Below, piece after piece: positions 1-64,000 of a stretch of DNA of 64,000 nucleotides. The translations under genes were made by a program, and so were the position numbers. Position 1 is the stretch's first letter. Every line of letters starts with the position of its first letter. Source of the stretch: Planctomycetia bacterium (GTDB lineage Bacteria; Planctomycetota; GCA-002687715); assembly GCA_005790545.1 (NCBI GenBank), contig SXUL01000068.1, forward strand, positions 20,623 through 84,622, in the 5' to 3' direction. The notes beneath the pieces are model-generated. The model made no database searches. It worked only from the letters and a program-made list of their open reading frames with translations, and had not been told where the DNA came from.

Positions 1-1470
1 CGTTTCGCGCGTGGCTTCGCCGCCGCGAGGATCACGTGTCGCGAGCCAATCCGTTGCGCGCGCAAGCGGCGGCCGTCCATCGGTGGTGGGACGGAAGTCC
101 GGAAGATGCGGGAGTTCCACGGGCAACGCGTCATCGGGGAGAGGAACAGCCTCGCCATCCTTGCCGATCACGATCGGGAATGGCTCACCCCAGTAGCGCT
201 GGCGCGAGAAGAGCCAGTCACGCAAGGCGTACTGCACGCGCTGGCGCCCCACCCCCCGTTTCTCGAGATCCGCGCTGACGCGTTCCTTGAACTCCGCTGT
301 GGCCAGGCCGTCATACGGGCCGGAGTTGATGGCGATGCCGTCGCCGGTGAAGGGCAGTTCCGTGGCAGCGTCGGCTTCCACCGCACGCACCACGGGTTTC
401 ACGGACAGTGCGAAGGTGCGCGCAAAGGCGTGGTCGCGTGTGTCGTGGGCGGGCACTGCCATGATGGCGCCTGTCCCATAGCCCGCGAGCACGTAATCCG
501 CGATCCAGATGGGGAGGAGTTCGCCGGTGAGCGGGTGCCGCGCGTGGGCTCCGGTGTCGACGCCGGTCTTCTCTTCGGCTTCGGCCTTGCGGTCGCGCTC
601 GCTCTTCCGTGAGCTCTTCTCGATGTACGCCTCGACCTTGGCGCGTTGTGCCGCCGTGGTGATGCGCAGCACGAGCGGATGTTCAGGTGCGAGGACGCAC
701 CATGTCACTCCGAAGAGTGTGTCCGGACGTGTGGTGAAGACGGTGAAGCGCTCGTCGGCGTCAGCGACGGCGAAGTCGATTTCGGCGCCGTACGATTTGC
801 CGATCCAGTCGCGCTGCATCTTCTTGACGGGTTCCGGCCAATCGAGCAGATCCAGGTCCGTGATGAGTCGTTCCGCGTAGCGGGTGATGCGGAGCATCCA
901 TTGCGTCATCAAGCGCCGCTCGACGGGGTCGCCGGTTTCCTTGTAGGTCCCTTCCGGTGAGACCTCTTCGTTCGCCAGCACGGTGCCAAGCGCGGGACAC
1001 CAGTTCACGGGAATCTCGGCGCGGTAGGCAAGCCCGCGCTCCATCAAGCGCAAGAAAATCCACTGTGTCCAGCGGTAGTAGTCCGGCGTGCTGGTGTTGA
1101 TCTCGCGTTCCCAGTCGTAGCTGAATCCGAGGCGTTTGATCTGGCGCCGGAAGTTGTCCGTGTTGCGCTGGGTGATCAGCGCGGGATGCAGCCCCTCGCG
1201 CTCCGCCGCCCGTTCGGCGGGGAGGCCGAACGCATCCCAGCCCATGGGATGGAGCACGTTGAAGCCGCTCATGCGCTTCCAGCGCGCAAGGATGTCTGTG
1301 GCGGTGTAGCCCTCGGGATGTCCGACGTGCAAGCCGGCGCCGGAGGGGTACGGGAACATGTCGAGGACGTAGTACTTCGGGCGCGCGGGGTCTTCCGTCA
1401 CGCGGAACGTGCGTTGCTCATCCCAGTACTGCTGCCAGCGGGGTTCGATGCTCTTCGGGTCATAGGCCAT
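1..1470 (-). CDS. leuS: leucine--tRNA ligase, N-terminal ~490 codons (rest lies beyond the window start)
   Basis: Absent from the ORF track because it runs off the window edge. My translation of the minus strand from the ATG at 1470 reads [86 protein letters not shown]... This carries the class I HIGH motif (HVGH) and a canonical LeuS N-terminus. The frame stays open to position 1. Confidence 0.93.
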
Positions 1471-1601
1471 CGGGACAGGACTCCAGAGGGTTCAGCACGT
1501 CGCGGCGCATGGTATCGGCGCTCGCCACGCGGAGCACGTGCACCGCGGAGACGTTGTGCCCGGGGCAGGAGTACCATAAGGTGGTCACCCTGATCGACCT
1601 G

Positions 1602-2156
1602 ATGAAACCCAGGCCGCAAGACAATCAACCGCGGAAACCCCGCGGCTCCTCCGGACGAGCCGACTCGAGCGGCGGGACCTTCGATGATGCGAAGGGTACG
1701 GACAACGTCCACGACGAGTTGCAAACCTGCAAGCTCATCGACGGGCTCGAGTTCCGCCACGGCGTGGATCCTTCGACTCTGGATCTCCAGATCCGGCATG
1801 GCCGGGGCAGCATCCGCGGACTCGTGACCGACCAGGAGGAAATCGACGCCATCCGTGACTCCCTCATGGAGGAGGGCGGTATCACCGACCTCGAGGTGTC
1901 GCTCCGCATCGCGCCGACCATGCGCGAAGAGGACCGGGATCTGGCGCGCTCGTTGCAGATGGATCTCGAAAACGTCCGCGGACTCGCGGAAGCGGACATC
2001 CGTGTCGCCTGCGTGCAGAGCGCGGCGGGTCAACGCACGGTGGTGCTGCGCGGTTCCGTGACGCGCATGGTGCAGAAGCAACTCGCGGGCCTCGTGGTGC
2101 TGCGGCGCCACGACGAACTGCGACTCAGAAACCGTCTGCTCGTCGTCGGCCGCTGA
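1602..2156 (+). CDS. hypothetical protein with two BON-like segments
   Basis: Part of ORF 1509..2156. GC3 bias favours this frame over the antisense ORF 1398..2111. Segments ...GSIRGLVTDQEEIDAIRDSL... and ...TVVLRGSVTRMVQKQLAGLVV...NRLLVV fit the BON pattern. The start is uncertain: ATG 1602 was chosen, and GTG 1581 is also in frame. Confidence 0.5.
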   Translation: MKPRPQDNQPRKPRGSSGRADSSGGTFDDAKGTDNVHDELQTCKLIDGLEFRHGVDPSTLDLQIRHGRGSIRGLVTDQEEIDAIRDSLMEEGGITDLEVSLRIAPTMREEDRDLARSLQMDLENVRGLAEADIRVACVQSAAGQRTVVLRGSVTRMVQKQLAGLVVLRRHDELRLRNRLLVVGR

Positions 2157-2160
2157 ATCT

Positions 2161-3333
2161 TCACGGATTCGGCGCGTCGGGCTCGAGCAGCCAGCGCCGC
2201 GCGGTCGAGAGTTCCGCGGCGAGGCTCTCTTCGAGACTCATCCCGGCGAGATGCGCTGGCAGAACGCCAAAGCTGTAGGTCTCGACCTCGTAATGGGTGC
2301 ACGGCAGTGCGCTGAGCATGCGCAGGGTGCGCGGCAGTCCCTCGGCTGTGCTCCTGAGCGGTAAAGCAGGCTCCGCATGAATAGGGATATGGAAGTGTGT
2401 GCGTGCGAGGCCACGGGCGCCATGTGGCAGGCGCTCGAGATCCTCCGCCACGAACATGGCATGTCCACAGCGCACACTGGTCTGATGCAGCCATCGTTCT
2501 TCCGCACAATGCGTGAGAGCTGCGAGGCCGTGCGGGAGATCCGTTTCAAGCGCCGCGCTGATCTGCACCTTCAGGATTGCGATTCCGGCTGAGGAAAGCG
2601 ACTGGAGGGCGGAGCTGGTGCTCTCGTGCATGACCGCGGCGTGGCAGCAATCGAAACAACTTCCGATGTGCTTCCGGAGTGTGGCCCCGTCGAGACCGAG
2701 CGCTGCGGCCGCCGGGACAAGTTCGCGTACGAACCAGTCGGCCAGATCGGCCTGCGTTTCGAGGATGCAAGCAGGCTCCGGTTCAATGGCCAACTGGATG
2801 AGTCTGCCGGCTGTCGAGCTGAGCTGGACAAGACCTTGGGCTACCCGCGCGAGTTGTGCTGCAGCCGCGGCCCGGAACCCAGGCTTGGCGCGGAGGAGTG
2901 CGTGATGACCGAGAGGCAGTGTCGAGAGCGTGAGGGGCTCGCTGCCAGGCGCGGCGATGCGTGCGAGGGCCGCGGCGGCGGCAAGGGTGTAGTCAGCGCG
3001 CTCGGGGGCGGACCAGTCCGGCGCGTACACACGTTCCTTCACGCGCGGGGCGTGGAACGCGCGCTGCGGAAACACATTGGCCGTGACCACAAAGAGCTGT
3101 TCGTGCGCGAGCACCTGTCTCAGTAGTGCGCTGGCGTCTGGGGATTCGAGTTCGCGCACGAGTGGTTCATGCAGATGCAAGCCGACCCCCAGCGAGTCCG
3201 CTGCCAGCCGCTGGCGCACGCGGGCCGTGGTGGTCTGAAGGGTGTGGGCGAGTTGGTCAAGCGTCTCCGCCGGATGCACGTTGCCACCGTAGGAAAGCTG
3301 GATGGGTGGCCGGTTTTCGCGCACGAGTCGCAT
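2161..3333 (-). CDS. xylose-isomerase-like TIM-barrel protein, EboE-like (putative)
   Basis: 390-aa ORF with an ATG at 3333. The N-terminus IQLSYGGNVHPAETLDQL resembles the (L)TYCTN(I)HPGE start I recall for EboE-type TIM-barrel proteins, and the ~390 aa size fits. The family assignment is from memory only. Confidence 0.6.
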   Translation of the reverse strand: MRLVRENRPPIQLSYGGNVHPAETLDQLAHTLQTTTARVRQRLAADSLGVGLHLHEPLVRELESPDASALLRQVLAHEQLFVVTANVFPQRAFHAPRVKERVYAPDWSAPERADYTLAAAAALARIAAPGSEPLTLSTLPLGHHALLRAKPGFRAAAAAQLARVAQGLVQLSSTAGRLIQLAIEPEPACILETQADLADWFVRELVPAAAALGLDGATLRKHIGSCFDCCHAAVMHESTSSALQSLSSAGIAILKVQISAALETDLPHGLAALTHCAEERWLHQTSVRCGHAMFVAEDLERLPHGARGLARTHFHIPIHAEPALPLRSTAEGLPRTLRMLSALPCTHYEVETYSFGVLPAHLAGMSLEESLAAELSTARRWLLEPDAPNP

Positions 3334-3360
3334 GGCCGCAGTGTAGCGGTGGGTGAGTGC

Positions 3361-4167
3361 TCAGGCTTCCGTGCTGAGTACACGGGGGAAGGCTGCACGG
3401 CGTGGCGTGGCCGCAGATTTCGGCCTGTCGACCTCGGGCTTCGGCGGAGCGATTGGCGTCAGCGTCGCCCCGCTGCGACGTGTCATGAGGTCGAAGCTGC
3501 GCAGCGGAAGCAGGAGATCCTCCGCCGGTGCGCTTGCGGACCAATGGGTCTGGAGCTGTCTCAGAGCCAGTGCAGCGCGCTGCATCGAATGTCGCGTGCG
3601 CAGGCGTTGGGCGGCGCGTCGGAGTTCGCCCGCGTCCACATCGAGGCCTTCGGGCATGAGGCGGGCGACAGAGAGCGCGGTGAGAGCGCGCCGTGCAAGC
3701 GCGGCAAGTTCGCGCTGCGTGCGGGCTCCGGCACGGCGCATCAACGCGCGCACGACAGTGATGCCACCTATGCTGAGTGCAGCCGCAGCGGCGGCTTGTG
3801 TGAGCATCGGGATTCCTGCACTCAGGCCCACGAGTGCCATGAGTCCGGATGCGATGGCGAGTGCGGCCGCGAGGCCGATGGGCCAGGGGACGATGGTCCA
3901 GCGTTGCATGGCCTGAGCGCTGCGTTGCCGAAGCTCCATTTCCTTCGCGAGATCCTCGAGCGCGTCAGCCACCGGGTCTTTGAGGCTCGTGGTGCTCGTG
4001 AGCTGACGCTCGATGTCCTTCAGCGCCGAACGGAGTTCCTGTTCGCGCGTGTGTTGCCGGAGGTCGTGCCTGCGGGCGGCGTGGAGCGTGTCGTCGAGCA
4101 CGCTTTGCAAGGTGAGCGCTGACGGAGTGTCCCCCGCCGCGGGAATTGTTCTCTCGGGCTGCAACAT
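3361..4167 (-). CDS. hypothetical membrane protein (coiled-coil N-terminus, two central TM helices)
   Basis: 268-aa ORF with good GC3 codon usage, unlike the overlapping +317-aa ORF 3169..4122. Hydrophobic stretch WPIGLAAALAIASGLMALVGLSAGIPMLTQAAAAAALSIGGITVV. It ends 27 nt upstream of the EboE-like gene on the same strand. Confidence 0.7.
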   Translation of the reverse strand: MLQPERTIPAAGDTPSALTLQSVLDDTLHAARRHDLRQHTREQELRSALKDIERQLTSTTSLKDPVADALEDLAKEMELRQRSAQAMQRWTIVPWPIGLAAALAIASGLMALVGLSAGIPMLTQAAAAAALSIGGITVVRALMRRAGARTQRELAALARRALTALSVARLMPEGLDVDAGELRRAAQRLRTRHSMQRAALALRQLQTHWSASAPAEDLLLPLRSFDLMTRRSGATLTPIAPPKPEVDRPKSAATPRRAAFPRVLSTEA

Positions 4168-4283
4168 GTCTGGCCGGTTGCCTTTCGGAAGCGGTGCCCC
4201 GCTGACTTGAGCGAAAGACGATGGGGCGCGCGACTTTGCGGCTTCTGCAAGGCCGCTAGCATGACCTCATTGAAAGGGTTCAT

Positions 4284-5264
4284 ATGCGCCTGAAGCTGCT
4301 GCAAGTGGGATTGGGACCGATCGGTGTCGCCATGGCGAAGAAAGCGCTCGCGCGCGGCCACGACATCGTGGGTGCCGTGGATGTCGACCCGACATTGGTC
4401 GGGAAGGATGTGGCCTCCGTGCTTGGCGGAGCAGCCTCCGGGAAGGTCTGCGCGCGGGTGGAAGACGCGCCCGACGCGGATGTGGCGCTCGTCACGACGG
4501 TGAGCGATCTTGAGCGCGTGGTGCCGTCGTGCGTTCCGCTGCTGCGGCGTGGGATCGCGGTGGTCTCCACCTGCGAAGAACTGATCTACCCATGGAAGAG
4601 TCTGCCGGCTGCTTCGCGCCAGCTCGATGAGGCCGCCCGCATGGGCAACACTGCCTGCCTCGGTGCAGGCATCAATCCGGGGTTCGTGCTCGACTTCCTG
4701 CCGGTCATTCTCACGGCGCCGGTGGAGGAAGTGCGTTCCATCAAGGGCTTCCGCGTGGTTGATGCGGGGCTGCGGCGCGGACCGCTGCAGAAGAAGGTGG
4801 GTGCGGGCCTCAGTGTGGCGGAGTTCGAAGCCCGTGTGGCTGGCGGTGGCTTCGGTCACCGCGGTTTCCTCGAATCCCTGCACCTTCTTTGTGCCGCGTT
4901 CGGCCTGGATGTATCGGGCGCAGAAACTCTCATCGAGCCGGTCATCTCGGAAACCGAGATCAAGACCGAGCACGCCCATGTGCGCCCCGGTTTCGTCGCG
5001 GGTGTGCATCAAGGAGCGCGTGACAAGTCAGGCCGCATCGTGCTCGATCTCAAGATGTACGTTGGTGCTCCGGATCCGAAGGATTCCGTGGTGATCGAGG
5101 GGACGCCGAGCTTCCGTGCGGTGATCGAAGGCGGATACCACGGCGACATCGCCACGTGCGCCATCGCGCTCAACGCTGCCGAGAAGATCAAGAGCGCGAT
5201 ACCCGGACTGCGCACCATGCTCGACATGCCCGCGCTCAACGCGCCCTTCGCGCGCCTCGGCTGA
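4284..5264 (+). CDS. NAD(P)-dependent DapB-like oxidoreductase, 2,4-diaminopentanoate dehydrogenase / amine dehydrogenase family
   Basis: Rossmann N-terminus LQVGLGPIGVAMAKKAL. Blocks VSTCEELIYPW, LGAGINPGFVLDFLPVILT, GHRGFLESL and PGLRTMLDMP match my recollection of the Ord/amine-dehydrogenase family. Confidence 0.75.
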   Translation: MRLKLLQVGLGPIGVAMAKKALARGHDIVGAVDVDPTLVGKDVASVLGGAASGKVCARVEDAPDADVALVTTVSDLERVVPSCVPLLRRGIAVVSTCEELIYPWKSLPAASRQLDEAARMGNTACLGAGINPGFVLDFLPVILTAPVEEVRSIKGFRVVDAGLRRGPLQKKVGAGLSVAEFEARVAGGGFGHRGFLESLHLLCAAFGLDVSGAETLIEPVISETEIKTEHAHVRPGFVAGVHQGARDKSGRIVLDLKMYVGAPDPKDSVVIEGTPSFRAVIEGGYHGDIATCAIALNAAEKIKSAIPGLRTMLDMPALNAPFARLG

Positions 5265-5357
5265 GCACGAAGCCTCGGGCACAAAGCAGGAAACCTCCCC
5301 GCAGATCGCCCACCGTGCGTACCAAGGCACGCACTTGTGATCCGCGGGAAGGTCCCG

Positions 5358-5376
5358 GTGCCCGGCATTCGGGCAC
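5358..5376. terminator. GC-rich hairpin between convergent genes (possible terminator)
   Basis: GTGCCCG-GCATT-CGGGCAC: 7-bp stem, 5-nt loop, lying between the stop at 5264 (+) and the stop at 5410 (-). There is no clear U-tract. Confidence 0.3.
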
Positions 5377-5409
5377 TGTCATGTTCATAGAGCGCTGCTC
5401 TCCGGGCTT

Positions 5410-6537
5410 TCAGGCTGTTCCGAGAATCGCTCGCATCTCGGCGCAGACGTCGGTGTGTGTTGTGGTTGGCAGCATCGTGTTGCACCAGAGACGTGCCGCA
5501 TCGTCATCAAGTCGAGCCAGCGCCCAAAGCGCATGCACGCGCAACACGCCGTCGTGGCGCTTGAGGATGTGCGTGACAGCAGGAACCAGTTTGCGATCGC
5601 CGCTGTTGCCTGCAGCGATGAGACAGTTGCGCACGAAGTGAATCCAGCCTGTGCGCAGCAACGGCGATCCGTCAAACATGCGCCGGAACGCAAGATCAGA
5701 GAGTCCGAGCAGAGACTCGAGTTCTGCAGAGGCGAGCACCTCGCGCGGACGGAAAGCCACGCTCACCGGATGTCGTGCAAAGCGGTTCCACGGACAGGCG
5801 GCGAGACAGAGATCGCAACCGAAGATCCAGCCGCCCATGAGGGGGCGGAGTTCCCGCGGAATGATGCCCCGGTGTTCGATGGTGAGGTAGGAAATGCAGC
5901 GCCGTGCATCCAGCACAAAAGGCTGGGGAAAGGCCTTGGTGGGGCAGACATCAAGACAGGCCGTGCACTGGCCGCAGCGTTCCGGTTGCACGACGGGCGT
6001 GACCTCGACTTCGAGCGCAGTCAGGAGCAGCGCGAGGAAACTCCATGATCCACGGGCAGGATGTATGAGATTGGTGTGCTTGCCGATGAACCCGAGCCCT
6101 GCGAGTTCCGCACATCGTTTCTCGTTGATGGGAGACGTGTCGACAAGCGCGCGAATGGAACTGCCGGGCCTCGCGGTTTCGATCTCTGCTGCCGCTGCGT
6201 TGAGCATGTCCTTCACGACGAGGTGGTAGTCATGCCCGCGCGCGTAGGTGGCGACGCGTGAGTTCATCGCGGCGGAGTCTGGCAGGTCAGTGCCGTATTC
6301 GACGAGGGCGATCGCGATGCTCCTCGTTTTCGGAAACGCTGCGGCGAGATCCGCACGCACAGCGCCGTGCTCATGCATCCAGTGCATCCCGCCGTGCATG
6401 CCCGCAGCGAGCCATTCCCGGAAGTGTGGCTCCGTGTACGCGCTGCTTTGAATCACACCCGCTTCATGGAAGCCGGCACGCAGCAATGCACCTCGGAGGA
6501 GCTCGGCGTTGGTCACGCCGGGATCATAGGGCGTCAA
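5410..6537 (-). CDS. queG: epoxyqueuosine reductase
   Basis: Two 4Fe-4S Cys clusters (CGQCTACLDVCP and CDLCLAACPWN), the motif YARGHDYH, and a HEAT-like C-terminus. The start is a TTG that overlaps the upstream stop (TTGA). Confidence 0.9.
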   Translation of the reverse strand: MTPYDPGVTNAELLRGALLRAGFHEAGVIQSSAYTEPHFREWLAAGMHGGMHWMHEHGAVRADLAAAFPKTRSIAIALVEYGTDLPDSAAMNSRVATYARGHDYHLVVKDMLNAAAAEIETARPGSSIRALVDTSPINEKRCAELAGLGFIGKHTNLIHPARGSWSFLALLLTALEVEVTPVVQPERCGQCTACLDVCPTKAFPQPFVLDARRCISYLTIEHRGIIPRELRPLMGGWIFGCDLCLAACPWNRFARHPVSVAFRPREVLASAELESLLGLSDLAFRRMFDGSPLLRTGWIHFVRNCLIAAGNSGDRKLVPAVTHILKRHDGVLRVHALWALARLDDDAARLWCNTMLPTTTHTDVCAEMRAILGTA

Positions 6538-8111
6538 CGGGCAGGTTTGCGGCGCAGCTCGTCAATGAGATCGCAGGCAATCTTCCGCAGTCCGGTGCTG
6601 GAGCGAGGTTTTGTCGCGAATTCGAAGTATGCGTCGTTCTCGCGGGTGTGTGCAGGCCAGGACTGGATGGCTGCGCCTTCAGGAGAACCGGTGCGTGCGA
6701 ACTGCACCCATGTGCCGAGCATCAGCTCCGAGAGCTTCTGCTCTGCTGGCCGGGCAACGACGTCCGGGAGATTGCCGAAGACGTACGGGATTTCGAGCCC
6801 GTGCCGAGCAGCCTTGGTGCGCCGAGCAAGCGGCGCGGGGACGTGCGTGAACTGATAGAGCCACGCCTGCCCGTTGTCGGCCGTGATGGCGCGGGCGAGT
6901 TCACGCGCCGGTGTGGCGAAGAAGAGGTCCGTGAGGAGTTGCTGCAACTGGGTGTTGTCGGGTTCGGCATCGAGGACTCCCGGGTAGAGCTTCAGCAGGG
7001 TTTCAGCCCCAGATCCGACATAGCCCTGCAGAATGCCGAGCAGCTCGTCAGGTTTGCGCGGCTGCACGCCGGGCATGAACACGGATCCATCGCCGGAGTT
7101 GGTTCCGATGAGCACCGGCACGTGGTGGAACGCGCCACGAGCCATGAGCACGTCCGGAGCGTCAGGAGTGAACTTGCCATCCACATGTGGGCCGAAGGTC
7201 GTGCCTTGATCGCGGAAGATGGTGGGCTTGAAGGTGGTGAGCAGATCCGTGGCCGACTTGGCCCGGAGTTGCGAGAGCGCGTCGGGCCCGCGCACGTCCG
7301 CGGCGATGCCGAGCCTTGTCTGCGCTTTCAATCCCGCAGACTCCGCTCCCGCTTGACGCAGGAGACCTGCGCGTGCGGCGCCGCCGCTTTCTGCGATGGC
7401 GCGCTGAAAGAGTCCTTTGGCTTCGGGCACCACCAACAGCCAGCACACACTCGCAGCTCCTGCGGATTCACCAAAGATGGTGACGTTGCCGGGGTCGCCA
7501 CCGAAGGCTCCGATGTTCTCGTGCACCCAGCGGAGAGCCGCCACCTGGTCCTTCAGCCCCTGATTCCCCGATGTGCCATCCGGGGCTGCCGCGCTGAGTG
7601 CCGGGTGCGCGAAGAATCCGAGTGGCCCCAGACGGTAGTTGATGGTGACGAGCACCACGCCTGCGCGTGCGAAAGCTGCGCCGTCATAGAAGGACCTTGA
7701 GCCGGAACCGACCACCATGCCTCCTCCGTGGATCCACACCATGACGGGGCGCTTGACTGAGGGATCACCCGCTTGCGCCCACACATTCAAGTAGAGGCAG
7801 TCTTCGCTCTGCGTGGCCGAAGGGCGTGTCCCTGCCGTTGCCAGGGCGGGCTGAGGGCACTCAGGTCCGAAGTTTGTGCAGGGACGCGGAGCGCTCCATG
7901 GCGTCGGGGCGGCGGGGGGCATCCAGCGCAGCTCGCCGACAGGCGGCGCCGCGAAGGGGATGCCTTTCCAGACATGCAGGCTGGGCGTACCCGGAAGGAT
8001 GGCTCCCGTGACAGGACCGCAGTGGGTCTGGACGCAGGTCGGGTCGGGGCTGACGTTCTGAGCTGCAAGCTGGAGGCAGAGAAGCAAGAGCGCGAGGGTG
8101 AAGCGTTGCAT
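6534..8111 (-). CDS. secreted carboxylesterase/lipase, type B family
   Basis: GESAGA nucleophile elbow, WIHGGGMVVGS oxyanion region, and signal peptide MQRFTLALLLLCLQLAAQ from the internal ATG at 8111. The ORF-track entry extends to 8177. Confidence 0.9.
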   Translation of the reverse strand: MQRFTLALLLLCLQLAAQNVSPDPTCVQTHCGPVTGAILPGTPSLHVWKGIPFAAPPVGELRWMPPAAPTPWSAPRPCTNFGPECPQPALATAGTRPSATQSEDCLYLNVWAQAGDPSVKRPVMVWIHGGGMVVGSGSRSFYDGAAFARAGVVLVTINYRLGPLGFFAHPALSAAAPDGTSGNQGLKDQVAALRWVHENIGAFGGDPGNVTIFGESAGAASVCWLLVVPEAKGLFQRAIAESGGAARAGLLRQAGAESAGLKAQTRLGIAADVRGPDALSQLRAKSATDLLTTFKPTIFRDQGTTFGPHVDGKFTPDAPDVLMARGAFHHVPVLIGTNSGDGSVFMPGVQPRKPDELLGILQGYVGSGAETLLKLYPGVLDAEPDNTQLQQLLTDLFFATPARELARAITADNGQAWLYQFTHVPAPLARRTKAARHGLEIPYVFGNLPDVVARPAEQKLSELMLGTWVQFARTGSPEGAAIQSWPAHTRENDAYFEFATKPRSSTGLRKIACDLIDELRRKPAR

Positions 8112-8175
8112 GGCGTATCTACGGCTGAGCCGAGCGGAGCTTTCCCTGCCGGACTCTCCGGGTAGGATCTGAACC

Positions 8176-8796
8176 ATGGTTCAAGTGATGTGCGCTCAGC
8201 GCACCAAGCTCCGCCGCGCTGAGATTCTCGCCGCAGCCAGCGAGGTGTTTCGGGCCAAGGGCTTCCATGCCGCGGGGATGCGAGACATTGCCGCACGCCT
8301 CGATGTGGCCGTTGGGAAGCTGTACTACTGGTTCCCTTCGAAGGAGGCCTTGCTCGCCTTTTGCCAGGAGGATTGCCTCACCCGGCTGCTGGCCATGATC
8401 GCAGTCGCCGAGGAAGAGCATGTCACGGCCGTGGACGCCTTGCGGGCGCTCATCCGGGGGCACCTGCGTTGCCTCAATGCCGAGGTGCCAGGTTCTCTCG
8501 CACACCTCGAAACGGAGAGCCTCTCCAGCACGGACCGGCCGCGCATCCTGCGTCAGCGACGCCGTTACGAGGAAGCCGTGACGGCAGTCATCGCGCGCGG
8601 TGTGCGCAAGGGTGAATTGCAGGTGAAGGACGCCCGCGTTGCCGCTTGCGTGCTTCTCGGGGCACTCAACTGGACAGTGAAATGGTGGCGACCGGATGGG
8701 CGCCTCGGGCTGGACGCGCTCGCGGAGGCCATGGCGGATCAACTGGTGGATGGACTCTGCGTGCGTGGCCCCGCGCGGAAGAGGAGGCGGAAATGA
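8176..8796 (+). CDS. TetR/AcrR family transcriptional regulator
   Basis: N-terminal HTH RRAEILAAASEVFRAKGFHAAGMRDIAARLDVAVGKLYYWFPSKEAL. It is divergent from the esterase (64-nt spacer) and overlaps the next gene by ATGA. Confidence 0.9.
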   Translation: MVQVMCAQRTKLRRAEILAAASEVFRAKGFHAAGMRDIAARLDVAVGKLYYWFPSKEALLAFCQEDCLTRLLAMIAVAEEEHVTAVDALRALIRGHLRCLNAEVPGSLAHLETESLSSTDRPRILRQRRRYEEAVTAVIARGVRKGELQVKDARVAACVLLGALNWTVKWWRPDGRLGLDALAEAMADQLVDGLCVRGPARKRRRK

Positions 8797-9305
8797 GCAG
8801 GATGCGAACGGACACATTCACCGTCAACGGCGAGCGCCGCGAGGTCGCGTACCCCGCGCACCACACGCTCCTTGAGGTGTTGCGCGAAGAACTCGCGCTC
8901 ACGGGCACCAAGCATGGGTGCGATCTTGGCGAGTGCGGAACGTGCACCGTGCTGGTGAATGGTGAACCAATCCTTGCATGTCTCGCCATGGCGGCCGACA
9001 TGGCAGGCAAGTCCATCGAGACTGTGGAGGGGCTGGCGACGGGACCGGTGCTGCATCCTCTCCAGCGCTGCTTCGCGGACATGGGCGCGGCTCAGTGTGG
9101 CTACTGCACACCCGGCATGCTCATGAGTGCGAAAGCCCTGCTGGCTGAAAACGCCGCGCCGAGTGAGGACGAAGTGCGCTCCGCCTTGGCGGGCAATCTT
9201 TGTCGTTGCACGGGCTATCAGCAAATCGTGGAGGCTGTGCGGGCCGCGGGTTCGGAACTGAAGACGCAGGGCTGCGGAGCGAAGGGAGCTGCTTCTCATG
9301 GCTGA
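8793..9305 (+). CDS. (2Fe-2S)-binding small subunit of a xanthine dehydrogenase-family enzyme (HcrC/CoxS-like)
   Basis: The internal ATG at 8793 gives MSRMRTDTFTVNGERREV... Motifs CDLGECGTCTV and CGYCTPGM...CRCTGY mark the two [2Fe-2S] sites. Confidence 0.9.
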   Translation: MSRMRTDTFTVNGERREVAYPAHHTLLEVLREELALTGTKHGCDLGECGTCTVLVNGEPILACLAMAADMAGKSIETVEGLATGPVLHPLQRCFADMGAAQCGYCTPGMLMSAKALLAENAAPSEDEVRSALAGNLCRCTGYQQIVEAVRAAGSELKTQGCGAKGAASHG

Positions 9306-11775
9306 GGTGAAGAAGCCCGGTGCGCTGATCGGCACTCCCTTCCGGCGCGTGGACGCTGTCGGCAAGGTCACGGGGCGCACGCTGTACGCGGACGATCTCG
9401 TCTTTCCGCGTTCGGTGCACATGCGGCTCCTGCGCTCCAACGTGCCGCACGCGGAAATCGTGAGCATCGACGTATCCGCCGCGCGGGCTCTGGAGGGCGT
9501 CGTGGGTGTGCTCACCGGGCGCGACATGCCCGAACCATTCGGCATTCTCCCGGTGTCACAGGACGAGCACGCGCTCTGTCTCGACAAGGTGCGCTTCGTG
9601 GGCGATCCCGTCGCGGCCGTGGCGGCATTGAGCGAGGAAGTCGCGGACGCGGCCTGCAAGCTCATCAAGGTGGAGTATCGCGCTTTGGCGACCATCGCGG
9701 GCTACGACGATGCCATCGATCCCGACAAGGATCTCATCCACGCCTACGGGGATGACAGGAACTTCCACAAGAAGCTCTCCATGCGCTTCGGGGATCTTGA
9801 TGCCGGCTTCGCGCGCGCGGACCTGGTGCTTGAGGACACCGTCTTCTTCGAGGGCAACACCCACCTGCCGATGGAGATGCACGCCTGCACAGCGGTGCCT
9901 GAAGGCGACGGACGCGTGGCGGTGCATTCGAGCACCCAGACACCGCACTATCTGCACAAGGCGCTGACCAAGGTGCTGGGCATTCCAGCGAGCTGGATTC
10001 GCGTCATCGCCACGACCAACGGCGGTGGCTTTGGTGGCAAGACGGATCCGTTCAATCACGAAATCACGGCCGCGAAGATGGCGCTCGCGCTCGGGCGCCC
10101 CGTGCGCATCGCGCTCAGCCGTGAAGAAGTGTTCATGTGTCACCGCGGTCGGCACCCGACGCTCATGCGCATCAAGACCGGGTTCAAGAAGGACGGGTCC
10201 ATCGTGGCGCAGCACTTGAAGACGCTGCTCGATGGCGGCGCCTACGGGAGCTACGGCGTCGCGAGTACCTACTACACCGGTGCTCTGCAGTGCGTCACCT
10301 ACAAGATTCCGACCTATCAATTCGATGGTGCGCGCGTGTGGACCAACAAGCCACCCTGCGGTCCGAAGCGAGGGCATGGCACGCCGCAGCCACGCTTCGC
10401 CCAGGAGATTCACCTCGACAAGGCCGCGCTGCGCCTCGGCCTTGATCCGGCGGAGATGCGCCTCCAGCAACTGCAGCCTGCAGGCGCCGTGACCGCCAAC
10501 TGGCTGAAGATCGGCAGCATGGGCCTCGGTCCGTGCATCAACGCCGTGGTGGAGGGAAGCCGCTGGAAGGAGCGCAGAGGCAAACTCGGATTCGGTCGCG
10601 GGCTCGGCATCGCTTGCTCTTCGTATCTCTCCGGCGCGGGGTTGCCGATCTACTGGAACCACATGCCTCATTCGGGCGTGCAACTGAAACTCGATCGCAG
10701 TGGCGGCGTAGCCGTCTTCTGCGGTGAAACGGAATGCGGACAGGGGAGTGACTCCGTCTTGGCCGCGTGCGTCGCCGATGTGCTGGGTATCGAGCTCTCG
10801 GACATCCGGCTCTGCGTTGCCGACACGGATCTCACGCCAGTGGACCTGGGTTCCTACAGTTCCCGCGTGACGCTCATGATGGGCAACGCGGCACTACAGG
10901 CTGCAGAGCGGGCGAAGGAACTCATCAGCGGCCCTGTTGCGCAGGAGCTCGGCGTCCCGGCGGGGCGCTTGGTCTTCGCCGACCGCCGCGTGTTCGATTC
11001 CGAGAATCCGGCCTGCGGGCGGAGCTTCGCTGAAGCCGTGGTCATCGCAGAGAGCAAACTCGGCACGCTCGGGACCACGGGTTCTTACACGCCGCCCCGG
11101 GCACCGGGCCGCTTTCGTGGTGCAGGCGTGGGGCCTTCTCCAGCCTATTCCTACAGCGCCTGCATCGTGGAAGTGGTGGTCGATCCAGGCACGGGCCTCG
11201 TGCACGTTCCGGACGTTTGGATCGCCCATGATGTGGGCCGCGCACTCAATCCGGTGCTCACGCGTGGTCAGGTGGAGGGTGGCATCTACATGGGGCTCGG
11301 CGAGGCGCTCATGGAAGAGTCTGCTTTCCGGCGTCTGCCGAAGAAGCTCTCCAATGCGCTGGTGCACAAGTTCCCGAACATGCTCGAGTACAAGAGTCCT
11401 ACCTTCCTCGAGATGCCGCGCATTCACACGACCATCGTGGAAGATCCGGATCCGAACGGACCCTACGGGGCGAAGGAAGTGGGACAGGGGCCGATGCTGC
11501 CCGTGATGCCCGCTGTGGCCAACGCCATCTTTGATGCGGTCGGAGTGCGCGTGGATCAGGTCCCCATTCAACCGTGGATGATTCTGAAGGCACTCGCGGA
11601 GAAGGAGCGCGGCGGTGCGGGACGCTTCGGTCCAGCGGAATTCCCCGCCGTGGATTACGGCGCGGCGCTGCATGTGCCGACGCCTGAGGAGGGCGGTGAT
11701 GGCAAGGCCCGGAATGCCGACGAGGTCGGCATCAAAGGTGGCACCATGACCGAGACCCGGAAGGAGATCCGCTGA
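9298..11775 (+). CDS. molybdopterin-binding large subunit of a xanthine dehydrogenase-family enzyme (HcrA/CoxL-like)
   Basis: 825 aa. N-terminus IGTPFRRVDAVGKVTGRTLYADD, plus GGGFGGK and GAKEVGQGP motifs. It overlaps the small-subunit stop by 8 nt. Confidence 0.9.
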   Translation: MAEVKKPGALIGTPFRRVDAVGKVTGRTLYADDLVFPRSVHMRLLRSNVPHAEIVSIDVSAARALEGVVGVLTGRDMPEPFGILPVSQDEHALCLDKVRFVGDPVAAVAALSEEVADAACKLIKVEYRALATIAGYDDAIDPDKDLIHAYGDDRNFHKKLSMRFGDLDAGFARADLVLEDTVFFEGNTHLPMEMHACTAVPEGDGRVAVHSSTQTPHYLHKALTKVLGIPASWIRVIATTNGGGFGGKTDPFNHEITAAKMALALGRPVRIALSREEVFMCHRGRHPTLMRIKTGFKKDGSIVAQHLKTLLDGGAYGSYGVASTYYTGALQCVTYKIPTYQFDGARVWTNKPPCGPKRGHGTPQPRFAQEIHLDKAALRLGLDPAEMRLQQLQPAGAVTANWLKIGSMGLGPCINAVVEGSRWKERRGKLGFGRGLGIACSSYLSGAGLPIYWNHMPHSGVQLKLDRSGGVAVFCGETECGQGSDSVLAACVADVLGIELSDIRLCVADTDLTPVDLGSYSSRVTLMMGNAALQAAERAKELISGPVAQELGVPAGRLVFADRRVFDSENPACGRSFAEAVVIAESKLGTLGTTGSYTPPRAPGRFRGAGVGPSPAYSYSACIVEVVVDPGTGLVHVPDVWIAHDVGRALNPVLTRGQVEGGIYMGLGEALMEESAFRRLPKKLSNALVHKFPNMLEYKSPTFLEMPRIHTTIVEDPDPNGPYGAKEVGQGPMLPVMPAVANAIFDAVGVRVDQVPIQPWMILKALAEKERGGAGRFGPAEFPAVDYGAALHVPTPEEGGDGKARNADEVGIKGGTMTETRKEIR

Positions 11776-12800
11776 TGCTGCGCCTTCCGGAACTGGATTT
11801 TCTTTCTCCCTCGACCATTGAAGAGGCCCTGCAAATGCTCGCGGATGACCCGAGCGGTACACGGGTGCTGGCTGGCGGTACGGATCTCGTGCCCAATCTG
11901 AAAAGACGGCACCAACACGCGCGACGACTGGTGAGCCTTGGCCGCCTTGCATCCTTGCGTGGTGTGAGCGGTGACCCCGCGCATGGCCTGCGCGTGGGAG
12001 CGATGACCACCTTGCGCTCCATTCTCAAGAATGAAGTGCTGGAACAACATTGGCCGGGCCTGATCGCTGCGGTGCGCTCCATTTCAAGCCCGGTGTTGCA
12101 GAGCATGGGCACCATCGGGGGCAATCTCTGCCTCGATACGCGCTGCACTTATTACAACCAGACGGAGGAGTGGCGCTCTGCCATCGGCTACTGCATGAAG
12201 GAAGCGGGCGACACTTGCTGGGTGGCGCCGAGCTCCTCGCGTTGCTGGGCCATTGCCGCGAGTGATGCGGCCCCGCTTCTGTGCGCCATTGGCGCCCGTG
12301 TGCGTCTGGCTTCCACGCGGGGAGAGCGTGAGCTCGCGGTGGAAGCACTGCTCTGTGATGACGGCATCGCTTATCTGTCCAAGGCTCCGGACGAGGTGCT
12401 CACTGATGTGTTGTTGCCTCCTGCCGGGACTTGGAAGGCCACCTATTGGAAGCTCCGCCGTCGTGGGAGCATCGATTTTCCGGTCCTCGGTGTCGGGACG
12501 GCACTGCGCGTCGGGAAGAACGGCGTGGTGGAGGATGTGCGCATCTTCCTCGGAGCCGTCGCATCGGCCCCGGTGCGCGCCCTTGCGGCCGAGTCCATCC
12601 TCCAGGGGCACATCCTCGACGAAACGACGCTTGTCAGCGCCGGGAAGGCAGCCCAGGAAGTGGCCACTGCGCTCGACAACACCGACTTCACCATGACCTG
12701 GCGCCGGCAGATGATCCCGCATTACGTGGCTGGCACGCTCCGCGAGCTGGCAGACCTGCCACGCGTCGGCCTGCTGGGTGCTGATGGTCTGGAGTGCTGA
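11775..12800 (+). CDS. FAD-binding medium subunit with Cys-rich insertion (HcrB-like)
   Basis: AGGTDLVPNLK FAD motif. The insertion reads CLDTRCTYYNQTEEWRSAIGYCMKEAGDTCWVAPSSSRC (aa 119-157). The start overlaps the previous stop (TGATG). Confidence 0.88.
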   Translation: MLRLPELDFLSPSTIEEALQMLADDPSGTRVLAGGTDLVPNLKRRHQHARRLVSLGRLASLRGVSGDPAHGLRVGAMTTLRSILKNEVLEQHWPGLIAAVRSISSPVLQSMGTIGGNLCLDTRCTYYNQTEEWRSAIGYCMKEAGDTCWVAPSSSRCWAIAASDAAPLLCAIGARVRLASTRGERELAVEALLCDDGIAYLSKAPDEVLTDVLLPPAGTWKATYWKLRRRGSIDFPVLGVGTALRVGKNGVVEDVRIFLGAVASAPVRALAAESILQGHILDETTLVSAGKAAQEVATALDNTDFTMTWRRQMIPHYVAGTLRELADLPRVGLLGADGLEC

Positions 12801-12839
12801 AGGGCCGCTCGGCTGCAAGGGAGCAGCCTGTCCGCCGCT

Positions 12840-13442
12840 TCAGATTTCGCGAGGGAGATCCGCGAGGTCTTGCGGGTGATCGAGATCACGGTGGAGGAGC
12901 GGGTTGTCCACCCGCACCCAGCGGACGTTGGCTGCACGATCCTGAATGAACGTGCGGAGAGTACCGAGGGCATTCATGGCGCTGAGCTCCTTCAACAGCG
13001 CTCTGCCGAACAGAACAGGATGCCCGCTGCGTCCGTCACAGCTCGGGCGCCAAATGCCGGTGTCGGGTGAGAGATCCAGGGACATGGCGGCCAGCAAGCA
13101 CTGCACATCGGCGCTGCGTGCGAAGGCGCAGTCAACTGGAAGGACGAGGAGCGGCGCTGCCGGATGGGGCAGCAGAGACTCTGCTCCGCAGCGCACGCTG
13201 CTGCCCATGCCGCGCGCCGGATCCGGGTTGCAGACAGTGAGGATTCCCAGTTCTCCGGCCGTCTGCTCCGCTGTCGCTTGATGCGCCGACAGCACAGCGG
13301 TGATGTGCAAGACACCCGCTGCGCGCAGCATCCGCACTTGGCGTGCGAGCAGCGTCTCACCGTGCACCAGCAGGGTCGCCTTGGGGGTTCCCATGCGCAC
13401 GCCCGCACCGGCCGCAAGGATGAGTGCCTGAACGGCGGACAT
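12840..13442 (-). CDS. mocA: molybdenum cofactor cytidylyltransferase-like nucleotidyltransferase
   Basis: MSAVQALILAAGAGVRMGTPKATL from the ATG at 13442. The ORF-track start at 13466 is a TTG. It sits beside the Mo-hydroxylase genes. Confidence 0.8.
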   Translation of the reverse strand: MSAVQALILAAGAGVRMGTPKATLLVHGETLLARQVRMLRAAGVLHITAVLSAHQATAEQTAGELGILTVCNPDPARGMGSSVRCGAESLLPHPAAPLLVLPVDCAFARSADVQCLLAAMSLDLSPDTGIWRPSCDGRSGHPVLFGRALLKELSAMNALGTLRTFIQDRAANVRWVRVDNPLLHRDLDHPQDLADLPREI

Positions 13443-13485
13443 GGGCGTGGTCGGAGGCAGCGTCAAAGCCGTGGTTTGCAGTCCG

Positions 13486-14724
13486 TCACGGCACGCGGCA
13501 GAGGAAGCCCTTGAGGTAGCGGGATTCCGGTGTTTCGAGGGCCATGGGATGGTCCGGCGCAGCGCCCGTGATTTCGAGGATCTGGACTTCGCGTCCGGCG
13601 CCCCGCGCGCTGGAGCGGAGCATGGCGAGGAAGTCGTCTTCCGAGACGGCGCCGCTGCACGAGAAGGTCAGGAAGAGCCCACCCGGGCGCACTGCGCGGA
13701 GCGCAAGAGTGTTCATGTCTTGATAGGTGTCGAGGGCGCGCGCGACTTCGTCGCGACCGCGCGCGAGCTTCGGCGGATCGAGAATCACCACGTCGTGGCG
13801 CTTTTCCGTGGCAAGCAACTGGCGCAACCACGGGAAGAGGTCCGCATGCACCCACTGCACCCGGAGCTTGTTCCGGCGCGCATTGAACTCGGCTGCGGCG
13901 ATGGCTTTCTCATCAAGATCGACGGCCGTCACGCCCGCGGCGCCAGCCTTGGCGGCTGCGAGCGCGAAGCCCCCTGCGTTGCAGCAGAGGTCGAGGACAT
14001 GGCGGCCTGGTGCGAGCATGGCCATGCGCGTGCGTTGATCGCGTTGGTCGAGGAACAGGCCGGACTTGTGGCCCTCTGCGAGGTCCACGGCGTAGAGGAT
14101 TCCGTCCTCGGTGATGTCCACGCGCGTGCCTTGCGGAATCCCGGGCAGGCTGAAGCCTTCGAGCTTCGCGGCGTGGTCATCCGCGCGGAAGAAGGCGCGC
14201 GTGATGCCTGCGTGTTCGCGGAGTTGCCGCTCCAGAACCTCTGCATGGGCGACCCAGCCGATGGAATGCACAAGCACGATGGCGGTGTCCGCGTAGCGAT
14301 CGACGATGAGCCCCGAGAGACGATCGCCTTCCGCGTGCACGAGGCGAAAGGCATTGGTGCGTGCAGGGAGTTTCAGGACGTCGCGGCGCAACTCGATGGC
14401 TGTCCTCAGACGGAGAGCCAGCATGGCTTCGAAGTTGGCCTCGGCCTCAGGCCCGGTGAGGATGCGGAAGGCGATCTCACTCTGGCGGTTCAGAAAGCCG
14501 CGCGCGATGAGTCGGCCATCCTTGCCATGCAGGGGGATGAAGCTCCCGTTGGGCACCGAGCGCCGCGGCATGCGCAGCATCTTCTTCCAGACCCACTGGC
14601 CTTCAGGGAGGCGGGGGACCCGGAGCAGTGCAGCCTCTTCAGGCACGCCTGCGGGAAAATGTTCCACCTCGGGTGCGGAATCGAAACGTGGGCGGCGCGA
14701 AGGAAGGCGACGATTGTGCTGCAC
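13486..14724 (-). CDS. rlmI: class I SAM-dependent 23S rRNA (cytosine-C5) methyltransferase, RlmI-like
   Basis: PUA-like N-terminus, SAM motif VLDLCCNAGGFALAAA, and DPPKLA. The start (GTG at 14724) is uncertain. Confidence 0.85.
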   Translation of the reverse strand: MQHNRRLPSRRPRFDSAPEVEHFPAGVPEEAALLRVPRLPEGQWVWKKMLRMPRRSVPNGSFIPLHGKDGRLIARGFLNRQSEIAFRILTGPEAEANFEAMLALRLRTAIELRRDVLKLPARTNAFRLVHAEGDRLSGLIVDRYADTAIVLVHSIGWVAHAEVLERQLREHAGITRAFFRADDHAAKLEGFSLPGIPQGTRVDITEDGILYAVDLAEGHKSGLFLDQRDQRTRMAMLAPGRHVLDLCCNAGGFALAAAKAGAAGVTAVDLDEKAIAAAEFNARRNKLRVQWVHADLFPWLRQLLATEKRHDVVILDPPKLARGRDEVARALDTYQDMNTLALRAVRPGGLFLTFSCSGAVSEDDFLAMLRSSARGAGREVQILEITGAAPDHPMALETPESRYLKGFLCRVP

Positions 14725-14763
14725 GCAGGCGTTGTAGCAGGCAGAACGAGGCTCGGTGATAGG

Positions 14764-16302
14764 ATGCAGCGCCGTGCTCGACGCGGCCCTCTCACGATGA
14801 GCACACCCGTCCCCGCTGCAGCCGCTTCGAAGATCGCGCGCGGTGGGCTGTTCCTCACGCTCACGAAACTGTGGTTCATTCTCGGCAGTTACGTCATCTA
14901 CTTCGGGATGACGCGTGTCTCGTCCGCGGGTGATGCCATCCTTGGCGACTACAAGCTGGCGGGAGTGTGGTTGTCCATTCTCGGGACCGTGCTGGTGCAG
15001 GGCACGACCCAGGCGGTGTCACGCTTCGTGAGTGCGGACCCTGCCGGTACGCGTGCTTTGCGGAGGAAGGCGCTTGTTTTTCAACTCGGGCTCGGCGGCG
15101 CCCTTTCCGCGCTCTATTTCTGCGCGGCTCCGTGGATCGCAGGTGATGACACGCGACTTGTCGCGCCGCTCCGCGTCAGCGCGGCCATCCCTTTCATCTA
15201 CAGTCTGTATGCGGTCGTGCTGGGCGTTCTCAACGGGCGGAAGGCCTACGGTTTGCAAGCGGCCATTGATGGCTCATTCACGACGGCCAAGTTGGCGCTC
15301 GTCCTCGTGGGCACCGCTGTGTTTGGCACTGCGGCCGGCGCCTACGGCGGGTTTGCGCTCGCAGCACTGGTGATTCTCGTTGCTGCGACGCTGACCAGTG
15401 GGCGCACCATCGGTGCCGCGGAATCCACGGGTGTCGGCCCGTCGGTTCGAGCCTTCGCGGGTTACCAGTTCCAGACCGTGGGCTTCATGCTGGTTGTGCA
15501 GTGGGTCGTGCAGATGGACCTGCAGTACTTTCAGTGGTTCCTGGACGGGTCGGCGGTCGAACGCGATGCCGGGCGGACGCTTTATGCCGCAGTGCAGCTC
15601 TTCGCCCAGATTCCCTATTCCCTCGTGGTGGCCGTGACCCTCGTGATGTTCCCGCTGGTCTCTGCGAGCGCGGCCGAAGGTGGAGCCGCTGCGCAACGCT
15701 ACATCCGTGAAGCACTGCGCTGGGCGCTGTTGATCGTGGTGTCTTCGACGGCGGTGATCATTGCCCGACCCGAGGGCTCCTTGCCGCTGTTGCTGAAGGA
15801 CTACACCGCTCTCGCAGAGCATCACACCGCAGCACCACTTGCCCTGGCCCTGCTCGGCGTGGGGTACGTCGCATTCGCGCTCTACTTCCTGCTCGGATCG
15901 GCGTTGAATGCGGCGGGCTCCGCTGCGAGCAGTGTCGTGATCGGGGTTGTGATGGCGGCGACGCAGTGCGTGCTTTTCTTCGCTCTCACGCCAAGCTTCG
16001 GCATCGTGGGCCCGGCTCTTGCGGGCGCCATCGCCATGACTGTTGGTGCCGTGACAGCCTTCGTCGTGGTCGGTCGACGCTTCGGTTCTGTCTTGCCCGC
16101 TGCCACACTCTTGCGTGCCGTTCTCGCGGCGGCCGCCGGCGTGGGGGTGGCGCATCTGTGTCCCACAGGCAGCTTCCTCCTCACCTTGGCGCGCTTTGCC
16201 GCGACGGGGCTCACGCTGCTCAGCGTGCTCATCCTCACGGGGGAATTCTCGCGCGAGGATCGGCAACGCATCCTCGGCATGTTGGGACGCGGACGACGGT
16301 GA
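14764..16302 (+). CDS. polysaccharide biosynthesis protein / Wzx-like (MOP superfamily) flippase
   Basis: This is the C-terminal 513 codons of ORF 13441..16302; the upstream part is antisense to rlmI. The protein is almost entirely hydrophobic with about 12-14 TM segments. The start is ATG 14764 or ATG 14797. Confidence 0.75.
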   Translation: MQRRARRGPLTMSTPVPAAAASKIARGGLFLTLTKLWFILGSYVIYFGMTRVSSAGDAILGDYKLAGVWLSILGTVLVQGTTQAVSRFVSADPAGTRALRRKALVFQLGLGGALSALYFCAAPWIAGDDTRLVAPLRVSAAIPFIYSLYAVVLGVLNGRKAYGLQAAIDGSFTTAKLALVLVGTAVFGTAAGAYGGFALAALVILVAATLTSGRTIGAAESTGVGPSVRAFAGYQFQTVGFMLVVQWVVQMDLQYFQWFLDGSAVERDAGRTLYAAVQLFAQIPYSLVVAVTLVMFPLVSASAAEGGAAAQRYIREALRWALLIVVSSTAVIIARPEGSLPLLLKDYTALAEHHTAAPLALALLGVGYVAFALYFLLGSALNAAGSAASSVVIGVVMAATQCVLFFALTPSFGIVGPALAGAIAMTVGAVTAFVVVGRRFGSVLPAATLLRAVLAAAAGVGVAHLCPTGSFLLTLARFAATGLTLLSVLILTGEFSREDRQRILGMLGRGRR

Positions 16303-17228
16303 TCTGCAACCGGTGCGTGTGGGTGGTGGTGCCCGCCTTCGAAGAAGCGCGTCTGATCGGGGCCATGCTGCGAGGCTTGCCTCCGACGCTCTCGGGCGTG
16401 CTCGTGGTGGATGATGCGTCCACGGACGACACGGCAGGCATCGTGACCGGTTTCATCGACGAGCAGCACGAGAATGCAGCGCCGTCGGTCGCGCCGCCGC
16501 TCTTCCTTGTCCGGCATACGCAGAATGCCGGCGTCGGTGCGGCCATCACCACGGGCTATCGCGCCTTCCTCGAGCGCGCAACGGATCCTGATGCGGTGTG
16601 CGTGGTCATGGGCGGCGACAACCAGATGGACCCGCACGATCTGGCGGTGCTCGTCGACGCCATCAGAAGAGGATCCGACTACTCCAAGGGCAACCGCTTT
16701 GTTGCTGATCAGGCGCGGAGCAACATGCCTTGGGTGCGTTGGTGCGGGAACATCGGACTGACTCTCATGACGCGTTGGGCCACCGGGCTGTGGCACATCA
16801 GCGACTCCCAATGTGGATACGCGGCCATCTCGCGGAGTGCACTCTCTCGCCTGCCACTAGCAGATCTGTACGCGCGCTACGGTTTTCCGAATGACATGCT
16901 GCTGCATCTGGCTGAGCTGGGCATGTCGGTGGCAGACGTGCCGGTGCGGGCGATCTACGCCGGTGAGCGCTCCAAGATCCGCCTGCCGCGTGTTGCGCCG
17001 CGCATCTTCTGGATGCTGCTCTCGGGCTGGATACGCCGTCAGTGTCGCGCTGGCGTGATGGGCGTGGTCTTGTTGCTGCTTCTCGCGGCGTCTTGCCTGC
17101 TCCCGTTCCTCGTCCTGTTGGGTGCACACACGGGAGGCTTGGCGCTCCTCGCCATGGCAGCCGTGCTTCTCGCGCTGCTGTTGTCGGCCCTGCGAGAATC
17201 ACGGGCGCCATGCGCATCCTCGCACTGA
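16299..17228 (+). CDS. family 2 glycosyltransferase with two C-terminal TM helices (GtrB/ArnC-like polyprenyl-phosphate sugar synthase)
   Basis: The GTG at 16299 overlaps the flippase stop (GTGA). Motifs VVVPAFEEARLIG, VVDDASTDDT and GGDNQMDP. Hydrophobic C-terminal tail VVLLLLLAASCLLPFLVLLG...LALLAMAAVLLALLL. Confidence 0.85.
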   Translation: MICNRCVWVVVPAFEEARLIGAMLRGLPPTLSGVLVVDDASTDDTAGIVTGFIDEQHENAAPSVAPPLFLVRHTQNAGVGAAITTGYRAFLERATDPDAVCVVMGGDNQMDPHDLAVLVDAIRRGSDYSKGNRFVADQARSNMPWVRWCGNIGLTLMTRWATGLWHISDSQCGYAAISRSALSRLPLADLYARYGFPNDMLLHLAELGMSVADVPVRAIYAGERSKIRLPRVAPRIFWMLLSGWIRRQCRAGVMGVVLLLLLAASCLLPFLVLLGAHTGGLALLAMAAVLLALLLSALRESRAPCASSH

Positions 17229-18334
17229 CAAGCTCCTGGCCGCGTCACGCCGAGGATCACTGCGGCCGGTTTGTTGCGGACCTGCATGAGGCGTTGCAAG
17301 GTCTCGGTCACAGTGTGACAACGATTGCTCCTGCATCAGATGGAGCACCAGTGAGCGAGAACTCCGCTGCGGGGGAGGTCGTTCGCGTCGGGAGGGACGA
17401 AGGGGTCTTTCAACGCCGCGGAGTCGAGCACGAAATCCGCCGCCGACCGTGGAAATGGCGTGGCGTTGTGCGCTTCATGCACGAGGCGCGCGACGCGCTC
17501 GCTGCGTTCGAGGCGGAGAGTGAACTCCTGCTCGTGCACTGGCCTGTGCCGCTGTTGCGGGCGGTCGCGAAGGATTGGTCGACACCCATCCTCGGGATCG
17601 CACATGGCGCGGATCTGGCGTTGTTGCGTCATCCGTTGCTCGCGGCCATGCTCGGTCGAGGCCGTGTGCGCGGACGTCTCGCCGGTCTCCTGACGGTGCG
17701 CAGAGTCGATCCGGTTCTCATCGCGAAGATCTTCGGTGCGCTGCCTGTCGCGGTGCATGCCATGGGAGCCAATTCGCGCGTGTTCCGGCCTGCTGGCGTC
17801 ATGGACCCGGAGGCCAAGGGGCGTGTGCTGGGCGTTGGACGCTTTGAGCGCCTGAAGGGCTTCGATCTCCTGCTGCGCGCTGCGGCCGCGTGCGAGCTGC
17901 CCGTCATGCTGCTCGGTGACGGGCCTGAACGAGCGCACCTCGTGCGGCTCGCAAGAGACTTGCAGGTGGACCTTCTCGCGCCGGGGTTTCGCGGGCGCGA
18001 GGCCGTGGCCGCAGCTCTGCGTTCTGCGCGCGTGCTGGTGCAACCAAGTCGGCGCGGGTTCTTCGGGCGCGAAGAGGGCTTTCCCGTGGCGGTGATGGAG
18101 GCGCGCGCAACAGGCTGTCCCGTGCTGGCTTCCCGGACGGGTGGGTTGCCGGAACGCCTGCACGCTGAAGAACTCTTTGTCGCTGACGATCTGGCGGATT
18201 TGGTGCGTCAGTTGCGACCCTACGGTCGGATTCCCGCTGCAGCGCGTCCTGAGGCCGATCCCTTCGCCAGTGCGGAGGCTACAGCACGAGCGCTGCTCGG
18301 ACTTGTTCCGCCTCGGCCAGTTCGTCAGCACTGA
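17210..18334 (+). CDS. family 4 (GT-B) glycosyltransferase
   Basis: The internal ATG at 17210 gives MRILALTSSWPRHAEDHCGRFV... The C-terminal region FGREEGFPVAVMEARATGCPVLAS is typical of GT4. Confidence 0.85.
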   Translation: MRILALTSSWPRHAEDHCGRFVADLHEALQGLGHSVTTIAPASDGAPVSENSAAGEVVRVGRDEGVFQRRGVEHEIRRRPWKWRGVVRFMHEARDALAAFEAESELLLVHWPVPLLRAVAKDWSTPILGIAHGADLALLRHPLLAAMLGRGRVRGRLAGLLTVRRVDPVLIAKIFGALPVAVHAMGANSRVFRPAGVMDPEAKGRVLGVGRFERLKGFDLLLRAAAACELPVMLLGDGPERAHLVRLARDLQVDLLAPGFRGREAVAAALRSARVLVQPSRRGFFGREEGFPVAVMEARATGCPVLASRTGGLPERLHAEELFVADDLADLVRQLRPYGRIPAAARPEADPFASAEATARALLGLVPPRPVRQH

Positions 18335-18983
18335 ATGTGGCTGGCACGAGGGGGCCAAGTGCGGATTCGAGGGCTGCCGCGAAGCGCTGGGCAAGTGCTT
18401 CCGGGGTCGGGCACTCCTGAACGACGTCCTCGACGGCTGCTGTCCCGGGCATCAGGGGATGGCGGCGGAGGATGAGCGATCCGTGGTGGAGCATTCGCGT
18501 GCGGGTACGCCGCTGCGCCGAGCCCATGAGCTTTCGCCCCTGCACCACAATGTCGATGTCGGTCGCGCGATCAAAGCAGAGCAGTGGGCTCTTTCCCGCG
18601 TGGGTGGCGCTCCCACGTTCTGCTGCGTTCACTCCGAGTTCGTGCAGCACGGCGATGAAGGCGCTGTTGACGCGCGTGTAGGAATCCGGGCGTGAGAGTT
18701 GCGCGAGGGGATGCTCCGCCGGTGCGCTCAGGGACCAGGTGAGCTCATGCGCGTGCACAATGGCGCCACCGCCTGTCTGACGCCGGACCAGAGGCAATCC
18801 GTGTCTCCGCAGCGCCTCCAGCTCTCCCGCGTCACGCTGGAACCAACCCAACGATATGCCCGGGGGCGACCACGTGAAGAAACGAAGAGTCGGGGGCCCG
18901 CTTCCCGCCAGCAGTACCTTGTCGAGCGCCATCTGCAGATCCGGCGCGGCTGCGAGGAATGGCAGCCAGCGCACGGTCTGCAT
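18279..18983 (-). CDS. lipoate-protein ligase family protein (LplA/LipB catalytic domain only)
   Basis: Motifs RRQTGGGAIVH and KLMGSAQRR. It starts 2 nt after the gcvPB stop. Its 3-prime end overlaps the convergent GT4 gene by 56 nt. Confidence 0.85.
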   Translation of the reverse strand: MQTVRWLPFLAAAPDLQMALDKVLLAGSGPPTLRFFTWSPPGISLGWFQRDAGELEALRRHGLPLVRRQTGGGAIVHAHELTWSLSAPAEHPLAQLSRPDSYTRVNSAFIAVLHELGVNAAERGSATHAGKSPLLCFDRATDIDIVVQGRKLMGSAQRRTRTRMLHHGSLILRRHPLMPGTAAVEDVVQECPTPEALAQRFAAALESALGPLVPATFSADELAEAEQVRAALVL

Positions 18984-18985
18984 CG

Positions 18986-20407
18986 TCAGTTCCGTGCAGC
19001 GGGGCGAAACACGAGGTCCGTGTCCTTGGCGGCCTTCACTTCATCCACGCGCGAGACGGGCGTGGTATGGGGCGCGAGCTTCAGGTGCTCCGGATTGCTT
19101 GCGGCTTCCGCCACCACGGCTTCCATGGCGTCGCAGAAGCGGTCGAGTTCGTCGAGTGACTCGGTCTCGGTGGGCTCGATCATGAGCGCACCGTGCACAT
19201 GGATGGGGAAGTAGACCGTCGGCGGATGGAATCCGTAATCGATGAGGCGCTTCGCGATGTCCAGCGTGATCACCTTGTTCGGGAGATCCTTGTCGTTGAA
19301 TACCACTTCATGCAGCGTCGGTGTCTTGATGGGCAGGTTGAGAACCTTCTCGAGGCGCGCGCGGATGTAGTTCGCGTTGAGCACGGCATCCTCGGTGACC
19401 TCCTTCAGGCCTCTGGCTCCGAGGGTGCGGATGTAGACCCACGCGCGAATGAACATGCCCCACTGGCCGAACCAGGTTTTCACCGGGCCGATAGACCGGG
19501 CATCGCCACTCGCCGGAGCAAAGGGGGCGAGATTGCGGTTGAAGCCGATCGGGCCGGAGCCCGGGCCACCACCGCCGTGGGGTGTGGTGAAGGTCTTGTG
19601 CAGGTTGAAGTGCATCACGTCCGCGCCAATGCGCCCGGGCTGGAACACACCCATGGCTGCGTTGAAATTGGCGCCGTCCATGTAGACGAGTCCGCCGGCC
19701 GTGTGCACCGCATCCGCGATGGATGCGAATTCTTCCTCGAACACGCCGAGCGTGTTCGGGTTCGTGATCATGATGGCTGCGAGGCGCTCGTTCAGGTGCT
19801 CCTTGATGCTCTCAAGGCGCAGAATGCCGTCCTTGCCGGACGTGACTTGCACGCAGCGGAAGCCGCACATGGCTGCGGAGGCGGGATTGGTTCCGTGGGC
19901 ACTGTCCGGAATGAGGAATACGTTGCGATCCTTCTGCCCGCGAGCGAGATGGTAGGCGCGGATCATGAAGACGGCGGTGAGTTCGCCGTGGGCGCCGGCA
20001 GCCGGAAGCAGCGAGACCTCATCGAAGCCGCTGAGGGCCGCGAGATCACGTGCCAATTCCTGCATGATGCGCTGATGCTGGACCAGGTACTGCGGTGGCC
20101 ACTCGGGGTGCACCGCAGCGTAGGCGGGATCCGCAGCGACAGCTTCGTTCAGCCGCGGGTTGTGCTTCATGGTGCAACTGCCGAGGGGGTAGAGCCCGCG
20201 GTCGATGTCCCAATTCAAGGTCGAGAGGCGCGTGTAATGGCGCACCACTTCCACTTCACCGACTTGTTCCATGCCCCCGAGGCCATCCTCGCGGCCCGCG
20301 AAATCGAGCACGATGCTGTCGATGTGTGCGTCGGGTGAGCAGGCGCGCAGCCACTCCTTGTCCGGAGCCGCGCGATGAAAGATGACGCTCTCAAGCGGCG
20401 TGCGCAT
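18986..20407 (-). CDS. gcvPB: glycine dehydrogenase (decarboxylating) subunit 2
   Basis: Motifs RHYTRLSTLNW, YPLGSCTMKHNP and the PLP region NLHKTFTTPHGGGGPG. Confidence 0.95.
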   Translation of the reverse strand: MRTPLESVIFHRAAPDKEWLRACSPDAHIDSIVLDFAGREDGLGGMEQVGEVEVVRHYTRLSTLNWDIDRGLYPLGSCTMKHNPRLNEAVAADPAYAAVHPEWPPQYLVQHQRIMQELARDLAALSGFDEVSLLPAAGAHGELTAVFMIRAYHLARGQKDRNVFLIPDSAHGTNPASAAMCGFRCVQVTSGKDGILRLESIKEHLNERLAAIMITNPNTLGVFEEEFASIADAVHTAGGLVYMDGANFNAAMGVFQPGRIGADVMHFNLHKTFTTPHGGGGPGSGPIGFNRNLAPFAPASGDARSIGPVKTWFGQWGMFIRAWVYIRTLGARGLKEVTEDAVLNANYIRARLEKVLNLPIKTPTLHEVVFNDKDLPNKVITLDIAKRLIDYGFHPPTVYFPIHVHGALMIEPTETESLDELDRFCDAMEAVVAEAASNPEHLKLAPHTTPVSRVDEVKAAKDTDLVFRPAARN

Positions 20408-21695
20408 GGGCCTTCAACTCCTTGATGATGGTGGACATGCGCGCGTAGTCGAGCTCCGTCAGGGCGATGAGGCGCTGGTGCTTGCGGCCATGCTTGTCGA
20501 GCGGAATGCCTAGCAGGAAGCCCGCGGCCTCCAGTCGAGCACCAAGCTCCGGGCGTGCGGAGCAGTCCACCACAAACTCATTGAAGAACGCGCCTGAGTA
20601 CACGCGGCGGAGCCCGAGCTCCTCCAGCGCAGCGAGGAACGCGCGGGCGGCACGCGCACTCATGCGCGCTGCTTCTTCAAGCCCCTTCCTTCCCATGAGG
20701 CTGATGTGAATGGCGCTCCTGAGGCACATCAGGCCCGAGGAGGTGCAGATGTTGCTGGTGGCCTTCTCGCGCCGGATGAACTGCTCGCGCGTGGCCAGTG
20801 TGATGCAGAAAGCCTCGATGCCGTTCCTGTCCACCGTGCGGCCCACGATGCGTCCGGGCATGGCGCGGATGTGCTTCTTGGCCGTGGCGAAGAAGCCGGC
20901 TGTCGGTCCGCCGAGTTGGAGTGGAATGCCGAGGCTCTGCATTTCTCCGCACACCACATCGGCCTCGGGAGGCTTCACGAGAGCCATGGAGAGGGCCTCG
21001 GTGACCACCACGATCCGGAAGGCGCCGGGCGCGATAGCGGTAGTTGATTCGAGCACGCCGAGCCAGTTCGGTGATTGCAGCACGACGGCGATCACGTCTT
21101 CGGCGCCGGCATCCAGCGGGACCTGCGTCGTGCCGGAGGTGGCGTCGAGCGCCATGTCGACCAGCTCGACATCCTGGAACTTGAGGTAGGTCGCGAGGAC
21201 TGCGCGGTACTGAGGATTGAGGGCGGCGCTTGCGAGCACGCGTCGGCCCTTCGGGCGCAGTCGCTTCGCCATGAGCACGGCTTCGACACAGGCCGTGGAG
21301 CCGTCGTACATCCCTCCGTTCGCGATTTCCTGGCCTGTGAGCATGCTCACGTAGGTCTGGAATTCGTAGTACATGCGCAATGTGCCTTGCGAGACTTCCG
21401 GTTGGTAGGGCGTGTAGCTGGTCACCCACTCGGAGCGTGCAGCGAGGCTTGCGACCGTGGAGGCGATGAAGTGGTTGTAGAGCCCGCTGCCTGTGAGCGC
21501 GATGCGCGGCAGCGGGATCTTGCCGTCCTCGAGCTCGGCCAGGAGTGATGCCTCCGGCACCGGGCCACGGACCTCAGGCATGCGCCGCGTGCGCAGGGCC
21601 GCGGGGACACCAGCCAGAAGTTGATCGACGCTCGTTGCGCCAATGCGCTGCAGCATCTTCTTCCGGTCGTTCGGAGTGATCGCGCTGTAGCGCAT
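20391..21695 (-). CDS. gcvPA: glycine dehydrogenase (decarboxylating) subunit 1
   Basis: 434 aa with SYTPYQPEVSQGTL. It lies between gcvH and gcvPB and overlaps gcvPB by 17 nt. Confidence 0.95.
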   Translation of the reverse strand: MRYSAITPNDRKKMLQRIGATSVDQLLAGVPAALRTRRMPEVRGPVPEASLLAELEDGKIPLPRIALTGSGLYNHFIASTVASLAARSEWVTSYTPYQPEVSQGTLRMYYEFQTYVSMLTGQEIANGGMYDGSTACVEAVLMAKRLRPKGRRVLASAALNPQYRAVLATYLKFQDVELVDMALDATSGTTQVPLDAGAEDVIAVVLQSPNWLGVLESTTAIAPGAFRIVVVTEALSMALVKPPEADVVCGEMQSLGIPLQLGGPTAGFFATAKKHIRAMPGRIVGRTVDRNGIEAFCITLATREQFIRREKATSNICTSSGLMCLRSAIHISLMGRKGLEEAARMSARAARAFLAALEELGLRRVYSGAFFNEFVVDCSARPELGARLEAAGFLLGIPLDKHGRKHQRLIALTELDYARMSTIIKELKAHAHAA

Positions 21696-21710
21696 GAAGA
21701 ACTCCCTCGC

Positions 21711-22112
21711 TCAGTGACCTGCGGAGCGGTCGTTCACGGACTTCTGGTACGCCGCGGGCGAGAGCAGGCTGTCTTGCTCACTCACCTTCTCCATGCGGAT
21801 CTTCAGCATCCAGCCCTTGCCGTAGGGATCGGACTTCAGGATGGAGAGGTCTTCCACGAGAGCATCGTTGCGCTCAAGCACTTCGCCGGTGATGGGCGCG
21901 TAGAGATCCGCGACGGCCTTGACGGATTCGATTTCGCCGAACACCTCACCTTGCTGGATGTCCTTGCCGACCTCGGGGAGGTCAAGGAACACCAGGTCGC
22001 TGAGTTGCTCGACGGCGTGGGCCGTGATGCCGATCCAGGCGACGCTGCCGGCAGCATCCACGCGCGCCCATTCATCCTTGTCCGTGTACTTGAGATCCGT
22101 AGGGAAGTTCAT
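21711..22112 (-). CDS. gcvH: glycine cleavage system protein H
   Basis: The internal ATG at 22112 gives MNFPTDLKYTDKDEWARV... The lipoyl-lysine motif is EIESVKAVADLYAP. The longer ORF-track entry (to 22298) overlaps gcvT. Confidence 0.95.
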   Translation of the reverse strand: MNFPTDLKYTDKDEWARVDAAGSVAWIGITAHAVEQLSDLVFLDLPEVGKDIQQGEVFGEIESVKAVADLYAPITGEVLERNDALVEDLSILKSDPYGKGWMLKIRMEKVSEQDSLLSPAAYQKSVNDRSAGH

Positions 22113-23221
22113 GCTTTCCTTTCGCTGCCGACAGGCTTCGATCGTTTGCGACTGTAGAAGGGTAGCTGTGTGAGCGTGGCCGCGCCTTCGTGGCGACGCG
22201 TCCGCACCTTGAGTGGGGTCCCGGCTGCGAGCGTCGCGGCATCGATGCGCGCTGTCGCGATGTTGCGGCCGAGGGTTGGCGAGCGTGTGCCACTGCAAAC
22301 CACGCCGACCACTTGCTCACCCGCGAGGACTTCCGAGCCTTGGCGCGGAATGCTGGGGCCATCGACGAACAGCGCCACGGTCTTCTTCAGTGGCGGGTTG
22401 GTCCCGAGGCGCTGGATGGCTGCACTGCCGATGTAATCCGCCTTCGAGCGCAGCGCGTAATCAAGGCCGGCTTCGAAGGGATTGACAGACAAGTCCATTT
22501 CGTGACCGTAGAGCGGCATCCCGGCTTCGAGACGCAGCGTGTCGCGGCAGCCGAGTCCGCACGGACGCACCCCAAGCTCCTTGCCCGCTTCGAGGGCGGC
22601 AAGGAACAGAGCACGCGCGTTCTCAGCGGGCACGATGAACTCGAATCCGTCTTCGCCGGTGTAGCCGGTGCGGGAAACCGTGAGGAGCCCGAACGGACTC
22701 TCAACATCCATGCAGTTGTAGTACTTGAGTGCCAGCACTGCAGCGAGTCCGATGCGCGTCACGACTTCCGCTGCCTTCGGCCCCTGCACCGCGACCATGG
22801 CGAGGCGTTCGGAGTCATCAGTGACTTCCGCGCCGATGGCGGCGGCTTCGCGCCGGATCACTGCGAGGTCCGCGACGCGGTTGCCTGCATTGATGACGAA
22901 CAGGAATCCCTGCTGTTCGCGGTAGATGAGAATGTCGTCGAGCACGGTGCCTTCAGGCGTGAGCAGCAGTGCGTAGCGCACACGGCCCTGCTCGAGATTC
23001 TCCGCGTCGTAGGTCTGCAAGCGCTGCACCAGTTCGAGGGCCTTCGGGCACCTGAAGCGCACGCGTCCCATGTGCGAGAGATCAAAGACACCCGCCGTCG
23101 TCCGGACGGCCTCATGCTCGGAGCTGATGTCCGTATACATGACCGGCATCTCGAAGCCGGCGAACTCCACCATGCGGGCTTTGAGTTCGATGTGGAGGGG
23201 CTTCAGGACGGTCGTGGCCAT
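22109..23221 (-). CDS. gcvT: glycine cleavage system aminomethyltransferase
   Basis: The internal ATG at 23221 gives MATTVLKPLHIELKARMVEFAGFEMPVMYTDISSEHEAVRTTAGVFDLSHMG... The upstream 112 codons of the ORF-track entry look non-coding. Confidence 0.95.
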   Translation of the reverse strand: MATTVLKPLHIELKARMVEFAGFEMPVMYTDISSEHEAVRTTAGVFDLSHMGRVRFRCPKALELVQRLQTYDAENLEQGRVRYALLLTPEGTVLDDILIYREQQGFLFVINAGNRVADLAVIRREAAAIGAEVTDDSERLAMVAVQGPKAAEVVTRIGLAAVLALKYYNCMDVESPFGLLTVSRTGYTGEDGFEFIVPAENARALFLAALEAGKELGVRPCGLGCRDTLRLEAGMPLYGHEMDLSVNPFEAGLDYALRSKADYIGSAAIQRLGTNPPLKKTVALFVDGPSIPRQGSEVLAGEQVVGVVCSGTRSPTLGRNIATARIDAATLAAGTPLKVRTRRHEGAATLTQLPFYSRKRSKPVGSERKA

Positions 23222-23255
23222 GCGCGCGCATTCTCCGTGTCCTCGGCGCAGGATC

Positions 23256-23279
23256 AATCCCGCGCCATGGCGCGGGATT
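23256..23279. promoter_or_regulatory. perfect 24-bp palindrome in the gcvT / MglA-like divergent spacer
   Basis: AATCCCGCGCCATGGCGCGGGATT is its own reverse complement. It lies 35 nt upstream of the gcvT ATG. It could be a dimeric regulator site or a leader-RNA hairpin. Confidence 0.5.
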
Positions 23280-23369
23280 CTGTAGACCCGGAGAGGCCTC
23301 TTCTGCGAAAATGACCAAGCTCTGGCAAGCTGACGCCGAAGTATGGACAACCACTGCTGAAGGTGACTC

Positions 23370-24089
23370 GTGGAACTGGACACAAGCACAGGAACTCTGA
23401 ACTTCCGGATCTTGATCCATGGCCCGGATGGAGCAACCAAGGCCCGCAATCTGGCAGGCCTGCAGGAGGCCCTGCCGCGGGACGAGGTGTCCGCCATCAG
23501 CACACTCCACGCGAGTGGCGACCGGGTCATGAGCTTTGTGCACCGGCCGCGGGGCATGGAGAGGCGCGGGTTCCACTGTGGATTCCATTACATGGTCGCA
23601 CCGGGTGCGGTGAAGGCACCGGCCCTTGAGCGGCTGATGATCCAGGCTGCGGATGCCGTTGTGTTCCTGCCTCAACGTGAGGACCCAGCGGGCGCGAGCT
23701 CTCGCTCGTGTTTCGAAGCGTTGTTGCGTGATGCGCGATCTGAGAGCGCCAAGCGTTCCATTCCGCTCTTCGCACTGGACTACTGCGATGCGCTGGACAG
23801 GTCGAGCACGGCCAGCATGTTCCGCACTCGCGAGCGTGTGCAGATTCTCGCGTCGCCTGGTGATACACCGGCAGCGATCCTCGACGTGCATGCGCGTGTG
23901 CGCAGCGAAGTCCTGCGCAGTTTCGATGGCCTCAGTCGCGAACGCGTGCGTGAACTGGAACAGCGGCGCAGCACCGCCAAGAGTCCTCTCCGCCTCGTGC
24001 GCGGAAGCCGTCTGCCTCTTCTGCTCGGTGCAGCGTTTGGCGTGGCGGGCATTGCGCTGCTCGCCTGGTGGCTCGCAGGGCAACTGTAA
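23370..24089 (+). CDS. MglA/Ras-like small-GTPase-fold protein with degenerate G motifs and a C-terminal TM anchor
   Basis: GTG start preceded by GAAGGTG. Blocks [45 protein letters not shown] and [10 protein letters not shown] parallel MglA as I recall it. The C-terminal helix is [23 protein letters not shown]. Confidence 0.65.
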   Translation: [239 protein letters not shown]

Positions 24090-24248
24090 GAAGCTTCACC
24101 GACCGCGCCGCCTGCTCTGTTCGGGGGTGATCCCGCTTCGCAGAGGCCGCTCGGATGCACTCGAAGGATCTGCTCAGCGGGACCCCATGCGCCACGCGCC
24201 GATACGGCGCAGGCGGCGCAGCGTGGAGGCGGCGCCGGGTGCGGACTG

Positions 24249-24518
24249 TCAGGCTCCGTCGTGGGAGCGACGCACCCAGGCCATGCGCAGATGTTGCAGG
24301 GCTTGGGTGAGCATCTCGGATTCCGATTCTTCGAGCGTGCCCCGCGTCTTCGCCTCGAGGATTCCGAGGAGATCAATGCTGAAGCGGGCACGCGGGAGGG
24401 AGATCTCCGTCGCGCCATCCACTGGGCTCGGCATTTCGCCAAGTGCGATAGCAGCCTGCGTGTAGAGCTGCATGACGAGATGCTCGAAGCGCGCCTCTGG
24501 CAGTTCTTCCTCGCTCAC
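24249..24518 (-). CDS. DUF1844 domain-containing protein
   Basis: The GTG at 24518 overlaps the pyrG stop (GTGA). The sequence [72 protein letters not shown] fits the DUF1844 pattern as I recall it. Confidence 0.8.
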
Positions 24519-26155
24519 GAGCGCTCTCCTGCCACGCTGGCGCGACTCTTGGCCGCGCGAGCGCGCTGTTGCGCTGCGCGCACGAAACCCTTGAAGATGG
24601 GATGGGGCGTGAGCGGGCGGCTCTGGAATTCGGGATGGAATTGAACGGCGAGGAACCACGGGTGATCGGGATACTCGACGATCTCCACCAAGTCCTTCTC
24701 CACATACATGCCGGAGAAGACGAGGCCTTTGGCGGAGAGCAGTTGGCGGTAGCGGTTGTTCACCTCGAAGCGGTGACGATGCCGTTCGCTGATGCGCGCT
24801 TCGCCATACAGCGAGTGAGCAAGCGTGCCCTCCTTGAGTGTGCAGGGGTACGCCCCGAGGCGCATGGTGCCGCCCTTGTTGGCGACACCCTTCTGTTCAT
24901 CCATCAGGTCGATCACCGGTACCGGGCACTCGGGTTCGAACTCCGTCGAATTCGCGGGCGCGAGGCCGCACACGTTGCGTGCGAATTCGATGACCAGCAT
25001 TTGCAATCCGAGGCAGATGCCGAAGAGGGGAATTCCCTCCTCGCGTGCGAAGCGGATGGCTTCGATCTTGCCCTGGATGCCGCGGTGGCCGAAGCCGCCG
25101 GGGATGAGAATGCCGTCGACACCGGCAAGGTGGGCCCTCGCTCCGTCACGCTCAACGGCTTCCGCGTCGACCTTTTTGAGCTTCACCTTCACGCGCTGGG
25201 AGATGCCAGCATGCGCAAGGGATTCGTAGATGGATTTGTAGCTGTCATTGAGTTGGATGTACTTCCCGCACACCGCAATGGTCAGCTCTTCGTCGACGGC
25301 CTTGATGGTCTGCACCATCTCACGCCAGTCATCGAGATGCAGGTCGCCAGCAGGAAGCTGCAAACGACGCACGACGATTTCGTCCAGCCCGTGCTCCTGC
25401 AGCATGAGAGGAACTTCGTAGATGGTCGTGCGCACGTCGCGCTCCTCGATGACCGCTTCGCGCGGCACGTTGCAGAAGAGGGACAGCTTGCCGAGCATGT
25501 CGTCGTCCATCTCGACTTCCGTGCGACAAACCAGCACGTCCGGCTGGATGCCGATCTGGCGCAGGTGGGCCACCGAGTGCTGGCTGGGCTTCGTCTTCAG
25601 TTCACCGGCGGCGCGAATGTAGGGAACGAGAGTCAGGTGAATGAACATCACCTTGTCGCGACCCTGCTCGAGGGCGAACTGGCGGATGGCTTCGAGGAAA
25701 GGCAGGCTCTCAATGTCACCCACGGTGCCACCGACTTCGGTGATGACCACATCGAGGTCATGCGTGGCCATTTTGAGGATGGCGGACTTGATTTCGTTGG
25801 TGATGTGCGGGACGACCTGCACCGTACTGCCGAGGTACTCTCCGCGGCGCTCCTTCTCGATCACGGAGAGGTAGATGCGTCCGGTGGTGAAGTTGGAGTT
25901 CTTCGTGATGGGGGAGTGCGTGAAGCGCTCGTAGTGACCGAGATCGAGGTCGGTCTCAGCGCCGTCACTGGTGACGTACACCTCGCCATGCTGGTAGGGA
26001 CTCATGGTCCCCGGGTCCACGTTGATGTACGGGTCGAGCTTCTGCATACCGACCTTGAGCCCGCGACGTTCGAGCAAGAGCCCGATGGAGGCCGCGGTGA
26101 GGCCCTTGCCCAAGGAGGAAACCACACCACCCGTCACGAAGATGTAGCGTGCCAT
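24515..26155 (-). CDS. pyrG: CTP synthase
   Basis: The internal ATG at 26155 gives [29 protein letters not shown]... The glutamine amidotransferase motif is FGICLGLQ. The upstream 78 codons of the ORF-track entry are spurious. Confidence 0.96.
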
Positions 26156-26196
26156 CGCCAACTCTCCCCCTTGCCCTGCAGGTCCACGAACCGCGC

Positions 26197-26937
26197 TCAA
26201 CGCACCGCGCCGCGGCGCACGAAGGCTTCGAAGTCCTCCGGCGTGTCGATGCCCGTCGGGCATCTGCGCGCGCGCAGCACCTTCACAGGAATCCCGTGCT
26301 CCAGCAAGCGCAGCTGCTCGAGGGACTCGAGGACTTCCAGCGGCGATTGCGGGAGCCGGAGGAAGCGTGCGAGCGCTTCCCGGCGCCAAGCGTAGATGCC
26401 GAGGTGCAAGAGTGGCCAGCCCCCCGCGAGGATCGGCCCTTCTTTCCCGTGCGGGATGGGAGCGCGCGAGAAGTAGAGGGCACGCCCGGTCTCCGTCATC
26501 ACCACCTTGACGCGGTTCCGATTGGTGACGGCCTCGTCTGCCGGAAAGGGCGCTGCGGCCGTGGCGACCTGCGTCTCACGCTCTTGCCCGAGAGCCTCGA
26601 TCAATTGGTCGATGAGTTCCGGGTCGGTATCCGGCTCGTCCCCTTGGACATTCACGATGACATCGGCCGCGAGGCTTGGAAGCAGTTCGCCGATGCGGTC
26701 AGAGCCGGTCTTTGCTGCACGGGAGGTCATCCGCACCTGTCCACCGAAAGAACGTACCGCCTCCGCAATGCGCTCATCGTCCGTGGCTACAAGCACTTCC
26801 GTCGGAAGCTTGGCCAACTTCGCGCGCGCCCAGACGTGCTCGATGAGCGTCCTGCCGAAGGCTTTCAAGAGCGGCTTGCCCGGCAAGCGAGTACTGCCGT
26901 ATCGGGCCGGGATGACGACCACGGCCCGTGCGGACAT
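26197..26937 (-). CDS. kdsB: 3-deoxy-manno-octulosonate cytidylyltransferase
   Basis: [24 protein letters not shown] from the ATG at 26937. The ORF-track start at 26958 is a GTG. The chosen ATG lies 1 nt after the upstream stop. Confidence 0.9.
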
Positions 26938-26938
26938 T

Positions 26939-27556
26939 TCAGCGCCCGATGGTGACACCTTGGGGGATCTCCACTTCTTTCCGCATGTTCCAGAAGGCCC
27001 ATGCGGCGATGCGCAGTTCGGATTGGCGCTTCATGAGGGCGCGACCGCGATCGTCGTCCGGTCCGGCCGGATTCCGACAGACCACCTTGGTGCGTTGTCC
27101 ATCGAGTTCGAAGTAAAGACACCAGCGAAAGCGCTCGGGCAGAGTTCCGTTGCCCGTGATGAGGGGCTCATCGCCTGCTTCGAAAGGGGTCGCCAGTTCC
27201 GTCAGCCCCTTCTCCCCGAGCCCTTTCAGCATGCGGTCCACGAGGGACTCGGGAAGCACTTTGAAGGTCTGGTCCTGACTACCGAGTGCGATGGACAAGC
27301 GTCCGCGCTCGGTGGCGAGCCCGGGATGGCCCTCATTGACGGCAACGGCACGCGTGACCCGGTCCTTGATGTGGTCGTAGATCACCATCCGGACCGTGCG
27401 CTTGCGGGCTTCGGGTTGAGCGGTTGCGGACGCATCAGCCGAGGCAGCCGGCGAAGTCGTCGGGCCGCTGGCAGGGGCGGCGTTGCCGGGTGTCTGGCAA
27501 GCGGAAAGAAGGAAAGCCAACACCAAGAGAGGGAGGAGGGTCGGGCGCATACGCAT
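26939..27556 (-). CDS. hypothetical lipoprotein
   Basis: Signal peptide with lipobox MRMRPTLLPLLVLAFLLSAC, then an Ala/Pro/Ser-rich linker. It is the first gene of the lipoprotein-kdsB-pyrG-DUF1844 string. Confidence 0.7.
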   Translation of the reverse strand: MRMRPTLLPLLVLAFLLSACQTPGNAAPASGPTTSPAASADASATAQPEARKRTVRMVIYDHIKDRVTRAVAVNEGHPGLATERGRLSIALGSQDQTFKVLPESLVDRMLKGLGEKGLTELATPFEAGDEPLITGNGTLPERFRWCLYFELDGQRTKVVCRNPAGPDDDRGRALMKRQSELRIAAWAFWNMRKEVEIPQGVTIGR

Positions 27557-27698
27557 CTCGGATGGACTCCAGCAGGGTGGCCGGTGGCGATGGTAACCGT
27601 CGAGTGTCGGGCGCGCAGAGTCTCTGCTGGTCGAGCGACAGTGTCCCGCATGCAGCGGTGCACTCGCAGAAGCTCCCCAACATTTTGTGGTGCGTTCG

Positions 27699-27727
27699 TT
27701 GACGTGCGTGCGTGTGCGTCATATGTT
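27699..27727 (+). promoter_or_regulatory. candidate sigma-70 promoter for the LysM gene
   Basis: TTGACG-N17-TATGTT located 56 nt upstream of the ATG at 27783. This is a prediction by eye only. Confidence 0.35.
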
Positions 27728-27782
27728 TCGGGCACTCGTGCCTTGAAGTCCGGGGGCGGACGGATGCCGAGCTGAGGACAAC

Positions 27783-28592
27783 ATGGGGAAGCTTGAAAAG
27801 GCGGGTGTGGGGATCGTGGTGGCATTGCTGGGAGTGATCCTGGTGGTGGCGCTGCTTGGCGGGGATGAAAGCAAGAATGCCGCGGCAACTGCTGCAGGCG
27901 GAGCTCCGGCGGATACGCCAGCGCTGTCCGCGGAGCGTCACGTTGACGGCATGACACCCGGTGCTGTGGTGGAGTCGAAAGACATCACCGCAAGCACTCC
28001 GGTGGCGACGCCGGAGGTGACACCCGTTGCGACGCCGGTGACGACTGATGTCGTCAGCGCGCCCGTCACAACACCGGTGACCACGCCCGTGGTCGCGCCG
28101 GTGACGACACCGATCGTTGACGCACCGATCGCCGCAGCCGCAGCGCGCGAGGTCACCGTCAAGAACGGTGACAGCCTCTGGAAAATCGCCGCGCGCGAAG
28201 TGCGTGCGAAAGATGTGGATGCCTACATCCGCGAGATTCGTGCACTCAACGGTCTCGGCGAGAATGCGCGTCTGAAGGTCGGATCGAAGCTCAAGGTCCC
28301 CGCGCGCGCAGCGGAAGCTGTTGTTGCCGGAGCAGAGAAACCTGCGCTCGTCACGGATGCAGCTGGTCCGTTTGATGCCGCGAAGCCCGTGGCTGTGGTG
28401 GAAGCGCCCGTCGTCGCAGGCGGCGCACTCCGCGAGTACACGGTGAAGAAGGGCGACGCGCTTGCACTCATCGCGAAGCGTGAGTGCGGGTCCGAGAAGG
28501 CCGTGAAGGAAATCATGGCGCTGAACCAACTGAAGAACGGCAACGTTCTGAAGATTGGCCAGAAGCTGAAGCTGCCCGCACGCGGGCAGTGA
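27783..28592 (+). CDS. membrane-anchored protein with two LysM domains
   Basis: N-terminal TM GVGIVVALLGVILVVALLG. Two LysM units: VTVKNGDSLWKIA...LKVGSKLKVP and YTVKKGDALALIA...LKIGQKLKLP. Confidence 0.85.
   Translation: MGKLEKAGVGIVVALLGVILVVALLGGDESKNAAATAAGGAPADTPALSAERHVDGMTPGAVVESKDITASTPVATPEVTPVATPVTTDVVSAPVTTPVTTPVVAPVTTPIVDAPIAAAAAREVTVKNGDSLWKIAAREVRAKDVDAYIREIRALNGLGENARLKVGSKLKVPARAAEAVVAGAEKPALVTDAAGPFDAAKPVAVVEAPVVAGGALREYTVKKGDALALIAKRECGSEKAVKEIMALNQLKNGNVLKIGQKLKLPARGQ
27993..28112 (+). repeat. coding low-complexity Pro/Val/Thr repeat (linker of the LysM protein)
   Basis: STPVATPEVTPVATPVTTDVVSAPVTTPVTTPVVAPVTTP, encoded by reiterated ccggtgac(g/c)ac units. Confidence 0.8.
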
Positions 28593-28627
28593 GTCGATCA
28601 ACGCGCGGCGACACGCGGTCGTCGCGC
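28572..28627 (+). terminator. two consecutive GC-rich hairpins at and after the LysM stop codon (possible terminator)
   Basis: CTGCCCG-CACG-CGGGCAG (28572-28589) and GCGCGGCGAC-ACGCG-GTCGTCGCGC (28603-28627, one G:U pair). There is no U-tract. Confidence 0.25.
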
Positions 28628-28818
28628 GCGGTGATCGGTCATGTGCGCCGCTCGCACACGACTGGTTGCCCGGGTGCTCCAAGAAGATCGTGTTCGAGGG
28701 AATCGACACGCCCTGCGCTCGGGGGATGACGCAGGTGACTTCGAGAGGGCGCCCTTCGAGTTGAAGGCCGGGCTGCGTTCCGAGGGAAGAACGCGGTCCG
28801 GCATCTTTGTTGGCGGGC

Positions 28819-29421
28819 TCAACGCGCGTCGAGCGCGGGGCCGAGCCAGAGCCGCCACGAGCCGTCCACTTCAGCGAAGTGAAGGCGCTGTGGTTGGATG
28901 AGGCCGCTCGCCTCCATTTCCATGCGCGTGCGCAGCGGCCTGGCCGCGTCTTCCCAGCTCACGCGCTCACCTGAACGCGCACTCGCGGCAGCGCACACCA
29001 TGCGTTTTTCGCTCTCGGTCATCTTCGCGAAGTCCCACACAACGCGCACGGGAACTGCGGTGATGGCACCCTTGCGCGTCACCGAAGTCGCAGGGCCGAA
29101 GCGCACTTCCTTGCCTGGTGAGGAGAGGAAGTGTCCGAGCCCGGTGAAATCGTCCGCTGGCTGCCAGACGGCTTCGGGCGGCTTTGCTGGTGCGTTCTTG
29201 CCTGGCACAAGCGCAGCGGGCTTGCCGTCCTCTCCCACGATGGCGATGTGTCGGCAGTAGGCATTCCAATCTTGCGCCTCCGTGGCGCGGATGATCCCGC
29301 GAATGATCGCTTCTGCATGGGGCAGCGCGGGACCAAGCGGGTTCGGACCGGGTGCGGCTGCTGGTTCGACTGTGGTGCAGGCGACGAGCGCGAGACAACA
29401 AACGAGGGCGATGCGTTGCAT
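28819..29421 (-). CDS. hypothetical lipoprotein
   Basis: Lipobox MQRIALVCCLALVAC. It starts 1 nt after the stop of the sigma-54 activator gene. Confidence 0.7.
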   Translation of the reverse strand: MQRIALVCCLALVACTTVEPAAAPGPNPLGPALPHAEAIIRGIIRATEAQDWNAYCRHIAIVGEDGKPAALVPGKNAPAKPPEAVWQPADDFTGLGHFLSSPGKEVRFGPATSVTRKGAITAVPVRVVWDFAKMTESEKRMVCAAASARSGERVSWEDAARPLRTRMEMEASGLIQPQRLHFAEVDGSWRLWLGPALDAR

Positions 29422-29422
29422 G

Positions 29423-30787
29423 TCAGCTCACGGGTGGCTCGAGTCCGTGTCGCTCGAGCTTCTTGTAGAGATTGCTGCGCTGGATGCCGATCACCTCGGC
29501 GGTGCGCTTGATGTTCCATTCCTGCTCGCGCAGTTTGCGCTCGAGCCAGACTTTCTCGCTGCGGTCGCGAAACTCCTCGAAGTCATTCACCTGCAGGAGT
29601 TCGTCGAGGGAACCAGCCGGAGTGTCGCGACGCCGACCGAGAGACAGATCCGCAACATCGATGGTCTCGGAGGTCGCCAACAGTGCAGTTCGCTCCGCAA
29701 GATTGCGCAGTTCACGCACGTTGCCCGGCCAGCGTTGCATGGGCAGCCAGCGGCAGGCATCGAGACTGAGTCTGGGAGGTGTGCGCCCTGCTCTTTTCGC
29801 AAACTGTGCGAGGAAACGCGTGAAGAGCTCCACCACGTCATCGCCACGATCGCGCAGTGGTGGCACATGGATCGGCACGACGGCGAGACGGTAGTAGAGA
29901 TCCTCGCGGAAGCGGCCTTCAGCGACTTCCTTCTCGAGGTCTTTGTTGCTCGCGGCGAGCACACGGCAATCGGCGGGAATCGATTCCTCGCCACCGACCC
30001 GGGTAACGCGGGCGTCTTCGAGGGCGCGCAGCACTTTCCCCTGCGCTGGCAGCGGCATGTCCGCGATCTCGTCGAGGAAGAGAGTGCCCTCGTGCGCCAT
30101 TTCGAAGCGCCCGGCACGGCGTTCCGAGGCGCCGGTGTACGAACCGCGTTCGTGTCCGAAGAGTTCGTTCTCGATGAGTTCGACGGGCAGAGCTGCACAA
30201 TTCACTTCGACGAACGGCTTGCCGTTGCGCGGCGAAAGGAGGTGCAGATTGCGCGCAACCAGTTCCTTGCCGGTGCCGTTCTCGCCACTGATGAGCACGC
30301 GCGCGTCACTGGCTGCAACGCGGCTGACGAGATCGCGGAGGGCGACCATGGGGCGCGATGAGCCGACAAGTTCGTGACGCCCGAGTGCCGCGCCCGCGAG
30401 GCGTTGAGCGGTCTGTGCGAGTTCCTTCCGGCTGACAGCGTTGCGGACTGCCAGCAGCAGGCGCTCCCGGTCGAGAGGCTTCTCGCAGAAGTCCCAGGCG
30501 CCAGCCTTGGTTGCTGCCAGAGCCGTTTCAATGGTGGCGTGGCCGGAGATCATGATCACCGGTGGAGCGACACGCAGGAGTTGCACGGCCTTCAGGACCT
30601 CAAGTCCGTCCATACCGGGCATCTTGATGTCACACAGGACAACATCGTAGGCGTCGTCGGCTCGCAGCATGGCGAGTCCCGTCGCGCCGTCCAACGCCGA
30701 GGTCACGGTGTGGCCCTCGTAGCGGAGGATCATCTCAAGGGCGCTGCGGATGGAGGCTTCGTCATCGATGACGAGGATGCGTGCCAT
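29423..30787 (-). CDS. sigma-54-dependent response regulator (NtrC family)
   Basis: The ATG at 30787 gives MARILVIDDEASIR... Receiver Asp region VVLCDIKMPGMDG. AAA+ motifs GENGTGKE, ELFGHERGSYTGA and TLFLDEI. C-terminal Fis-type HTH NIKRTAEVIGIQRSNLYKKL. Confidence 0.92.
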   Translation of the reverse strand: MARILVIDDEASIRSALEMILRYEGHTVTSALDGATGLAMLRADDAYDVVLCDIKMPGMDGLEVLKAVQLLRVAPPVIMISGHATIETALAATKAGAWDFCEKPLDRERLLLAVRNAVSRKELAQTAQRLAGAALGRHELVGSSRPMVALRDLVSRVAASDARVLISGENGTGKELVARNLHLLSPRNGKPFVEVNCAALPVELIENELFGHERGSYTGASERRAGRFEMAHEGTLFLDEIADMPLPAQGKVLRALEDARVTRVGGEESIPADCRVLAASNKDLEKEVAEGRFREDLYYRLAVVPIHVPPLRDRGDDVVELFTRFLAQFAKRAGRTPPRLSLDACRWLPMQRWPGNVRELRNLAERTALLATSETIDVADLSLGRRRDTPAGSLDELLQVNDFEEFRDRSEKVWLERKLREQEWNIKRTAEVIGIQRSNLYKKLERHGLEPPVS

Positions 30788-30837
30788 GGTCGTCGGCGCG
30801 CAACATATCACGCGGGACTTCGAGTAATCTCGTTGTC

Positions 30838-31989
30838 ATGCAGAGGCTCTTCGAGCTGCGCCTGAAGCCCGAGAGGCTTGTCATCGGCCTGAACAGCGGA
30901 ACTTCCGCAGACGCCATCGATGCGGCCTTGGTGCGCTTCCGTGGTTCCGGTCCGGGACTCCGGCACGAAATGCTGGCTGTGCGTGAGCACCCGTGGCCGG
31001 AGCACATCCGGCGCCTGCTGCTTCTTCCGGCGGCTCTAGGTGCCGCGGACATTGCGCGTCTGCACCACGAGACAGGGCTGCACTTCGCGGCCGCGGCGCG
31101 GGAGCTCATGGCGGGAGCCTCGGTGAGCAGCGCGAACGTCGATCTGATCGGTTCGCACGGGCAGACCGTGGCGCATCTGCCTGCACGCGAAGCCGGCGCT
31201 GCTACCGCCACGCTGCAGATCGGCGACCTGGATGTCATCGCTGAGGGCACAGGCATTCCCGTGGTGGGGGACTTCCGTGCACGTGACACGGCTGCTGGCG
31301 GGCAAGGTGCTCCGCTCATGCCGTTCCTCGATCACGCACTGTTCGCGGCGAACCCGGGCACGGTGTGTCTGAATCTCGGGGGCATTGCGAACATCACGGT
31401 GGTCGCTGCGGAGCCGGAAGCCTGCATAGCCTTCGATACCGGCCCGGCCAACATGCCTCTGGATGAGCTTGCCTCCAAACTCACACAAGGACACGAGAGC
31501 TACGACCCCGGCGGGCGCCTGGCTGAGTCCGGCCACGTGGATGCGATTCTGCTGGAACGATTGATGCGCCATCCGTACGTGCTGCGCGCGCCGCCGAAGA
31601 CCACCGGCCGCGAGGAATTCGGCCAGGAGTTCCTGCGGGCGCTGCTCGCGAAGGAAGGGCACATTGCGCTCGCGGATGTGCTCGCCACCCTGACCGCGTT
31701 CGTGGCGGACGCGGTGCATCACAGTGTGACTCAGTGGGCACCCCTTCCGGTGCGTGAGATCGTGGTGAGCGGTGGTGGTGTGCACAACCTCGCGCTGATG
31801 CGGCGCCTGAAGCAGCGCTTCTTCCCCGTGCCCGTGCATTCCATCGCGGAGCACGGTGTGGATCCCGATGCGAAAGAGGCATTGCTCTTCGCGTGGCTCG
31901 CTCATGAGCGCATCATGGGGAGTGCAACGAATGTGCCCAACGCGACGGGCGCGCGCTGGCCCGTGGGATTGGGGAAGCTGGCCTGGTAG
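30838..31989 (+). CDS. anmK: anhydro-N-acetylmuramic acid kinase
   Basis: The internal ATG at 30838 gives MQRLFELRLKPERLVIGLNSGTSADAIDAALV... Also GNFRxxD-like VVGDFRARDTAAGGQGAPL. Confidence 0.9.
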   Translation: MQRLFELRLKPERLVIGLNSGTSADAIDAALVRFRGSGPGLRHEMLAVREHPWPEHIRRLLLLPAALGAADIARLHHETGLHFAAAARELMAGASVSSANVDLIGSHGQTVAHLPAREAGAATATLQIGDLDVIAEGTGIPVVGDFRARDTAAGGQGAPLMPFLDHALFAANPGTVCLNLGGIANITVVAAEPEACIAFDTGPANMPLDELASKLTQGHESYDPGGRLAESGHVDAILLERLMRHPYVLRAPPKTTGREEFGQEFLRALLAKEGHIALADVLATLTAFVADAVHHSVTQWAPLPVREIVVSGGGVHNLALMRRLKQRFFPVPVHSIAEHGVDPDAKEALLFAWLAHERIMGSATNVPNATGARWPVGLGKLAW

Positions 31990-32056
31990 CCGGACCCTTG
32001 GCCAAGTCCTTCTCTGGGGCTGATTTGTGGGCGTCCCGAGGGTGGGCAATGGCGCG

Positions 32057-32084
32057 TTGACAGCCCTCAAGCCCTGCATAGAAT
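32057..32084 (+). promoter_or_regulatory. candidate sigma-70 promoter for the HEAT-repeat gene
   Basis: TTGACA-N16-TAGAAT about 98 nt upstream of the ATG at 32182. It is the best consensus match I saw in the window. Confidence 0.4.
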
Positions 32085-32181
32085 GGCCGGACCTTTGGCC
32101 CCGTTGCATCCCGCCGCGAGGAGCCGAAACTGGACGAGGGTGCTTGGCACCCGTTGGAATGGGATTCGGAGACACACGCCC

Positions 32182-34281
32182 ATGCTGAAGTGGGGTACGT
32201 ATTCAATCGTTGCCGCGTTGACACTGTCCTTCCTCCCAATGGCCGTGGCACAAGACCCCGGCCAGACGTTGAAGGATGCCATCTCGCTCTATGAGAGCGG
32301 CAAGAACGATGCCGCCCTCGAAAAGCTGCGTGCCGTCCTTGCGGCGGACCCGAGCTCTGAGCAGGCATGGACCCTCCGCAACGCGGTGGAGCAGGACATC
32401 TGGGCGCGCATCATGATCAAGGGCGACGCCCACCACGCTGTGGTGGCGCAGCTCTTCCGTCTCGCGATTCCCGCGGAGAAGGCGCAGACAGCCAACGACG
32501 AAGCCATCAAGGCTCTCGTCGAGAAGCTCGACAGCCCTGACTGGGCGGAACGCCAGAAGGCCTCGCTGCAACTCGCGGCCGACCACGGCGAGTACGCCGC
32601 GGCCTACCTCGCGCGCCGTCTCGGCAGCGAGGACACGGAACTCCGCGCGGGCACCATGGAGTGGCTGCGCCGCATGGGCCGCCGTGCCGTGATGCCGCTG
32701 ATCCAGCTCCTCGACAGCGAGAACCCGCTGGTGATCGCGAACTCACTGACGCTGCTCGGCCAGGCGGGTGATGCACGAGCGCTGCCTTATGTTGCAGCCT
32801 TCGCCAGCATGCCCGTGGAGCACGCCGGAGCGATGGTCGTCAATGCCGCGAAGGACGCGTGCAAGCGCCTCGGTTGCACGGCCGCCAGTTCGGCCGACAT
32901 CTGGGCGCTGTTCCTCGGGACCGCCGAGGCTTACTACCAGCGCAACGTGGACTTCGTCGCTGACGGCACCACGGTCTGGAACTACGAAGGTGGCAAATTG
33001 GTCGCGCGGGAGGTGCCTGCTGCCCTCTATCACCTGAAGCTCGCCGAGGACATCCTCTTCGACAGCTTCAACTACGACCCGACCCATGCGGGAGCGTCAG
33101 TTCTCCTCGCATCGGTCCTCATCGCGGAAACCGAGGCGGTGTCCGGCATGGGTGCCGACGACGCGGCCAAGGTGGCTGCGGCGGCTGATGCTGCGACGCT
33201 TGCGAAGGCTCTCGGCGCCGCGACCCTCGATGGCGTGGTGAAGAAGGCCATGGCGGACAACCGTGGTTCCGTCGGCGCCGCAGCCATCCGGCTTCTCGCC
33301 GGGATGTGCTCGGACTGCACCGGTTGCTCGGTCGCGGACGCTCTCAAGGGTGGCAACAAGGAGATGCGCTACGCCGCAGCTCTCGCCATCGGATCCATGG
33401 GCCATGCGGATGAGCTCAATGGTGCGCTGGTTGAGGCTCTGGGCGAGATGCTCGGCCAGGACGCGCTGCGCACCGCTGTGGTCATCGACGACAACGAAGC
33501 CACCCGCTCGACCCTCGTCGCCGGGCTCAACAAGGCCGGCTGGTTTGCGAACGGTGTCGCGAGCGGCAGCAATGGCCTCTCAACCGTCCGGCAACTGCCC
33601 ATCGAGGACGTGGTGGTCCTCCGCTACGACCTGAAGGACCGCACCGCCCACGAAGTCGCGCGCACCCTCGCTGGCGACGCACGCACGGCCTCGGTGCCGC
33701 TCGTGATCCTCGCCGACGAGAACACCGCCGCTGCGGCGCAGGAGCAGTTCGGCTCGAAGGCCAAGCTCATCCTCACGACGCCCCTCGCGGAGGGTTCATT
33801 CGAGCCCCAGATCCGCGCGCTGCTGAGCAGCCTCGATGGCGCACGTGAATCGGCGACGGCGGATGCTGCCAAGGCTGCGGCGATTCTCGCGCACATGTGC
33901 GGGTCCGTCACTGCTCCGGTTGCGAAGGCACTGCAGGCAACGCTCAAGGGCGAAGATCGCGTGCGCGTGCCTGCCATGCGTGCACTCGGCAACATCGGCG
34001 ACGCATCCTCCATCGCGGGGCTGCTCGCGGTGTTCAGCGATGCAGCGGCTTCGGAAGCCGCTCGCAGCGCAGCCATCCTCGCTGCGGCGCGCGTCGCCAA
34101 TGCCGGCGGCAAGCCCAACGCGGACGTGAATGCAGCGCTGACCTCGGCTCTCGGTTCCGCGACGGGCTCTGTGCGTAATGCCGTCGGCACCGCCGCGGCC
34201 ATCGCGCCCGCTGATGCTGAGACCCGCAAGGGCTGGCTCAACGCGCTCCGCGCTGGCATCGCCGTGAATCTCGGCGGCTGA
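32182..34281 (+). CDS. HEAT-repeat protein with N-terminal signal peptide and an internal receiver-like domain
   Basis: The internal ATG at 32182 gives MLKWGTYSIVAALTLSFLPMAVAQ. Several PBS-lyase/HEAT-like units are present (DSPDWAERQKASLQLA, DSENPLVIANSLTLLGQAGDARALP, and others). The central segment is AVVIDDNEATRSTLV...DVVVLRYDLKDRTAHEV...VPLVILADEN. Confidence 0.75.
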   Translation: MLKWGTYSIVAALTLSFLPMAVAQDPGQTLKDAISLYESGKNDAALEKLRAVLAADPSSEQAWTLRNAVEQDIWARIMIKGDAHHAVVAQLFRLAIPAEKAQTANDEAIKALVEKLDSPDWAERQKASLQLAADHGEYAAAYLARRLGSEDTELRAGTMEWLRRMGRRAVMPLIQLLDSENPLVIANSLTLLGQAGDARALPYVAAFASMPVEHAGAMVVNAAKDACKRLGCTAASSADIWALFLGTAEAYYQRNVDFVADGTTVWNYEGGKLVAREVPAALYHLKLAEDILFDSFNYDPTHAGASVLLASVLIAETEAVSGMGADDAAKVAAAADAATLAKALGAATLDGVVKKAMADNRGSVGAAAIRLLAGMCSDCTGCSVADALKGGNKEMRYAAALAIGSMGHADELNGALVEALGEMLGQDALRTAVVIDDNEATRSTLVAGLNKAGWFANGVASGSNGLSTVRQLPIEDVVVLRYDLKDRTAHEVARTLAGDARTASVPLVILADENTAAAAQEQFGSKAKLILTTPLAEGSFEPQIRALLSSLDGARESATADAAKAAAILAHMCGSVTAPVAKALQATLKGEDRVRVPAMRALGNIGDASSIAGLLAVFSDAAASEAARSAAILAAARVANAGGKPNADVNAALTSALGSATGSVRNAVGTAAAIAPADAETRKGWLNALRAGIAVNLGG

Positions 34282-34302
34282 AGCAGTTCTCCGCTTCAAA
34301 GC

Positions 34303-34340
34303 GAAAGGCGGCCAACCCTCGGGGTGGCCGCCTTTTTCGT
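34303..34340. terminator. rho-independent terminator, likely bidirectional
   Basis: GAAAGGCGGCCAACCC-TC-GGGGTGGCCGCCTTTTTCGTTT: a stem of about 14 bp with one mismatch, a T-tract on the plus strand and an A-tract upstream. It sits between the HEAT gene stop and the tRNA 3-prime end. Confidence 0.65.
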
Positions 34341-34360
34341 TTGCACGCAACTGGGTGCAG

Positions 34361-34432
34361 AGCCGACGGCGGGAATTGAACCCGCGACCTGCGGTTTACG
34401 AAACCGCTGCTCTACCGCTGAGCTACGTCGGC
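34361..34432 (-). tRNA. tRNA-Thr (anticodon CGU)
   Basis: Folded by hand as GCCGACG-TA-GCTC-AGCGGTA-GAGC-A-GCGGT-TTCGTAA-ACCGC-AGGTC-GCGGG-TTCAATT-CCCGC-CGTCGGC-T. All four stems are Watson-Crick paired. The anticodon loop is TT-CGT-AA. CCA is not encoded. Confidence 0.92.
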
Positions 34433-34537
34433 CGGTCGTCCGCGCGGGAGCGCGGTGGCGCCTAGGATGCGAGAGGATGCGGTGCAGGACAAGGGGGCTT
34501 GTCGGCTTGCCAGCGTGGGGGCGAGAGGGGTAAAAAC

Positions 34538-35503
34538 GTGCGTCGCGCGGGCGGTTACCGGCGCGACAGTCCCGGGGAGCAGCAGCCGTTGGAGTCACCG
34601 CACCAATTCCGCATCGGCGTTGATGAAGCGGGCTACGGGCCTCGTTTGGGGCCGCTCGTGCTCGGACTCGTGCGCATCGATGGAGCGCAGGCTCTCTCCG
34701 AGGTGCTCCGGCATGTGGGCGAAGAAGGCCCCACGATCATCGACAGCAAGAAGCTCTATCAGGGGCAGCTCGCGCGTCTCGAGGTTGCGGCCCTCTCCCT
34801 GTTCGCGTGCGCGCGTGCGGCGCAGCCGCGGAACTTGCAGGAGATTCTCCAGCGCGCTCCCGCCGCACTCGCCGAGCATCCTTGGTATGGAGACCTCGAT
34901 CTTCCGTTGCCGCTGGCTGCCGAGTCTCGCGCCGTGGACCGCGCCTCTGCCGCTCTGTGGCGTGCATTGAAGCGCGAGAGGGTGGCCCTCGGCGCTGCGA
35001 CGGTGGCGCCGGTCCTCGAGGGGCACTTCAACGCAGAGGTGCGCCGCGGCCTCAACAAGGCGGATCTGGAACTCGCGGGGATTGGTGAGCTTGTTCAGGG
35101 GCATCTGCCCGCCGCGGCCAAGGGGCTGGTGCTGTGCGACCGGCTTGGAGGCAGACGGCACTACGGTGAGTGGCTGGCTGGTTTGCACCCCTTCTGGTCG
35201 CCGGGCGAGAAGCGCGAACGCGACACCGAAAGCTCCTACATGCTGGTGCAGGGGCGTCGGGAGATCCACTACCGCTTTCTCGTGAATGGCGAGAGCGTTG
35301 CGGCAGAGATCGCGGCCGCGAGTGTGCTCGCGAAATATGTGCGCGAGCTCATGATGCATCTGTTCAACCGCTTCTGGACCCGCAGGAAGGACGGTCTCAA
35401 GGGGACCGCCGGATATCCGCAGGATGCCGAACGGTTTTTGACAGCCCTCGAAGGCGACGGACTGCTCGCAAGCCACCGCGCGGTGCTGGTGCGTTCGCGC
35501 TAG
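34538..35503 (+). CDS. RNase HII-family (type 2 RNase H-like) protein, atypically long
   Basis: Motifs RIGVDEAGYGPRLGPLV, IIDSKKL, AAEIAAASVLAKYVRE and GTAGYPQD mirror the RNase HII DEDD blocks. The ORF-track start at 34499 is a TTG. I chose the GTG at 34538, which is preceded by GAGAGGGG. The start remains uncertain. Confidence 0.7.
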   Translation: MRRAGGYRRDSPGEQQPLESPHQFRIGVDEAGYGPRLGPLVLGLVRIDGAQALSEVLRHVGEEGPTIIDSKKLYQGQLARLEVAALSLFACARAAQPRNLQEILQRAPAALAEHPWYGDLDLPLPLAAESRAVDRASAALWRALKRERVALGAATVAPVLEGHFNAEVRRGLNKADLELAGIGELVQGHLPAAAKGLVLCDRLGGRRHYGEWLAGLHPFWSPGEKRERDTESSYMLVQGRREIHYRFLVNGESVAAEIAAASVLAKYVRELMMHLFNRFWTRRKDGLKGTAGYPQDAERFLTALEGDGLLASHRAVLVRSR

Positions 35504-35513
35504 CGCGCGGGGT

Positions 35514-36860
35514 ATGCTTCTCGACCCCGATGGCGGGGCGGAGTTCTCAATCCCCGTGAAGATCGCGATTCTTGGTGGTGGCATCACAGGTGTAACCGCA
35601 GCCCGGCAGCTCGCCGCCGCGGGGCACTCTCTCGCCCTCTTCGAAGCAGGCGATCGGCTGGCCGGACTCTGCGCCAGCAGTGTCATCGACGGCTTCGTCG
35701 CTGATCACGCGGGCGGGCACATCCTCTTCTCGAAGGACAAGGAAGTCCTCGAGTTCATGCTGAAGGCGCTGGACGGCATCGGATACCACACCACCCGACG
35801 CGAGACGGCCATCCGCCTGAAGGGGCGCTACGTGCACTATCCCTTCGAGAACGGGCTCGGCGATCTCGAGGATGGTGATCGCTTCACCTGCTTGAAGGAC
35901 TACATCCTTGCGTGGCACGAACGCCGTTCGGGTGCCAAGGCAGCGCAGGATTTTCATGCCTGGTGCCTGTGGCGCTTTGGAAGGGGTATCTGCGAGCTGT
36001 TCATGCACCCCTACAACGAGAAGATCTGGAACGTGCCGCTCAGCGAACTGGGCACGTTCTGGGTGGAGGGCCGCGTTCCGGATGCGCCGATGGAGGATGT
36101 TCTCAGGAGCGCGCTCGGCACGCGCACCGAGGGCTATGTGCATCAGTCGATGTTCCACTACCCGCTCAGCGGAGGGTTCGAATCACTGGTGAAGGGAATG
36201 GCGCGTGGCCTGCCCCCTGATGTCGTGCGCCTGCAGACGCCCGTGACGAGTGTCGCGCGGGACGGAGCGGGTTTCGCTGTGAATGGAGAGCACTTTGATC
36301 AGGTGGTTTCCACGATTCCACTGCAGAGTCTCGGACGGGTGCTTGCGGGTGTTCCGGCCGCGCTGAAGCAGAGCTTCGCTGCGCTCGATCACGTTTCGTT
36401 GCGCAACGTCTTCATTGCGCTGGAGAAGAAGGATGCTCCGCCACTCTCCTGGATCTACTTCCCGCATGAAGCGGATGGTCCCCAGAACCGGGTGACGTGG
36501 CTTTCGAACTACAGTCCGCAGAATGCTCCGGCCGGGATGAGTTCCGTGATGGCCGAAGTGACGTGGTATCGCAATGCGCCGGGGAATCCCGCTGCCACGA
36601 CGGAGGCTGTGCTGAATGGCCTGGTGAAGAATGGACTCTTCACACGCGACGCGGTCCGCTTCACCCGCGTGTTCGACGTGGAGCACGCCTACATCCTCTA
36701 CCGGCACGGTCTGGAGGCGGAACTCGCGAAGCTGCGGGCATACACCGAGTCGCTCGGGCTGCACGTGGTCGGCCGCTTCGGCAACTACAGCTACTTCAAT
36801 TCGGATGCTTGCGTGCGCGCGGCGCTGGACAAGGCCGCCGAGATCACTGCGCGGAGCTGA
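35514..36860 (+). CDS. FAD/NAD(P)-binding oxidoreductase, amine-oxidase / UDP-galactopyranose-mutase-like
   Basis: Dinucleotide fold KIAILGGGITGVTAARQLAAAGHSLALFEAGDRLAGL. It is a paralogue of 49039..50532. Its stop abuts the convergent stop at 36861 (TGATCA). Confidence 0.8.
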   Translation: MLLDPDGGAEFSIPVKIAILGGGITGVTAARQLAAAGHSLALFEAGDRLAGLCASSVIDGFVADHAGGHILFSKDKEVLEFMLKALDGIGYHTTRRETAIRLKGRYVHYPFENGLGDLEDGDRFTCLKDYILAWHERRSGAKAAQDFHAWCLWRFGRGICELFMHPYNEKIWNVPLSELGTFWVEGRVPDAPMEDVLRSALGTRTEGYVHQSMFHYPLSGGFESLVKGMARGLPPDVVRLQTPVTSVARDGAGFAVNGEHFDQVVSTIPLQSLGRVLAGVPAALKQSFAALDHVSLRNVFIALEKKDAPPLSWIYFPHEADGPQNRVTWLSNYSPQNAPAGMSSVMAEVTWYRNAPGNPAATTEAVLNGLVKNGLFTRDAVRFTRVFDVEHAYILYRHGLEAELAKLRAYTESLGLHVVGRFGNYSYFNSDACVRAALDKAAEITARS

Positions 36861-38759
36861 TCAGAAACTCGTGAGCACCATGTGCCGCGAGGCGGATGTG
36901 CCGAGCACAGCGCCCCCGGCGTCGCTCACTTCGATGCGCCACGTGACGATGAGAGGGTCGTCTGCAGCGAAGACCTCTGTCGGAAGCGGCCAGTCGCCGA
37001 GTCCTGCGCTGGCGAGGAGTGGCTGAAGCGGGAGTGTGAGAGCACCATCCGCATCGCGTCCGAGCAGTGCGAGAGGTACAGCCAAGCGCAGACTCCGTCC
37101 GGGCACATCGAGAAGCACGCAGGCGGAGGCAGCGGCCGCAGAGACGCGGGCACGCAATACGGGCGGGGCCGAAGCCCTGCCGAGATGAACCGCCTCTTGC
37201 GGCGCCAGGAGTTCGACGGGTGCACCCTCGCCAGGTGTTGCGGTGGGGGTGAGATCGTGCACCCAAGGGGCCTTCGGGAGTGCGCGCAACCAGCGCAGCT
37301 GAAGTTCCATTGCGGCAGCGGTCGCGGCGGACTTGGCAAACAACGCAGGCCACTCGGCTTTGCGATCGAGGACGAACGCCTCGGCATTGCGCGCGTCCAT
37401 GAGGTAGGGCTGCCGCATCAGAAACGGGAGGTAGCTGTCCACCGTGGGTGCGCCGCTGTGTTCCGTGGGAACGTTGAAGACAAGCGCCAGATCGTTCTTG
37501 GTGGTGGCGGCATGAATACCCTGTTGCAGGCCGCGGACGGATGCGCCAGCCTCGACGTAGTTCGCGACGGATCCTGTATAGAGCATGGCGAAGAGCAGCA
37601 GCGCTGGGGCTGCCATCAGGCCCGCCTTCACGGGCGAGAGTGACAGGTGCGCAAGACACGCACCCAGGCACCCGAGTGGCAACGCCATCAAGTGATAGGC
37701 ACTGCGCCCGTTGAGGAGGTTGGGAAAAATGATGAACACGAACAACACCGGCGCCCAACTCAGAGCCAGCCAGCTCACACTGCTGAGGGCGAGAGCAGGC
37801 AACCCGGTTCCGCGTGCCCGCGAAAGGAGCGCGGTGCCGAGTGCTGCGGCGAATGAAACGCCCATGAGCAGCGTGAAGAGGAATCCGAGCCCGAGCGCAG
37901 GACCGGCGTCGCTGAAGGGGAAGAACAGGAGCTTCAGCGTGCGACCGAGATGCTCGAAGGTCCCGTTGGCCTCTGCGTAGGCGCTCATCGATGGGGTGCC
38001 GGCGTATCCGCCGGAGAAGCGCCCGAAGATGAGCCAGCGGCAGGCGAAGTAGAGCGCGACCAGCACGAGACTGCCGATGACCGCGATGCGGACAGCCTTG
38101 AAGCGGGTGCCCGGGCTGCCGTGCTGCAAGGCGAGCAGTCCCAGCATGGGAAACACGGCGAGAGCATGTTCGCGCGAGAGCAATCCGAGAGCCGCGTACA
38201 CGAAGGCCAAGACCAGATGTCTCGTGCGTGTGCCGCGCAACCAATCCATCCACGCCGAGAGCGCGGCGAGGGAGAAACCGAGCCCGAAGACCACGGTGCG
38301 CTGAGTGGTCCAGAGGATCGCCTCCGGTGCCAGGGGATAGAGCGAGAACAAGAGCGCGCCGAGAAAAGCTGCGCGCGGTGCGAGCGGGCCCGCGAGCAGT
38401 CTGCGCAGCAGTGCCTCAAGCAGGAGGACATTCACCACGTGTCCGAGGATGTTCCAGATATGGAAGGCCGCGGCGTTCGCTCCGAAGAGGCAGTAGTCGA
38501 GACCCCAAGTGAGCGCGGGCACAGGGCGCCAGATGTCATCCCAAGTGCGCGCGGTGGGCCAAAGCAACTGGTCGAAGAACGCGCCAGGGAGAAAGTGGCC
38601 CTCGGCATCCGTGAACATGGCGAGGCTCAGGTCGTCCTTCAAGAAATAGACTTGGAAGCCGGCGGCCGTTGTGCCGAAGGCGACGGCGATGAGAGCGAAC
38701 AGCGCGCCGCGTGCGCGAGCGGGTGTCACGGACCGGCTCCCAGGAGGAAAGAGGTCCAT
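36861..38759 (-). CDS. GT-C-fold membrane protein, TMTC/PMT_2-like N-terminal domain plus uncharacterised C-terminal domain (copy A)
   Basis: Post-TM1 motif VYFLKDD, then WRPVPALTWGLDYCLFG...AAFHIWNILGHVVNVLLL. About 11 TM segments and a ~230-aa soluble C-terminus. The start is ATG 38759, or the GTG at 38729 that forms a GTGA overlap. Confidence 0.7.
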   Translation of the reverse strand: MDLFPPGSRSVTPARARGALFALIAVAFGTTAAGFQVYFLKDDLSLAMFTDAEGHFLPGAFFDQLLWPTARTWDDIWRPVPALTWGLDYCLFGANAAAFHIWNILGHVVNVLLLEALLRRLLAGPLAPRAAFLGALLFSLYPLAPEAILWTTQRTVVFGLGFSLAALSAWMDWLRGTRTRHLVLAFVYAALGLLSREHALAVFPMLGLLALQHGSPGTRFKAVRIAVIGSLVLVALYFACRWLIFGRFSGGYAGTPSMSAYAEANGTFEHLGRTLKLLFFPFSDAGPALGLGFLFTLLMGVSFAAALGTALLSRARGTGLPALALSSVSWLALSWAPVLFVFIIFPNLLNGRSAYHLMALPLGCLGACLAHLSLSPVKAGLMAAPALLLFAMLYTGSVANYVEAGASVRGLQQGIHAATTKNDLALVFNVPTEHSGAPTVDSYLPFLMRQPYLMDARNAEAFVLDRKAEWPALFAKSAATAAAMELQLRWLRALPKAPWVHDLTPTATPGEGAPVELLAPQEAVHLGRASAPPVLRARVSAAAASACVLLDVPGRSLRLAVPLALLGRDADGALTLPLQPLLASAGLGDWPLPTEVFAADDPLIVTWRIEVSDAGGAVLGTSASRHMVLTSF

Positions 38760-40606
38760 GCTCCACAGGCTGCCGCTGGCTTGCCCGGCTGAGCAAGCAC
38801 GGAGAGCTTCATTGACGCATCCACGTAACCAGGCGCCGTGAAGAGCGCAGCGAGGCGTTCTTGCCCTTCCACCGGGAAGATGCCCTCCATGGCCGCTGCG
38901 GGCACACGCACGAGCATGCTGTCGCCTTCGCGCGACGCTTCGAGTCCGCGCAGGTCCGGGAGTCTCAGCACGAACGCGCCCTCACCCGCTGGCACACCGA
39001 CTTCAAGCAGGATCCAATCGGGAAGGGTTGCTCCCGCCACGCGGAACGCGATGCGTGTGTCCGGATCGGGTACTCCGCCGCGGACGGGGAAGCGTGATCC
39101 ACTGGCGGGCTGCAGGACATCCAGTCCTCGCTGATCTGCGTTGCGCGCAGGAACGACAAAGGTCTCGGCATCAAAGCCCGGCGCAGTGCCCGTTCGCTCC
39201 CTCAAGGCCACGAGATGGAGGGGGCCTGCGCGCCGCGTCAGCGCGTGGGAGACGCCGAGGGGCGCTGCGAGTCGCATGTCGTGCTGCGGGCCGTTGGCCG
39301 GATGAAAATAGAGCGGGAAGTGGGTTGCACCTGCGCCGAACAGCGGCACCCCGCGCTGCGTCGCTGGGAGCGGTTGGAAGTGGGTGACGAGGACTGGCGC
39401 GCCCGCGGGGAGCGCCGCAATGGGTGCCGTTGCTTCGCTGATGCAGCGTGCGGACGTGTGATAGGCATCGAGGCGCTCCAGCCATCCACCCAGGAAGACG
39501 AGAAGTGTGGCTCCGAGGATGAGGCACGCGCCCCGTGGCAGCAGCGTCGCCAGCGTGAGGAGCAGCGCGGCACCGGGCAGCAGGAACTTTCGCGCGCCAT
39601 CGAGCCACTCATCCACAATGAGGGCAGGCAGCCCGGCGAGGAGCAGTGCCATGCCCCACGCCAGCATGGCCATGCGCTCGCGCGCGAGCGAGGCCCGGGA
39701 GCGCCAGAGGAGGGCAAGGCTGGTGGCAAGAATCGCGACCCCGCCAAGGAGAAGCAACCTCGATGTTGCGCCGTTGGATGCGAATGGGAGCAAGAACATC
39801 TTGAGCGTCTGCGGGAGTTGCCGGAGCACGCTGTCCAGTGGAAACGACTCAGCGCCAGCGCCGTAGCGCGGCAGCCACACACCCGTCGCAGCCCAGCGCG
39901 TGAAGAGCATCAGCAGCATGGGTAGCAGTGTCGCGCCGCAGAGCTTCCCGAGGATGTTCCGCCGCCTGTCCCCAGGGGCGAGGAACCAGATGGCAGGCAG
40001 GAGCGCGAACGCCTCCGTGAGTGCACTGTCTTTCGAGAGCGCTGCCGCGAAGGTGCATGAGGAGACCAGCACAGGGAAACCGTGTGCTCCTCGCTGGATC
40101 CAACGCAGTGCCGCCAACATGGCCGCAAGCAGGAAGAGGGCATTGAGCAGTGTGAAGCGGTGTGCGACCCAGACCACCGGCTCGACACTCCACGGTGCGA
40201 TCAGGATGGACGCACCCGCGAGGATGGCCGGCCAGCGGCCGTCAGGCCCCAGCAAGCGCTGCGCGATGGAGTAGAGCAGCCAGGCGATGCAGCCGTGGAG
40301 GAGCCCGGCGATCCAACGGTGGGCAGCGACACCCTGCCCCAGCACGTACTCGTCGAGGATGAGTGAGAACCACCCGAGCGGTCGCCAGTGGTCATTGAAG
40401 CGCACCTCGGGGCGGAGCCCGAGAGCGGTGTCGAGGCACTGCTCAGCCACCAATGCACCACTGTTGTCATGCAGCAGCGGGCCTGCCACGAGGTCGTCCA
40501 GCAGGAACGGGACGTCGCGCGTGAGGAGGGGTGTGAGGAGTCCGGCGCAGAGAAAAACGGTCAGGGCGAGGATCGAACGGGCCGGCAGAGCACCGCTCTT
40601 CAGCAT
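38726..40606 (-). CDS. GT-C-fold membrane protein, TMTC/PMT_2-like (copy B, paralogue of 36861..38759)
   Basis: Motifs VPFLLDD, then HWRPLGWFSLILDEYVLG...AAHRWIAGLLHGCIAWLLY. The architecture matches copy A. Confidence 0.7.
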   Translation of the reverse strand: MLKSGALPARSILALTVFLCAGLLTPLLTRDVPFLLDDLVAGPLLHDNSGALVAEQCLDTALGLRPEVRFNDHWRPLGWFSLILDEYVLGQGVAAHRWIAGLLHGCIAWLLYSIAQRLLGPDGRWPAILAGASILIAPWSVEPVVWVAHRFTLLNALFLLAAMLAALRWIQRGAHGFPVLVSSCTFAAALSKDSALTEAFALLPAIWFLAPGDRRRNILGKLCGATLLPMLLMLFTRWAATGVWLPRYGAGAESFPLDSVLRQLPQTLKMFLLPFASNGATSRLLLLGGVAILATSLALLWRSRASLARERMAMLAWGMALLLAGLPALIVDEWLDGARKFLLPGAALLLTLATLLPRGACLILGATLLVFLGGWLERLDAYHTSARCISEATAPIAALPAGAPVLVTHFQPLPATQRGVPLFGAGATHFPLYFHPANGPQHDMRLAAPLGVSHALTRRAGPLHLVALRERTGTAPGFDAETFVVPARNADQRGLDVLQPASGSRFPVRGGVPDPDTRIAFRVAGATLPDWILLEVGVPAGEGAFVLRLPDLRGLEASREGDSMLVRVPAAAMEGIFPVEGQERLAALFTAPGYVDASMKLSVLAQPGKPAAACGAWTSFLLGAGP

Positions 40607-41529
40607 CGGAGCAGTACATCCCGCGAAATGATGGCGCGATGGAGCGGCGGGCCTTCGGGAACGACGGCGTCAGGCAGCACAACGCACTCCGACATGTCGC
40701 GTGCTGCGATCCGTGCGCCGGCACCGACTGTGCAGAGCGCCAAGCGCTCAAGAGCAGCAACGTGCGCGGACGGATCGACAAGATTTGCGAGCCCCTCGTC
40801 GCGGAGATGATCCACATTGCCGTCGAGGAGATCGTGCGGGAAAGTGACGTTCAGATCGTGATCAATGACGTTGGCGGCCCGGACGCGCCCGCCATCCTCC
40901 ACGAGGATCTGGATACTGGTGGTGATTTCGTACTCATCGCGGAGCGCGGTGCGCGGCGTTCTCCGGATGCAGTCGAAGATGGCATCCGAGAAGACATAGA
41001 TGCCACAGCCCTTGAGCAGGTTCTTTGGACGGCGCGGCTTTTCGATGACACGCGTGACCAAGCCTTCGGGGCCCGTCTCGACGGTGAAATTCTTCTGCAC
41101 GACCTTGGGGTCGCTTTCCTCCTTCACGGCCAGCACACCCGCGAGGTTCTGTTGCCGGAAGAGCTCCACCATTTCGCCGATGCGCGTCGAGCGGTAGTGA
41201 ATGTCGCCAAGGCAGAGGAGGAAGTCTCCTTGAACGTGGCGCTCGGCTTGCCCGACCGCATGAGCGATGCCGAGAATCTGCTCCTGTTCGACGTAGGTGA
41301 TTTCGACACCAAACGCTTCGCCTCTTCCGAAGTGCGCAATGATGCGTTCCATCAGGTGACCGACCACCATGACCACGCGCCGGATGCCGAGACTGCGCAT
41401 CATGGCAATGTGGTGCCCGAGGATGGGCACGTTGCCGATGGGCAGGAGAGGCTTCGGGTACTGCGCATTGAAAGGGTCGATGCGCGAGCCTTTGCCCGCC
41501 GAGAGGATGACGCCCGTCAGTTCAGACAT
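40600..41529 (-). CDS. sugar-1-phosphate nucleotidyltransferase (NTP_transferase plus left-handed beta-helix tail)
   Basis: GVILSAGKGSRIDPFNAQYPKPLLPI, followed by hexapeptide-like C-terminal repeats. It overlaps both neighbours (8 nt and 7 nt). Confidence 0.85.
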   Translation of the reverse strand: MSELTGVILSAGKGSRIDPFNAQYPKPLLPIGNVPILGHHIAMMRSLGIRRVVMVVGHLMERIIAHFGRGEAFGVEITYVEQEQILGIAHAVGQAERHVQGDFLLCLGDIHYRSTRIGEMVELFRQQNLAGVLAVKEESDPKVVQKNFTVETGPEGLVTRVIEKPRRPKNLLKGCGIYVFSDAIFDCIRRTPRTALRDEYEITTSIQILVEDGGRVRAANVIDHDLNVTFPHDLLDGNVDHLRDEGLANLVDPSAHVAALERLALCTVGAGARIAARDMSECVVLPDAVVPEGPPLHRAIISRDVLLRC

Positions 41530-42319
41530 GTTGCGTTCCAGTTGCCGGTTGTGCTGTCACGGCCGGAAGCCCCGGCTCGACGCCACGCCGCGCGTTCGGG
41601 ATGGACCGTTGCAGGCGCTTTCTGAAGATGCAGCGGAACATCTTGAGCGCCGTGCGTGCGATGGCCAGCAGCCCGCGCGAGTGTTTGGATTCGCCGCCTT
41701 CGCGCCGCCCGTAGTGCACGGGAATCTCGATGACGCGCAAACGGTGCCGCAGCGCTTCGCAGATCATTTCGGGTGAGAAGCCGGGGCCGGCCTCACGGGT
41801 TCCGTCGCGGATGATGCGCCACGCGCTCTTGTGCAGCGTGCGATACGTGCAACCAACGTCTGTGAGGCGCGGTTCATTCGGGATGTACCAGAGCAGTTCC
41901 AGGATCTTCGCTGCGAGCACATTGCCCCAGCGGAGTTTCCTGTCCATGTTGGCGCCCTGTCCGACCATCTGTCGCGTTGTGCGCGTGCCGAGCACCATGG
42001 CACAGTCGTCGATGTAGGAGAGGAACTTGTCGATGTCCGTCGCCGCGAACGAGCCATCAGCCTCGGTGAGGATGAAGATGTCCCCGGTGGCTCGGTCCAT
42101 CCCGCAGCGGAGTGCATGCCCATAGCCAGCGGCGGATTCCTCGACCACACGCGCACCCGCGGCGAGAGCAATGGCCTGGGTCTTGTCGCGGCAGTTGTTG
42201 TCCACCACCAGCACTTCGTCGACCAGGCGATGCGCGCGGAACTGTCGCACCACGTCGCCGATGGTGGCCTCCTCGTTGTGCGCGGGAATGATGACGCTCA
42301 GCGTGCGGTTCTTCAGCAC
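41522..42319 (-). CDS. family 2 glycosyltransferase, DPM1/polyprenyl-phosphate sugar synthase-like
   Basis: LSVIIPAHNEEATIG, VVDNNCRDKT and TEADGSF. The ORF-track start at 42370 is a TTG. I prefer the GTG at 42319, which gives VLKNRTLSVIIP... and a 7-nt overlap with the upstream stop. Confidence 0.82.
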   Translation of the reverse strand: MLKNRTLSVIIPAHNEEATIGDVVRQFRAHRLVDEVLVVDNNCRDKTQAIALAAGARVVEESAAGYGHALRCGMDRATGDIFILTEADGSFAATDIDKFLSYIDDCAMVLGTRTTRQMVGQGANMDRKLRWGNVLAAKILELLWYIPNEPRLTDVGCTYRTLHKSAWRIIRDGTREAGPGFSPEMICEALRHRLRVIEIPVHYGRREGGESKHSRGLLAIARTALKMFRCIFRKRLQRSIPNARRGVEPGLPAVTAQPATGTQHV

Positions 42320-44820
42320 GGCAGGGACTCCGTCCCCCGATGGAGAACTCTCCACCCGAGGAGCATGCAAGCAATGGCAAGGAGGCTGAGCATGGCTCCG
42401 AAGTTCACGTCCGCATGACCATACTCGATGCGCACCACCCCGGCGCCGGCCGGAATGACGGTGAGCATGAGGGCTTGATCGGCGCGCACGAGGGGCAAAC
42501 GCGCGCCGTTGCCGTCGGAGGCCGTCCAGTGAGCGTCATGGCAGACCGCAATCAGTAGCGGCCGGGGCACCGGGTTGTGCTCAAAGTGGATCTCCATGAG
42601 GGTGGAATCGAAGTGCACGCGGAGAAGGGGCAAGGACGTGCCCTCTGGCACCGGAGCGGGGACTACAGTGATACCGGCAGCATCGGCCGCGTTGATGAAG
42701 GCCGCCTCTTCAGGGCGATAGTCCTTCGCCTTCAGGGCGCCGAGCACCGCGTGGTCATCCGCGAGGACTTCAAGGCGTCGAGGCATTTGCACAATGGGTT
42801 GCGCTCCGGGATTCTCGTAGATGGCGCAAAGTTCTGACGGGAACGCTTCCACCAGAGGCAACGGCAACTGGCCGCTCGAGAGAATCCAGCGTGCTCCGAG
42901 GAGATCCAGAACGCCATGCTGCAGCGCGTCCGGGGCATGGAATTCGCGGATCAAGTGATGAGCCACCGCTACGCCGGGCTCTGCGCACTCAAGCAGTGTT
43001 TCGTAGTCCTTCCGCAGCATGCCCTCGTAGCCATGAATGTCGTACAAACCGTGAAGCATGCCGAGATTGCTCGGCAAGGCCATGGGGCGGCCACGCGCTT
43101 CTGGCACATCGGTGGTCTCAGAGCGGAAGCGTGCGATGCGCCATGGAGCTCCCGGCACGGGACTGGCTGCGTGCGTGAGGGCGCGGAGTTTGGTGATGGT
43201 CGCGGTTTCCTCGAAGGGCGTTGCATCCTCCTGCGCAGGGTTGAGTGTCGCTTGGAGGAACATCCCCTCGGTCGCGATGAGGACGAGCAAGGCCGCAGTC
43301 GTCCAGCGCGGGAAGCTGAGTGCGATGGCGCCGGCGGCCATGAAGAGCGCGACAGGCACCGTGACGACGAGAACCCAGCGTGGCATGGCGGCAACCAGGC
43401 TGTCGTCCGCAAGGGAGGCCTTGTCATCGAGGATCGCCTTGAGGAACTCCGGGCCGCAGACAGCCATGCCGATGCACAGGAGCGGAAATGCGAGAGCCAC
43501 GGCGGCAGCGCTCACGAGCCTCCTTCTGGCAGCGGATTGCAATGCTGCTTCAAGACCGAAGGCGGCCAGAGCGCTGCTGCCGAGCACGGTCCAGAAGATC
43601 CAGCGTCGTGCGGATCCGAAGGAAAACCCCGGAATGCTGAGCAGAAGATCAAGGAGCGGCGTGGCCAGTGCGAGCAGCAATCCCGCTGCCGCGAACAAAG
43701 CAGCCCAACGCACGCGCCTGTCGCGGAAGGTCAGAAGCGCGAGGCAGGCGCAAAGCGTGCCGAGGGCGGAGACGCCGCACAGGCGTTCGATGTGACTGGC
43801 TCCGTGCAAGGAGAGCCCTGCCTTGCGCGCGATGGGGTGGTTGTGCTCCGTCACCTCGGGTGGAAGGAAGCCTGCATCCGGCCGCGCACCCTCGTACAAG
43901 CGCGCTGGAGCACCGAGCAAGTCGGGCACGAACCAACCCGTGAGTTCAAGGGGCCGCATGGCCGAAGCCTTCAACTCGTCGGCAGTGATGGCGGCCCTTC
44001 CCGAGTTCTTGCTCATGGCGAAGCCTGGCAGAAGGACCGGGAGAGTGAGTGCGAGTCCGATGGCCATGGCGCCGAGAGTGAACAGTGCGCGGCGGCGCGT
44101 CGTGGCAACGGGTGTCTCGCGCCATGAACCAACGAGTGCACCGACGGCAAGCAATCCGGCGGCCGTTGCGGTCACCAAGGTGAGTTGCGGCAGGCCGCCG
44201 AAGAAGGAGAACGCGAACCCGAGCGGCAGCGTGAGGAACCCCGAGGCTCTGCCATGCCGCGCAAGTTGCCACGCGCCGTGCAGGATGAGAGGTGCCCACG
44301 CAGCGCTTTCGACAAAGGGAAAGACATCCTGGTGTCCAATGAACCACGGAGTGGTGCTGAAAAGCGCCGCGCCCAGCAGCACCGCACGGTCGTCCTTGAC
44401 CCAGCAGCGGAGCGCGAGACGCGCGGTCAACCCGGCGATCCAGCCGTGCAGGATGGCGCTCGCAAGCACAGCGCTCGCCAGTGGCAGCAGCCACAGGAGG
44501 ACGGTCGTGAAACTGAAGACAGCCGTGTCGAGCGTGCCGAGGAAAGGTGTGCCGCAGAGAATCTGCTGGTTGTGAAGGAGATCCCCCGACTGCGCGAGGC
44601 CTGTGCGCCCGATGCGTTGCCAATTGGGCCAACTGAAGACGGCACGATCCGTGCCCGCGAAGTCCTGTCCGCAGGCGGATGGTGCACCGGTCCAGGGCGG
44701 GGCGGCGGAATCCGCGACTGGCAGAAGCACTCCTCCCATCACGAGCACGGGAAGGAATACAACGCACTGCACCGCGAGGAGCAGCAGTGCATCGCGGAGA
44801 GCGCTGCTCTTCCTCATCAT
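42313..44820 (-). CDS. YfhO-family membrane protein (GT-C-like), copy A
   Basis: The ATG at 44820 (MMRKSSALRDALLLL...) forms an ATGA overlap with the upstream gene. The protein has many TM segments. It has PSNLGMLHGLYDIHGYEGM and a C-terminal block HDAHWTASDGNGARLPLVRADQALMLTVIPAGAGVVRIEYG followed by a final TM, all typical of YfhO. Confidence 0.8.
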   Translation of the reverse strand: MMRKSSALRDALLLLAVQCVVFLPVLVMGGVLLPVADSAAPPWTGAPSACGQDFAGTDRAVFSWPNWQRIGRTGLAQSGDLLHNQQILCGTPFLGTLDTAVFSFTTVLLWLLPLASAVLASAILHGWIAGLTARLALRCWVKDDRAVLLGAALFSTTPWFIGHQDVFPFVESAAWAPLILHGAWQLARHGRASGFLTLPLGFAFSFFGGLPQLTLVTATAAGLLAVGALVGSWRETPVATTRRRALFTLGAMAIGLALTLPVLLPGFAMSKNSGRAAITADELKASAMRPLELTGWFVPDLLGAPARLYEGARPDAGFLPPEVTEHNHPIARKAGLSLHGASHIERLCGVSALGTLCACLALLTFRDRRVRWAALFAAAGLLLALATPLLDLLLSIPGFSFGSARRWIFWTVLGSSALAAFGLEAALQSAARRRLVSAAAVALAFPLLCIGMAVCGPEFLKAILDDKASLADDSLVAAMPRWVLVVTVPVALFMAAGAIALSFPRWTTAALLVLIATEGMFLQATLNPAQEDATPFEETATITKLRALTHAASPVPGAPWRIARFRSETTDVPEARGRPMALPSNLGMLHGLYDIHGYEGMLRKDYETLLECAEPGVAVAHHLIREFHAPDALQHGVLDLLGARWILSSGQLPLPLVEAFPSELCAIYENPGAQPIVQMPRRLEVLADDHAVLGALKAKDYRPEEAAFINAADAAGITVVPAPVPEGTSLPLLRVHFDSTLMEIHFEHNPVPRPLLIAVCHDAHWTASDGNGARLPLVRADQALMLTVIPAGAGVVRIEYGHADVNFGAMLSLLAIACMLLGWRVLHRGTESLPC

Positions 44821-47345
44821 GGCCACTCCACGCGTTGGGGTGCGCGCCGTGGCCAGAGTGCGAGGACGAGCAGCGCCAAGAGCGAGCCGCCCGCCAGCAC
44901 GACTCCGGTGCGCACACTGCGGGGTGCAAAGCGGAGTGTGACTCTCTGCTGTCCCTTGGACACAGGCACGCCGATGAACTGGGCATCGCAACGCACAGGG
45001 CTCACCGTGGTCGTTGTCCCGTCCTTCTGAACAGTCGCTACCCAGCCATGGTCAAAGGTCTCAGGGATGACGAGCAGGCCCGCAGAACCCGCGTCGACGG
45101 TGAGCTCGAATTCTCCTGCGCGCGCGTGTGTCATGCGGACTGCGTCGACGCCCAGCGGCTCGACCGCGGGAAGGCTGAAGGCCGTGTCCACGACAGCTTC
45201 CGTGGCGATGGGTGCGCCTGGACTGCGCACCCACGCGGCAGCTCTCTGGGTGTCCGCCTGCTGCACCACGTGCACGAGCCACGCTTCAGGCAGCACACCA
45301 GGGTTCTCGTAGATGACGAGGTCGCCGACCGCGTCGGCGCCTCGCGGATGAACCTGCAAAGCTCTGAGTTCCGGGATGGGCTCGGAAGCCACCAGCCAGC
45401 GCACGCGCGCCAGATCGAGCAAGGGGGAGTGCACGTGCACCGCTGTGGTGCCACTGATGGCGACATCCAGAGTTCCGGCTGCCACACCCTTCCAGGTCTC
45501 CAGGACGTGGCGGGGAACCTGTTCGCGCCAGCCCTGGACATCGTTCAGGTGCAGCAGGCCCGGGAGATTGGGAATGAGGAGGCGACCGGATTCAGCGAGT
45601 GCGGCAGCGTCGTCCTTCGAGACGCGCATGATGCGCTCATGTGCGCGCGTGTTGGCCTCGAGAAAGCGGATGGCGGGTGTGGGCTCAAAGAGCGCAGTGC
45701 GCGGAACCGGCAGGTTGGCGGGTATGGCGAAGCTGAGCAATTCCGCCATGGAGAGAAGCGCAAGCAGAAAGCCCGGCTCTGCGTGGCGACGCCGGAGCGT
45801 CAGTTCGAGGATCACGACCAGCAGCAGCGCGGCGCCAGCGGCGAGCGTGAGATCCCGGGAAAGCAAGAGGAGCGCCGGCCGAATCAGTGCCGCGAGTTCT
45901 TCCACCGGTGCGCCGGCGAGACCAAGCTCGGCGCCGCGTTGTGTTGTGGCGAGACACTGCGCCGTCGCGTCGGCGCAGGCATCCGGGAAGAGCTGAAGCA
46001 GCAGGGCGGCGGTGCTGAGGATGCCGGCAGCGATCCAGAGCAAACATCGACGCCACGGGGCCGGAGAGGCTCCTTCGAGTTCTCTCCATTCGACGAGAGT
46101 GTGCAGCGTGGCGGCTGCGAGCATGGGGAAGAGGAGCACGAGCAGCACACTGCTCCGGATCGGTGCACCGATGTTGAAACCGGGAATGGACGCGGCGTGG
46201 CGGATGACTGCCGGGCAGAGTGCATGCGCAACGGCGAGTCCCGCAAGGACTGCGAAGATGCGGATCGATCCCCGGCGCCATAGCCCCGGGCTCACGAGGG
46301 CGAGCAAGAGCACGAACCAACCCGGGTGCAACGTGCGCTCACTCCAGTTCAGCGTCTGTGGCGGGACTGGCGTGGCGCCCTCGCCCAGGAAGAACTGCGC
46401 GAATGGTTGCTCACGCCATTCGCGCTCGGCCAGCGGATCACCCAGCATGCGCGGCAGGAGCCAACCCAGAGTTGCGGCGGGCCGCAGGCGGTCTTCAATC
46501 AGCGCATCAGCGGTTGCTCCCTGACGGGCCGCATCGCCACGCGCGGCCAGCACAGGCAGGATCTGCACGCTGGCAATGCCGAGTCCAAGCAGCAGCGCGG
46601 CCAGAAGGGGCAGGGCGTGGACCTTCAGGGGAGCGCGTCGGCTGACCAGCAAGAGCAGCGTGCCATAGGCTGAGACGGCCAGAGTGCCAAGGGCCGCCAG
46701 TTGCGGGAATCCGGCGAGCCAGGCGCAGCCGATGGCAATGCCGAGCAGAAAGAGTGGAGCCCTGCGCGAGCTGTTCAGGCGCCACTCCAGAGCCGCGAAC
46801 GCGAGCACCACCCAGATGAGACTCGCGACGATGGGATGGTTGTGCAGGTGCGCCGCCATCCAACCGCTGCATTGGAAGCTCACGGCGCCGAACAGGGCGG
46901 CGCCTTCGCCAAGGCCCAGTTGACGCATCCAGAATCGGAAGAAGAAACCACCGAGGAGCAGATGGATCGCAGCGAGAAACCCCATGGCGGTGAACGGGTC
47001 GAAAACTGCGGCCAGCCACTGGAGGGGATAGAACGTTCCGGCGAGGGGATTTGCGCACTGGGCCGTGCCGCAGAAGACAGTCGGATTCCACAGCGGCCAG
47101 TGCCCCGCGCTCAGTTCTTCGCGAACGAAGTGCACATCCGGAAGGATGAGGTTCACCGGATCACTGAAGGCTGTGTTGCGTGGTGCATCCGCATGCACTG
47201 CGCCCGGAATGGTTGACCAAGGAAGATCCTGTGTCGCGGAGTGGCGCGGCAGCCACACATTGCCGCTCAGGAGGCAGCCCCCGAAGAGGAGGAGCGGCAC
47301 CAGAAGGATGAGCAGCGTGTCGCGCGTTCCGCCGTGCGCGCGCAT
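44817..47345 (-). CDS. YfhO-family membrane protein (GT-C-like), copy B
   Basis: The ATG at 47345 (MRAHGGTRDTLLILLVPLLLFGG...) shares one nucleotide with the upstream stop (TGATG). Motifs GHWPLWNPTVFCGTAQCANPLAGTFYP and the C-terminal FDHGWVATVQKDGTTTTVSPVRCDAQFIGVPVSKGQQRVTLRFAP, plus a terminal TM. Confidence 0.8.
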   Translation of the reverse strand: MRAHGGTRDTLLILLVPLLLFGGCLLSGNVWLPRHSATQDLPWSTIPGAVHADAPRNTAFSDPVNLILPDVHFVREELSAGHWPLWNPTVFCGTAQCANPLAGTFYPLQWLAAVFDPFTAMGFLAAIHLLLGGFFFRFWMRQLGLGEGAALFGAVSFQCSGWMAAHLHNHPIVASLIWVVLAFAALEWRLNSSRRAPLFLLGIAIGCAWLAGFPQLAALGTLAVSAYGTLLLLVSRRAPLKVHALPLLAALLLGLGIASVQILPVLAARGDAARQGATADALIEDRLRPAATLGWLLPRMLGDPLAEREWREQPFAQFFLGEGATPVPPQTLNWSERTLHPGWFVLLLALVSPGLWRRGSIRIFAVLAGLAVAHALCPAVIRHAASIPGFNIGAPIRSSVLLVLLFPMLAAATLHTLVEWRELEGASPAPWRRCLLWIAAGILSTAALLLQLFPDACADATAQCLATTQRGAELGLAGAPVEELAALIRPALLLLSRDLTLAAGAALLLVVILELTLRRRHAEPGFLLALLSMAELLSFAIPANLPVPRTALFEPTPAIRFLEANTRAHERIMRVSKDDAAALAESGRLLIPNLPGLLHLNDVQGWREQVPRHVLETWKGVAAGTLDVAISGTTAVHVHSPLLDLARVRWLVASEPIPELRALQVHPRGADAVGDLVIYENPGVLPEAWLVHVVQQADTQRAAAWVRSPGAPIATEAVVDTAFSLPAVEPLGVDAVRMTHARAGEFELTVDAGSAGLLVIPETFDHGWVATVQKDGTTTTVSPVRCDAQFIGVPVSKGQQRVTLRFAPRSVRTGVVLAGGSLLALLVLALWPRRAPQRVEWP

Positions 47346-48106
47346 CAGTCGGCGGGCTTCCTGGCGATGACGAGAAGGGAATGTCCCGCGGGCACTGACA
47401 ACCTCGCAAGCACATGTCGCTCCGCAGCGAAGATGGTGGCGAAGAGGTTGTTCAGCCAGAGCGGCACCGGGACACCGACATTGGTGCGCTGCCCCGGACT
47501 TGTGCGGAGGAGCGTTTGCCATGCCTTCACAGCCAGCACCACCGGCAGGATCATGGGGAAGAGCAGGAAGTTGATGTAGCTCGCCTTCAGCACCCGGAAC
47601 CCCTGCAGTCGGAGTTTGCGCTCCAGATCACCCGCAGTATAGCGGCGCTGGTGGTGCACGATGCGGTCTTGATGCGTGTACAGGATCTGCCACGCAGGCA
47701 CCGAGAGCATGAGGAACCCGCCAGGTTTGAGTACGCGTTGGCACTCGGCCAAGGTCTCCATTTCAGCGGGAATGTGCTCCAGCGTGTCGAATGCCGTGAT
47801 GAGGTCGAGGCTGCTGTCGGCCAGCGGGAGTGCTTCACCATGCGCACGCAGCACATGCAGAAAGCCGCGTGCATGGCAGTGGCTGACGGCTTCCTGAGCC
47901 ACATCGGCACCGAGGACGGTGGCATGCGCATCCAGTGCCGCGAGTTCCTTCAGCATGCCGCCCATGCCACAACCCATGTCGAGAATGCGCGGTGCCGGGG
48001 GCAAGTCAAGCCGCGCCAGCATGTGGTTGAAGATGGCCTTGCGTCCGATGAACCACCAGTGGCGGTCTTCGAGATCACGGAACTCGTGGTAGGCGGACTT
48101 TTCCAT
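47345..48106 (-). CDS. class I SAM-dependent methyltransferase
   Basis: Motif I ILDMGCGMGGM, and DLITAFDTLEHIP. Two C-terminal hydrophobic helices. It overlaps both neighbours by 1 nt. Confidence 0.85.
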   Translation of the reverse strand: MEKSAYHEFRDLEDRHWWFIGRKAIFNHMLARLDLPPAPRILDMGCGMGGMLKELAALDAHATVLGADVAQEAVSHCHARGFLHVLRAHGEALPLADSSLDLITAFDTLEHIPAEMETLAECQRVLKPGGFLMLSVPAWQILYTHQDRIVHHQRRYTAGDLERKLRLQGFRVLKASYINFLLFPMILPVVLAVKAWQTLLRTSPGQRTNVGVPVPLWLNNLFATIFAAERHVLARLSVPAGHSLLVIARKPAD

Positions 48107-49032
48107 CAGCCTGCTCCCACCGGTGCGGCGATGATGAACATTTCATCACGGGGATTGACCCAGATGTAGCGCCGCGCGAACGGCCGGAAGGGTGCGAGCA
48201 CCCAGCGTGGCACATGCAACACGCGGTGTACCCGGTCCAGCAGATCACCGATGGCAAAGTACTTGCCTGCCGTTTCGCGTGAGCGCCGACGGATGCGGAA
48301 CCCGGCACGCAGAAGGACCTCCGCGATGGTCCGCGGATTGAAGTGGAAGATGTGCTCGACTTGTTTGAAGTGATGCCAGCGCGGTCCCACGACGCGTGGC
48401 AACCAGCTCGTGAGATCCTGCGTTTGCAGCACGAGAATGCCGCCGGGCCGGAGGAACTCACGTGCCTGCTGCAAGACGCCGACCGGGTCCGGCACATGTT
48501 CAAGCACATCGAACATGGTGATGACATCGAACCACTGCTTCGGAAACGGCGCGTTCGCGAGAGTGCCCTGATGGACTTCCTGCAGTCCGAAACGCTCGCG
48601 GGCATGGCGCACCATGGCTGGCGCCAGCTCAAGGCCGTGTGGTTCGTAACCCTTCTCGCGCATGGCGACGAGAAACGCTCCGGCTGCACAGCCAACATCG
48701 AGCAGGCGTGGCCCCGCGGCATGGCGCGAGATCACAGGGACCTTGCGGCGAAACGTCCGCACGTAGGCATCCACATCCCGCGTGTACGACGAGTAACCGA
48801 GTGCTTCGGAATCAGTGTTCTCGAAGTAACCGTCCCCGTAGACCTGTTCGAGCTCGGCACCTCGGCATCTGGGTGAGGTGTAGCCGAGGGTGCAATGTTT
48901 GCAGCGTCGCACCTTGAAGGGCGGATCGACAACCAGAATATCGGCATCGTTGCTGCCGCAGAGGTAACAGGGGACCTCTTCCACCGGGATGTGGGCGAAG
49001 CGCCCGAGGATTGCGGTGCTGCGGCCCGCCAT
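48106..49032 (-). CDS. class I SAM-dependent methyltransferase with N-terminal Cys4 zinc-ribbon
   Basis: CYLCGS...CKHCTLGY, then LLDVGCAAGAFL and DVITMFDVLEHVPDP. Confidence 0.85.
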   Translation of the reverse strand: MAGRSTAILGRFAHIPVEEVPCYLCGSNDADILVVDPPFKVRRCKHCTLGYTSPRCRGAELEQVYGDGYFENTDSEALGYSSYTRDVDAYVRTFRRKVPVISRHAAGPRLLDVGCAAGAFLVAMREKGYEPHGLELAPAMVRHARERFGLQEVHQGTLANAPFPKQWFDVITMFDVLEHVPDPVGVLQQAREFLRPGGILVLQTQDLTSWLPRVVGPRWHHFKQVEHIFHFNPRTIAEVLLRAGFRIRRRSRETAGKYFAIGDLLDRVHRVLHVPRWVLAPFRPFARRYIWVNPRDEMFIIAAPVGAG

Positions 49033-49038
49033 GTGAGC

Positions 49039-50532
49039 TCAGCCGAAGTATTCCTGGCCTGAAGCCACGCGCGCGTGGTCGGCGCCTTGGCCTGCGAGGT
49101 TCTCCGCGGCGGCGAGGCCCATGCCGATGCTGTGATCCATGTTGTTGTACTTGAAGAGCCCTTGTCGGCCGGTGGTGATCAGTCCACCCACGCTGTTGGT
49201 GTGCGCAAGCACGCGGTCCCGGTGAGCACGGTATTCAAGATCGTAGATGGGGTAGGCGTAGCGCTCGCGGCGCGAGAAGGTCTTCAGGATCTCGCTTTCG
49301 CGGATGAGTCCCAAGCGCCCCATGTCTTTCACCACGATGGCCTGCAACTCGGCATCGGACATGTTCCACTCGGCATCGCCATAGTCACAGGTGATCTCGG
49401 CGCAAAGGAGTGTCTTGTCAGGAGGAGCGGATTCCGCGGAGAAGTTCTTGAACTCGCTCAAGCGGTGCGTGGTGAGCGTCTGCTCCGGAAGATAGATCCA
49501 GTGATCCGGCGTGACCGTGGGGCGCGAGAGGATCATGTAGACGAAGATCATGGAGCGGTGCTTCATGGCCTCGACGGAGCGCACCACCTCGACGGGCGCG
49601 GCAGGGGCAAGCAGTTTCGCCAGCACGGTGACCGGAATGGTGGAGATCACTCGTGTCGCATCGAAGCGCTGGCGCCGGCCTTGCAGCATCACGCTGACGC
49701 CAGCGATGCGGCCCTCGGCATGATGCACTTCATCGACGCGGGCATTCGTGATCACTTGTGAGCCTGCGTTCCGGATCTCCTCCGTGTAGCGCTCGCAGAG
49801 TTTGCCGATGCCGCCGCGGCGTGGATAGAAGAACTTCGAGACGTAGGTGCGGGGCACGTTGCCGTCGCGCGAACGGAAGAGCGTCTTCTTGACGGTGTCC
49901 CAGAGACTGAGCAGCGAGATGCGCTGCGCAGCCCAGTCAGCACTGATCCGGTTGCAGGGGATACCCCAGGTCTTCTCGGTGTAGGTCCCGAAGAAGACGT
50001 CGTAGAGCTTGCGCCCGAAGCGATTCACCACCCAGTTCTCGAAGTTGTCGTCCGGTTTGCGGGAGACGATGTTGCGCAACTTCACGAGGATGTAATCGAG
50101 GAAGGCCTTGGCGAGAACGAGAGGCGGGAGGCTCCTGAGGACATTGCCGCCTTGCAGCGGGTAGTGGAAGAAGCGCCCGTAGAGGTAGATGCGTGACTGG
50201 CGCGCGGCCCAGACGATGTCGTTGCCGATGAGGCTCATGGCCTCGTCCATCACGTGCTTGTCGGTGGTGTGGAAGCGGTGGGGGCCGTTGTCGTAGTCGA
50301 ACTCGCCCCACTCGGTCTTGAGGGTGTGGCTGGCAGCGAGACCACCCACGTGGTCATCCGCTTCGAGGACCGTCACCTTCCAGCCCATGCGCACGAGGCG
50401 CAGCGCCGCAGAGAGCCCCGCCAGACCGGCGCCGAGCACGAGCGCATCCTTCGGACCATCCGCGCGGCCGGCCACGCAGCGGCTTTGGTGCTCAGGAGCG
50501 GAATCGGTCTGGCCGCAGCGGGGACAATTCAT
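49039..50532 (-). CDS. FAD-dependent oxidoreductase, UDP-galactopyranose-mutase/amine-oxidase-like, with a short Cys-rich N-terminus
   Basis: MNCPRCGQ...C, then ALVLGAGLAGLSAALRLVRMGWKVTVLEADDHVGGL and NGPHRFHT (compare Glf GPHIFHT as I recall it). It is the first gene of the long minus-strand operon. Confidence 0.8.
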   Translation of the reverse strand: MNCPRCGQTDSAPEHQSRCVAGRADGPKDALVLGAGLAGLSAALRLVRMGWKVTVLEADDHVGGLAASHTLKTEWGEFDYDNGPHRFHTTDKHVMDEAMSLIGNDIVWAARQSRIYLYGRFFHYPLQGGNVLRSLPPLVLAKAFLDYILVKLRNIVSRKPDDNFENWVVNRFGRKLYDVFFGTYTEKTWGIPCNRISADWAAQRISLLSLWDTVKKTLFRSRDGNVPRTYVSKFFYPRRGGIGKLCERYTEEIRNAGSQVITNARVDEVHHAEGRIAGVSVMLQGRRQRFDATRVISTIPVTVLAKLLAPAAPVEVVRSVEAMKHRSMIFVYMILSRPTVTPDHWIYLPEQTLTTHRLSEFKNFSAESAPPDKTLLCAEITCDYGDAEWNMSDAELQAIVVKDMGRLGLIRESEILKTFSRRERYAYPIYDLEYRAHRDRVLAHTNSVGGLITTGRQGLFKYNNMDHSIGMGLAAAENLAGQGADHARVASGQEYFG

Positions 50533-50677
50533 GGGGAACTTGAGGCACTTGGCGACGCCCGAGTGAGCGCTGCCGGTGTGGCAGAAACTACCACATGGCG
50601 CTCTGTATCGTCAAAGCGGGCGGCAGATTCAAACCTCTGTCGCAGGTGAGTTTAGAAACACTCGCGCGGCCGCCGAA

Positions 50678-51628
50678 ATGTTGCCGCACGGGTGCGCGAG
50701 GGATAGCATCCGGCATCACCCGCCACGCTGCCTGAGGGCCCTCTTCTTGATCGCACTTGTCCGCCAATCGCTGCGCTTCAGAGAACTCATCGGAACGCTG
50801 ATCAGCCGGGATTTGCGCGCCCGTTACCGGGGCAGCATTCTCGGTCAAGCATGGATGGTGCTCCAGCCGCTCGCGTTCCTCGCCGTCTTCTATGTGGTCT
50901 TTGGCTCGTTCCTCGCGAGCCGCATGCCCGCGGAGCTCGAGGCCCGCACCGGCTACTTCGCCCTGGCCATGTTCTGCGGACTCATCCCCTGGATCGGATT
51001 CAGCGAGAGCATCACGCGCGCAGCCACCTGCATCGGTGAGAGCGGGAGCCTGATCAAGAAGTTCGCCTTCCCGTCCGAGATCCTGCCGGTGACGCTGGTT
51101 CTCAGCGGGCTGGCGCAGACGCTCGTCGGCTTCGGCATCCTCGCGCTCGCGGTGTTCGTGTTGCATGGTGAGTTGCCGAATCACATCTGGGTGCTGCCCA
51201 TCGCGTTGATCCTGCAAGTGGTGTTCACACTCGGGCTGTCTTTGTTTCTCGCGGCAGCCTGCGTCTTCGTGCGCGACATCGGCAGCATGATGCCCATGCT
51301 CATGAACTTCTGGTTCTTCATGACCCCGATCTTCATGTTCGGTCGTTTCGAGCAGAACGAGATCACCGCCACGGTGATGCGCTGGAATCCGATGAGCTAC
51401 CTCATCGAGAGTTATCGAGCGATCTTCATCTATCACCCGGCGGACTGGCAGGCGATGCTGGCCACATCCACTCCGGAGATGCGCGCGAAAATGCCGCTGG
51501 TGCCTGCCGACGTGACGAGTCCGCCGCTTTGGTGGCTGGGGATCTTCGCGCTCATCGCCGTGGTCACGCTCGCCATCGGCTACACCGTCTTCATGCGCGC
51601 CCGCATGCGCTTCGCGGACGAGGTCTGA
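50678..51628 (+). CDS. ABC-2 type polysaccharide exporter permease (Wzm/TagG-like)
   Basis: RELIGTLISRDLRARYRGSILGQAWMVLQPL followed by 6 TM segments. The start is uncertain; ATG 50678 was chosen within ORF 50576..51628. Confidence 0.8.
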   Translation: MLPHGCARDSIRHHPPRCLRALFLIALVRQSLRFRELIGTLISRDLRARYRGSILGQAWMVLQPLAFLAVFYVVFGSFLASRMPAELEARTGYFALAMFCGLIPWIGFSESITRAATCIGESGSLIKKFAFPSEILPVTLVLSGLAQTLVGFGILALAVFVLHGELPNHIWVLPIALILQVVFTLGLSLFLAAACVFVRDIGSMMPMLMNFWFFMTPIFMFGRFEQNEITATVMRWNPMSYLIESYRAIFIYHPADWQAMLATSTPEMRAKMPLVPADVTSPPLWWLGIFALIAVVTLAIGYTVFMRARMRFADEV

Positions 51629-51629
51629 C

Positions 51630-52826
51630 ATGGGACGCGTCATCGTCAACGACCTCGGCAAGCGCTACAAGATCTATCCGGACTCTTGGTCCCGCGTGAT
51701 CGAGTGGGCCTCCGGTGGACGCGCTCGCCGTCACGAAGAGAAGTGGGCATTGCGCGGCGTGAGCTTTGAAGTGCCGCGCGGCAGTTCGCTCGGGGTGGTG
51801 GGCGCGAACGGCGCCGGCAAATCCACCTTGCTGAAGATCCTCGCGGGAACGACCCTGCCGACCACCGGCAGTTACAGCATCGAAGGCCGATTGGGGTCAT
51901 TGCTCGAGTTGGGTGCAGGGTTCCATCCCGAGTTCAGCGGCAAGGACAACATCTTCATGAATGCCGCGATCATGGGCATTCCGAAGGCTGAAGTGCGCGC
52001 GCGCTTCGAGGAACTCGCCGAGTTCGCCGAAGTCGGGGAGTACCTTCTGCGCCCGGTGCGCACCTACTCCTCGGGCATGAGCATGCGGCTCGCCTTTGCC
52101 GTCGCCATGATGTCGCGCCCCGATGTGCTGATCCTCGACGAGGTCCTGGCGGTCGGAGACCAGCACTTCCAGAAGAAGTGCATGGACAAGGTGCGCGAGA
52201 TCCGCATGTCGGGCACCACAGTCTTGTTCGTTTCACACTCCGTCTATCACGTGCGCCAGATCTGCGACAACGCCATCTGGATTCATGATGGCGCGGTGGT
52301 GACCTCAGGCAATCCCATCAACGTGACGGATGAGTACGTGAATTTCCAGTATGCACTTTCGGGTGGACAGTCGGCTCAGGCGGCGAAGAAAGCGGATCAG
52401 CAACCCGTTGCCGGTCAGCCGCATCTGGGCGACATGAAGATCACCGCTGCAGGCGCGGATGAATGGCGCGCTGATTTTCGAAGCGGTGAGATGGTGGATA
52501 TTCATGTGGACGTGCGGAACCCCGGTGGTTCCGGGCGCTTCCATGTAGGCGTCATCGTGAATCGCAATGACGACGTGCAAGTGTTCTCCGCGCGCACGCT
52601 CGAAGGTGGCACGGCGTTCGAAGGTGCCGGAGGCACCATGCGCTTGCGCGTGCCGCTGGCTCTCACCAGCGGCGAGTTCTACGTCAGCGGTTATCTCCTC
52701 GACGAGAGTTGCGAGCACGTGATGGATCAGCGCCTCAGTTGGTGCCGTTTCAAGGTGCAACATGGGGGCATGGAGAAGGGCGTGTTTCTTGCGAACACGC
52801 AGTGGGTCAAGAACGGCGCCCCATGA
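51630..52826 (+). CDS. polysaccharide ABC exporter ATP-binding protein with C-terminal beta-sandwich (Wzt_C-like) domain
   Basis: Walker A GANGAGKST, signature YSSGMSMRLAFA, Walker B VLILDEVLAVGD. A ~150-aa C-terminal extension carries FRSGEMVDIHVDV...GEFYVSGYLLD. Confidence 0.9.
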   Translation: MGRVIVNDLGKRYKIYPDSWSRVIEWASGGRARRHEEKWALRGVSFEVPRGSSLGVVGANGAGKSTLLKILAGTTLPTTGSYSIEGRLGSLLELGAGFHPEFSGKDNIFMNAAIMGIPKAEVRARFEELAEFAEVGEYLLRPVRTYSSGMSMRLAFAVAMMSRPDVLILDEVLAVGDQHFQKKCMDKVREIRMSGTTVLFVSHSVYHVRQICDNAIWIHDGAVVTSGNPINVTDEYVNFQYALSGGQSAQAAKKADQQPVAGQPHLGDMKITAAGADEWRADFRSGEMVDIHVDVRNPGGSGRFHVGVIVNRNDDVQVFSARTLEGGTAFEGAGGTMRLRVPLALTSGEFYVSGYLLDESCEHVMDQRLSWCRFKVQHGGMEKGVFLANTQWVKNGAP

Positions 52827-54481
52827 GTGAAGCGCCCCGCAACGCGTTCGGTCCGAACTGGCCGCTGCGGAACGTGGAGGAGACTTGCCGGCACTTCGGG
52901 CTTGGTGCTGACGAGCGCGTGCTGGAAGTCGGCGGCGCAGGCAACCCGTTTCCGCGCGCGAATGTTGTCTGTGATCTCAGCTTCGGTGGCTGTGCCCAGA
53001 GAAATGGTGCCCCCGGAGTCCTGCGCCGGGATGTCCAGTACGTGGAAGCGCCTGCCGAGAAGCTGCCCTTTGCCGATGGCGCGTTCGATTTCGTCTACTG
53101 CACGCAGGTCCTCGAACACGTGCTGGATCCCGTGGCCGCCGCGCGTGAACTTTCGCGCGTGGCCCGTCGGGGTTTCGTGGAGGTTCCGAGTCGCGCAGGC
53201 GAGATGATCAACGGCAATCCGACCCACCGATGGGTCGTGGACCGTGAGGGCGAGATGCTCGTCTTCACACCGCGCACCTACGCGGAGCACCCCTTCAGGA
53301 ACTTCTTCTACGGATTGCTGTTTCATGATGGTGAGTTGCGCACGCGTGCCGAACACACCTTCAGGAACGTGCTGAATCATCAGGTGTTGTTCGAGGGTGG
53401 ACTCGCGGTGCGCGTGGCCCCCGCTCCTGCGGAGGTCTTTCAATACGACGACGCTGATGCGGCTGCCTGGGCCCATCTCAGTTTCGCTGCGCATACGTTG
53501 CGAGGCGGCGCCGACCCGATGTATGGCTTCCCGGATGCGCTCGAAGCTGTGCGCCTGTTGCCAACGGATGCGGGAGCACGTCAGTTGCTTGCGCTCTATC
53601 ACCTGAGGCTTCTGCGGCCTGCGGATGCGGTCGAAGCGCTGGCAGGATTGGATGACGAGCGCTCCTGTGTGTTGCGCCAGGCCGCGTTGCAACTGCAAGC
53701 GGGGTGCCCGTTCGATCCGGCCACTCTGCCTGTGCCTGAGCCGGTGCGTGGCGGTGCGGCGCCAGGGCTCCGCCCCAAGGTGACCCTGCTGGTCGTCGGT
53801 GAGGAGGCGGAATCGCTGAGAGCGAGCCTTGAATCAGCGCTGACCCAGGACTACCCGGAAACGGAAGTGGTGGTGGCGACCAGTCTCGCGCGCGAGGAGG
53901 TGCTGGCAGGCCTCGATATGGGTGCGCGCTTGAAGTTCGTGGCGCTTCCCCGGGGAAGCTCCACGGGGTGTGCGCTCAACCGTGCGGCCATGCAGGCGAG
54001 CGGAGCTTGTGTGGGGTTCCTTGTGGCGCCGGACCGCTTGATGGCCCAGCATGTGGACCGGCTGGTCGCTGCACGCTCGCTCTCCGGTGCCGACGTGGCG
54101 GTCGCCGATGCACTTCTTGGCGACGGCAGTGTGCTGCGCGTGGACTGGCGTGTTGGCAATCCTGCACTGGCAGCGCTTCCTCTCTCTGCCGTCCTCGTGC
54201 GCAGCGAGGCTGCGCTCGCCTGCGGTGCGTTTCCGGAAGAGGGCAGTGATGCACCTGAGCGCTGGTTGCACCGCCTTGCCCAATCGCAGCGTGCGGTTGC
54301 CGTGCGCGAAGTGACCCTGAAGTGCCTCGCTCGCAAGGATGCGGAGGCCAGTGCGCTCTCTGTTGCGGAAGCAGCCCTCGCCTTGAAACCGCAGGAGCTG
54401 CTGCGCGATCTGATGGCTGCGCATGTGCGCGAAGAAGGGCTGCGTGCGGAGATCCGGAGACTGAAGGGGAGCGCGTCGTGA
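52823..54481 (+). CDS. fusion protein: N-terminal SAM-methyltransferase domain, helical linker, C-terminal GT2-like domain
   Basis: The ATG at 52823 forms an ATGA overlap with wzt. Motifs VLEVGGAGNP and FDFVYCTQVLEHVLDP. Later KVTLLVVGEEAESLRASLESALTQDYPETEVVV. A coiled-coil-like tail reads LRDLMAAHVREEGLRAEIRRLKG. Confidence 0.7.
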   Translation: MSEAPRNAFGPNWPLRNVEETCRHFGLGADERVLEVGGAGNPFPRANVVCDLSFGGCAQRNGAPGVLRRDVQYVEAPAEKLPFADGAFDFVYCTQVLEHVLDPVAAARELSRVARRGFVEVPSRAGEMINGNPTHRWVVDREGEMLVFTPRTYAEHPFRNFFYGLLFHDGELRTRAEHTFRNVLNHQVLFEGGLAVRVAPAPAEVFQYDDADAAAWAHLSFAAHTLRGGADPMYGFPDALEAVRLLPTDAGARQLLALYHLRLLRPADAVEALAGLDDERSCVLRQAALQLQAGCPFDPATLPVPEPVRGGAAPGLRPKVTLLVVGEEAESLRASLESALTQDYPETEVVVATSLAREEVLAGLDMGARLKFVALPRGSSTGCALNRAAMQASGACVGFLVAPDRLMAQHVDRLVAARSLSGADVAVADALLGDGSVLRVDWRVGNPALAALPLSAVLVRSEAALACGAFPEEGSDAPERWLHRLAQSQRAVAVREVTLKCLARKDAEASALSVAEAALALKPQELLRDLMAAHVREEGLRAEIRRLKGSAS

Positions 54482-55608
54482 GAACACCCGACGTCAGCGT
54501 CGCCATCGTGAACTTCAATTCGGCCGCCATGCTGGAGGGGCTGCTCGGCAGTCTCAAGGAAGACGCGTTCAGCGTGGAGGGGCGAGAAGGGCGCATGGAA
54601 ATCCTCGTGGTGGACAACGCATCGCGTGCGGAAGACCATCACTTGCTGGAGGCTGTCTGTCAGCGCGCCGGTGCCCGACTGCTCCGGAACTCCGAAAATG
54701 TGGGCTATGCCATCGCGAACAATCAGGCCTTGCATGCCGCACGGGGCCGCTGGCATGTCGTCTCCAACCCGGATGTGCTGGTGAAGCCGGGGTGCATGGC
54801 CGCTCTCATCGGGGCTCTCGAAACGACGCCCGGCGCGGCACTGGTCGGGCCGCTTGCGAGTATGGACCTCGCGGGCGATGTGTTGTTGCCACCCAACGAA
54901 CTGCCTGAGCCATTCAACGAGAGCCTGGTCAGCATCGCCCGCACTCATCCAGGCGTGGCACGTTTCCATGTGCGGCGCCGAGCGCGCTTCGCGCGGACCT
55001 ACTGGACTGCCGCTGCGCCCTTGCGCCTGCCCATGCTCTCCGGCGGGTTCTTCCTCGGTCGTCGTGAAACACTCCTCAAGCACGGGCTGTTCGATGCGGG
55101 GTATCCGCTCTATTACGAAGACACCGATTTGTTCCGGCGCTACCACCAGCGAGACCTCGGTCTCTGGCACGTTCCTGCGGCGCGCATCGTGCATCACTTC
55201 TCGCGTTCGGCGCTGCCGCGCATGAAGGCGGCCATGTACAGGAACGGCGTGGGAGCGCAGCGATACTTCCGGCAGCATTTCGGTGAAGCTGGAGAGAGGC
55301 TCTTGCAGACTCTCGTCGCGCGCGCGCGGCTCCACGCGGAAGATCAGCGTGTCCCGTGGGTGGTGCAAGAGTTGCAGCCGTCAGCCATGGCTCCTGTGGT
55401 GGATGTCGCGCAGGCCGACGCGTGTGTCGAGGTATCGGGCAACGCAAAATTCTCGCTGACAGTCGGCATCTTTCCCGGCAAGGCTGGCCCGTTCCGCTTG
55501 CCGCAACCTTTCTGGGACAGCCTCGCCTGCACGCACTACTGGATTCGCACCGTGGACCCGGAGACGGGTGACACACTGCAAGCATGGAGAGCCACGCGAT
55601 GCCCGTAG
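54478..55608 (+). CDS. family 2 glycosyltransferase (rhamnosyltransferase-like)
   Basis: The GTG at 54478 forms a GTGA overlap. Motifs VSVAIVNFNSAAML, VVDNASRAED, NVGYAIANNQ and YYEDTDL. Confidence 0.8.
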   Translation: MRTPDVSVAIVNFNSAAMLEGLLGSLKEDAFSVEGREGRMEILVVDNASRAEDHHLLEAVCQRAGARLLRNSENVGYAIANNQALHAARGRWHVVSNPDVLVKPGCMAALIGALETTPGAALVGPLASMDLAGDVLLPPNELPEPFNESLVSIARTHPGVARFHVRRRARFARTYWTAAAPLRLPMLSGGFFLGRRETLLKHGLFDAGYPLYYEDTDLFRRYHQRDLGLWHVPAARIVHHFSRSALPRMKAAMYRNGVGAQRYFRQHFGEAGERLLQTLVARARLHAEDQRVPWVVQELQPSAMAPVVDVAQADACVEVSGNAKFSLTVGIFPGKAGPFRLPQPFWDSLACTHYWIRTVDPETGDTLQAWRATRCP

Positions 55609-56576
55609 AAGCGACCGATGTGAGCTACGGGCCGTTCGAGCCCGGCGATGAGCACGAGATTGTGCGCGTGTTCAACAAGGTCTTCGGACAGCAGCGCAAG
55701 TTGGCGACTTGGGAATGGGAGTACAACCGGAACCCGGCGGGGCGGCACATCTTTCTGGCGAAACAACCGAGCGGTCGTGTGCTCTCGCAGTTTTGCGGCA
55801 TTCCGCGGGTCATGCGCGCCGGCGGCGGGACCGCCTGTTTCGGCGAGATCGTGGACAGCATGACCGATCCCGAGTTCCGCATGGGTTTGAAGCGCCCGGG
55901 CCTCTTCGCAACCACCTGTTACGAGTTTGTCGAGTTCTTCGGCCGCCCCGAGCGCGAAGTGATCATGTACGGCCTTCCGAATCCGCAGGCCTTCCGACTT
56001 GGCGGCAAGCTCCTCGGGTACTCGCATCTTTATGACGTGCAGTTCATGACGACAACGGCGCTCTCCGGCCCCATGCCGGCTTCCGCAACACGCGCGCAAG
56101 CACTTCCGGATGATTGGGATGCCTTTGAGCTGCGCCATTCTGCGCGGCATCCGGTGACCACCCTGCGCGATCGTCGTTACCTCAACTGGCGCTACCTCGA
56201 GCATCCGGATGTGCGTTACGAACTTCTCACCTTCCGGGATGACAGCGGTTCACTGTTCGCACTCGCGGTGCTGCGTCATGATTGGCTCGGAGAGAAGGTG
56301 ACGGCTTGCGCAGAACTTCTCGTTGAGCATGAACATCCGCGCGCGCTCGAAGTGAACGACGCGTTGCGGGCGGCGGCCGCGGCCGCGGGCAGCGAGCGCG
56401 TGCAGGTATTCGTGCGTCCGGATTCCCTCGAATGGGTCGGGCTTGGATCCATCGGCTGGCATCCGGAGCCGACGCAGTTCCGCTTCGTGGCCCGCACTTA
56501 CGATGCTGTGAATCTCCCACTCGAAGGGCTGAAATATGGCTGGAGCGTGAGCCTCGGAGACTTCGACATCGTCTGA
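55584..56576 (+). CDS. GNAT-like acyltransferase family protein (putative)
   Basis: N-terminus FEPGDEHEIVRVFNKVFGQQRKLATWEWEYNRNP and the overall ~330-aa two-lobe layout resemble GNAT/Eis-like proteins. ATG 55599 is an alternative start. Confidence 0.6.
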   Translation: MESHAMPVEATDVSYGPFEPGDEHEIVRVFNKVFGQQRKLATWEWEYNRNPAGRHIFLAKQPSGRVLSQFCGIPRVMRAGGGTACFGEIVDSMTDPEFRMGLKRPGLFATTCYEFVEFFGRPEREVIMYGLPNPQAFRLGGKLLGYSHLYDVQFMTTTALSGPMPASATRAQALPDDWDAFELRHSARHPVTTLRDRRYLNWRYLEHPDVRYELLTFRDDSGSLFALAVLRHDWLGEKVTACAELLVEHEHPRALEVNDALRAAAAAAGSERVQVFVRPDSLEWVGLGSIGWHPEPTQFRFVARTYDAVNLPLEGLKYGWSVSLGDFDIV

Positions 56577-56578
56577 GG

Positions 56579-57277
56579 TCAGGTGCGAATCAGGGCAAGA
56601 TCGGCTGCCTGTTGCAGTTCCAAGACTCCGAGGACACGAGCGACAGCCTCTGCATCCAGCTCGTCCATGCGCGCGCTGAATTGATCCACGAGCTCGAGGG
56701 TCTGACGGCGCACATGGCGCGTCATGACGACGAGCTCCTCGTGCGAGCGCAGGGGCGGATCAGCGTGCTGCATCGCGCGCGGGGGGGCCGCACCAAGAAT
56801 CTCCGCAAGGCAGCACGTGGTGGTAGTGCGTTCATTCAGCGCGTGCAGCAGGAGCGCTTCGAGGGAACGCGCGGAGGGCGTGCATTCATCATGCTTGGAG
56901 AGGAAGCTCTCGAGCCGGGCTCTCTGCACGCGGAGATCCGGAGTCACGGGTGCCGCAGCGCGCTGCCAGACGTCGAGTTCGCCCGCGACCAAGCTGCCAG
57001 CTATCCAGCCCTCGGGGGTGGAAGTGACTGTGGGCCGGAGGATGAAGAGCTTGCCGCGGGGCCCGAGCCGCGCGAGGCAGCGCGCCTTGAGTGAGTCCAA
57101 ATGCTCAGAGCCGAGCAGGATCGCATCCACTTCGCCGGTGGGCAGAGGCACATGCAGCGCTGCTGTGGCAAGGCGCACCGCAATACCGGCGAGCCATTCC
57201 GGAGTCACTCCAAGGACAAGGACGTGCATCCACGGCTGCAATTCGGCGCGCAGAGCCTCGCGCACGACCTCGTTCAT
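56579..57277 (-). CDS. hypothetical protein (degenerate Rossmann-like N-terminal part, helical C-terminal part)
   Basis: The internal ATG at 57277 forms an ATGA overlap with the upstream radical-SAM gene stop. The protein begins MNEVVREALRAELQPWMHVLVLGV... I recognise no confident family. Confidence 0.6.
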   Translation of the reverse strand: MNEVVREALRAELQPWMHVLVLGVTPEWLAGIAVRLATAALHVPLPTGEVDAILLGSEHLDSLKARCLARLGPRGKLFILRPTVTSTPEGWIAGSLVAGELDVWQRAAAPVTPDLRVQRARLESFLSKHDECTPSARSLEALLLHALNERTTTTCCLAEILGAAPPRAMQHADPPLRSHEELVVMTRHVRRQTLELVDQFSARMDELDAEAVARVLGVLELQQAADLALIRT

Positions 57278-58392
57278 GCCGATGATCCGCTCGGGCGATA
57301 CCACGAGTCCCGCTTCCACGGCACAAAGCCGGCATTGAGGATGACTTCCCTGACCTCTGCCTCCGTGACGCTGCAGTGGATCGAGCCGGCCTGCGAGACC
57401 ACATTCTCTTCCATCATGATGCCGCCCATGTCGTCGCAGCCGTGGTGCAACGCACGGCCCGCGACCTCGAGGCCCATGGTCGGCCACGAGGCCTGGAAGT
57501 GCGGGATGTTGTCGAGATAGACGCGGCAGAAGGCAATATGGCGCAGGTATGCGTCGGCATCCGCGCCGAGATCCCAACCCTTTAGTTCGCCGAAGACGTG
57601 GCCGTAGCGGCTCTCGAATTGCAGCGGCCATGCGACAAAGGCGAGGAAGCCCAGGCGCCCGGAGGATTCTCTGCTGTCTTGGTGCTCGCGGACCGCACGC
57701 AGGGCCGCGAGGCGGTGCGTTGCCTCTTCACCGAAGCCGATGACCTGCGACGCGCTGGTGTAGAGACCGAGGTCTTGCGCTTCACCCATGATGCGCAGCC
57801 AGTCCCTTGTTCTCGTCTTCCGCGGTGAGACCACGTCGCGAATCGAATCCTCGAGAATCTCAGCGCCGCCTCCGGGGATGCCCCCGAGGCCGGCCACGGT
57901 GAGAGCGCGCAGCACGTCCGGGGTCGAGATCCCCTCCAGGGCCGCGATGTGTTCGATTTCGGATGGGCTGAAGGCGTCCAGTTGCAGGCCCGGCCAGTCG
58001 GCGCGCATCCAGCGCAGGAGGTCCACGTACCACTGGAGCCGGAGGTCGGGGTTGTGACCGCCTTGCAGCAGCACACGCGTGCCGCCCACGGCCACCAGTT
58101 CATCGAGCTTCGCTGTCAGTGTGTCGCGCGTGAGCACGTAGCTCTCGGAGTGCCCGGGCGGGCGGTAGAACTCGCAGAACTTGCAGTCCGTAATGCAGAC
58201 ATTGGTGTAGTTGACGTTGCGGTCCACCAGCAGGCTTACCTGCTGCGGAGCCGCGAAACGCGCGCGCACCGCAGTCGCTGCGCTGCGGAGGTCCTCGATG
58301 GGTGCATGGAGATAAACGTCGAGAGCCGCCTCATCGGGAAGGCGCTCCCCATGGCGCACGCGCGCGAGCCATGTTTCCGGACTCTGATTCAT
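57274..58392 (-). CDS. radical SAM enzyme of the futalosine (mqn) menaquinone pathway, MqnC/MqnE/CofH family
   Basis: The ATG at 58392 gives MNQSPETWLARV... Radical-SAM cluster NYTNVCITDCKFCEF. Also GGAEIL and GCDDMGGIMMEENVVSQAG. I cannot tell MqnC from MqnE by eye. Confidence 0.85.
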   Translation of the reverse strand: MNQSPETWLARVRHGERLPDEAALDVYLHAPIEDLRSAATAVRARFAAPQQVSLLVDRNVNYTNVCITDCKFCEFYRPPGHSESYVLTRDTLTAKLDELVAVGGTRVLLQGGHNPDLRLQWYVDLLRWMRADWPGLQLDAFSPSEIEHIAALEGISTPDVLRALTVAGLGGIPGGGAEILEDSIRDVVSPRKTRTRDWLRIMGEAQDLGLYTSASQVIGFGEEATHRLAALRAVREHQDSRESSGRLGFLAFVAWPLQFESRYGHVFGELKGWDLGADADAYLRHIAFCRVYLDNIPHFQASWPTMGLEVAGRALHHGCDDMGGIMMEENVVSQAGSIHCSVTEAEVREVILNAGFVPWKRDSWYRPSGSSA

Positions 58393-58437
58393 CGCGGGCA
58401 CGATAACGATGCCCGGGAGGTCTCCTATGATCGCGCC

Positions 58438-59064
58438 ATGCCTCGGATCGAGAAGCTCACCACCTCCGCCGCCGCTGACGGAGTGCCGCTGCTGCAGAGC
58501 ATCTCGATCGCAGTTGAACCGGGGGAGGTGCACGGGGTCATCGGGCCCTCTGGTTCAGGCAAGACCCTGCTGGCTCGCGCTCTGTCCGGGCTGGTGACTC
58601 TCGCTGCAGGCGGTCTCACGAGCAGTGATGAGCGTGCGGTGCGAGTAGCCGTCGTCCCCGCGGATGGCCCGCCGTGTGCGCTCAATGTGCGCGAGCTGGC
58701 AACGCTCACAGGTGGGCAACAAGAAGCGTTGCCGGTGCCTCTCCGTCGCATGTCTTTGGCACTCCTGCAGCGTGGAGTACGGCAGCGCGCCATGGCCAAC
58801 CTCCTCGCCTCTTCGAGCCCGGGACTCCTCGTTGTGGATGACCCGGAATTCGCAAGCGTGGAAGAGGTGCGTGCGTGGAGAGAGACGCTCTCCGTCTCCG
58901 AGGTCCGCGCTGTTCCCGTGCTGTTGCTCTCTCGCTCTGAGGTGCCCCTCGCTGCTCTCTGCAGCACCATGCACGTCCTTTTTGATGGGCGCGTGATCGC
59001 CAGTGGTCGGACCAGCGCACTCGTCCCCGGGGCAGAAGTGTTGGCACGGAAGCGGTACGCATGA
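58438..59064 (+). CDS. ABC-type ATPase-like protein with degenerate catalytic motifs
   Basis: The internal ATG at 58438; the upstream part of ORF 57949..59064 is antisense to the mqn gene. Walker A GPSGSGKT. LQRGVRQRAMANLL stands in place of LSGGQ. Walker B is LLVVDDP (Asp in place of the catalytic Glu). LLLSRS stands where the H-loop is expected. Confidence 0.7.
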   Translation: MPRIEKLTTSAAADGVPLLQSISIAVEPGEVHGVIGPSGSGKTLLARALSGLVTLAAGGLTSSDERAVRVAVVPADGPPCALNVRELATLTGGQQEALPVPLRRMSLALLQRGVRQRAMANLLASSSPGLLVVDDPEFASVEEVRAWRETLSVSEVRAVPVLLLSRSEVPLAALCSTMHVLFDGRVIASGRTSALVPGAEVLARKRYA

Positions 59065-59759
59065 CGGCGGAGCTGTTCACGGTTGCGGGATGCGCAGCGT
59101 TGCTTGGCCTTGGCCTTGCGTGGCCACGTGGCTTCAAGGCGTTTGCGCGAGAAGGTGCTTGGTGGTTTGCGGCAGTGCTCGTCGCTGGCGGCGTGGTCGT
59201 GTCTGAGGAGGCGGTTTGGGTCGCCTGCGTGGGCGTCGCGGGGCTCTGGTTGTTCCGGAAAGCGTCACTCTTGCGAGCCTCTGTTGCTGCTCTTCTCGTG
59301 TTGCTGAGCGGAGGCGTGCATTCGGAGCGCGGAGGCGTGGTTGCCGCAGGACTCGCGCTGGCAGCGGCAGGTGTCGTGTTTCTCGGCCGCGCGCATCCGC
59401 CAGCCCGGAACCTGGAGGCGGCACGCTGGCTGATTCAGTGTGGCGTTGCACCAGCCACGGCGCTTGCCTTCCTCGCTGCCAGGGAGCGGCGCTGGCCCTT
59501 TCTGGCACTCACGTTTCTCGCAGCCCTTGCGCTCATGCTGGTGCTCGCACGTGGGAACCAGTCACTGGAACTGCAGGCCCGGGTCGCCTTGGTGCTTCTC
59601 TGCTTGCGCTGGTTGTCGCAGCAGCGTGCGTTGGATGCAGATGCTGAGGAAGTGTCTGCAATGAGCTTTCGACCCTTGCCACCGCCGAGCGCCAGTGCTG
59701 GCCCGCTCACCTTTGACGAGCGTCCACCCGACGGCAGCGAACATCTCTTCCGTGAATGA
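59061..59759 (+). CDS. hypothetical polytopic membrane protein
   Basis: ATGA overlap with the ATPase-like gene. About 6 hydrophobic helices and a Pro/Ser-rich C-terminal tail. Confidence 0.65.
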   Translation: MTAELFTVAGCAALLGLGLAWPRGFKAFAREGAWWFAAVLVAGGVVVSEEAVWVACVGVAGLWLFRKASLLRASVAALLVLLSGGVHSERGGVVAAGLALAAAGVVFLGRAHPPARNLEAARWLIQCGVAPATALAFLAARERRWPFLALTFLAALALMLVLARGNQSLELQARVALVLLCLRWLSQQRALDADAEEVSAMSFRPLPPPSASAGPLTFDERPPDGSEHLFRE

Positions 59760-59826
59760 GTGGGGCGCTGGGAGCGCGCTGGTAGAGTGCCTTACCCACA
59801 ACGCGACGAGAGCGGAAAGGAACCCC

Positions 59827-60150
59827 ATGGGTGCAGCAAAGATCCTGAGCTTGGCCGAATTCGAGAAGGATGTGAAACGCAGCAAAGGCGTGAGCGTGAT
59901 CGATTTCGGCGCCACCTGGTGCGGGCCGTGTCAGGCTCTCGCGCCCGCGTACGAAAAGCTCGCCGGTGAGTACGCCCAAAGGGCCAATCTCTACAAGGTG
60001 GATGTGGACGCCGAAGGCGACCTCGCCGCCGCGTTTGACGTGATGAGCGTTCCGACAGTCGTCTTTCTCAAGGACGGCACCAAGGTGGCGGAGATCAAGG
60101 GCAACTACCCGGATCGCATTCGCACACAGATCGACAGCCTCTTGCACTGA
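59827..60150 (+). CDS. trxA: thioredoxin
   Basis: The internal ATG at 59827 gives MGAAKILSLAEFEKDVKRSKGVSVIDFGATWCGPCQALAP..., containing the WCGPC active site. 107 aa. Confidence 0.93.
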   Translation: MGAAKILSLAEFEKDVKRSKGVSVIDFGATWCGPCQALAPAYEKLAGEYAQRANLYKVDVDAEGDLAAAFDVMSVPTVVFLKDGTKVAEIKGNYPDRIRTQIDSLLH

Positions 60151-60158
60151 GCGCTCGC

Positions 60159-61178
60159 GTGGAGACGGGACGCGAACAGGCGGAGGAGCTCCTCCGCACA
60201 CTCGCCGGATCGCGGCGCACGATTCTCACGACGCACATCACGCCTGATGGTGATGGGCTTGGTGCGGCGCTGGCGATCCTGCGCGCGCTGCGTGCGCGCG
60301 GGCAGCGCGCCGAGTTCATCAACTGCTCTGCTGCTCCGCAGAACCTGCGCTTCCTCTGGCAACGGGGCGAGTTCCATGTCTTCGACCCCGATCTGCACGG
60401 CCGCCTCTTGATGGATGCGGACACGATCGTGGCCACGGATCTCGGTGGCGCGAAGAGGCTCGGCCGGATGGAAGAGGTGGTGCGCGCGAGCCCGGCCAGG
60501 AAACTCCTCATCGATCATCATCGCTACAAGAATGATCTCTTTGACCAGGCCTTGATCGTCGAGGGCGCAAGTTCCTCCTGCGAGATCGTGTGGGATCTGT
60601 TGCGGAGCATGGGCGCAGCCATGACGCGCGAGCTGGCGGAACCCCTCTATGTCGGCATCGTGAACGACACCGGCTCGTTCCAGTACGAATCGACGACGCC
60701 GCGCGTCCACCGCATGGTGGCGAGCCTTCTCGAGACAGGAGTGGAGCCGGCAAAGATCTTCCGTGAACTGCATTGCGCTCAACCGCTCGGCAAGCTGCAA
60801 GTCCTCGGGAACTCGCTGGCGGCCCTGCAACTTGAATGCGCCGGCCGTCTCGCGTGGTCCAGCACGGACCGGGCCACACTGCGCCGCCTCGGCATCGTTC
60901 CGCGTGATGCCTTTGAGGTGGTCAACTACCTGTTGCGCATCCGGGGTGTGGAAGTCGGTCTCTTCTTCTTTCCCGTGGATGAAATGCGTACCAAAGTCAG
61001 CCTGCGCAGCGCGGGGAACATCGATGTGTGCACCTTTGCGGAGAGTCACGGCGGTGGCGGGCACCGTTACGCGGCTGGTTGCACTGTGGAAGGGCTGAGC
61101 CTGCTGGATGCGCAAGCCCATGTGCTGGGTGCCATGCGCGAACTGCTCACCACCGCTGGTGGAGAACTTGAGTCATGA
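60159..61178 (+). CDS. nrnA: DHH/DHHA1 family bifunctional oligoribonuclease / pAp phosphatase
   Basis: HITPDGDGLGAALA, IDHHRYKN and the GGGGH motif (ESHGGGGHRYAAG). GTG start. Confidence 0.85.
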   Translation: METGREQAEELLRTLAGSRRTILTTHITPDGDGLGAALAILRALRARGQRAEFINCSAAPQNLRFLWQRGEFHVFDPDLHGRLLMDADTIVATDLGGAKRLGRMEEVVRASPARKLLIDHHRYKNDLFDQALIVEGASSSCEIVWDLLRSMGAAMTRELAEPLYVGIVNDTGSFQYESTTPRVHRMVASLLETGVEPAKIFRELHCAQPLGKLQVLGNSLAALQLECAGRLAWSSTDRATLRRLGIVPRDAFEVVNYLLRIRGVEVGLFFFPVDEMRTKVSLRSAGNIDVCTFAESHGGGGHRYAAGCTVEGLSLLDAQAHVLGAMRELLTTAGGELES

Positions 61179-62632
61179 AACTGAACTGGACCAAGCGCGC
61201 TGCCGGGGTGATGCGTGGCGGGGCTTCTTTGCAGGTCTGCGATGCCGATGGCCGCGGACTTGTCGGGACCGTGCGCACTGAAGTGCTCGCTGCCATGCAA
61301 CTGAAACTCCTCGGCACCAAGACGGGCGAGGTGCTGCTGCTGCCGCGTGGTCGCGGGAAAGCTGCATATCTTGAAGGAGTCCTGGTCCTCGTCGGCAAGG
61401 CCACCGCCAACGAGGCCCGCCTCGCAGGAGCCATGCTGCGCCGTGCCCTGCCGTCAGGGCTCAAGTCGGTGCATCTCCGTTGGAGCAAAGCTCACTCAGC
61501 GGATCTGGCTGCTGAATGTGCGCTCGGGTTCCGCCTCGGGGCTTCACCCGCGGCCAATGGCGTCGATCGTTGTCCAACCCTCACGGTTGAAGGTGCCACG
61601 CCCGCTGGCAAGGCTGCCTTCGCGCGCGCAACAGTTCTCGCCGAGTCAGTGTTGCTCGCGCGCGAACTCGGCAATCTTCCCGGCAATCTCTGTTCACCGG
61701 TCGAGCTCGCTCGCCGCGGAATCGCCGCCATGCGCAGCGTCGGCGGTCGCGGGCGTGCACTGGATGAGCGTGCGTTGAAGAAGCTCGGCATGGGCGCGCT
61801 CTTGGGCGTCGCTCAAGGCAGCAGCCTGCCGCCGCGCCTGCTGGTGCTGGAGCACGGCAAGGCCGTGCGCGGACGCCCCACCGTGGTTCTCGTCGGCAAG
61901 GGCGTCACCTTCGATTCTGGTGGCATCTCCATCAAACCGGCGGATGGCATGGAGAAGATGCGCCACGACAAGTGTGGCGCGGCGGCCGTTATCGGTGCCC
62001 TGCAAGCAGCGGCACGCCTGCGGCTTCCCTTGCATGTCGTGGGGATTGTTCCGGCTGTCGAGAACATGCCCGGTGGACGCGCGCAGCGTCCGGGCGACGT
62101 GGTGCGCGCCATGAATGGCCGCACCATTGAAGTGATCAATACCGATGCCGAAGGGCGTCTGATTCTCGCGGATGCTCTCAGTTACGCCGTGCGGATGAAG
62201 CCGGCGCACATTGTGGATCTTGCGACTCTCACCGGTGCCGCAACCATCGCGCTCGGGAAGGCACACGCCGCGATGCTCGGGACGGATGAGGAGACGATCG
62301 CGCGTCTCGCGAGATTGGGTGCGGAATGGGGCGAACCGGTTTGGCGACTTCCGCTCGGCCATTTCACCGCGGAATTGATGCAGGGAAAGGTCTCGGATCT
62401 GAAGAACCTCGGCGGGCGCGAAGCAGGCACCATTACCGGGGCGGAGTTTCTGAAGCCCTTCGTCGGGGATGTTCCATGGACACATCTCGATATCGCCGCC
62501 GTGGCCTGGGATGATTCGTGCCGCGCGTGGAACCGGCCTTCCGGGGCCAGCGGGTTCGGTGTGCGTTTGCTCGTCCATTGGCTGGAGGAACTGGCTGCGA
62601 AGCCAAAGGTGCGTCGCCGCAAGGGGCGCTGA
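61175..62632 (+). CDS. pepA: leucyl aminopeptidase (M17)
   Basis: VGKGVTFDSGGISIKP and NTDAEGRLILADAL. ATGA overlap with nrnA. Confidence 0.93.
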   Translation: MKLNWTKRAAGVMRGGASLQVCDADGRGLVGTVRTEVLAAMQLKLLGTKTGEVLLLPRGRGKAAYLEGVLVLVGKATANEARLAGAMLRRALPSGLKSVHLRWSKAHSADLAAECALGFRLGASPAANGVDRCPTLTVEGATPAGKAAFARATVLAESVLLARELGNLPGNLCSPVELARRGIAAMRSVGGRGRALDERALKKLGMGALLGVAQGSSLPPRLLVLEHGKAVRGRPTVVLVGKGVTFDSGGISIKPADGMEKMRHDKCGAAAVIGALQAAARLRLPLHVVGIVPAVENMPGGRAQRPGDVVRAMNGRTIEVINTDAEGRLILADALSYAVRMKPAHIVDLATLTGAATIALGKAHAAMLGTDEETIARLARLGAEWGEPVWRLPLGHFTAELMQGKVSDLKNLGGREAGTITGAEFLKPFVGDVPWTHLDIAAVAWDDSCRAWNRPSGASGFGVRLLVHWLEELAAKPKVRRRKGR

Positions 62633-62635
62633 AGC

Positions 62636-63532
62636 ATGAACACGATCCCGATCTTCGAGCCTCACGCGCACATGATCTCGCGCGTCACCGATGACTACGA
62701 ACGCATGTCCGCAGCGGGGGTGAAAGTCGTTCTGGAGCCGGCCTTCTGGCTCGGGCAGCCACGCACGAGCGTCGGCAGCTTCATCGACTACTTCGACACT
62801 CTCATTGGTTTCGAACGCTATCGCGCTTCCCAGTTCGGCATTCATCATGTGTGTGCGATGGCTCTCAACCCGCGCGAGGCCAATGATCCGGGGGTGCGCG
62901 ACGCAGTGTTGAAGTTGCTGCCGCGCTACCTCGAGAAGGGTGGAGTGGTTGCGGTTGGCGAACTCGGTCTGGATGAAATGACCAGCACCGAAGAGGCGTG
63001 CTTCGAGGTCCAGGTGGAACTAGCGAAGAAGCACTCCCTGCCACTGCTCGTCCACACGCCACACCGGAACAAGCGGCAGGGTTTTGTGCGTTGCTTCGAG
63101 TTGCTGAAGCACTCCGGCTTTCCTTTGGAACAAGTCCTGCTCGACCACGGGAACGAAGAGACGATTGCCATCACGATGGGGACCGGGGTGCTGCAAGGAT
63201 TCAGCATCTACCCGAACACAAAGATGGACCCTCCGCGCATGGTGGCCTTGCTCAAGAAGTACGGCACGGAGCGCATCAGCATCAACAGCGCCTGTGACTG
63301 GGGCATCTCCGATCCGCTCTCCGTTCCGAAGACCGTCGCATTGATGCGTGAAGCGGGATTCGAGGAAGCGTCCATCCGCAAGCTCGTTTGGGATACGCCC
63401 GCGGAGTTCTTCAGCGCGTCGGGGCGGGTGAACAGGGCTGAGTGGGTCTGTCCGCCGGAGGCTGCGCCCTTCAGCGCCACAGGCACGACCATCGCCCGCG
63501 GCGGCGGCAAGGTGCCGGGAAGCTGCTGCTGA
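62636..63532 (+). CDS. TatD-related metal-dependent hydrolase (EboB-like?)
   Basis: N-terminal HxH (FEPHAHM), then VAVGELGLD, LLVHTPH and LLDHGNE, which fits an amidohydrolase/TatD layout. Confidence 0.78.
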   Translation: MNTIPIFEPHAHMISRVTDDYERMSAAGVKVVLEPAFWLGQPRTSVGSFIDYFDTLIGFERYRASQFGIHHVCAMALNPREANDPGVRDAVLKLLPRYLEKGGVVAVGELGLDEMTSTEEACFEVQVELAKKHSLPLLVHTPHRNKRQGFVRCFELLKHSGFPLEQVLLDHGNEETIAITMGTGVLQGFSIYPNTKMDPPRMVALLKKYGTERISINSACDWGISDPLSVPKTVALMREAGFEEASIRKLVWDTPAEFFSASGRVNRAEWVCPPEAAPFSATGTTIARGGGKVPGSCC

Positions 63533-63534
63533 AC

Positions 63535-64000
63535 ATGGCCGGCCTGTGGAAGTCTTTTGCGCCGGAAACTGCCCTGGCGGGCATGATCGAGAGCGAACTG
63601 GCGGCCCTCGCGGGCGGCGCCGAGTTTGCGGTGCGCGCTGCAGGCTTGCCACGCCGCATCGGCAGAGCTCTGCTTCCATCTGGTCAGATGAAGCTTGGTG
63701 TCGTCCTGCTGGAGCGTGGTGTGTGGCGGGCTTGCGATCTCGCGGCTCTCGCCTGCATCGAAGTGGTTGGTGCAGAGGTCGGCATGGAGCTTTTTCTCCA
63801 CGGCGACCGGGACGAACGCTTGATGAGCGTGCGGGCCTTGCCTCTTGTGTCCTCGCAGGGGGAGCTGCAGCAGTTCCTGAGACGCCTGCAGAGCTGCAAC
63901 GATCAGGCGCTCTTCGAAGCCGGTTTCGTTGACAGCAATCATGCGGCACGCGTCCTTGATGAGGCCGACTGGAACCGGGCCGTGTTGAAGCTCGCGTTCG
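63535..64000 (+). CDS. hypothetical protein, N-terminal 155 codons (continues past the window end)
   Basis: Not in the ORF track because it is edge-truncated. My translation from the ATG at 63535, 2 nt after the TatD-like stop, reads MAGLWKSFAPETALAGMIESELAALAGGAEFAVRAAGLPRRIG... Codon usage is reasonable. The antisense ORF 63208..63942 overlaps the TatD-like gene and looks spurious. Confidence 0.5.
   Translation, partial: MAGLWKSFAPETALAGMIESELAALAGGAEFAVRAAGLPRRIGRALLPSGQMKLGVVLLERGVWRACDLAALACIEVVGAEVGMELFLHGDRDERLMSVRALPLVSSQGELQQFLRRLQSCNDQALFEAGFVDSNHAARVLDEADWNRAVLKLAF

Follow-up and report, generated by a model that had tools for sequence, protein, structure and literature searches.

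A conserved Planctomycetota locus predicted to combine ABC-transporter-dependent glycan export with GT-C glycosylation

Results

Gene content and operon structure

We analysed a 64-kb stretch of a planctomycete contig, hereafter the window, which was also the scope of all window-wide gene searches. Positions 35514-56576 (about 21 kb) contain 15 genes, arranged as two divergent operons and one convergent gene (Table 1). The open reading frames lie where a first-pass annotation of this DNA had placed them. That annotation counted ten genes in the minus-strand operon, whereas we find nine, B to J, which is also the total of its own list; the plus-strand operon consists of K, L, M, N and O.

Table 1. 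Features of the locus, with window coordinates, predicted products and principal matches
Feature	Position	Strand	Length	Predicted product	Match
A	35514..36860	+	448 aa	Eukaryote-type UDP-galactopyranose-mutase (UGM) homologue; converges on minus-strand operon end	Amino_oxidase, NAD_binding_8
B	36861..38729	-	622 aa	PMT-like GT-C membrane glycosyltransferase	PMT_2 23.3 bits (below cut-off 26.1); AF2/Foldseek
C	38726..40606	-	626 aa	Second, divergent PMT-like GT-C, beta-rich C-terminal domain	AF2/Foldseek
D	40600..41529	-	309 aa	Sugar-1-phosphate nucleotidyltransferase	NTP_transferase 97.8 bits
E	41522..42319	-	265 aa	ArnC/DPM1/GtrB-like GT2, predicted polyprenyl-phosphate-sugar synthase	Glycos_transf_2 71 bits
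F	42313..44820	-	835 aa	YfhO-family GT-C	PF09586 34.1 bits (cut-off 28.5)
G	44817..47345	-	842 aa	YfhO-family GT-C	PF09586 34.1 bits (cut-off 28.5)
H	47345..48106	-	253 aa	Class I SAM methyltransferase	Methyltransf_11 70 bits
I	48106..49032	-	308 aa	Class I SAM methyltransferase	Methyltransf_23 104 bits
J	49039..50532	-	497 aa	UGM-superfamily flavoprotein, PRK07208 type; first gene of minus-strand operon	NF005548 390.8 bits (cut-off 389)
Intergenic	50533..50746	.	214 nt	Divergent region between the two operons	
K	50747..51628	+	293 aa	Wzm, ABC-2 permease	ABC2_membrane 65.4 bits
L	51630..52826	+	398 aa	Wzt nucleotide-binding protein, C-terminal carbohydrate-binding-type domain	ABC_tran; Wzt_C 27.3 bits (slightly below cut-off 30.4)
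M	52823..54481	+	552 aa	Methyltransferase, helical linker, degenerate GT2-like domain, C-terminal helix	Methyltransf_11 50 bits (N-terminus); GT2 22-24 bits (C-terminus, weak)
N	54478..55608	+	376 aa	GT2 glycosyltransferase	Glycos_transf_2 61 bits; Glyco_tranf_2_3 33 bits
O	55584..56576	+	330 aa	Weak GNAT-type N-terminal match	Acetyltransf_9 23.8 bits (cut-off 25)

The genes inside each operon are linked by start/stop overlaps, and, reading the junctions base by base, we recovered all of the overlaps and near-abutments described earlier. On the minus strand, J and I are separated by a 6-nt gap (TGA-GCTCAC-ATG), the I/H and H/G junctions both read TGATG, and the G/F junction reads ATGATG, with an ATGA overlap at 44820. 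Overlaps of 7 nt (F/E, GTGCTGA), 8 nt (E/D, ATGTCTGA) and 7 nt (D/C, ATGCTGA) follow, as does a GTGA overlap of C with B at 38729 that had escaped the first annotation. On the plus strand, K and L lie 1 nt apart, L/M overlap by ATGA, M/N by GTGA, and N/O by 25 nt. As had been claimed, A converges on the minus-strand operon, its stop codon abutting that of B (TGA followed directly by TCA, at 36860/36861). Apart from the J/I and K/L gaps, the locus is non-coding solely in the divergent region, and no match to the sigma-70 consensus was found in it. For K we take the TTG at 50747 as the start, which gives a length matching the orthologues. B may start at GTG 38729 or at ATG 38759 (632 aa); its library representative, P0162 (622 aa), uses the former.

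Nucleotide-sugar and lipid-sugar enzymes

Both flavoproteins, A and J, are UGM homologues that keep the active-site residues. The closest PDB entry to A is the Trypanosoma cruzi enzyme (4dsg, E 3.5e-44, aligned over 14-427); its GGH loop, WVEGR, the NR of 'PQNRVTW', HAY and 'GNYSY' align with active-site positions, and the residues matched are His62, Arg176, Arg327, Tyr395 and Tyr429. J, which is 27% identical to A, carries an Amino_oxidase/UGM-like domain call, matches eukaryote-type UGMs at E of about 1e-24 (T. cruzi enzyme aligned over 30-491), and retains the UGM His, both Arg and the Tyr residues. The nucleotidyltransferase assignment of D also holds. The archaeal GlmU N-domain, AglF and long RmlA head its NCBIfam matches, none of them reaching its cut-off, so that no particular sugar can be read from them.

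The 'DPM1-like GT2' of the first-pass annotation is E, whose catalytic domain is of the ArnC/DPMS type. Among NCBIfam models, AglJ, Dol-P-hexose transferase and PpgS fit best; PDB matches include full-length ArnC (1.4e-8) and Pyrococcus furiosus DPMS (4.4e-5), while GpgS is the top match over the N-terminal third. The motifs VVDNN, EAD and GGESK are conserved. No hydrophobic segment, transmembrane helix or membrane anchor was found in E.

Four GT-C membrane proteins

The earlier proposal of four GT-C membrane proteins is borne out by two kinds of evidence. F and G, which are 27% identical, are assigned to the GT-C class by the Pfam YfhO threshold, which both exceed. F has several transmembrane segments and a C-terminal anchor; G has 166 homologues, nearly all with PF09586. 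B and C are assigned through AlphaFold models, for which all Foldseek matches are GT-C structures at probability 1.00. The membrane domain of the B model has pLDDT >90, and its best matches are Pmt4, STT3, AglB, ArnT and PglB (all probability 1.00). A DD pair in the first loop (D42 D43) is nearly invariant, and the family comprises 28 full-length clusters at E<=1e-30. C has no match in Pfam or NCBIfam searches, and is 28% identical to B across the N-terminal 320 aa. Its model (pLDDT 80.3, pTM 0.83) matches ArnT (5f15, 2.3e-5), then ALG12, STT3, PglB, Pmt4, AftD, EmbA/B and DPY19, and its DD motif is D37 D38. B and C had been called TMTC/PMT-like, a description that stands for the membrane domain; because neither profile searches nor the models reveal a TPR domain, 'TMTC-like' is too strong for either protein as a whole.

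Methyltransferases, exporter and cytoplasmic glycosyltransferase

The two methyltransferases of the minus-strand operon, H and I, both match class I profiles. H has a C-terminal hydrophobic segment (residues 172-200), and a CxxC...CxxC motif is visible at the N-terminus of the translation of I. In the plus-strand operon, the Wzm protein K has six hydrophobic segments, and the best PDB match of L is full-length Aquifex aeolicus Wzt (8dku/7k2t, E 5e-66, aligned over 6-365). The tail of L, proposed earlier to be of a glycan-binding type, aligns with this CBD-bearing Wzt and is 75-93% identical among orthologues.

M is indeed a methyltransferase-GT2 fusion, but its second half has lost the DxD-type motif, replaced by APD or APA depending on the orthologue, and is probably inactive as a glycosyltransferase. 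The C-terminal helix is nearly invariant. M matches the sugar O-methyltransferase 6uv6 weakly, shows no detectable similarity to WbdD, and is a candidate chain terminator or capping enzyme. N, in which DNAS, NPD and EDTD are conserved, is predicted to be the locus's only clearly intact cytoplasmic polymerising glycosyltransferase. O, the GNAT-like gene of the first annotation, has no match in PDB or NCBIfam and is 63-89% identical in all relatives; it is possibly an acyltransferase.

Conservation and missing functions

The arrangement is not due to chance: independent metagenomic contigs, encoding proteins with 35-95% identity to those of the window, show the same gene order. At least seven metagenomic Planctomycetota lineages keep this order together with the flanking genes. 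All 15 genes, in order and between the same flanks, are present in L001, L004, L005 and L002/L006; the block H-G-F-E-D-C-B with convergent A persists in L010, L011 and L012, with identities of only 33-38% to the window's GT-C proteins F, G, C and B. A is syntenic in L002, L011 and L012. C is found in L001, L004, L010, L011 and L012 and is absent from a Baikal metagenome-assembled genome.

Wzy, Wzz and WaaL are absent from the entire window, as reported before for the locus, as are a primer transferase (WecA/WbaP) and a Wzy_C-type O-oligosaccharyltransferase. No GtrA, Wzx or MATE flippase lies in the locus, and the window's only MOP-family gene is MurJ-like (14881-16302). A KdsB-like gene at 26197-26958 suggests that the organism makes Kdo, and hence that it probably has an LPS core, which could be the anchor.

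Discussion

The analysis establishes to which family or fold each protein belongs, how the operons are built and that synteny is kept; which sugars and which acceptor are involved, in what order the steps run and where the product is finally anchored is inferred. The best-fitting model for this chromosomal locus is that of the first-pass annotation: an envelope glycan would be assembled and capped in the cytoplasm, exported by the ABC transporter, and then glycosylated by GT-C enzymes outside the cytoplasmic membrane. We assign this reading a probability of roughly 0.6. A and/or J would supply a furanose nucleotide sugar, most likely UDP-Galf, and N would build a simple backbone starting from polyprenyl-PP, a primer supplied by a phosphoglycosyltransferase whose gene lies outside the locus. 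M, possibly with H and I, would methylate the chain, including its non-reducing end, with M's degenerate GT2-like domain and conserved C-terminal helix acting as a scaffold; Wzm-Wzt would export the lipid-linked polymer, and the Wzt tail domain would recognise its capped end. In parallel, D would make an NDP-hexose, E would move the sugar onto polyprenyl phosphate, and an unlinked flippase would turn the lipid-sugar over. F, G, B and C would then use this donor either to lengthen the exported polymer or to furnish it with side chains.

The protein families and folds, the start/stop overlaps, the recurring gene order, the UGM residues of A and J, the GGESK motif of E, the DD motif of B and C, and the conserved Wzt tail all point towards this model. 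Against it stand the missing primer transferase, ligase and locus flippase, the sub-threshold Wzt_C (L) and PMT_2 (B) scores, the anchorless E, whose GT2 family also includes soluble-acceptor enzymes, and the lack of detectable similarity between M and WbdD. Furthermore, the content of the locus is fixed over deep divergence, unlike that of serotype-variable O-antigen loci.

That both operons act on one molecule is suggested by their conserved adjacency. It is improbable, in our view, that they are independent, with K-O making an ABC-exported polymer and B-J glycosylating a different target, for instance peptidoglycan, lipid A-core or a further polysaccharide. Adjacency and the common divergent region are the sole link, the contigs of L010-L012 end too early to show attachment to wzm-wzt, and YfhO homologues occur elsewhere in unrelated contexts. 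Yet the adjacency is kept in all four lineages with a long enough contig, while identity of the G orthologue drops to 44%. K-O also has no nucleotide-sugar genes of its own, the UGM homologues being in or beside the other operon, and a CBD-bearing Wzt requires a terminal modification, while two of the three methyltransferases sit in the other operon.

Less improbable, though still unlikely, is a protein target in place of a lipid- or wall-linked polysaccharide. Either B and C would O-glycosylate secreted or surface proteins from polyprenyl-P-sugar, with the YfhO enzymes extending the glycan, or a surface-layer protein would receive the exported methyl-capped glycan, in the manner of the Geobacillus and Paenibacillus S-layer glycan pathways. 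In Geobacillus, S-layer glycans depend on Wzm/Wzt, the methyltransferase-glycosyltransferase fusion WsaE and methyl capping; in anammox planctomycetes, S-layer proteins bear methylated O-glycans. These parallels favour a protein target, as do the window's lack of WaaL, the protein O-mannosyltransferase Pmt4 as the solved structure nearest B, and the TPR-bearing proteins distantly related in sequence to B and C, some of them annotated as protein O-mannosyltransferases. However, B and C themselves have neither the TPR nor the MIR domains with which TMTC and PMT enzymes bind their protein substrates; the window has no O-oligosaccharyltransferase gene of the Wzy_C type; and polysaccharides are common acceptors of bacterial PMT_2-type GT-Cs (PMC8035078).

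We give somewhat more credence, while still doubting it, to a polymer made mostly outside the cytoplasm. The ABC product would then be a short, simple Galf-containing primer and the three or four GT-Cs processive or successive polymerases drawing on one polyprenyl-P-sugar donor, much as the mycobacterial Emb/Aft and Mpt enzymes use DPA or PPM to make arabinan and LM/LAM mannan; a diderm planctomycete would in this way carry a two-domain polymer resembling arabinogalactan. There is one clearly intact cytoplasmic glycosyltransferase (N), M lacking DxD, and one lipid-sugar synthase and one nucleotidyltransferase serve four GT-Cs whose genes are ancestral and syntenic. Emb and AftD are among the Foldseek matches of B and C, and the beta-rich C-terminal domain of C is comparable with the CBMs carried by EmbC and GT136 (PMC11127046). 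UGM, GT2, Wzm-Wzt and GT-C are, moreover, exactly the parts list of mycobacterial arabinogalactan (sources cited below). But polymerisation and single-residue decoration look alike in sequence, the characterised YfhO and PMT_2 enzymes of Firmicutes add single side-chain sugars (PMC8035078), and the Baikal lineage lost C while keeping the rest, suggesting that at least one GT-C is dispensable.

Assembly, export and subsequent GT-C glycosylation, our preferred reading, has precedents, even though the first-pass annotation knew of no described system of this composition. The same working order is described for the ABC-transporter-dependent O antigens of Citrobacter youngae O1/O2, which have a WbdD-like terminator and a CBD-bearing Wzt and are glycosylated by GT-C enzymes after polymerisation (PMC11127046), and, as cited in that paper, for Klebsiella O2. 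Streptococcal rhamnose polysaccharides follow this order too, as does mycobacterial arabinogalactan, in which UGM and GT2 enzymes for the galactan go together with export by Wzm-Wzt and elaboration by GT-Cs (PMC13018209, PMC10951656). YfhO- or PMT_2-type GT-Cs with GT-A lipid-sugar synthases form standard 'multi-component transmembrane glycosylation systems' (PMC8035078). The working principle is thus already known in other bacteria, while the gene combination and the host group, a clade of uncultured, mostly freshwater Planctomycetota, have not been studied before. What sets the locus apart is three to four GT-Cs of two families next to just one lipid-sugar synthase, the absence of flippase, primer and ligase genes, only one cytoplasmic polymerising glycosyltransferase predicted to be clearly active, and a gene content unchanged over deep divergence.

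Organization of the locus

Positions 35514-56576 hold fifteen genes: nine on the minus strand (B-J), five on the plus strand (K-O), and A. The first-pass annotation had counted ten genes in the minus-strand operon; the sequence gives nine, which is also the sum of that annotation's own listing. The gene junctions it quoted, by comparison, all proved exact to the base. To these we add a GTGA overlap between C and B at 38729, which had gone unmentioned; the copy of B in the representative library (P0162) begins at the GTG at 38729. With every gene overlapping or abutting the next inside the operons, no coding space is left free in the locus. The G+C content of the window is 63-67% all along.

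Features of the locus and its flanks, in window coordinates
Feature	Position	Strand	Content	Remark
Minus-strand operon	50532 down to 36861	-	J flavoprotein; I and H methyltransferases; G and F YfhO proteins; E GT2; D nucleotidyltransferase; C and B membrane proteins	C and B about 625 aa each
Plus-strand operon (K-O)		+	K Wzm; L Wzt; M methyltransferase with GT2-like domain; N GT2; O weakly GNAT-like	
Gene A			Second flavoprotein	Converges on B; stop codons abut
Gene M	52823-54481		GT2-like domain at about residues 320-430; C-terminal helix at about residues 510-545	
Flank, one side			RNase HII-like gene, HEAT-repeat protein, AnmK, sigma-54 response regulator	Locus boundary clean
Flank, other side			231-aa unknown protein, MqnC/CofH-type radical SAM enzyme	Locus boundary clean

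At 36858-36863 the stop codons of A and B meet as TGA followed directly by TCA, with zero intergenic bases. There is thus no space for a terminator hairpin, so that the two transcripts must overlap or stop within the opposing gene. In two relatives (contigs L002 and L011) the same convergent gap is about 3-8 nt, nearly as tight. A scan of the divergent region between the operons for promoter and terminator consensus sequences gave no match, such consensus sequences being uninformative for a planctomycete. Between 38001 and 48000 the plus strand shows a strong positive AT skew, reaching +0.23, over the minus-strand genes for membrane proteins; hydrophobic codons make the coding strands of these genes rich in T. 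The MurJ-like and GT2 genes on the plus strand, at 14-18 kb, show the mirror image, a negative skew.

Elsewhere, at 9298-13466 and 18986-23557, the window carries housekeeping genes: a molybdoenzyme of the xanthine-dehydrogenase type, its FAD subunit, a MobA-like gene, and all of a glycine-cleavage operon (T, H, P1, P2). These neighbors indicate an ordinary chromosomal setting and no mobile island. At 24515-26958 the minus strand carries CTP synthase and, next after it, a CTP_transf_3 gene resembling the CMP-Kdo synthetase KdsB; from this gene, the source organism probably makes Kdo and hence an LPS core.

Four membrane proteins of the GT-C class

The four large membrane proteins of the minus-strand operon had been read as GT-C enzymes, that is, as membrane glycosyltransferases using polyprenyl-phosphate-sugar donors, and this assignment stands. 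F and G each score 34.1 bits against YfhO (PF09586), above the gathering threshold of 28.5, with partial matched stretches, and nearly all homologues of G carry PF09586. B reaches 23.3 bits against PMT_2 (PF13231), below the cut-off of 26.1, and the Pfam domain search with C gave no match. Sequence searches of the PDB with B and with G returned nothing meaningful. The fold of B and C is taken from AlphaFold2 models compared with the PDB by Foldseek. The model of C is good (pLDDT 80.3, pTM 0.83); that of B is confident in the membrane domain and poor in the C-terminal half (pLDDT <50). Each significant match is a GT-C enzyme, both for C (ArnT, ALG12, STT3, PglB, Pmt4, AftD, EmbA/B, DPY19) and for B (Pmt4, STT3, AglB, ArnT, PglB). 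Taken together, the YfhO scores of F and G and the structural matches of B and C place all four proteins in the GT-C class.

The narrower description of B and C as 'TMTC/PMT-like' survives in part: the membrane domains resemble that group in fold and motif, but the PMT_2 threshold is missed and TPR repeats are absent. The two proteins are distant paralogues, 28% identical across their N-terminal 320 residues. In a 40-sequence alignment a DD pair in the first loop is nearly invariant, and His, Glu and Lys positions are conserved as well. The family of C is very small; the only remote relatives it has are membrane proteins with TPR repeats, and some of these carry the annotation protein O-mannosyltransferase. 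When the C-terminal domains of B and C were searched in isolation, no Pfam family appeared even at E<=1, and no TPR repeats; in the AlphaFold2 model, the last 220 or so residues of C form a beta-rich domain that likewise has no Pfam match. Among the proteins of the locus the GT-C members diverge fastest, with 44-53% identity to their counterparts in the Lake Baikal genome described below, compared with 60-82% for the others.

Putative sugar-supply genes

A and J are paralogues (27% identity) and are UGM-like, as first proposed: both are homologous to UDP-galactopyranose mutases of solved structure, and in HMMER alignments the flavin-loop His, two substrate-binding Arg and two Tyr align with the corresponding UGM residues. 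Both are of the long, eukaryote type. The best PDB match of A is the Trypanosoma cruzi enzyme (3.5e-44, nearly full length), and J matches AfUGM and TcUGM at about 1e-24. Neither reaches the cut-off (303.75) of the bacterial Glf equivalog TIGR00031, against which A scores 34.5 bits and J 58.3 bits; J just passes NF005548, a model annotated 'hypothetical protein'.

D is a generic sugar-1-phosphate nucleotidyltransferase by Pfam and NCBIfam. E, a GT2 protein, matches ArnC over its full length (1.4e-8) and the Pyrococcus furiosus DPMS (4.4e-5) in the PDB; its best NCBIfam models, archaeal AglJ, Dol-P-hexose transferase and PpgS, are all below cut-off, and it is a candidate polyprenyl-phosphate-sugar synthase. 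It keeps the motifs VVDNN, EAD and GGESK, and hydrophobicity analysis of the translation gives no transmembrane helix.

Export and cytoplasmic genes

K is an ABC-2 permease (ABC2_membrane, 65.4 bits) adjoining L, a Wzt-type ATPase (ABC_tran, 75 bits). The best solved relative of L is the full-length Aquifex aeolicus Wzt that bears a carbohydrate-binding domain (CBD), with an E-value of 5e-66 and an alignment reaching residue 365 of 398; matches to TarH/TagH and to mycobacterial RfbE/Wzt lie between 1e-45 and 1e-57. The tail of L scores 27.3 bits against Wzt_C, just under the cut-off of 30.4, and is 75-93% identical across the four closer lineages. The original identification of wzm and wzt is upheld, and the glycan-binding-type domain assigned to the C-terminus of L is likely present, with binding predicted.

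M had been described as a methyltransferase-GT2 fusion. Both parts are present, but the GT2 half is degenerate: at the DxD position the window and its two closest relatives have APD and two other relatives have APA, and this half is probably non-catalytic. By contrast with this position, the methyltransferase domain and the C-terminal helix (ALKPQELLRDLMAAHVREEGLRA) are both almost invariant among orthologues. Loss of the DxD motif beside a near-invariant helix suggests a scaffolding or protein-interaction role for the GT2-like domain and helix, rather than catalysis. We compared the methyltransferase domain and conserved helix with terminators of the WbdD/WbbB type, which carry a coiled-coil ruler; a PDB search at E<=0.1 gave generic methyltransferases only, and no match to WbdD. 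With the GT2 of M degenerate, N is the only clearly intact cytoplasmic polymerizing glycosyltransferase. O is weakly GNAT-like; Pfam at E<=1 adds no family, and PDB and NCBIfam searches gave no match.

Conservation among relatives

Contigs of relatives from independent metagenomes were reached through homologues of G, and gene order was compared by tblastn with all window proteins as queries. The complete fifteen-gene order occurs in four lineages: L004 (79-97% identity), L001 (58-90%), a Swiss-lake metagenome-assembled genome labeled Singulisphaera (L005), and the Lake Baikal Planctomycetota metagenome-assembled genome Baikal-deep-G176 (L002/L006), the last without C. Wherever these contigs reach far enough, they carry the same flanking genes too. 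An exhaustive search with B yielded 28 full-length family clusters at E<=1e-30, three of which could be assigned to contigs whose DNA was recoverable and whose neighboring genes were informative (L010-L012, G+C 61-74%). There the order H-G-F-E-D-C-B, then A, then RNase HII persists, the whole block from H to RNase HII being visible in L011, the sole contig of the three long enough, while F, G, C and B are 33-38% identical to those of the window. Gene order is thus conserved among relatives, as the earlier reading had proposed to check. A scan of 185,579 species-representative genomes with one short peptide pattern, which sets a lower bound on the distribution, found two of these lineages, L005 and the Baikal genome, and no cultured Isosphaeraceae genome. 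On that ground the label of L005 (CAMDTN010000051.1, 'Singulisphaera sp. GP187', Isosphaeraceae) may be unreliable.

In the Baikal genome, a B orthologue (48% identity) stands alone at 16.7-18.6 kb of L002/L006, where the window has both C and B at 36861-40606. We considered that C might be a recent lineage-specific insertion and rejected this, since C-like and B-like genes both occur in the more distant L010-L012. Both genes are therefore ancestral, and the better reading is that the Baikal lineage lost C and kept the rest of the locus.

YfhO homologues at a greater distance (L007-L009) have unrelated neighbors and lack the locus, so its architecture is not general to YfhO genes. In one of these contigs (L007, GCA_964561605.1, 4.3-17.6 kb) three tandem YfhO genes diverge from a gene for a PMT_2 protein and from two large proteins that have no annotation, and there is no nearby ABC transporter; multi-gene GT-C clusters may be a wider theme in these bacteria.

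Proposed pathway and alternatives

We favor a refined form of the first-pass model, with a probability of roughly 0.6: cytoplasmic assembly and capping of a chain, export by Wzm and a CBD-bearing Wzt, and extracytoplasmic glycosylation by GT-C enzymes. UGM-type mutases would supply a furanose nucleotide sugar, and N would assemble a simple backbone, for which an enzyme encoded elsewhere would provide the lipid primer. The chain would be modified and capped by the methyltransferases and exported through Wzm-Wzt. D and E would meanwhile provide a polyprenyl-phosphate hexose, on which the YfhO-type and PMT-like enzymes would draw outside the membrane. Fold and family, operon structure and synteny are the solid parts of this model; the sugars, the acceptor and the anchor we infer.

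ORFs scanned across the whole 64-kb window gave neither an initiating phosphoglycosyltransferase (WecA/WbaP) nor a WaaL/Wzy_C ligase, genes that are often unlinked in known ABC-transporter-dependent systems (PMC11127046). Nor did we find GtrA/GtcA or a Wzx or MATE flippase in the window. Its only MOP-family gene is MurJ-like (14881-16302), about 20 kb off the locus; it scores 34 bits and is followed by a GT2 gene, the pair spanning 14881-17228 on the plus strand. The ORF as called mechanically (13441-16302) runs across one for a PUA-methyltransferase on the opposite strand, so that the true start of the MurJ-like gene is uncertain. This gene is a possible candidate for the missing lipid-sugar flippase.

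The GT-C enzymes might polymerize in the periplasm rather than decorate, in the manner of arabinogalactan or LAM, which we consider unlikely; if they did, the locus would parallel, independently, the way mycobacteria assemble arabinan or mannan. A more specific form of this idea, to which we give slightly less credence, is that a diderm planctomycete makes an envelope polymer resembling arabinogalactan in two stages: a short, methyl-capped primer containing Galf would be exported by CBD-gated Wzm-Wzt, and the bulk would be built in the periplasm by three or four GT-Cs of two families from one polyprenyl-phosphate-sugar donor, giving the clade's conserved structural 'common antigen' and not a variable O antigen. 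Were this true, it would be the first extracytoplasmic GT-C polymerization pathway of such a kind outside Actinobacteria.

Protein glycosylation, in which the GT-C enzymes would act on proteins, seems to us improbable. That the divergent operons are two independent neighboring systems is, in our estimate, the most doubtful of these readings; the two operons stay together in all four closer lineages. That gene content is fixed across deep divergence points to a conserved 'common' envelope polymer rather than to an O antigen that varies with serotype.

Comparison with known systems

Capped chains and CBD-gated ABC export are familiar from Escherichia coli O8/O9a, Aquifex aeolicus Wzm-Wzt and the Pseudomonas aeruginosa common polysaccharide antigen. 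To our knowledge, none of these involves GT-C enzymes. The planctomycete locus shares with them a probable C-terminal binding domain on Wzt (best PDB match Aquifex, 5e-66) and methyltransferases encoded alongside and, like the locus for the Pseudomonas common antigen, it is conserved and not hypervariable; unlike them, it has no detectable WbdD-type kinase or long coiled-coil ruler.

A close parallel in pathway logic is found in the O1/O2 loci of Citrobacter youngae (Kelly et al. 2024), which encode Wzm, a Wzt bearing a carbohydrate-binding module (CBM) and a WbdD-like methyl-phosphate terminator, and where a GT-C with a C-terminal CBM glycosylates the polymer after polymerization from a polyprenyl-phosphate sugar (PMC11127046). 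A similar three-component system on ABC-dependent Klebsiella O antigens is cited in that paper (PMC11127046). As predicted from its genes, our locus would share the scheme: Wzm, a Wzt probably ending in a CBM, a candidate terminator that includes a methyltransferase, a backbone made in the cytoplasm, and GT-C glycosylation after export. The Citrobacter and Klebsiella systems, however, use one GT-C (GT136 or GtrC-like) in place of three to four YfhO and PMT-like ones, and have a dedicated flippase gene (MATE or GtrA) where the planctomycete locus has none; C. youngae also makes its donor with a PRPP-dependent lipid-pentose synthase instead of a predicted ArnC/DPM1-type synthase lacking a membrane anchor (PMC11127046). 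The planctomycete locus differs further in the absence of WbdD similarity in the PDB search with M and of serotype-type variability.

Multi-component transmembrane glycosylation in Firmicutes (CsbB/GtcA/YfhO, GtlA/GtlB, Lactococcus lactis CsdAB/CD/EF, and Streptococcus pyogenes GacI/J/K/L, which acts on an ABC-exported rhamnan) likewise pairs YfhO and PMT_2-like GT-C classes with a GT-A lipid-sugar synthase (PMC8035078). As predicted here, the synthase may be anchorless (GacI type), the flippase is often unlinked (GtcA, CflA), and the acceptor may be an ABC-exported polysaccharide (PMC8035078). The hosts of those systems are monoderm, each GT-C has its own GT-A, and the side chains are single sugars (PMC8035078), whereas here, in a diderm planctomycete, one GT-A would serve up to four GT-Cs of the same operon, together with UGM homologues and three methyltransferases.

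Mycobacterial arabinogalactan synthesis proceeds through Glf, GlfT1/2 and Wzm-Wzt (Rv3781/Rv3783) to the Emb/Aft GT-C arabinosyltransferases (PMC13018209, PMC10951656). It thus offers a UGM furanose donor, a lipid-linked galactan made by GT2 enzymes, Wzm-Wzt export and several GT-Cs sharing one polyprenyl-phosphate-sugar donor, all of which the present genes would also provide. Its donor is decaprenyl-phosphate-arabinose, made via PRPP and DprE1/2 and not from an NDP-sugar by a DPM1-like GT2, its GT-Cs are drawn from different families (GT53, GT85 and others), and its UGM is of the short bacterial type (PMC13018209, PMC10951656). The mycobacterial Wzt, with a chain of 260-263 aa, lacks the CBD-type tail of L.

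The first-pass annotation knew of no described system of this composition. The principle is known, from C. youngae, Firmicutes and mycobacteria, but for the specific combination we found no described counterpart, and a literature search on O-antigen and LPS glycosyltransferases of Planctomycetes gave no characterized counterpart or envelope-glycan locus. What lacks a described counterpart is an operon in which three to four GT-Cs from two families accompany a single predicted lipid-sugar synthase, the pair of long-type UGM paralogues, the fusion of a methyltransferase to a degenerate GT2, and the host phylum. We conclude that the earlier interpretation was largely right, as a well-supported annotation of a pathway whose logic was already known and not as a new principle. 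Planctomycetota envelope glycans are almost uncharted, and the organization of the cell envelope was long disputed; for one such polymer the locus now offers specific genes that are conserved and can be tested. It would extend ABC export plus extracytoplasmic GT-C glycosylation to a new phylum, in an unusually GT-C-rich form that combines YfhO and PMT-like enzymes with one predicted lipid-sugar synthase and two eukaryote-type UGM paralogues.
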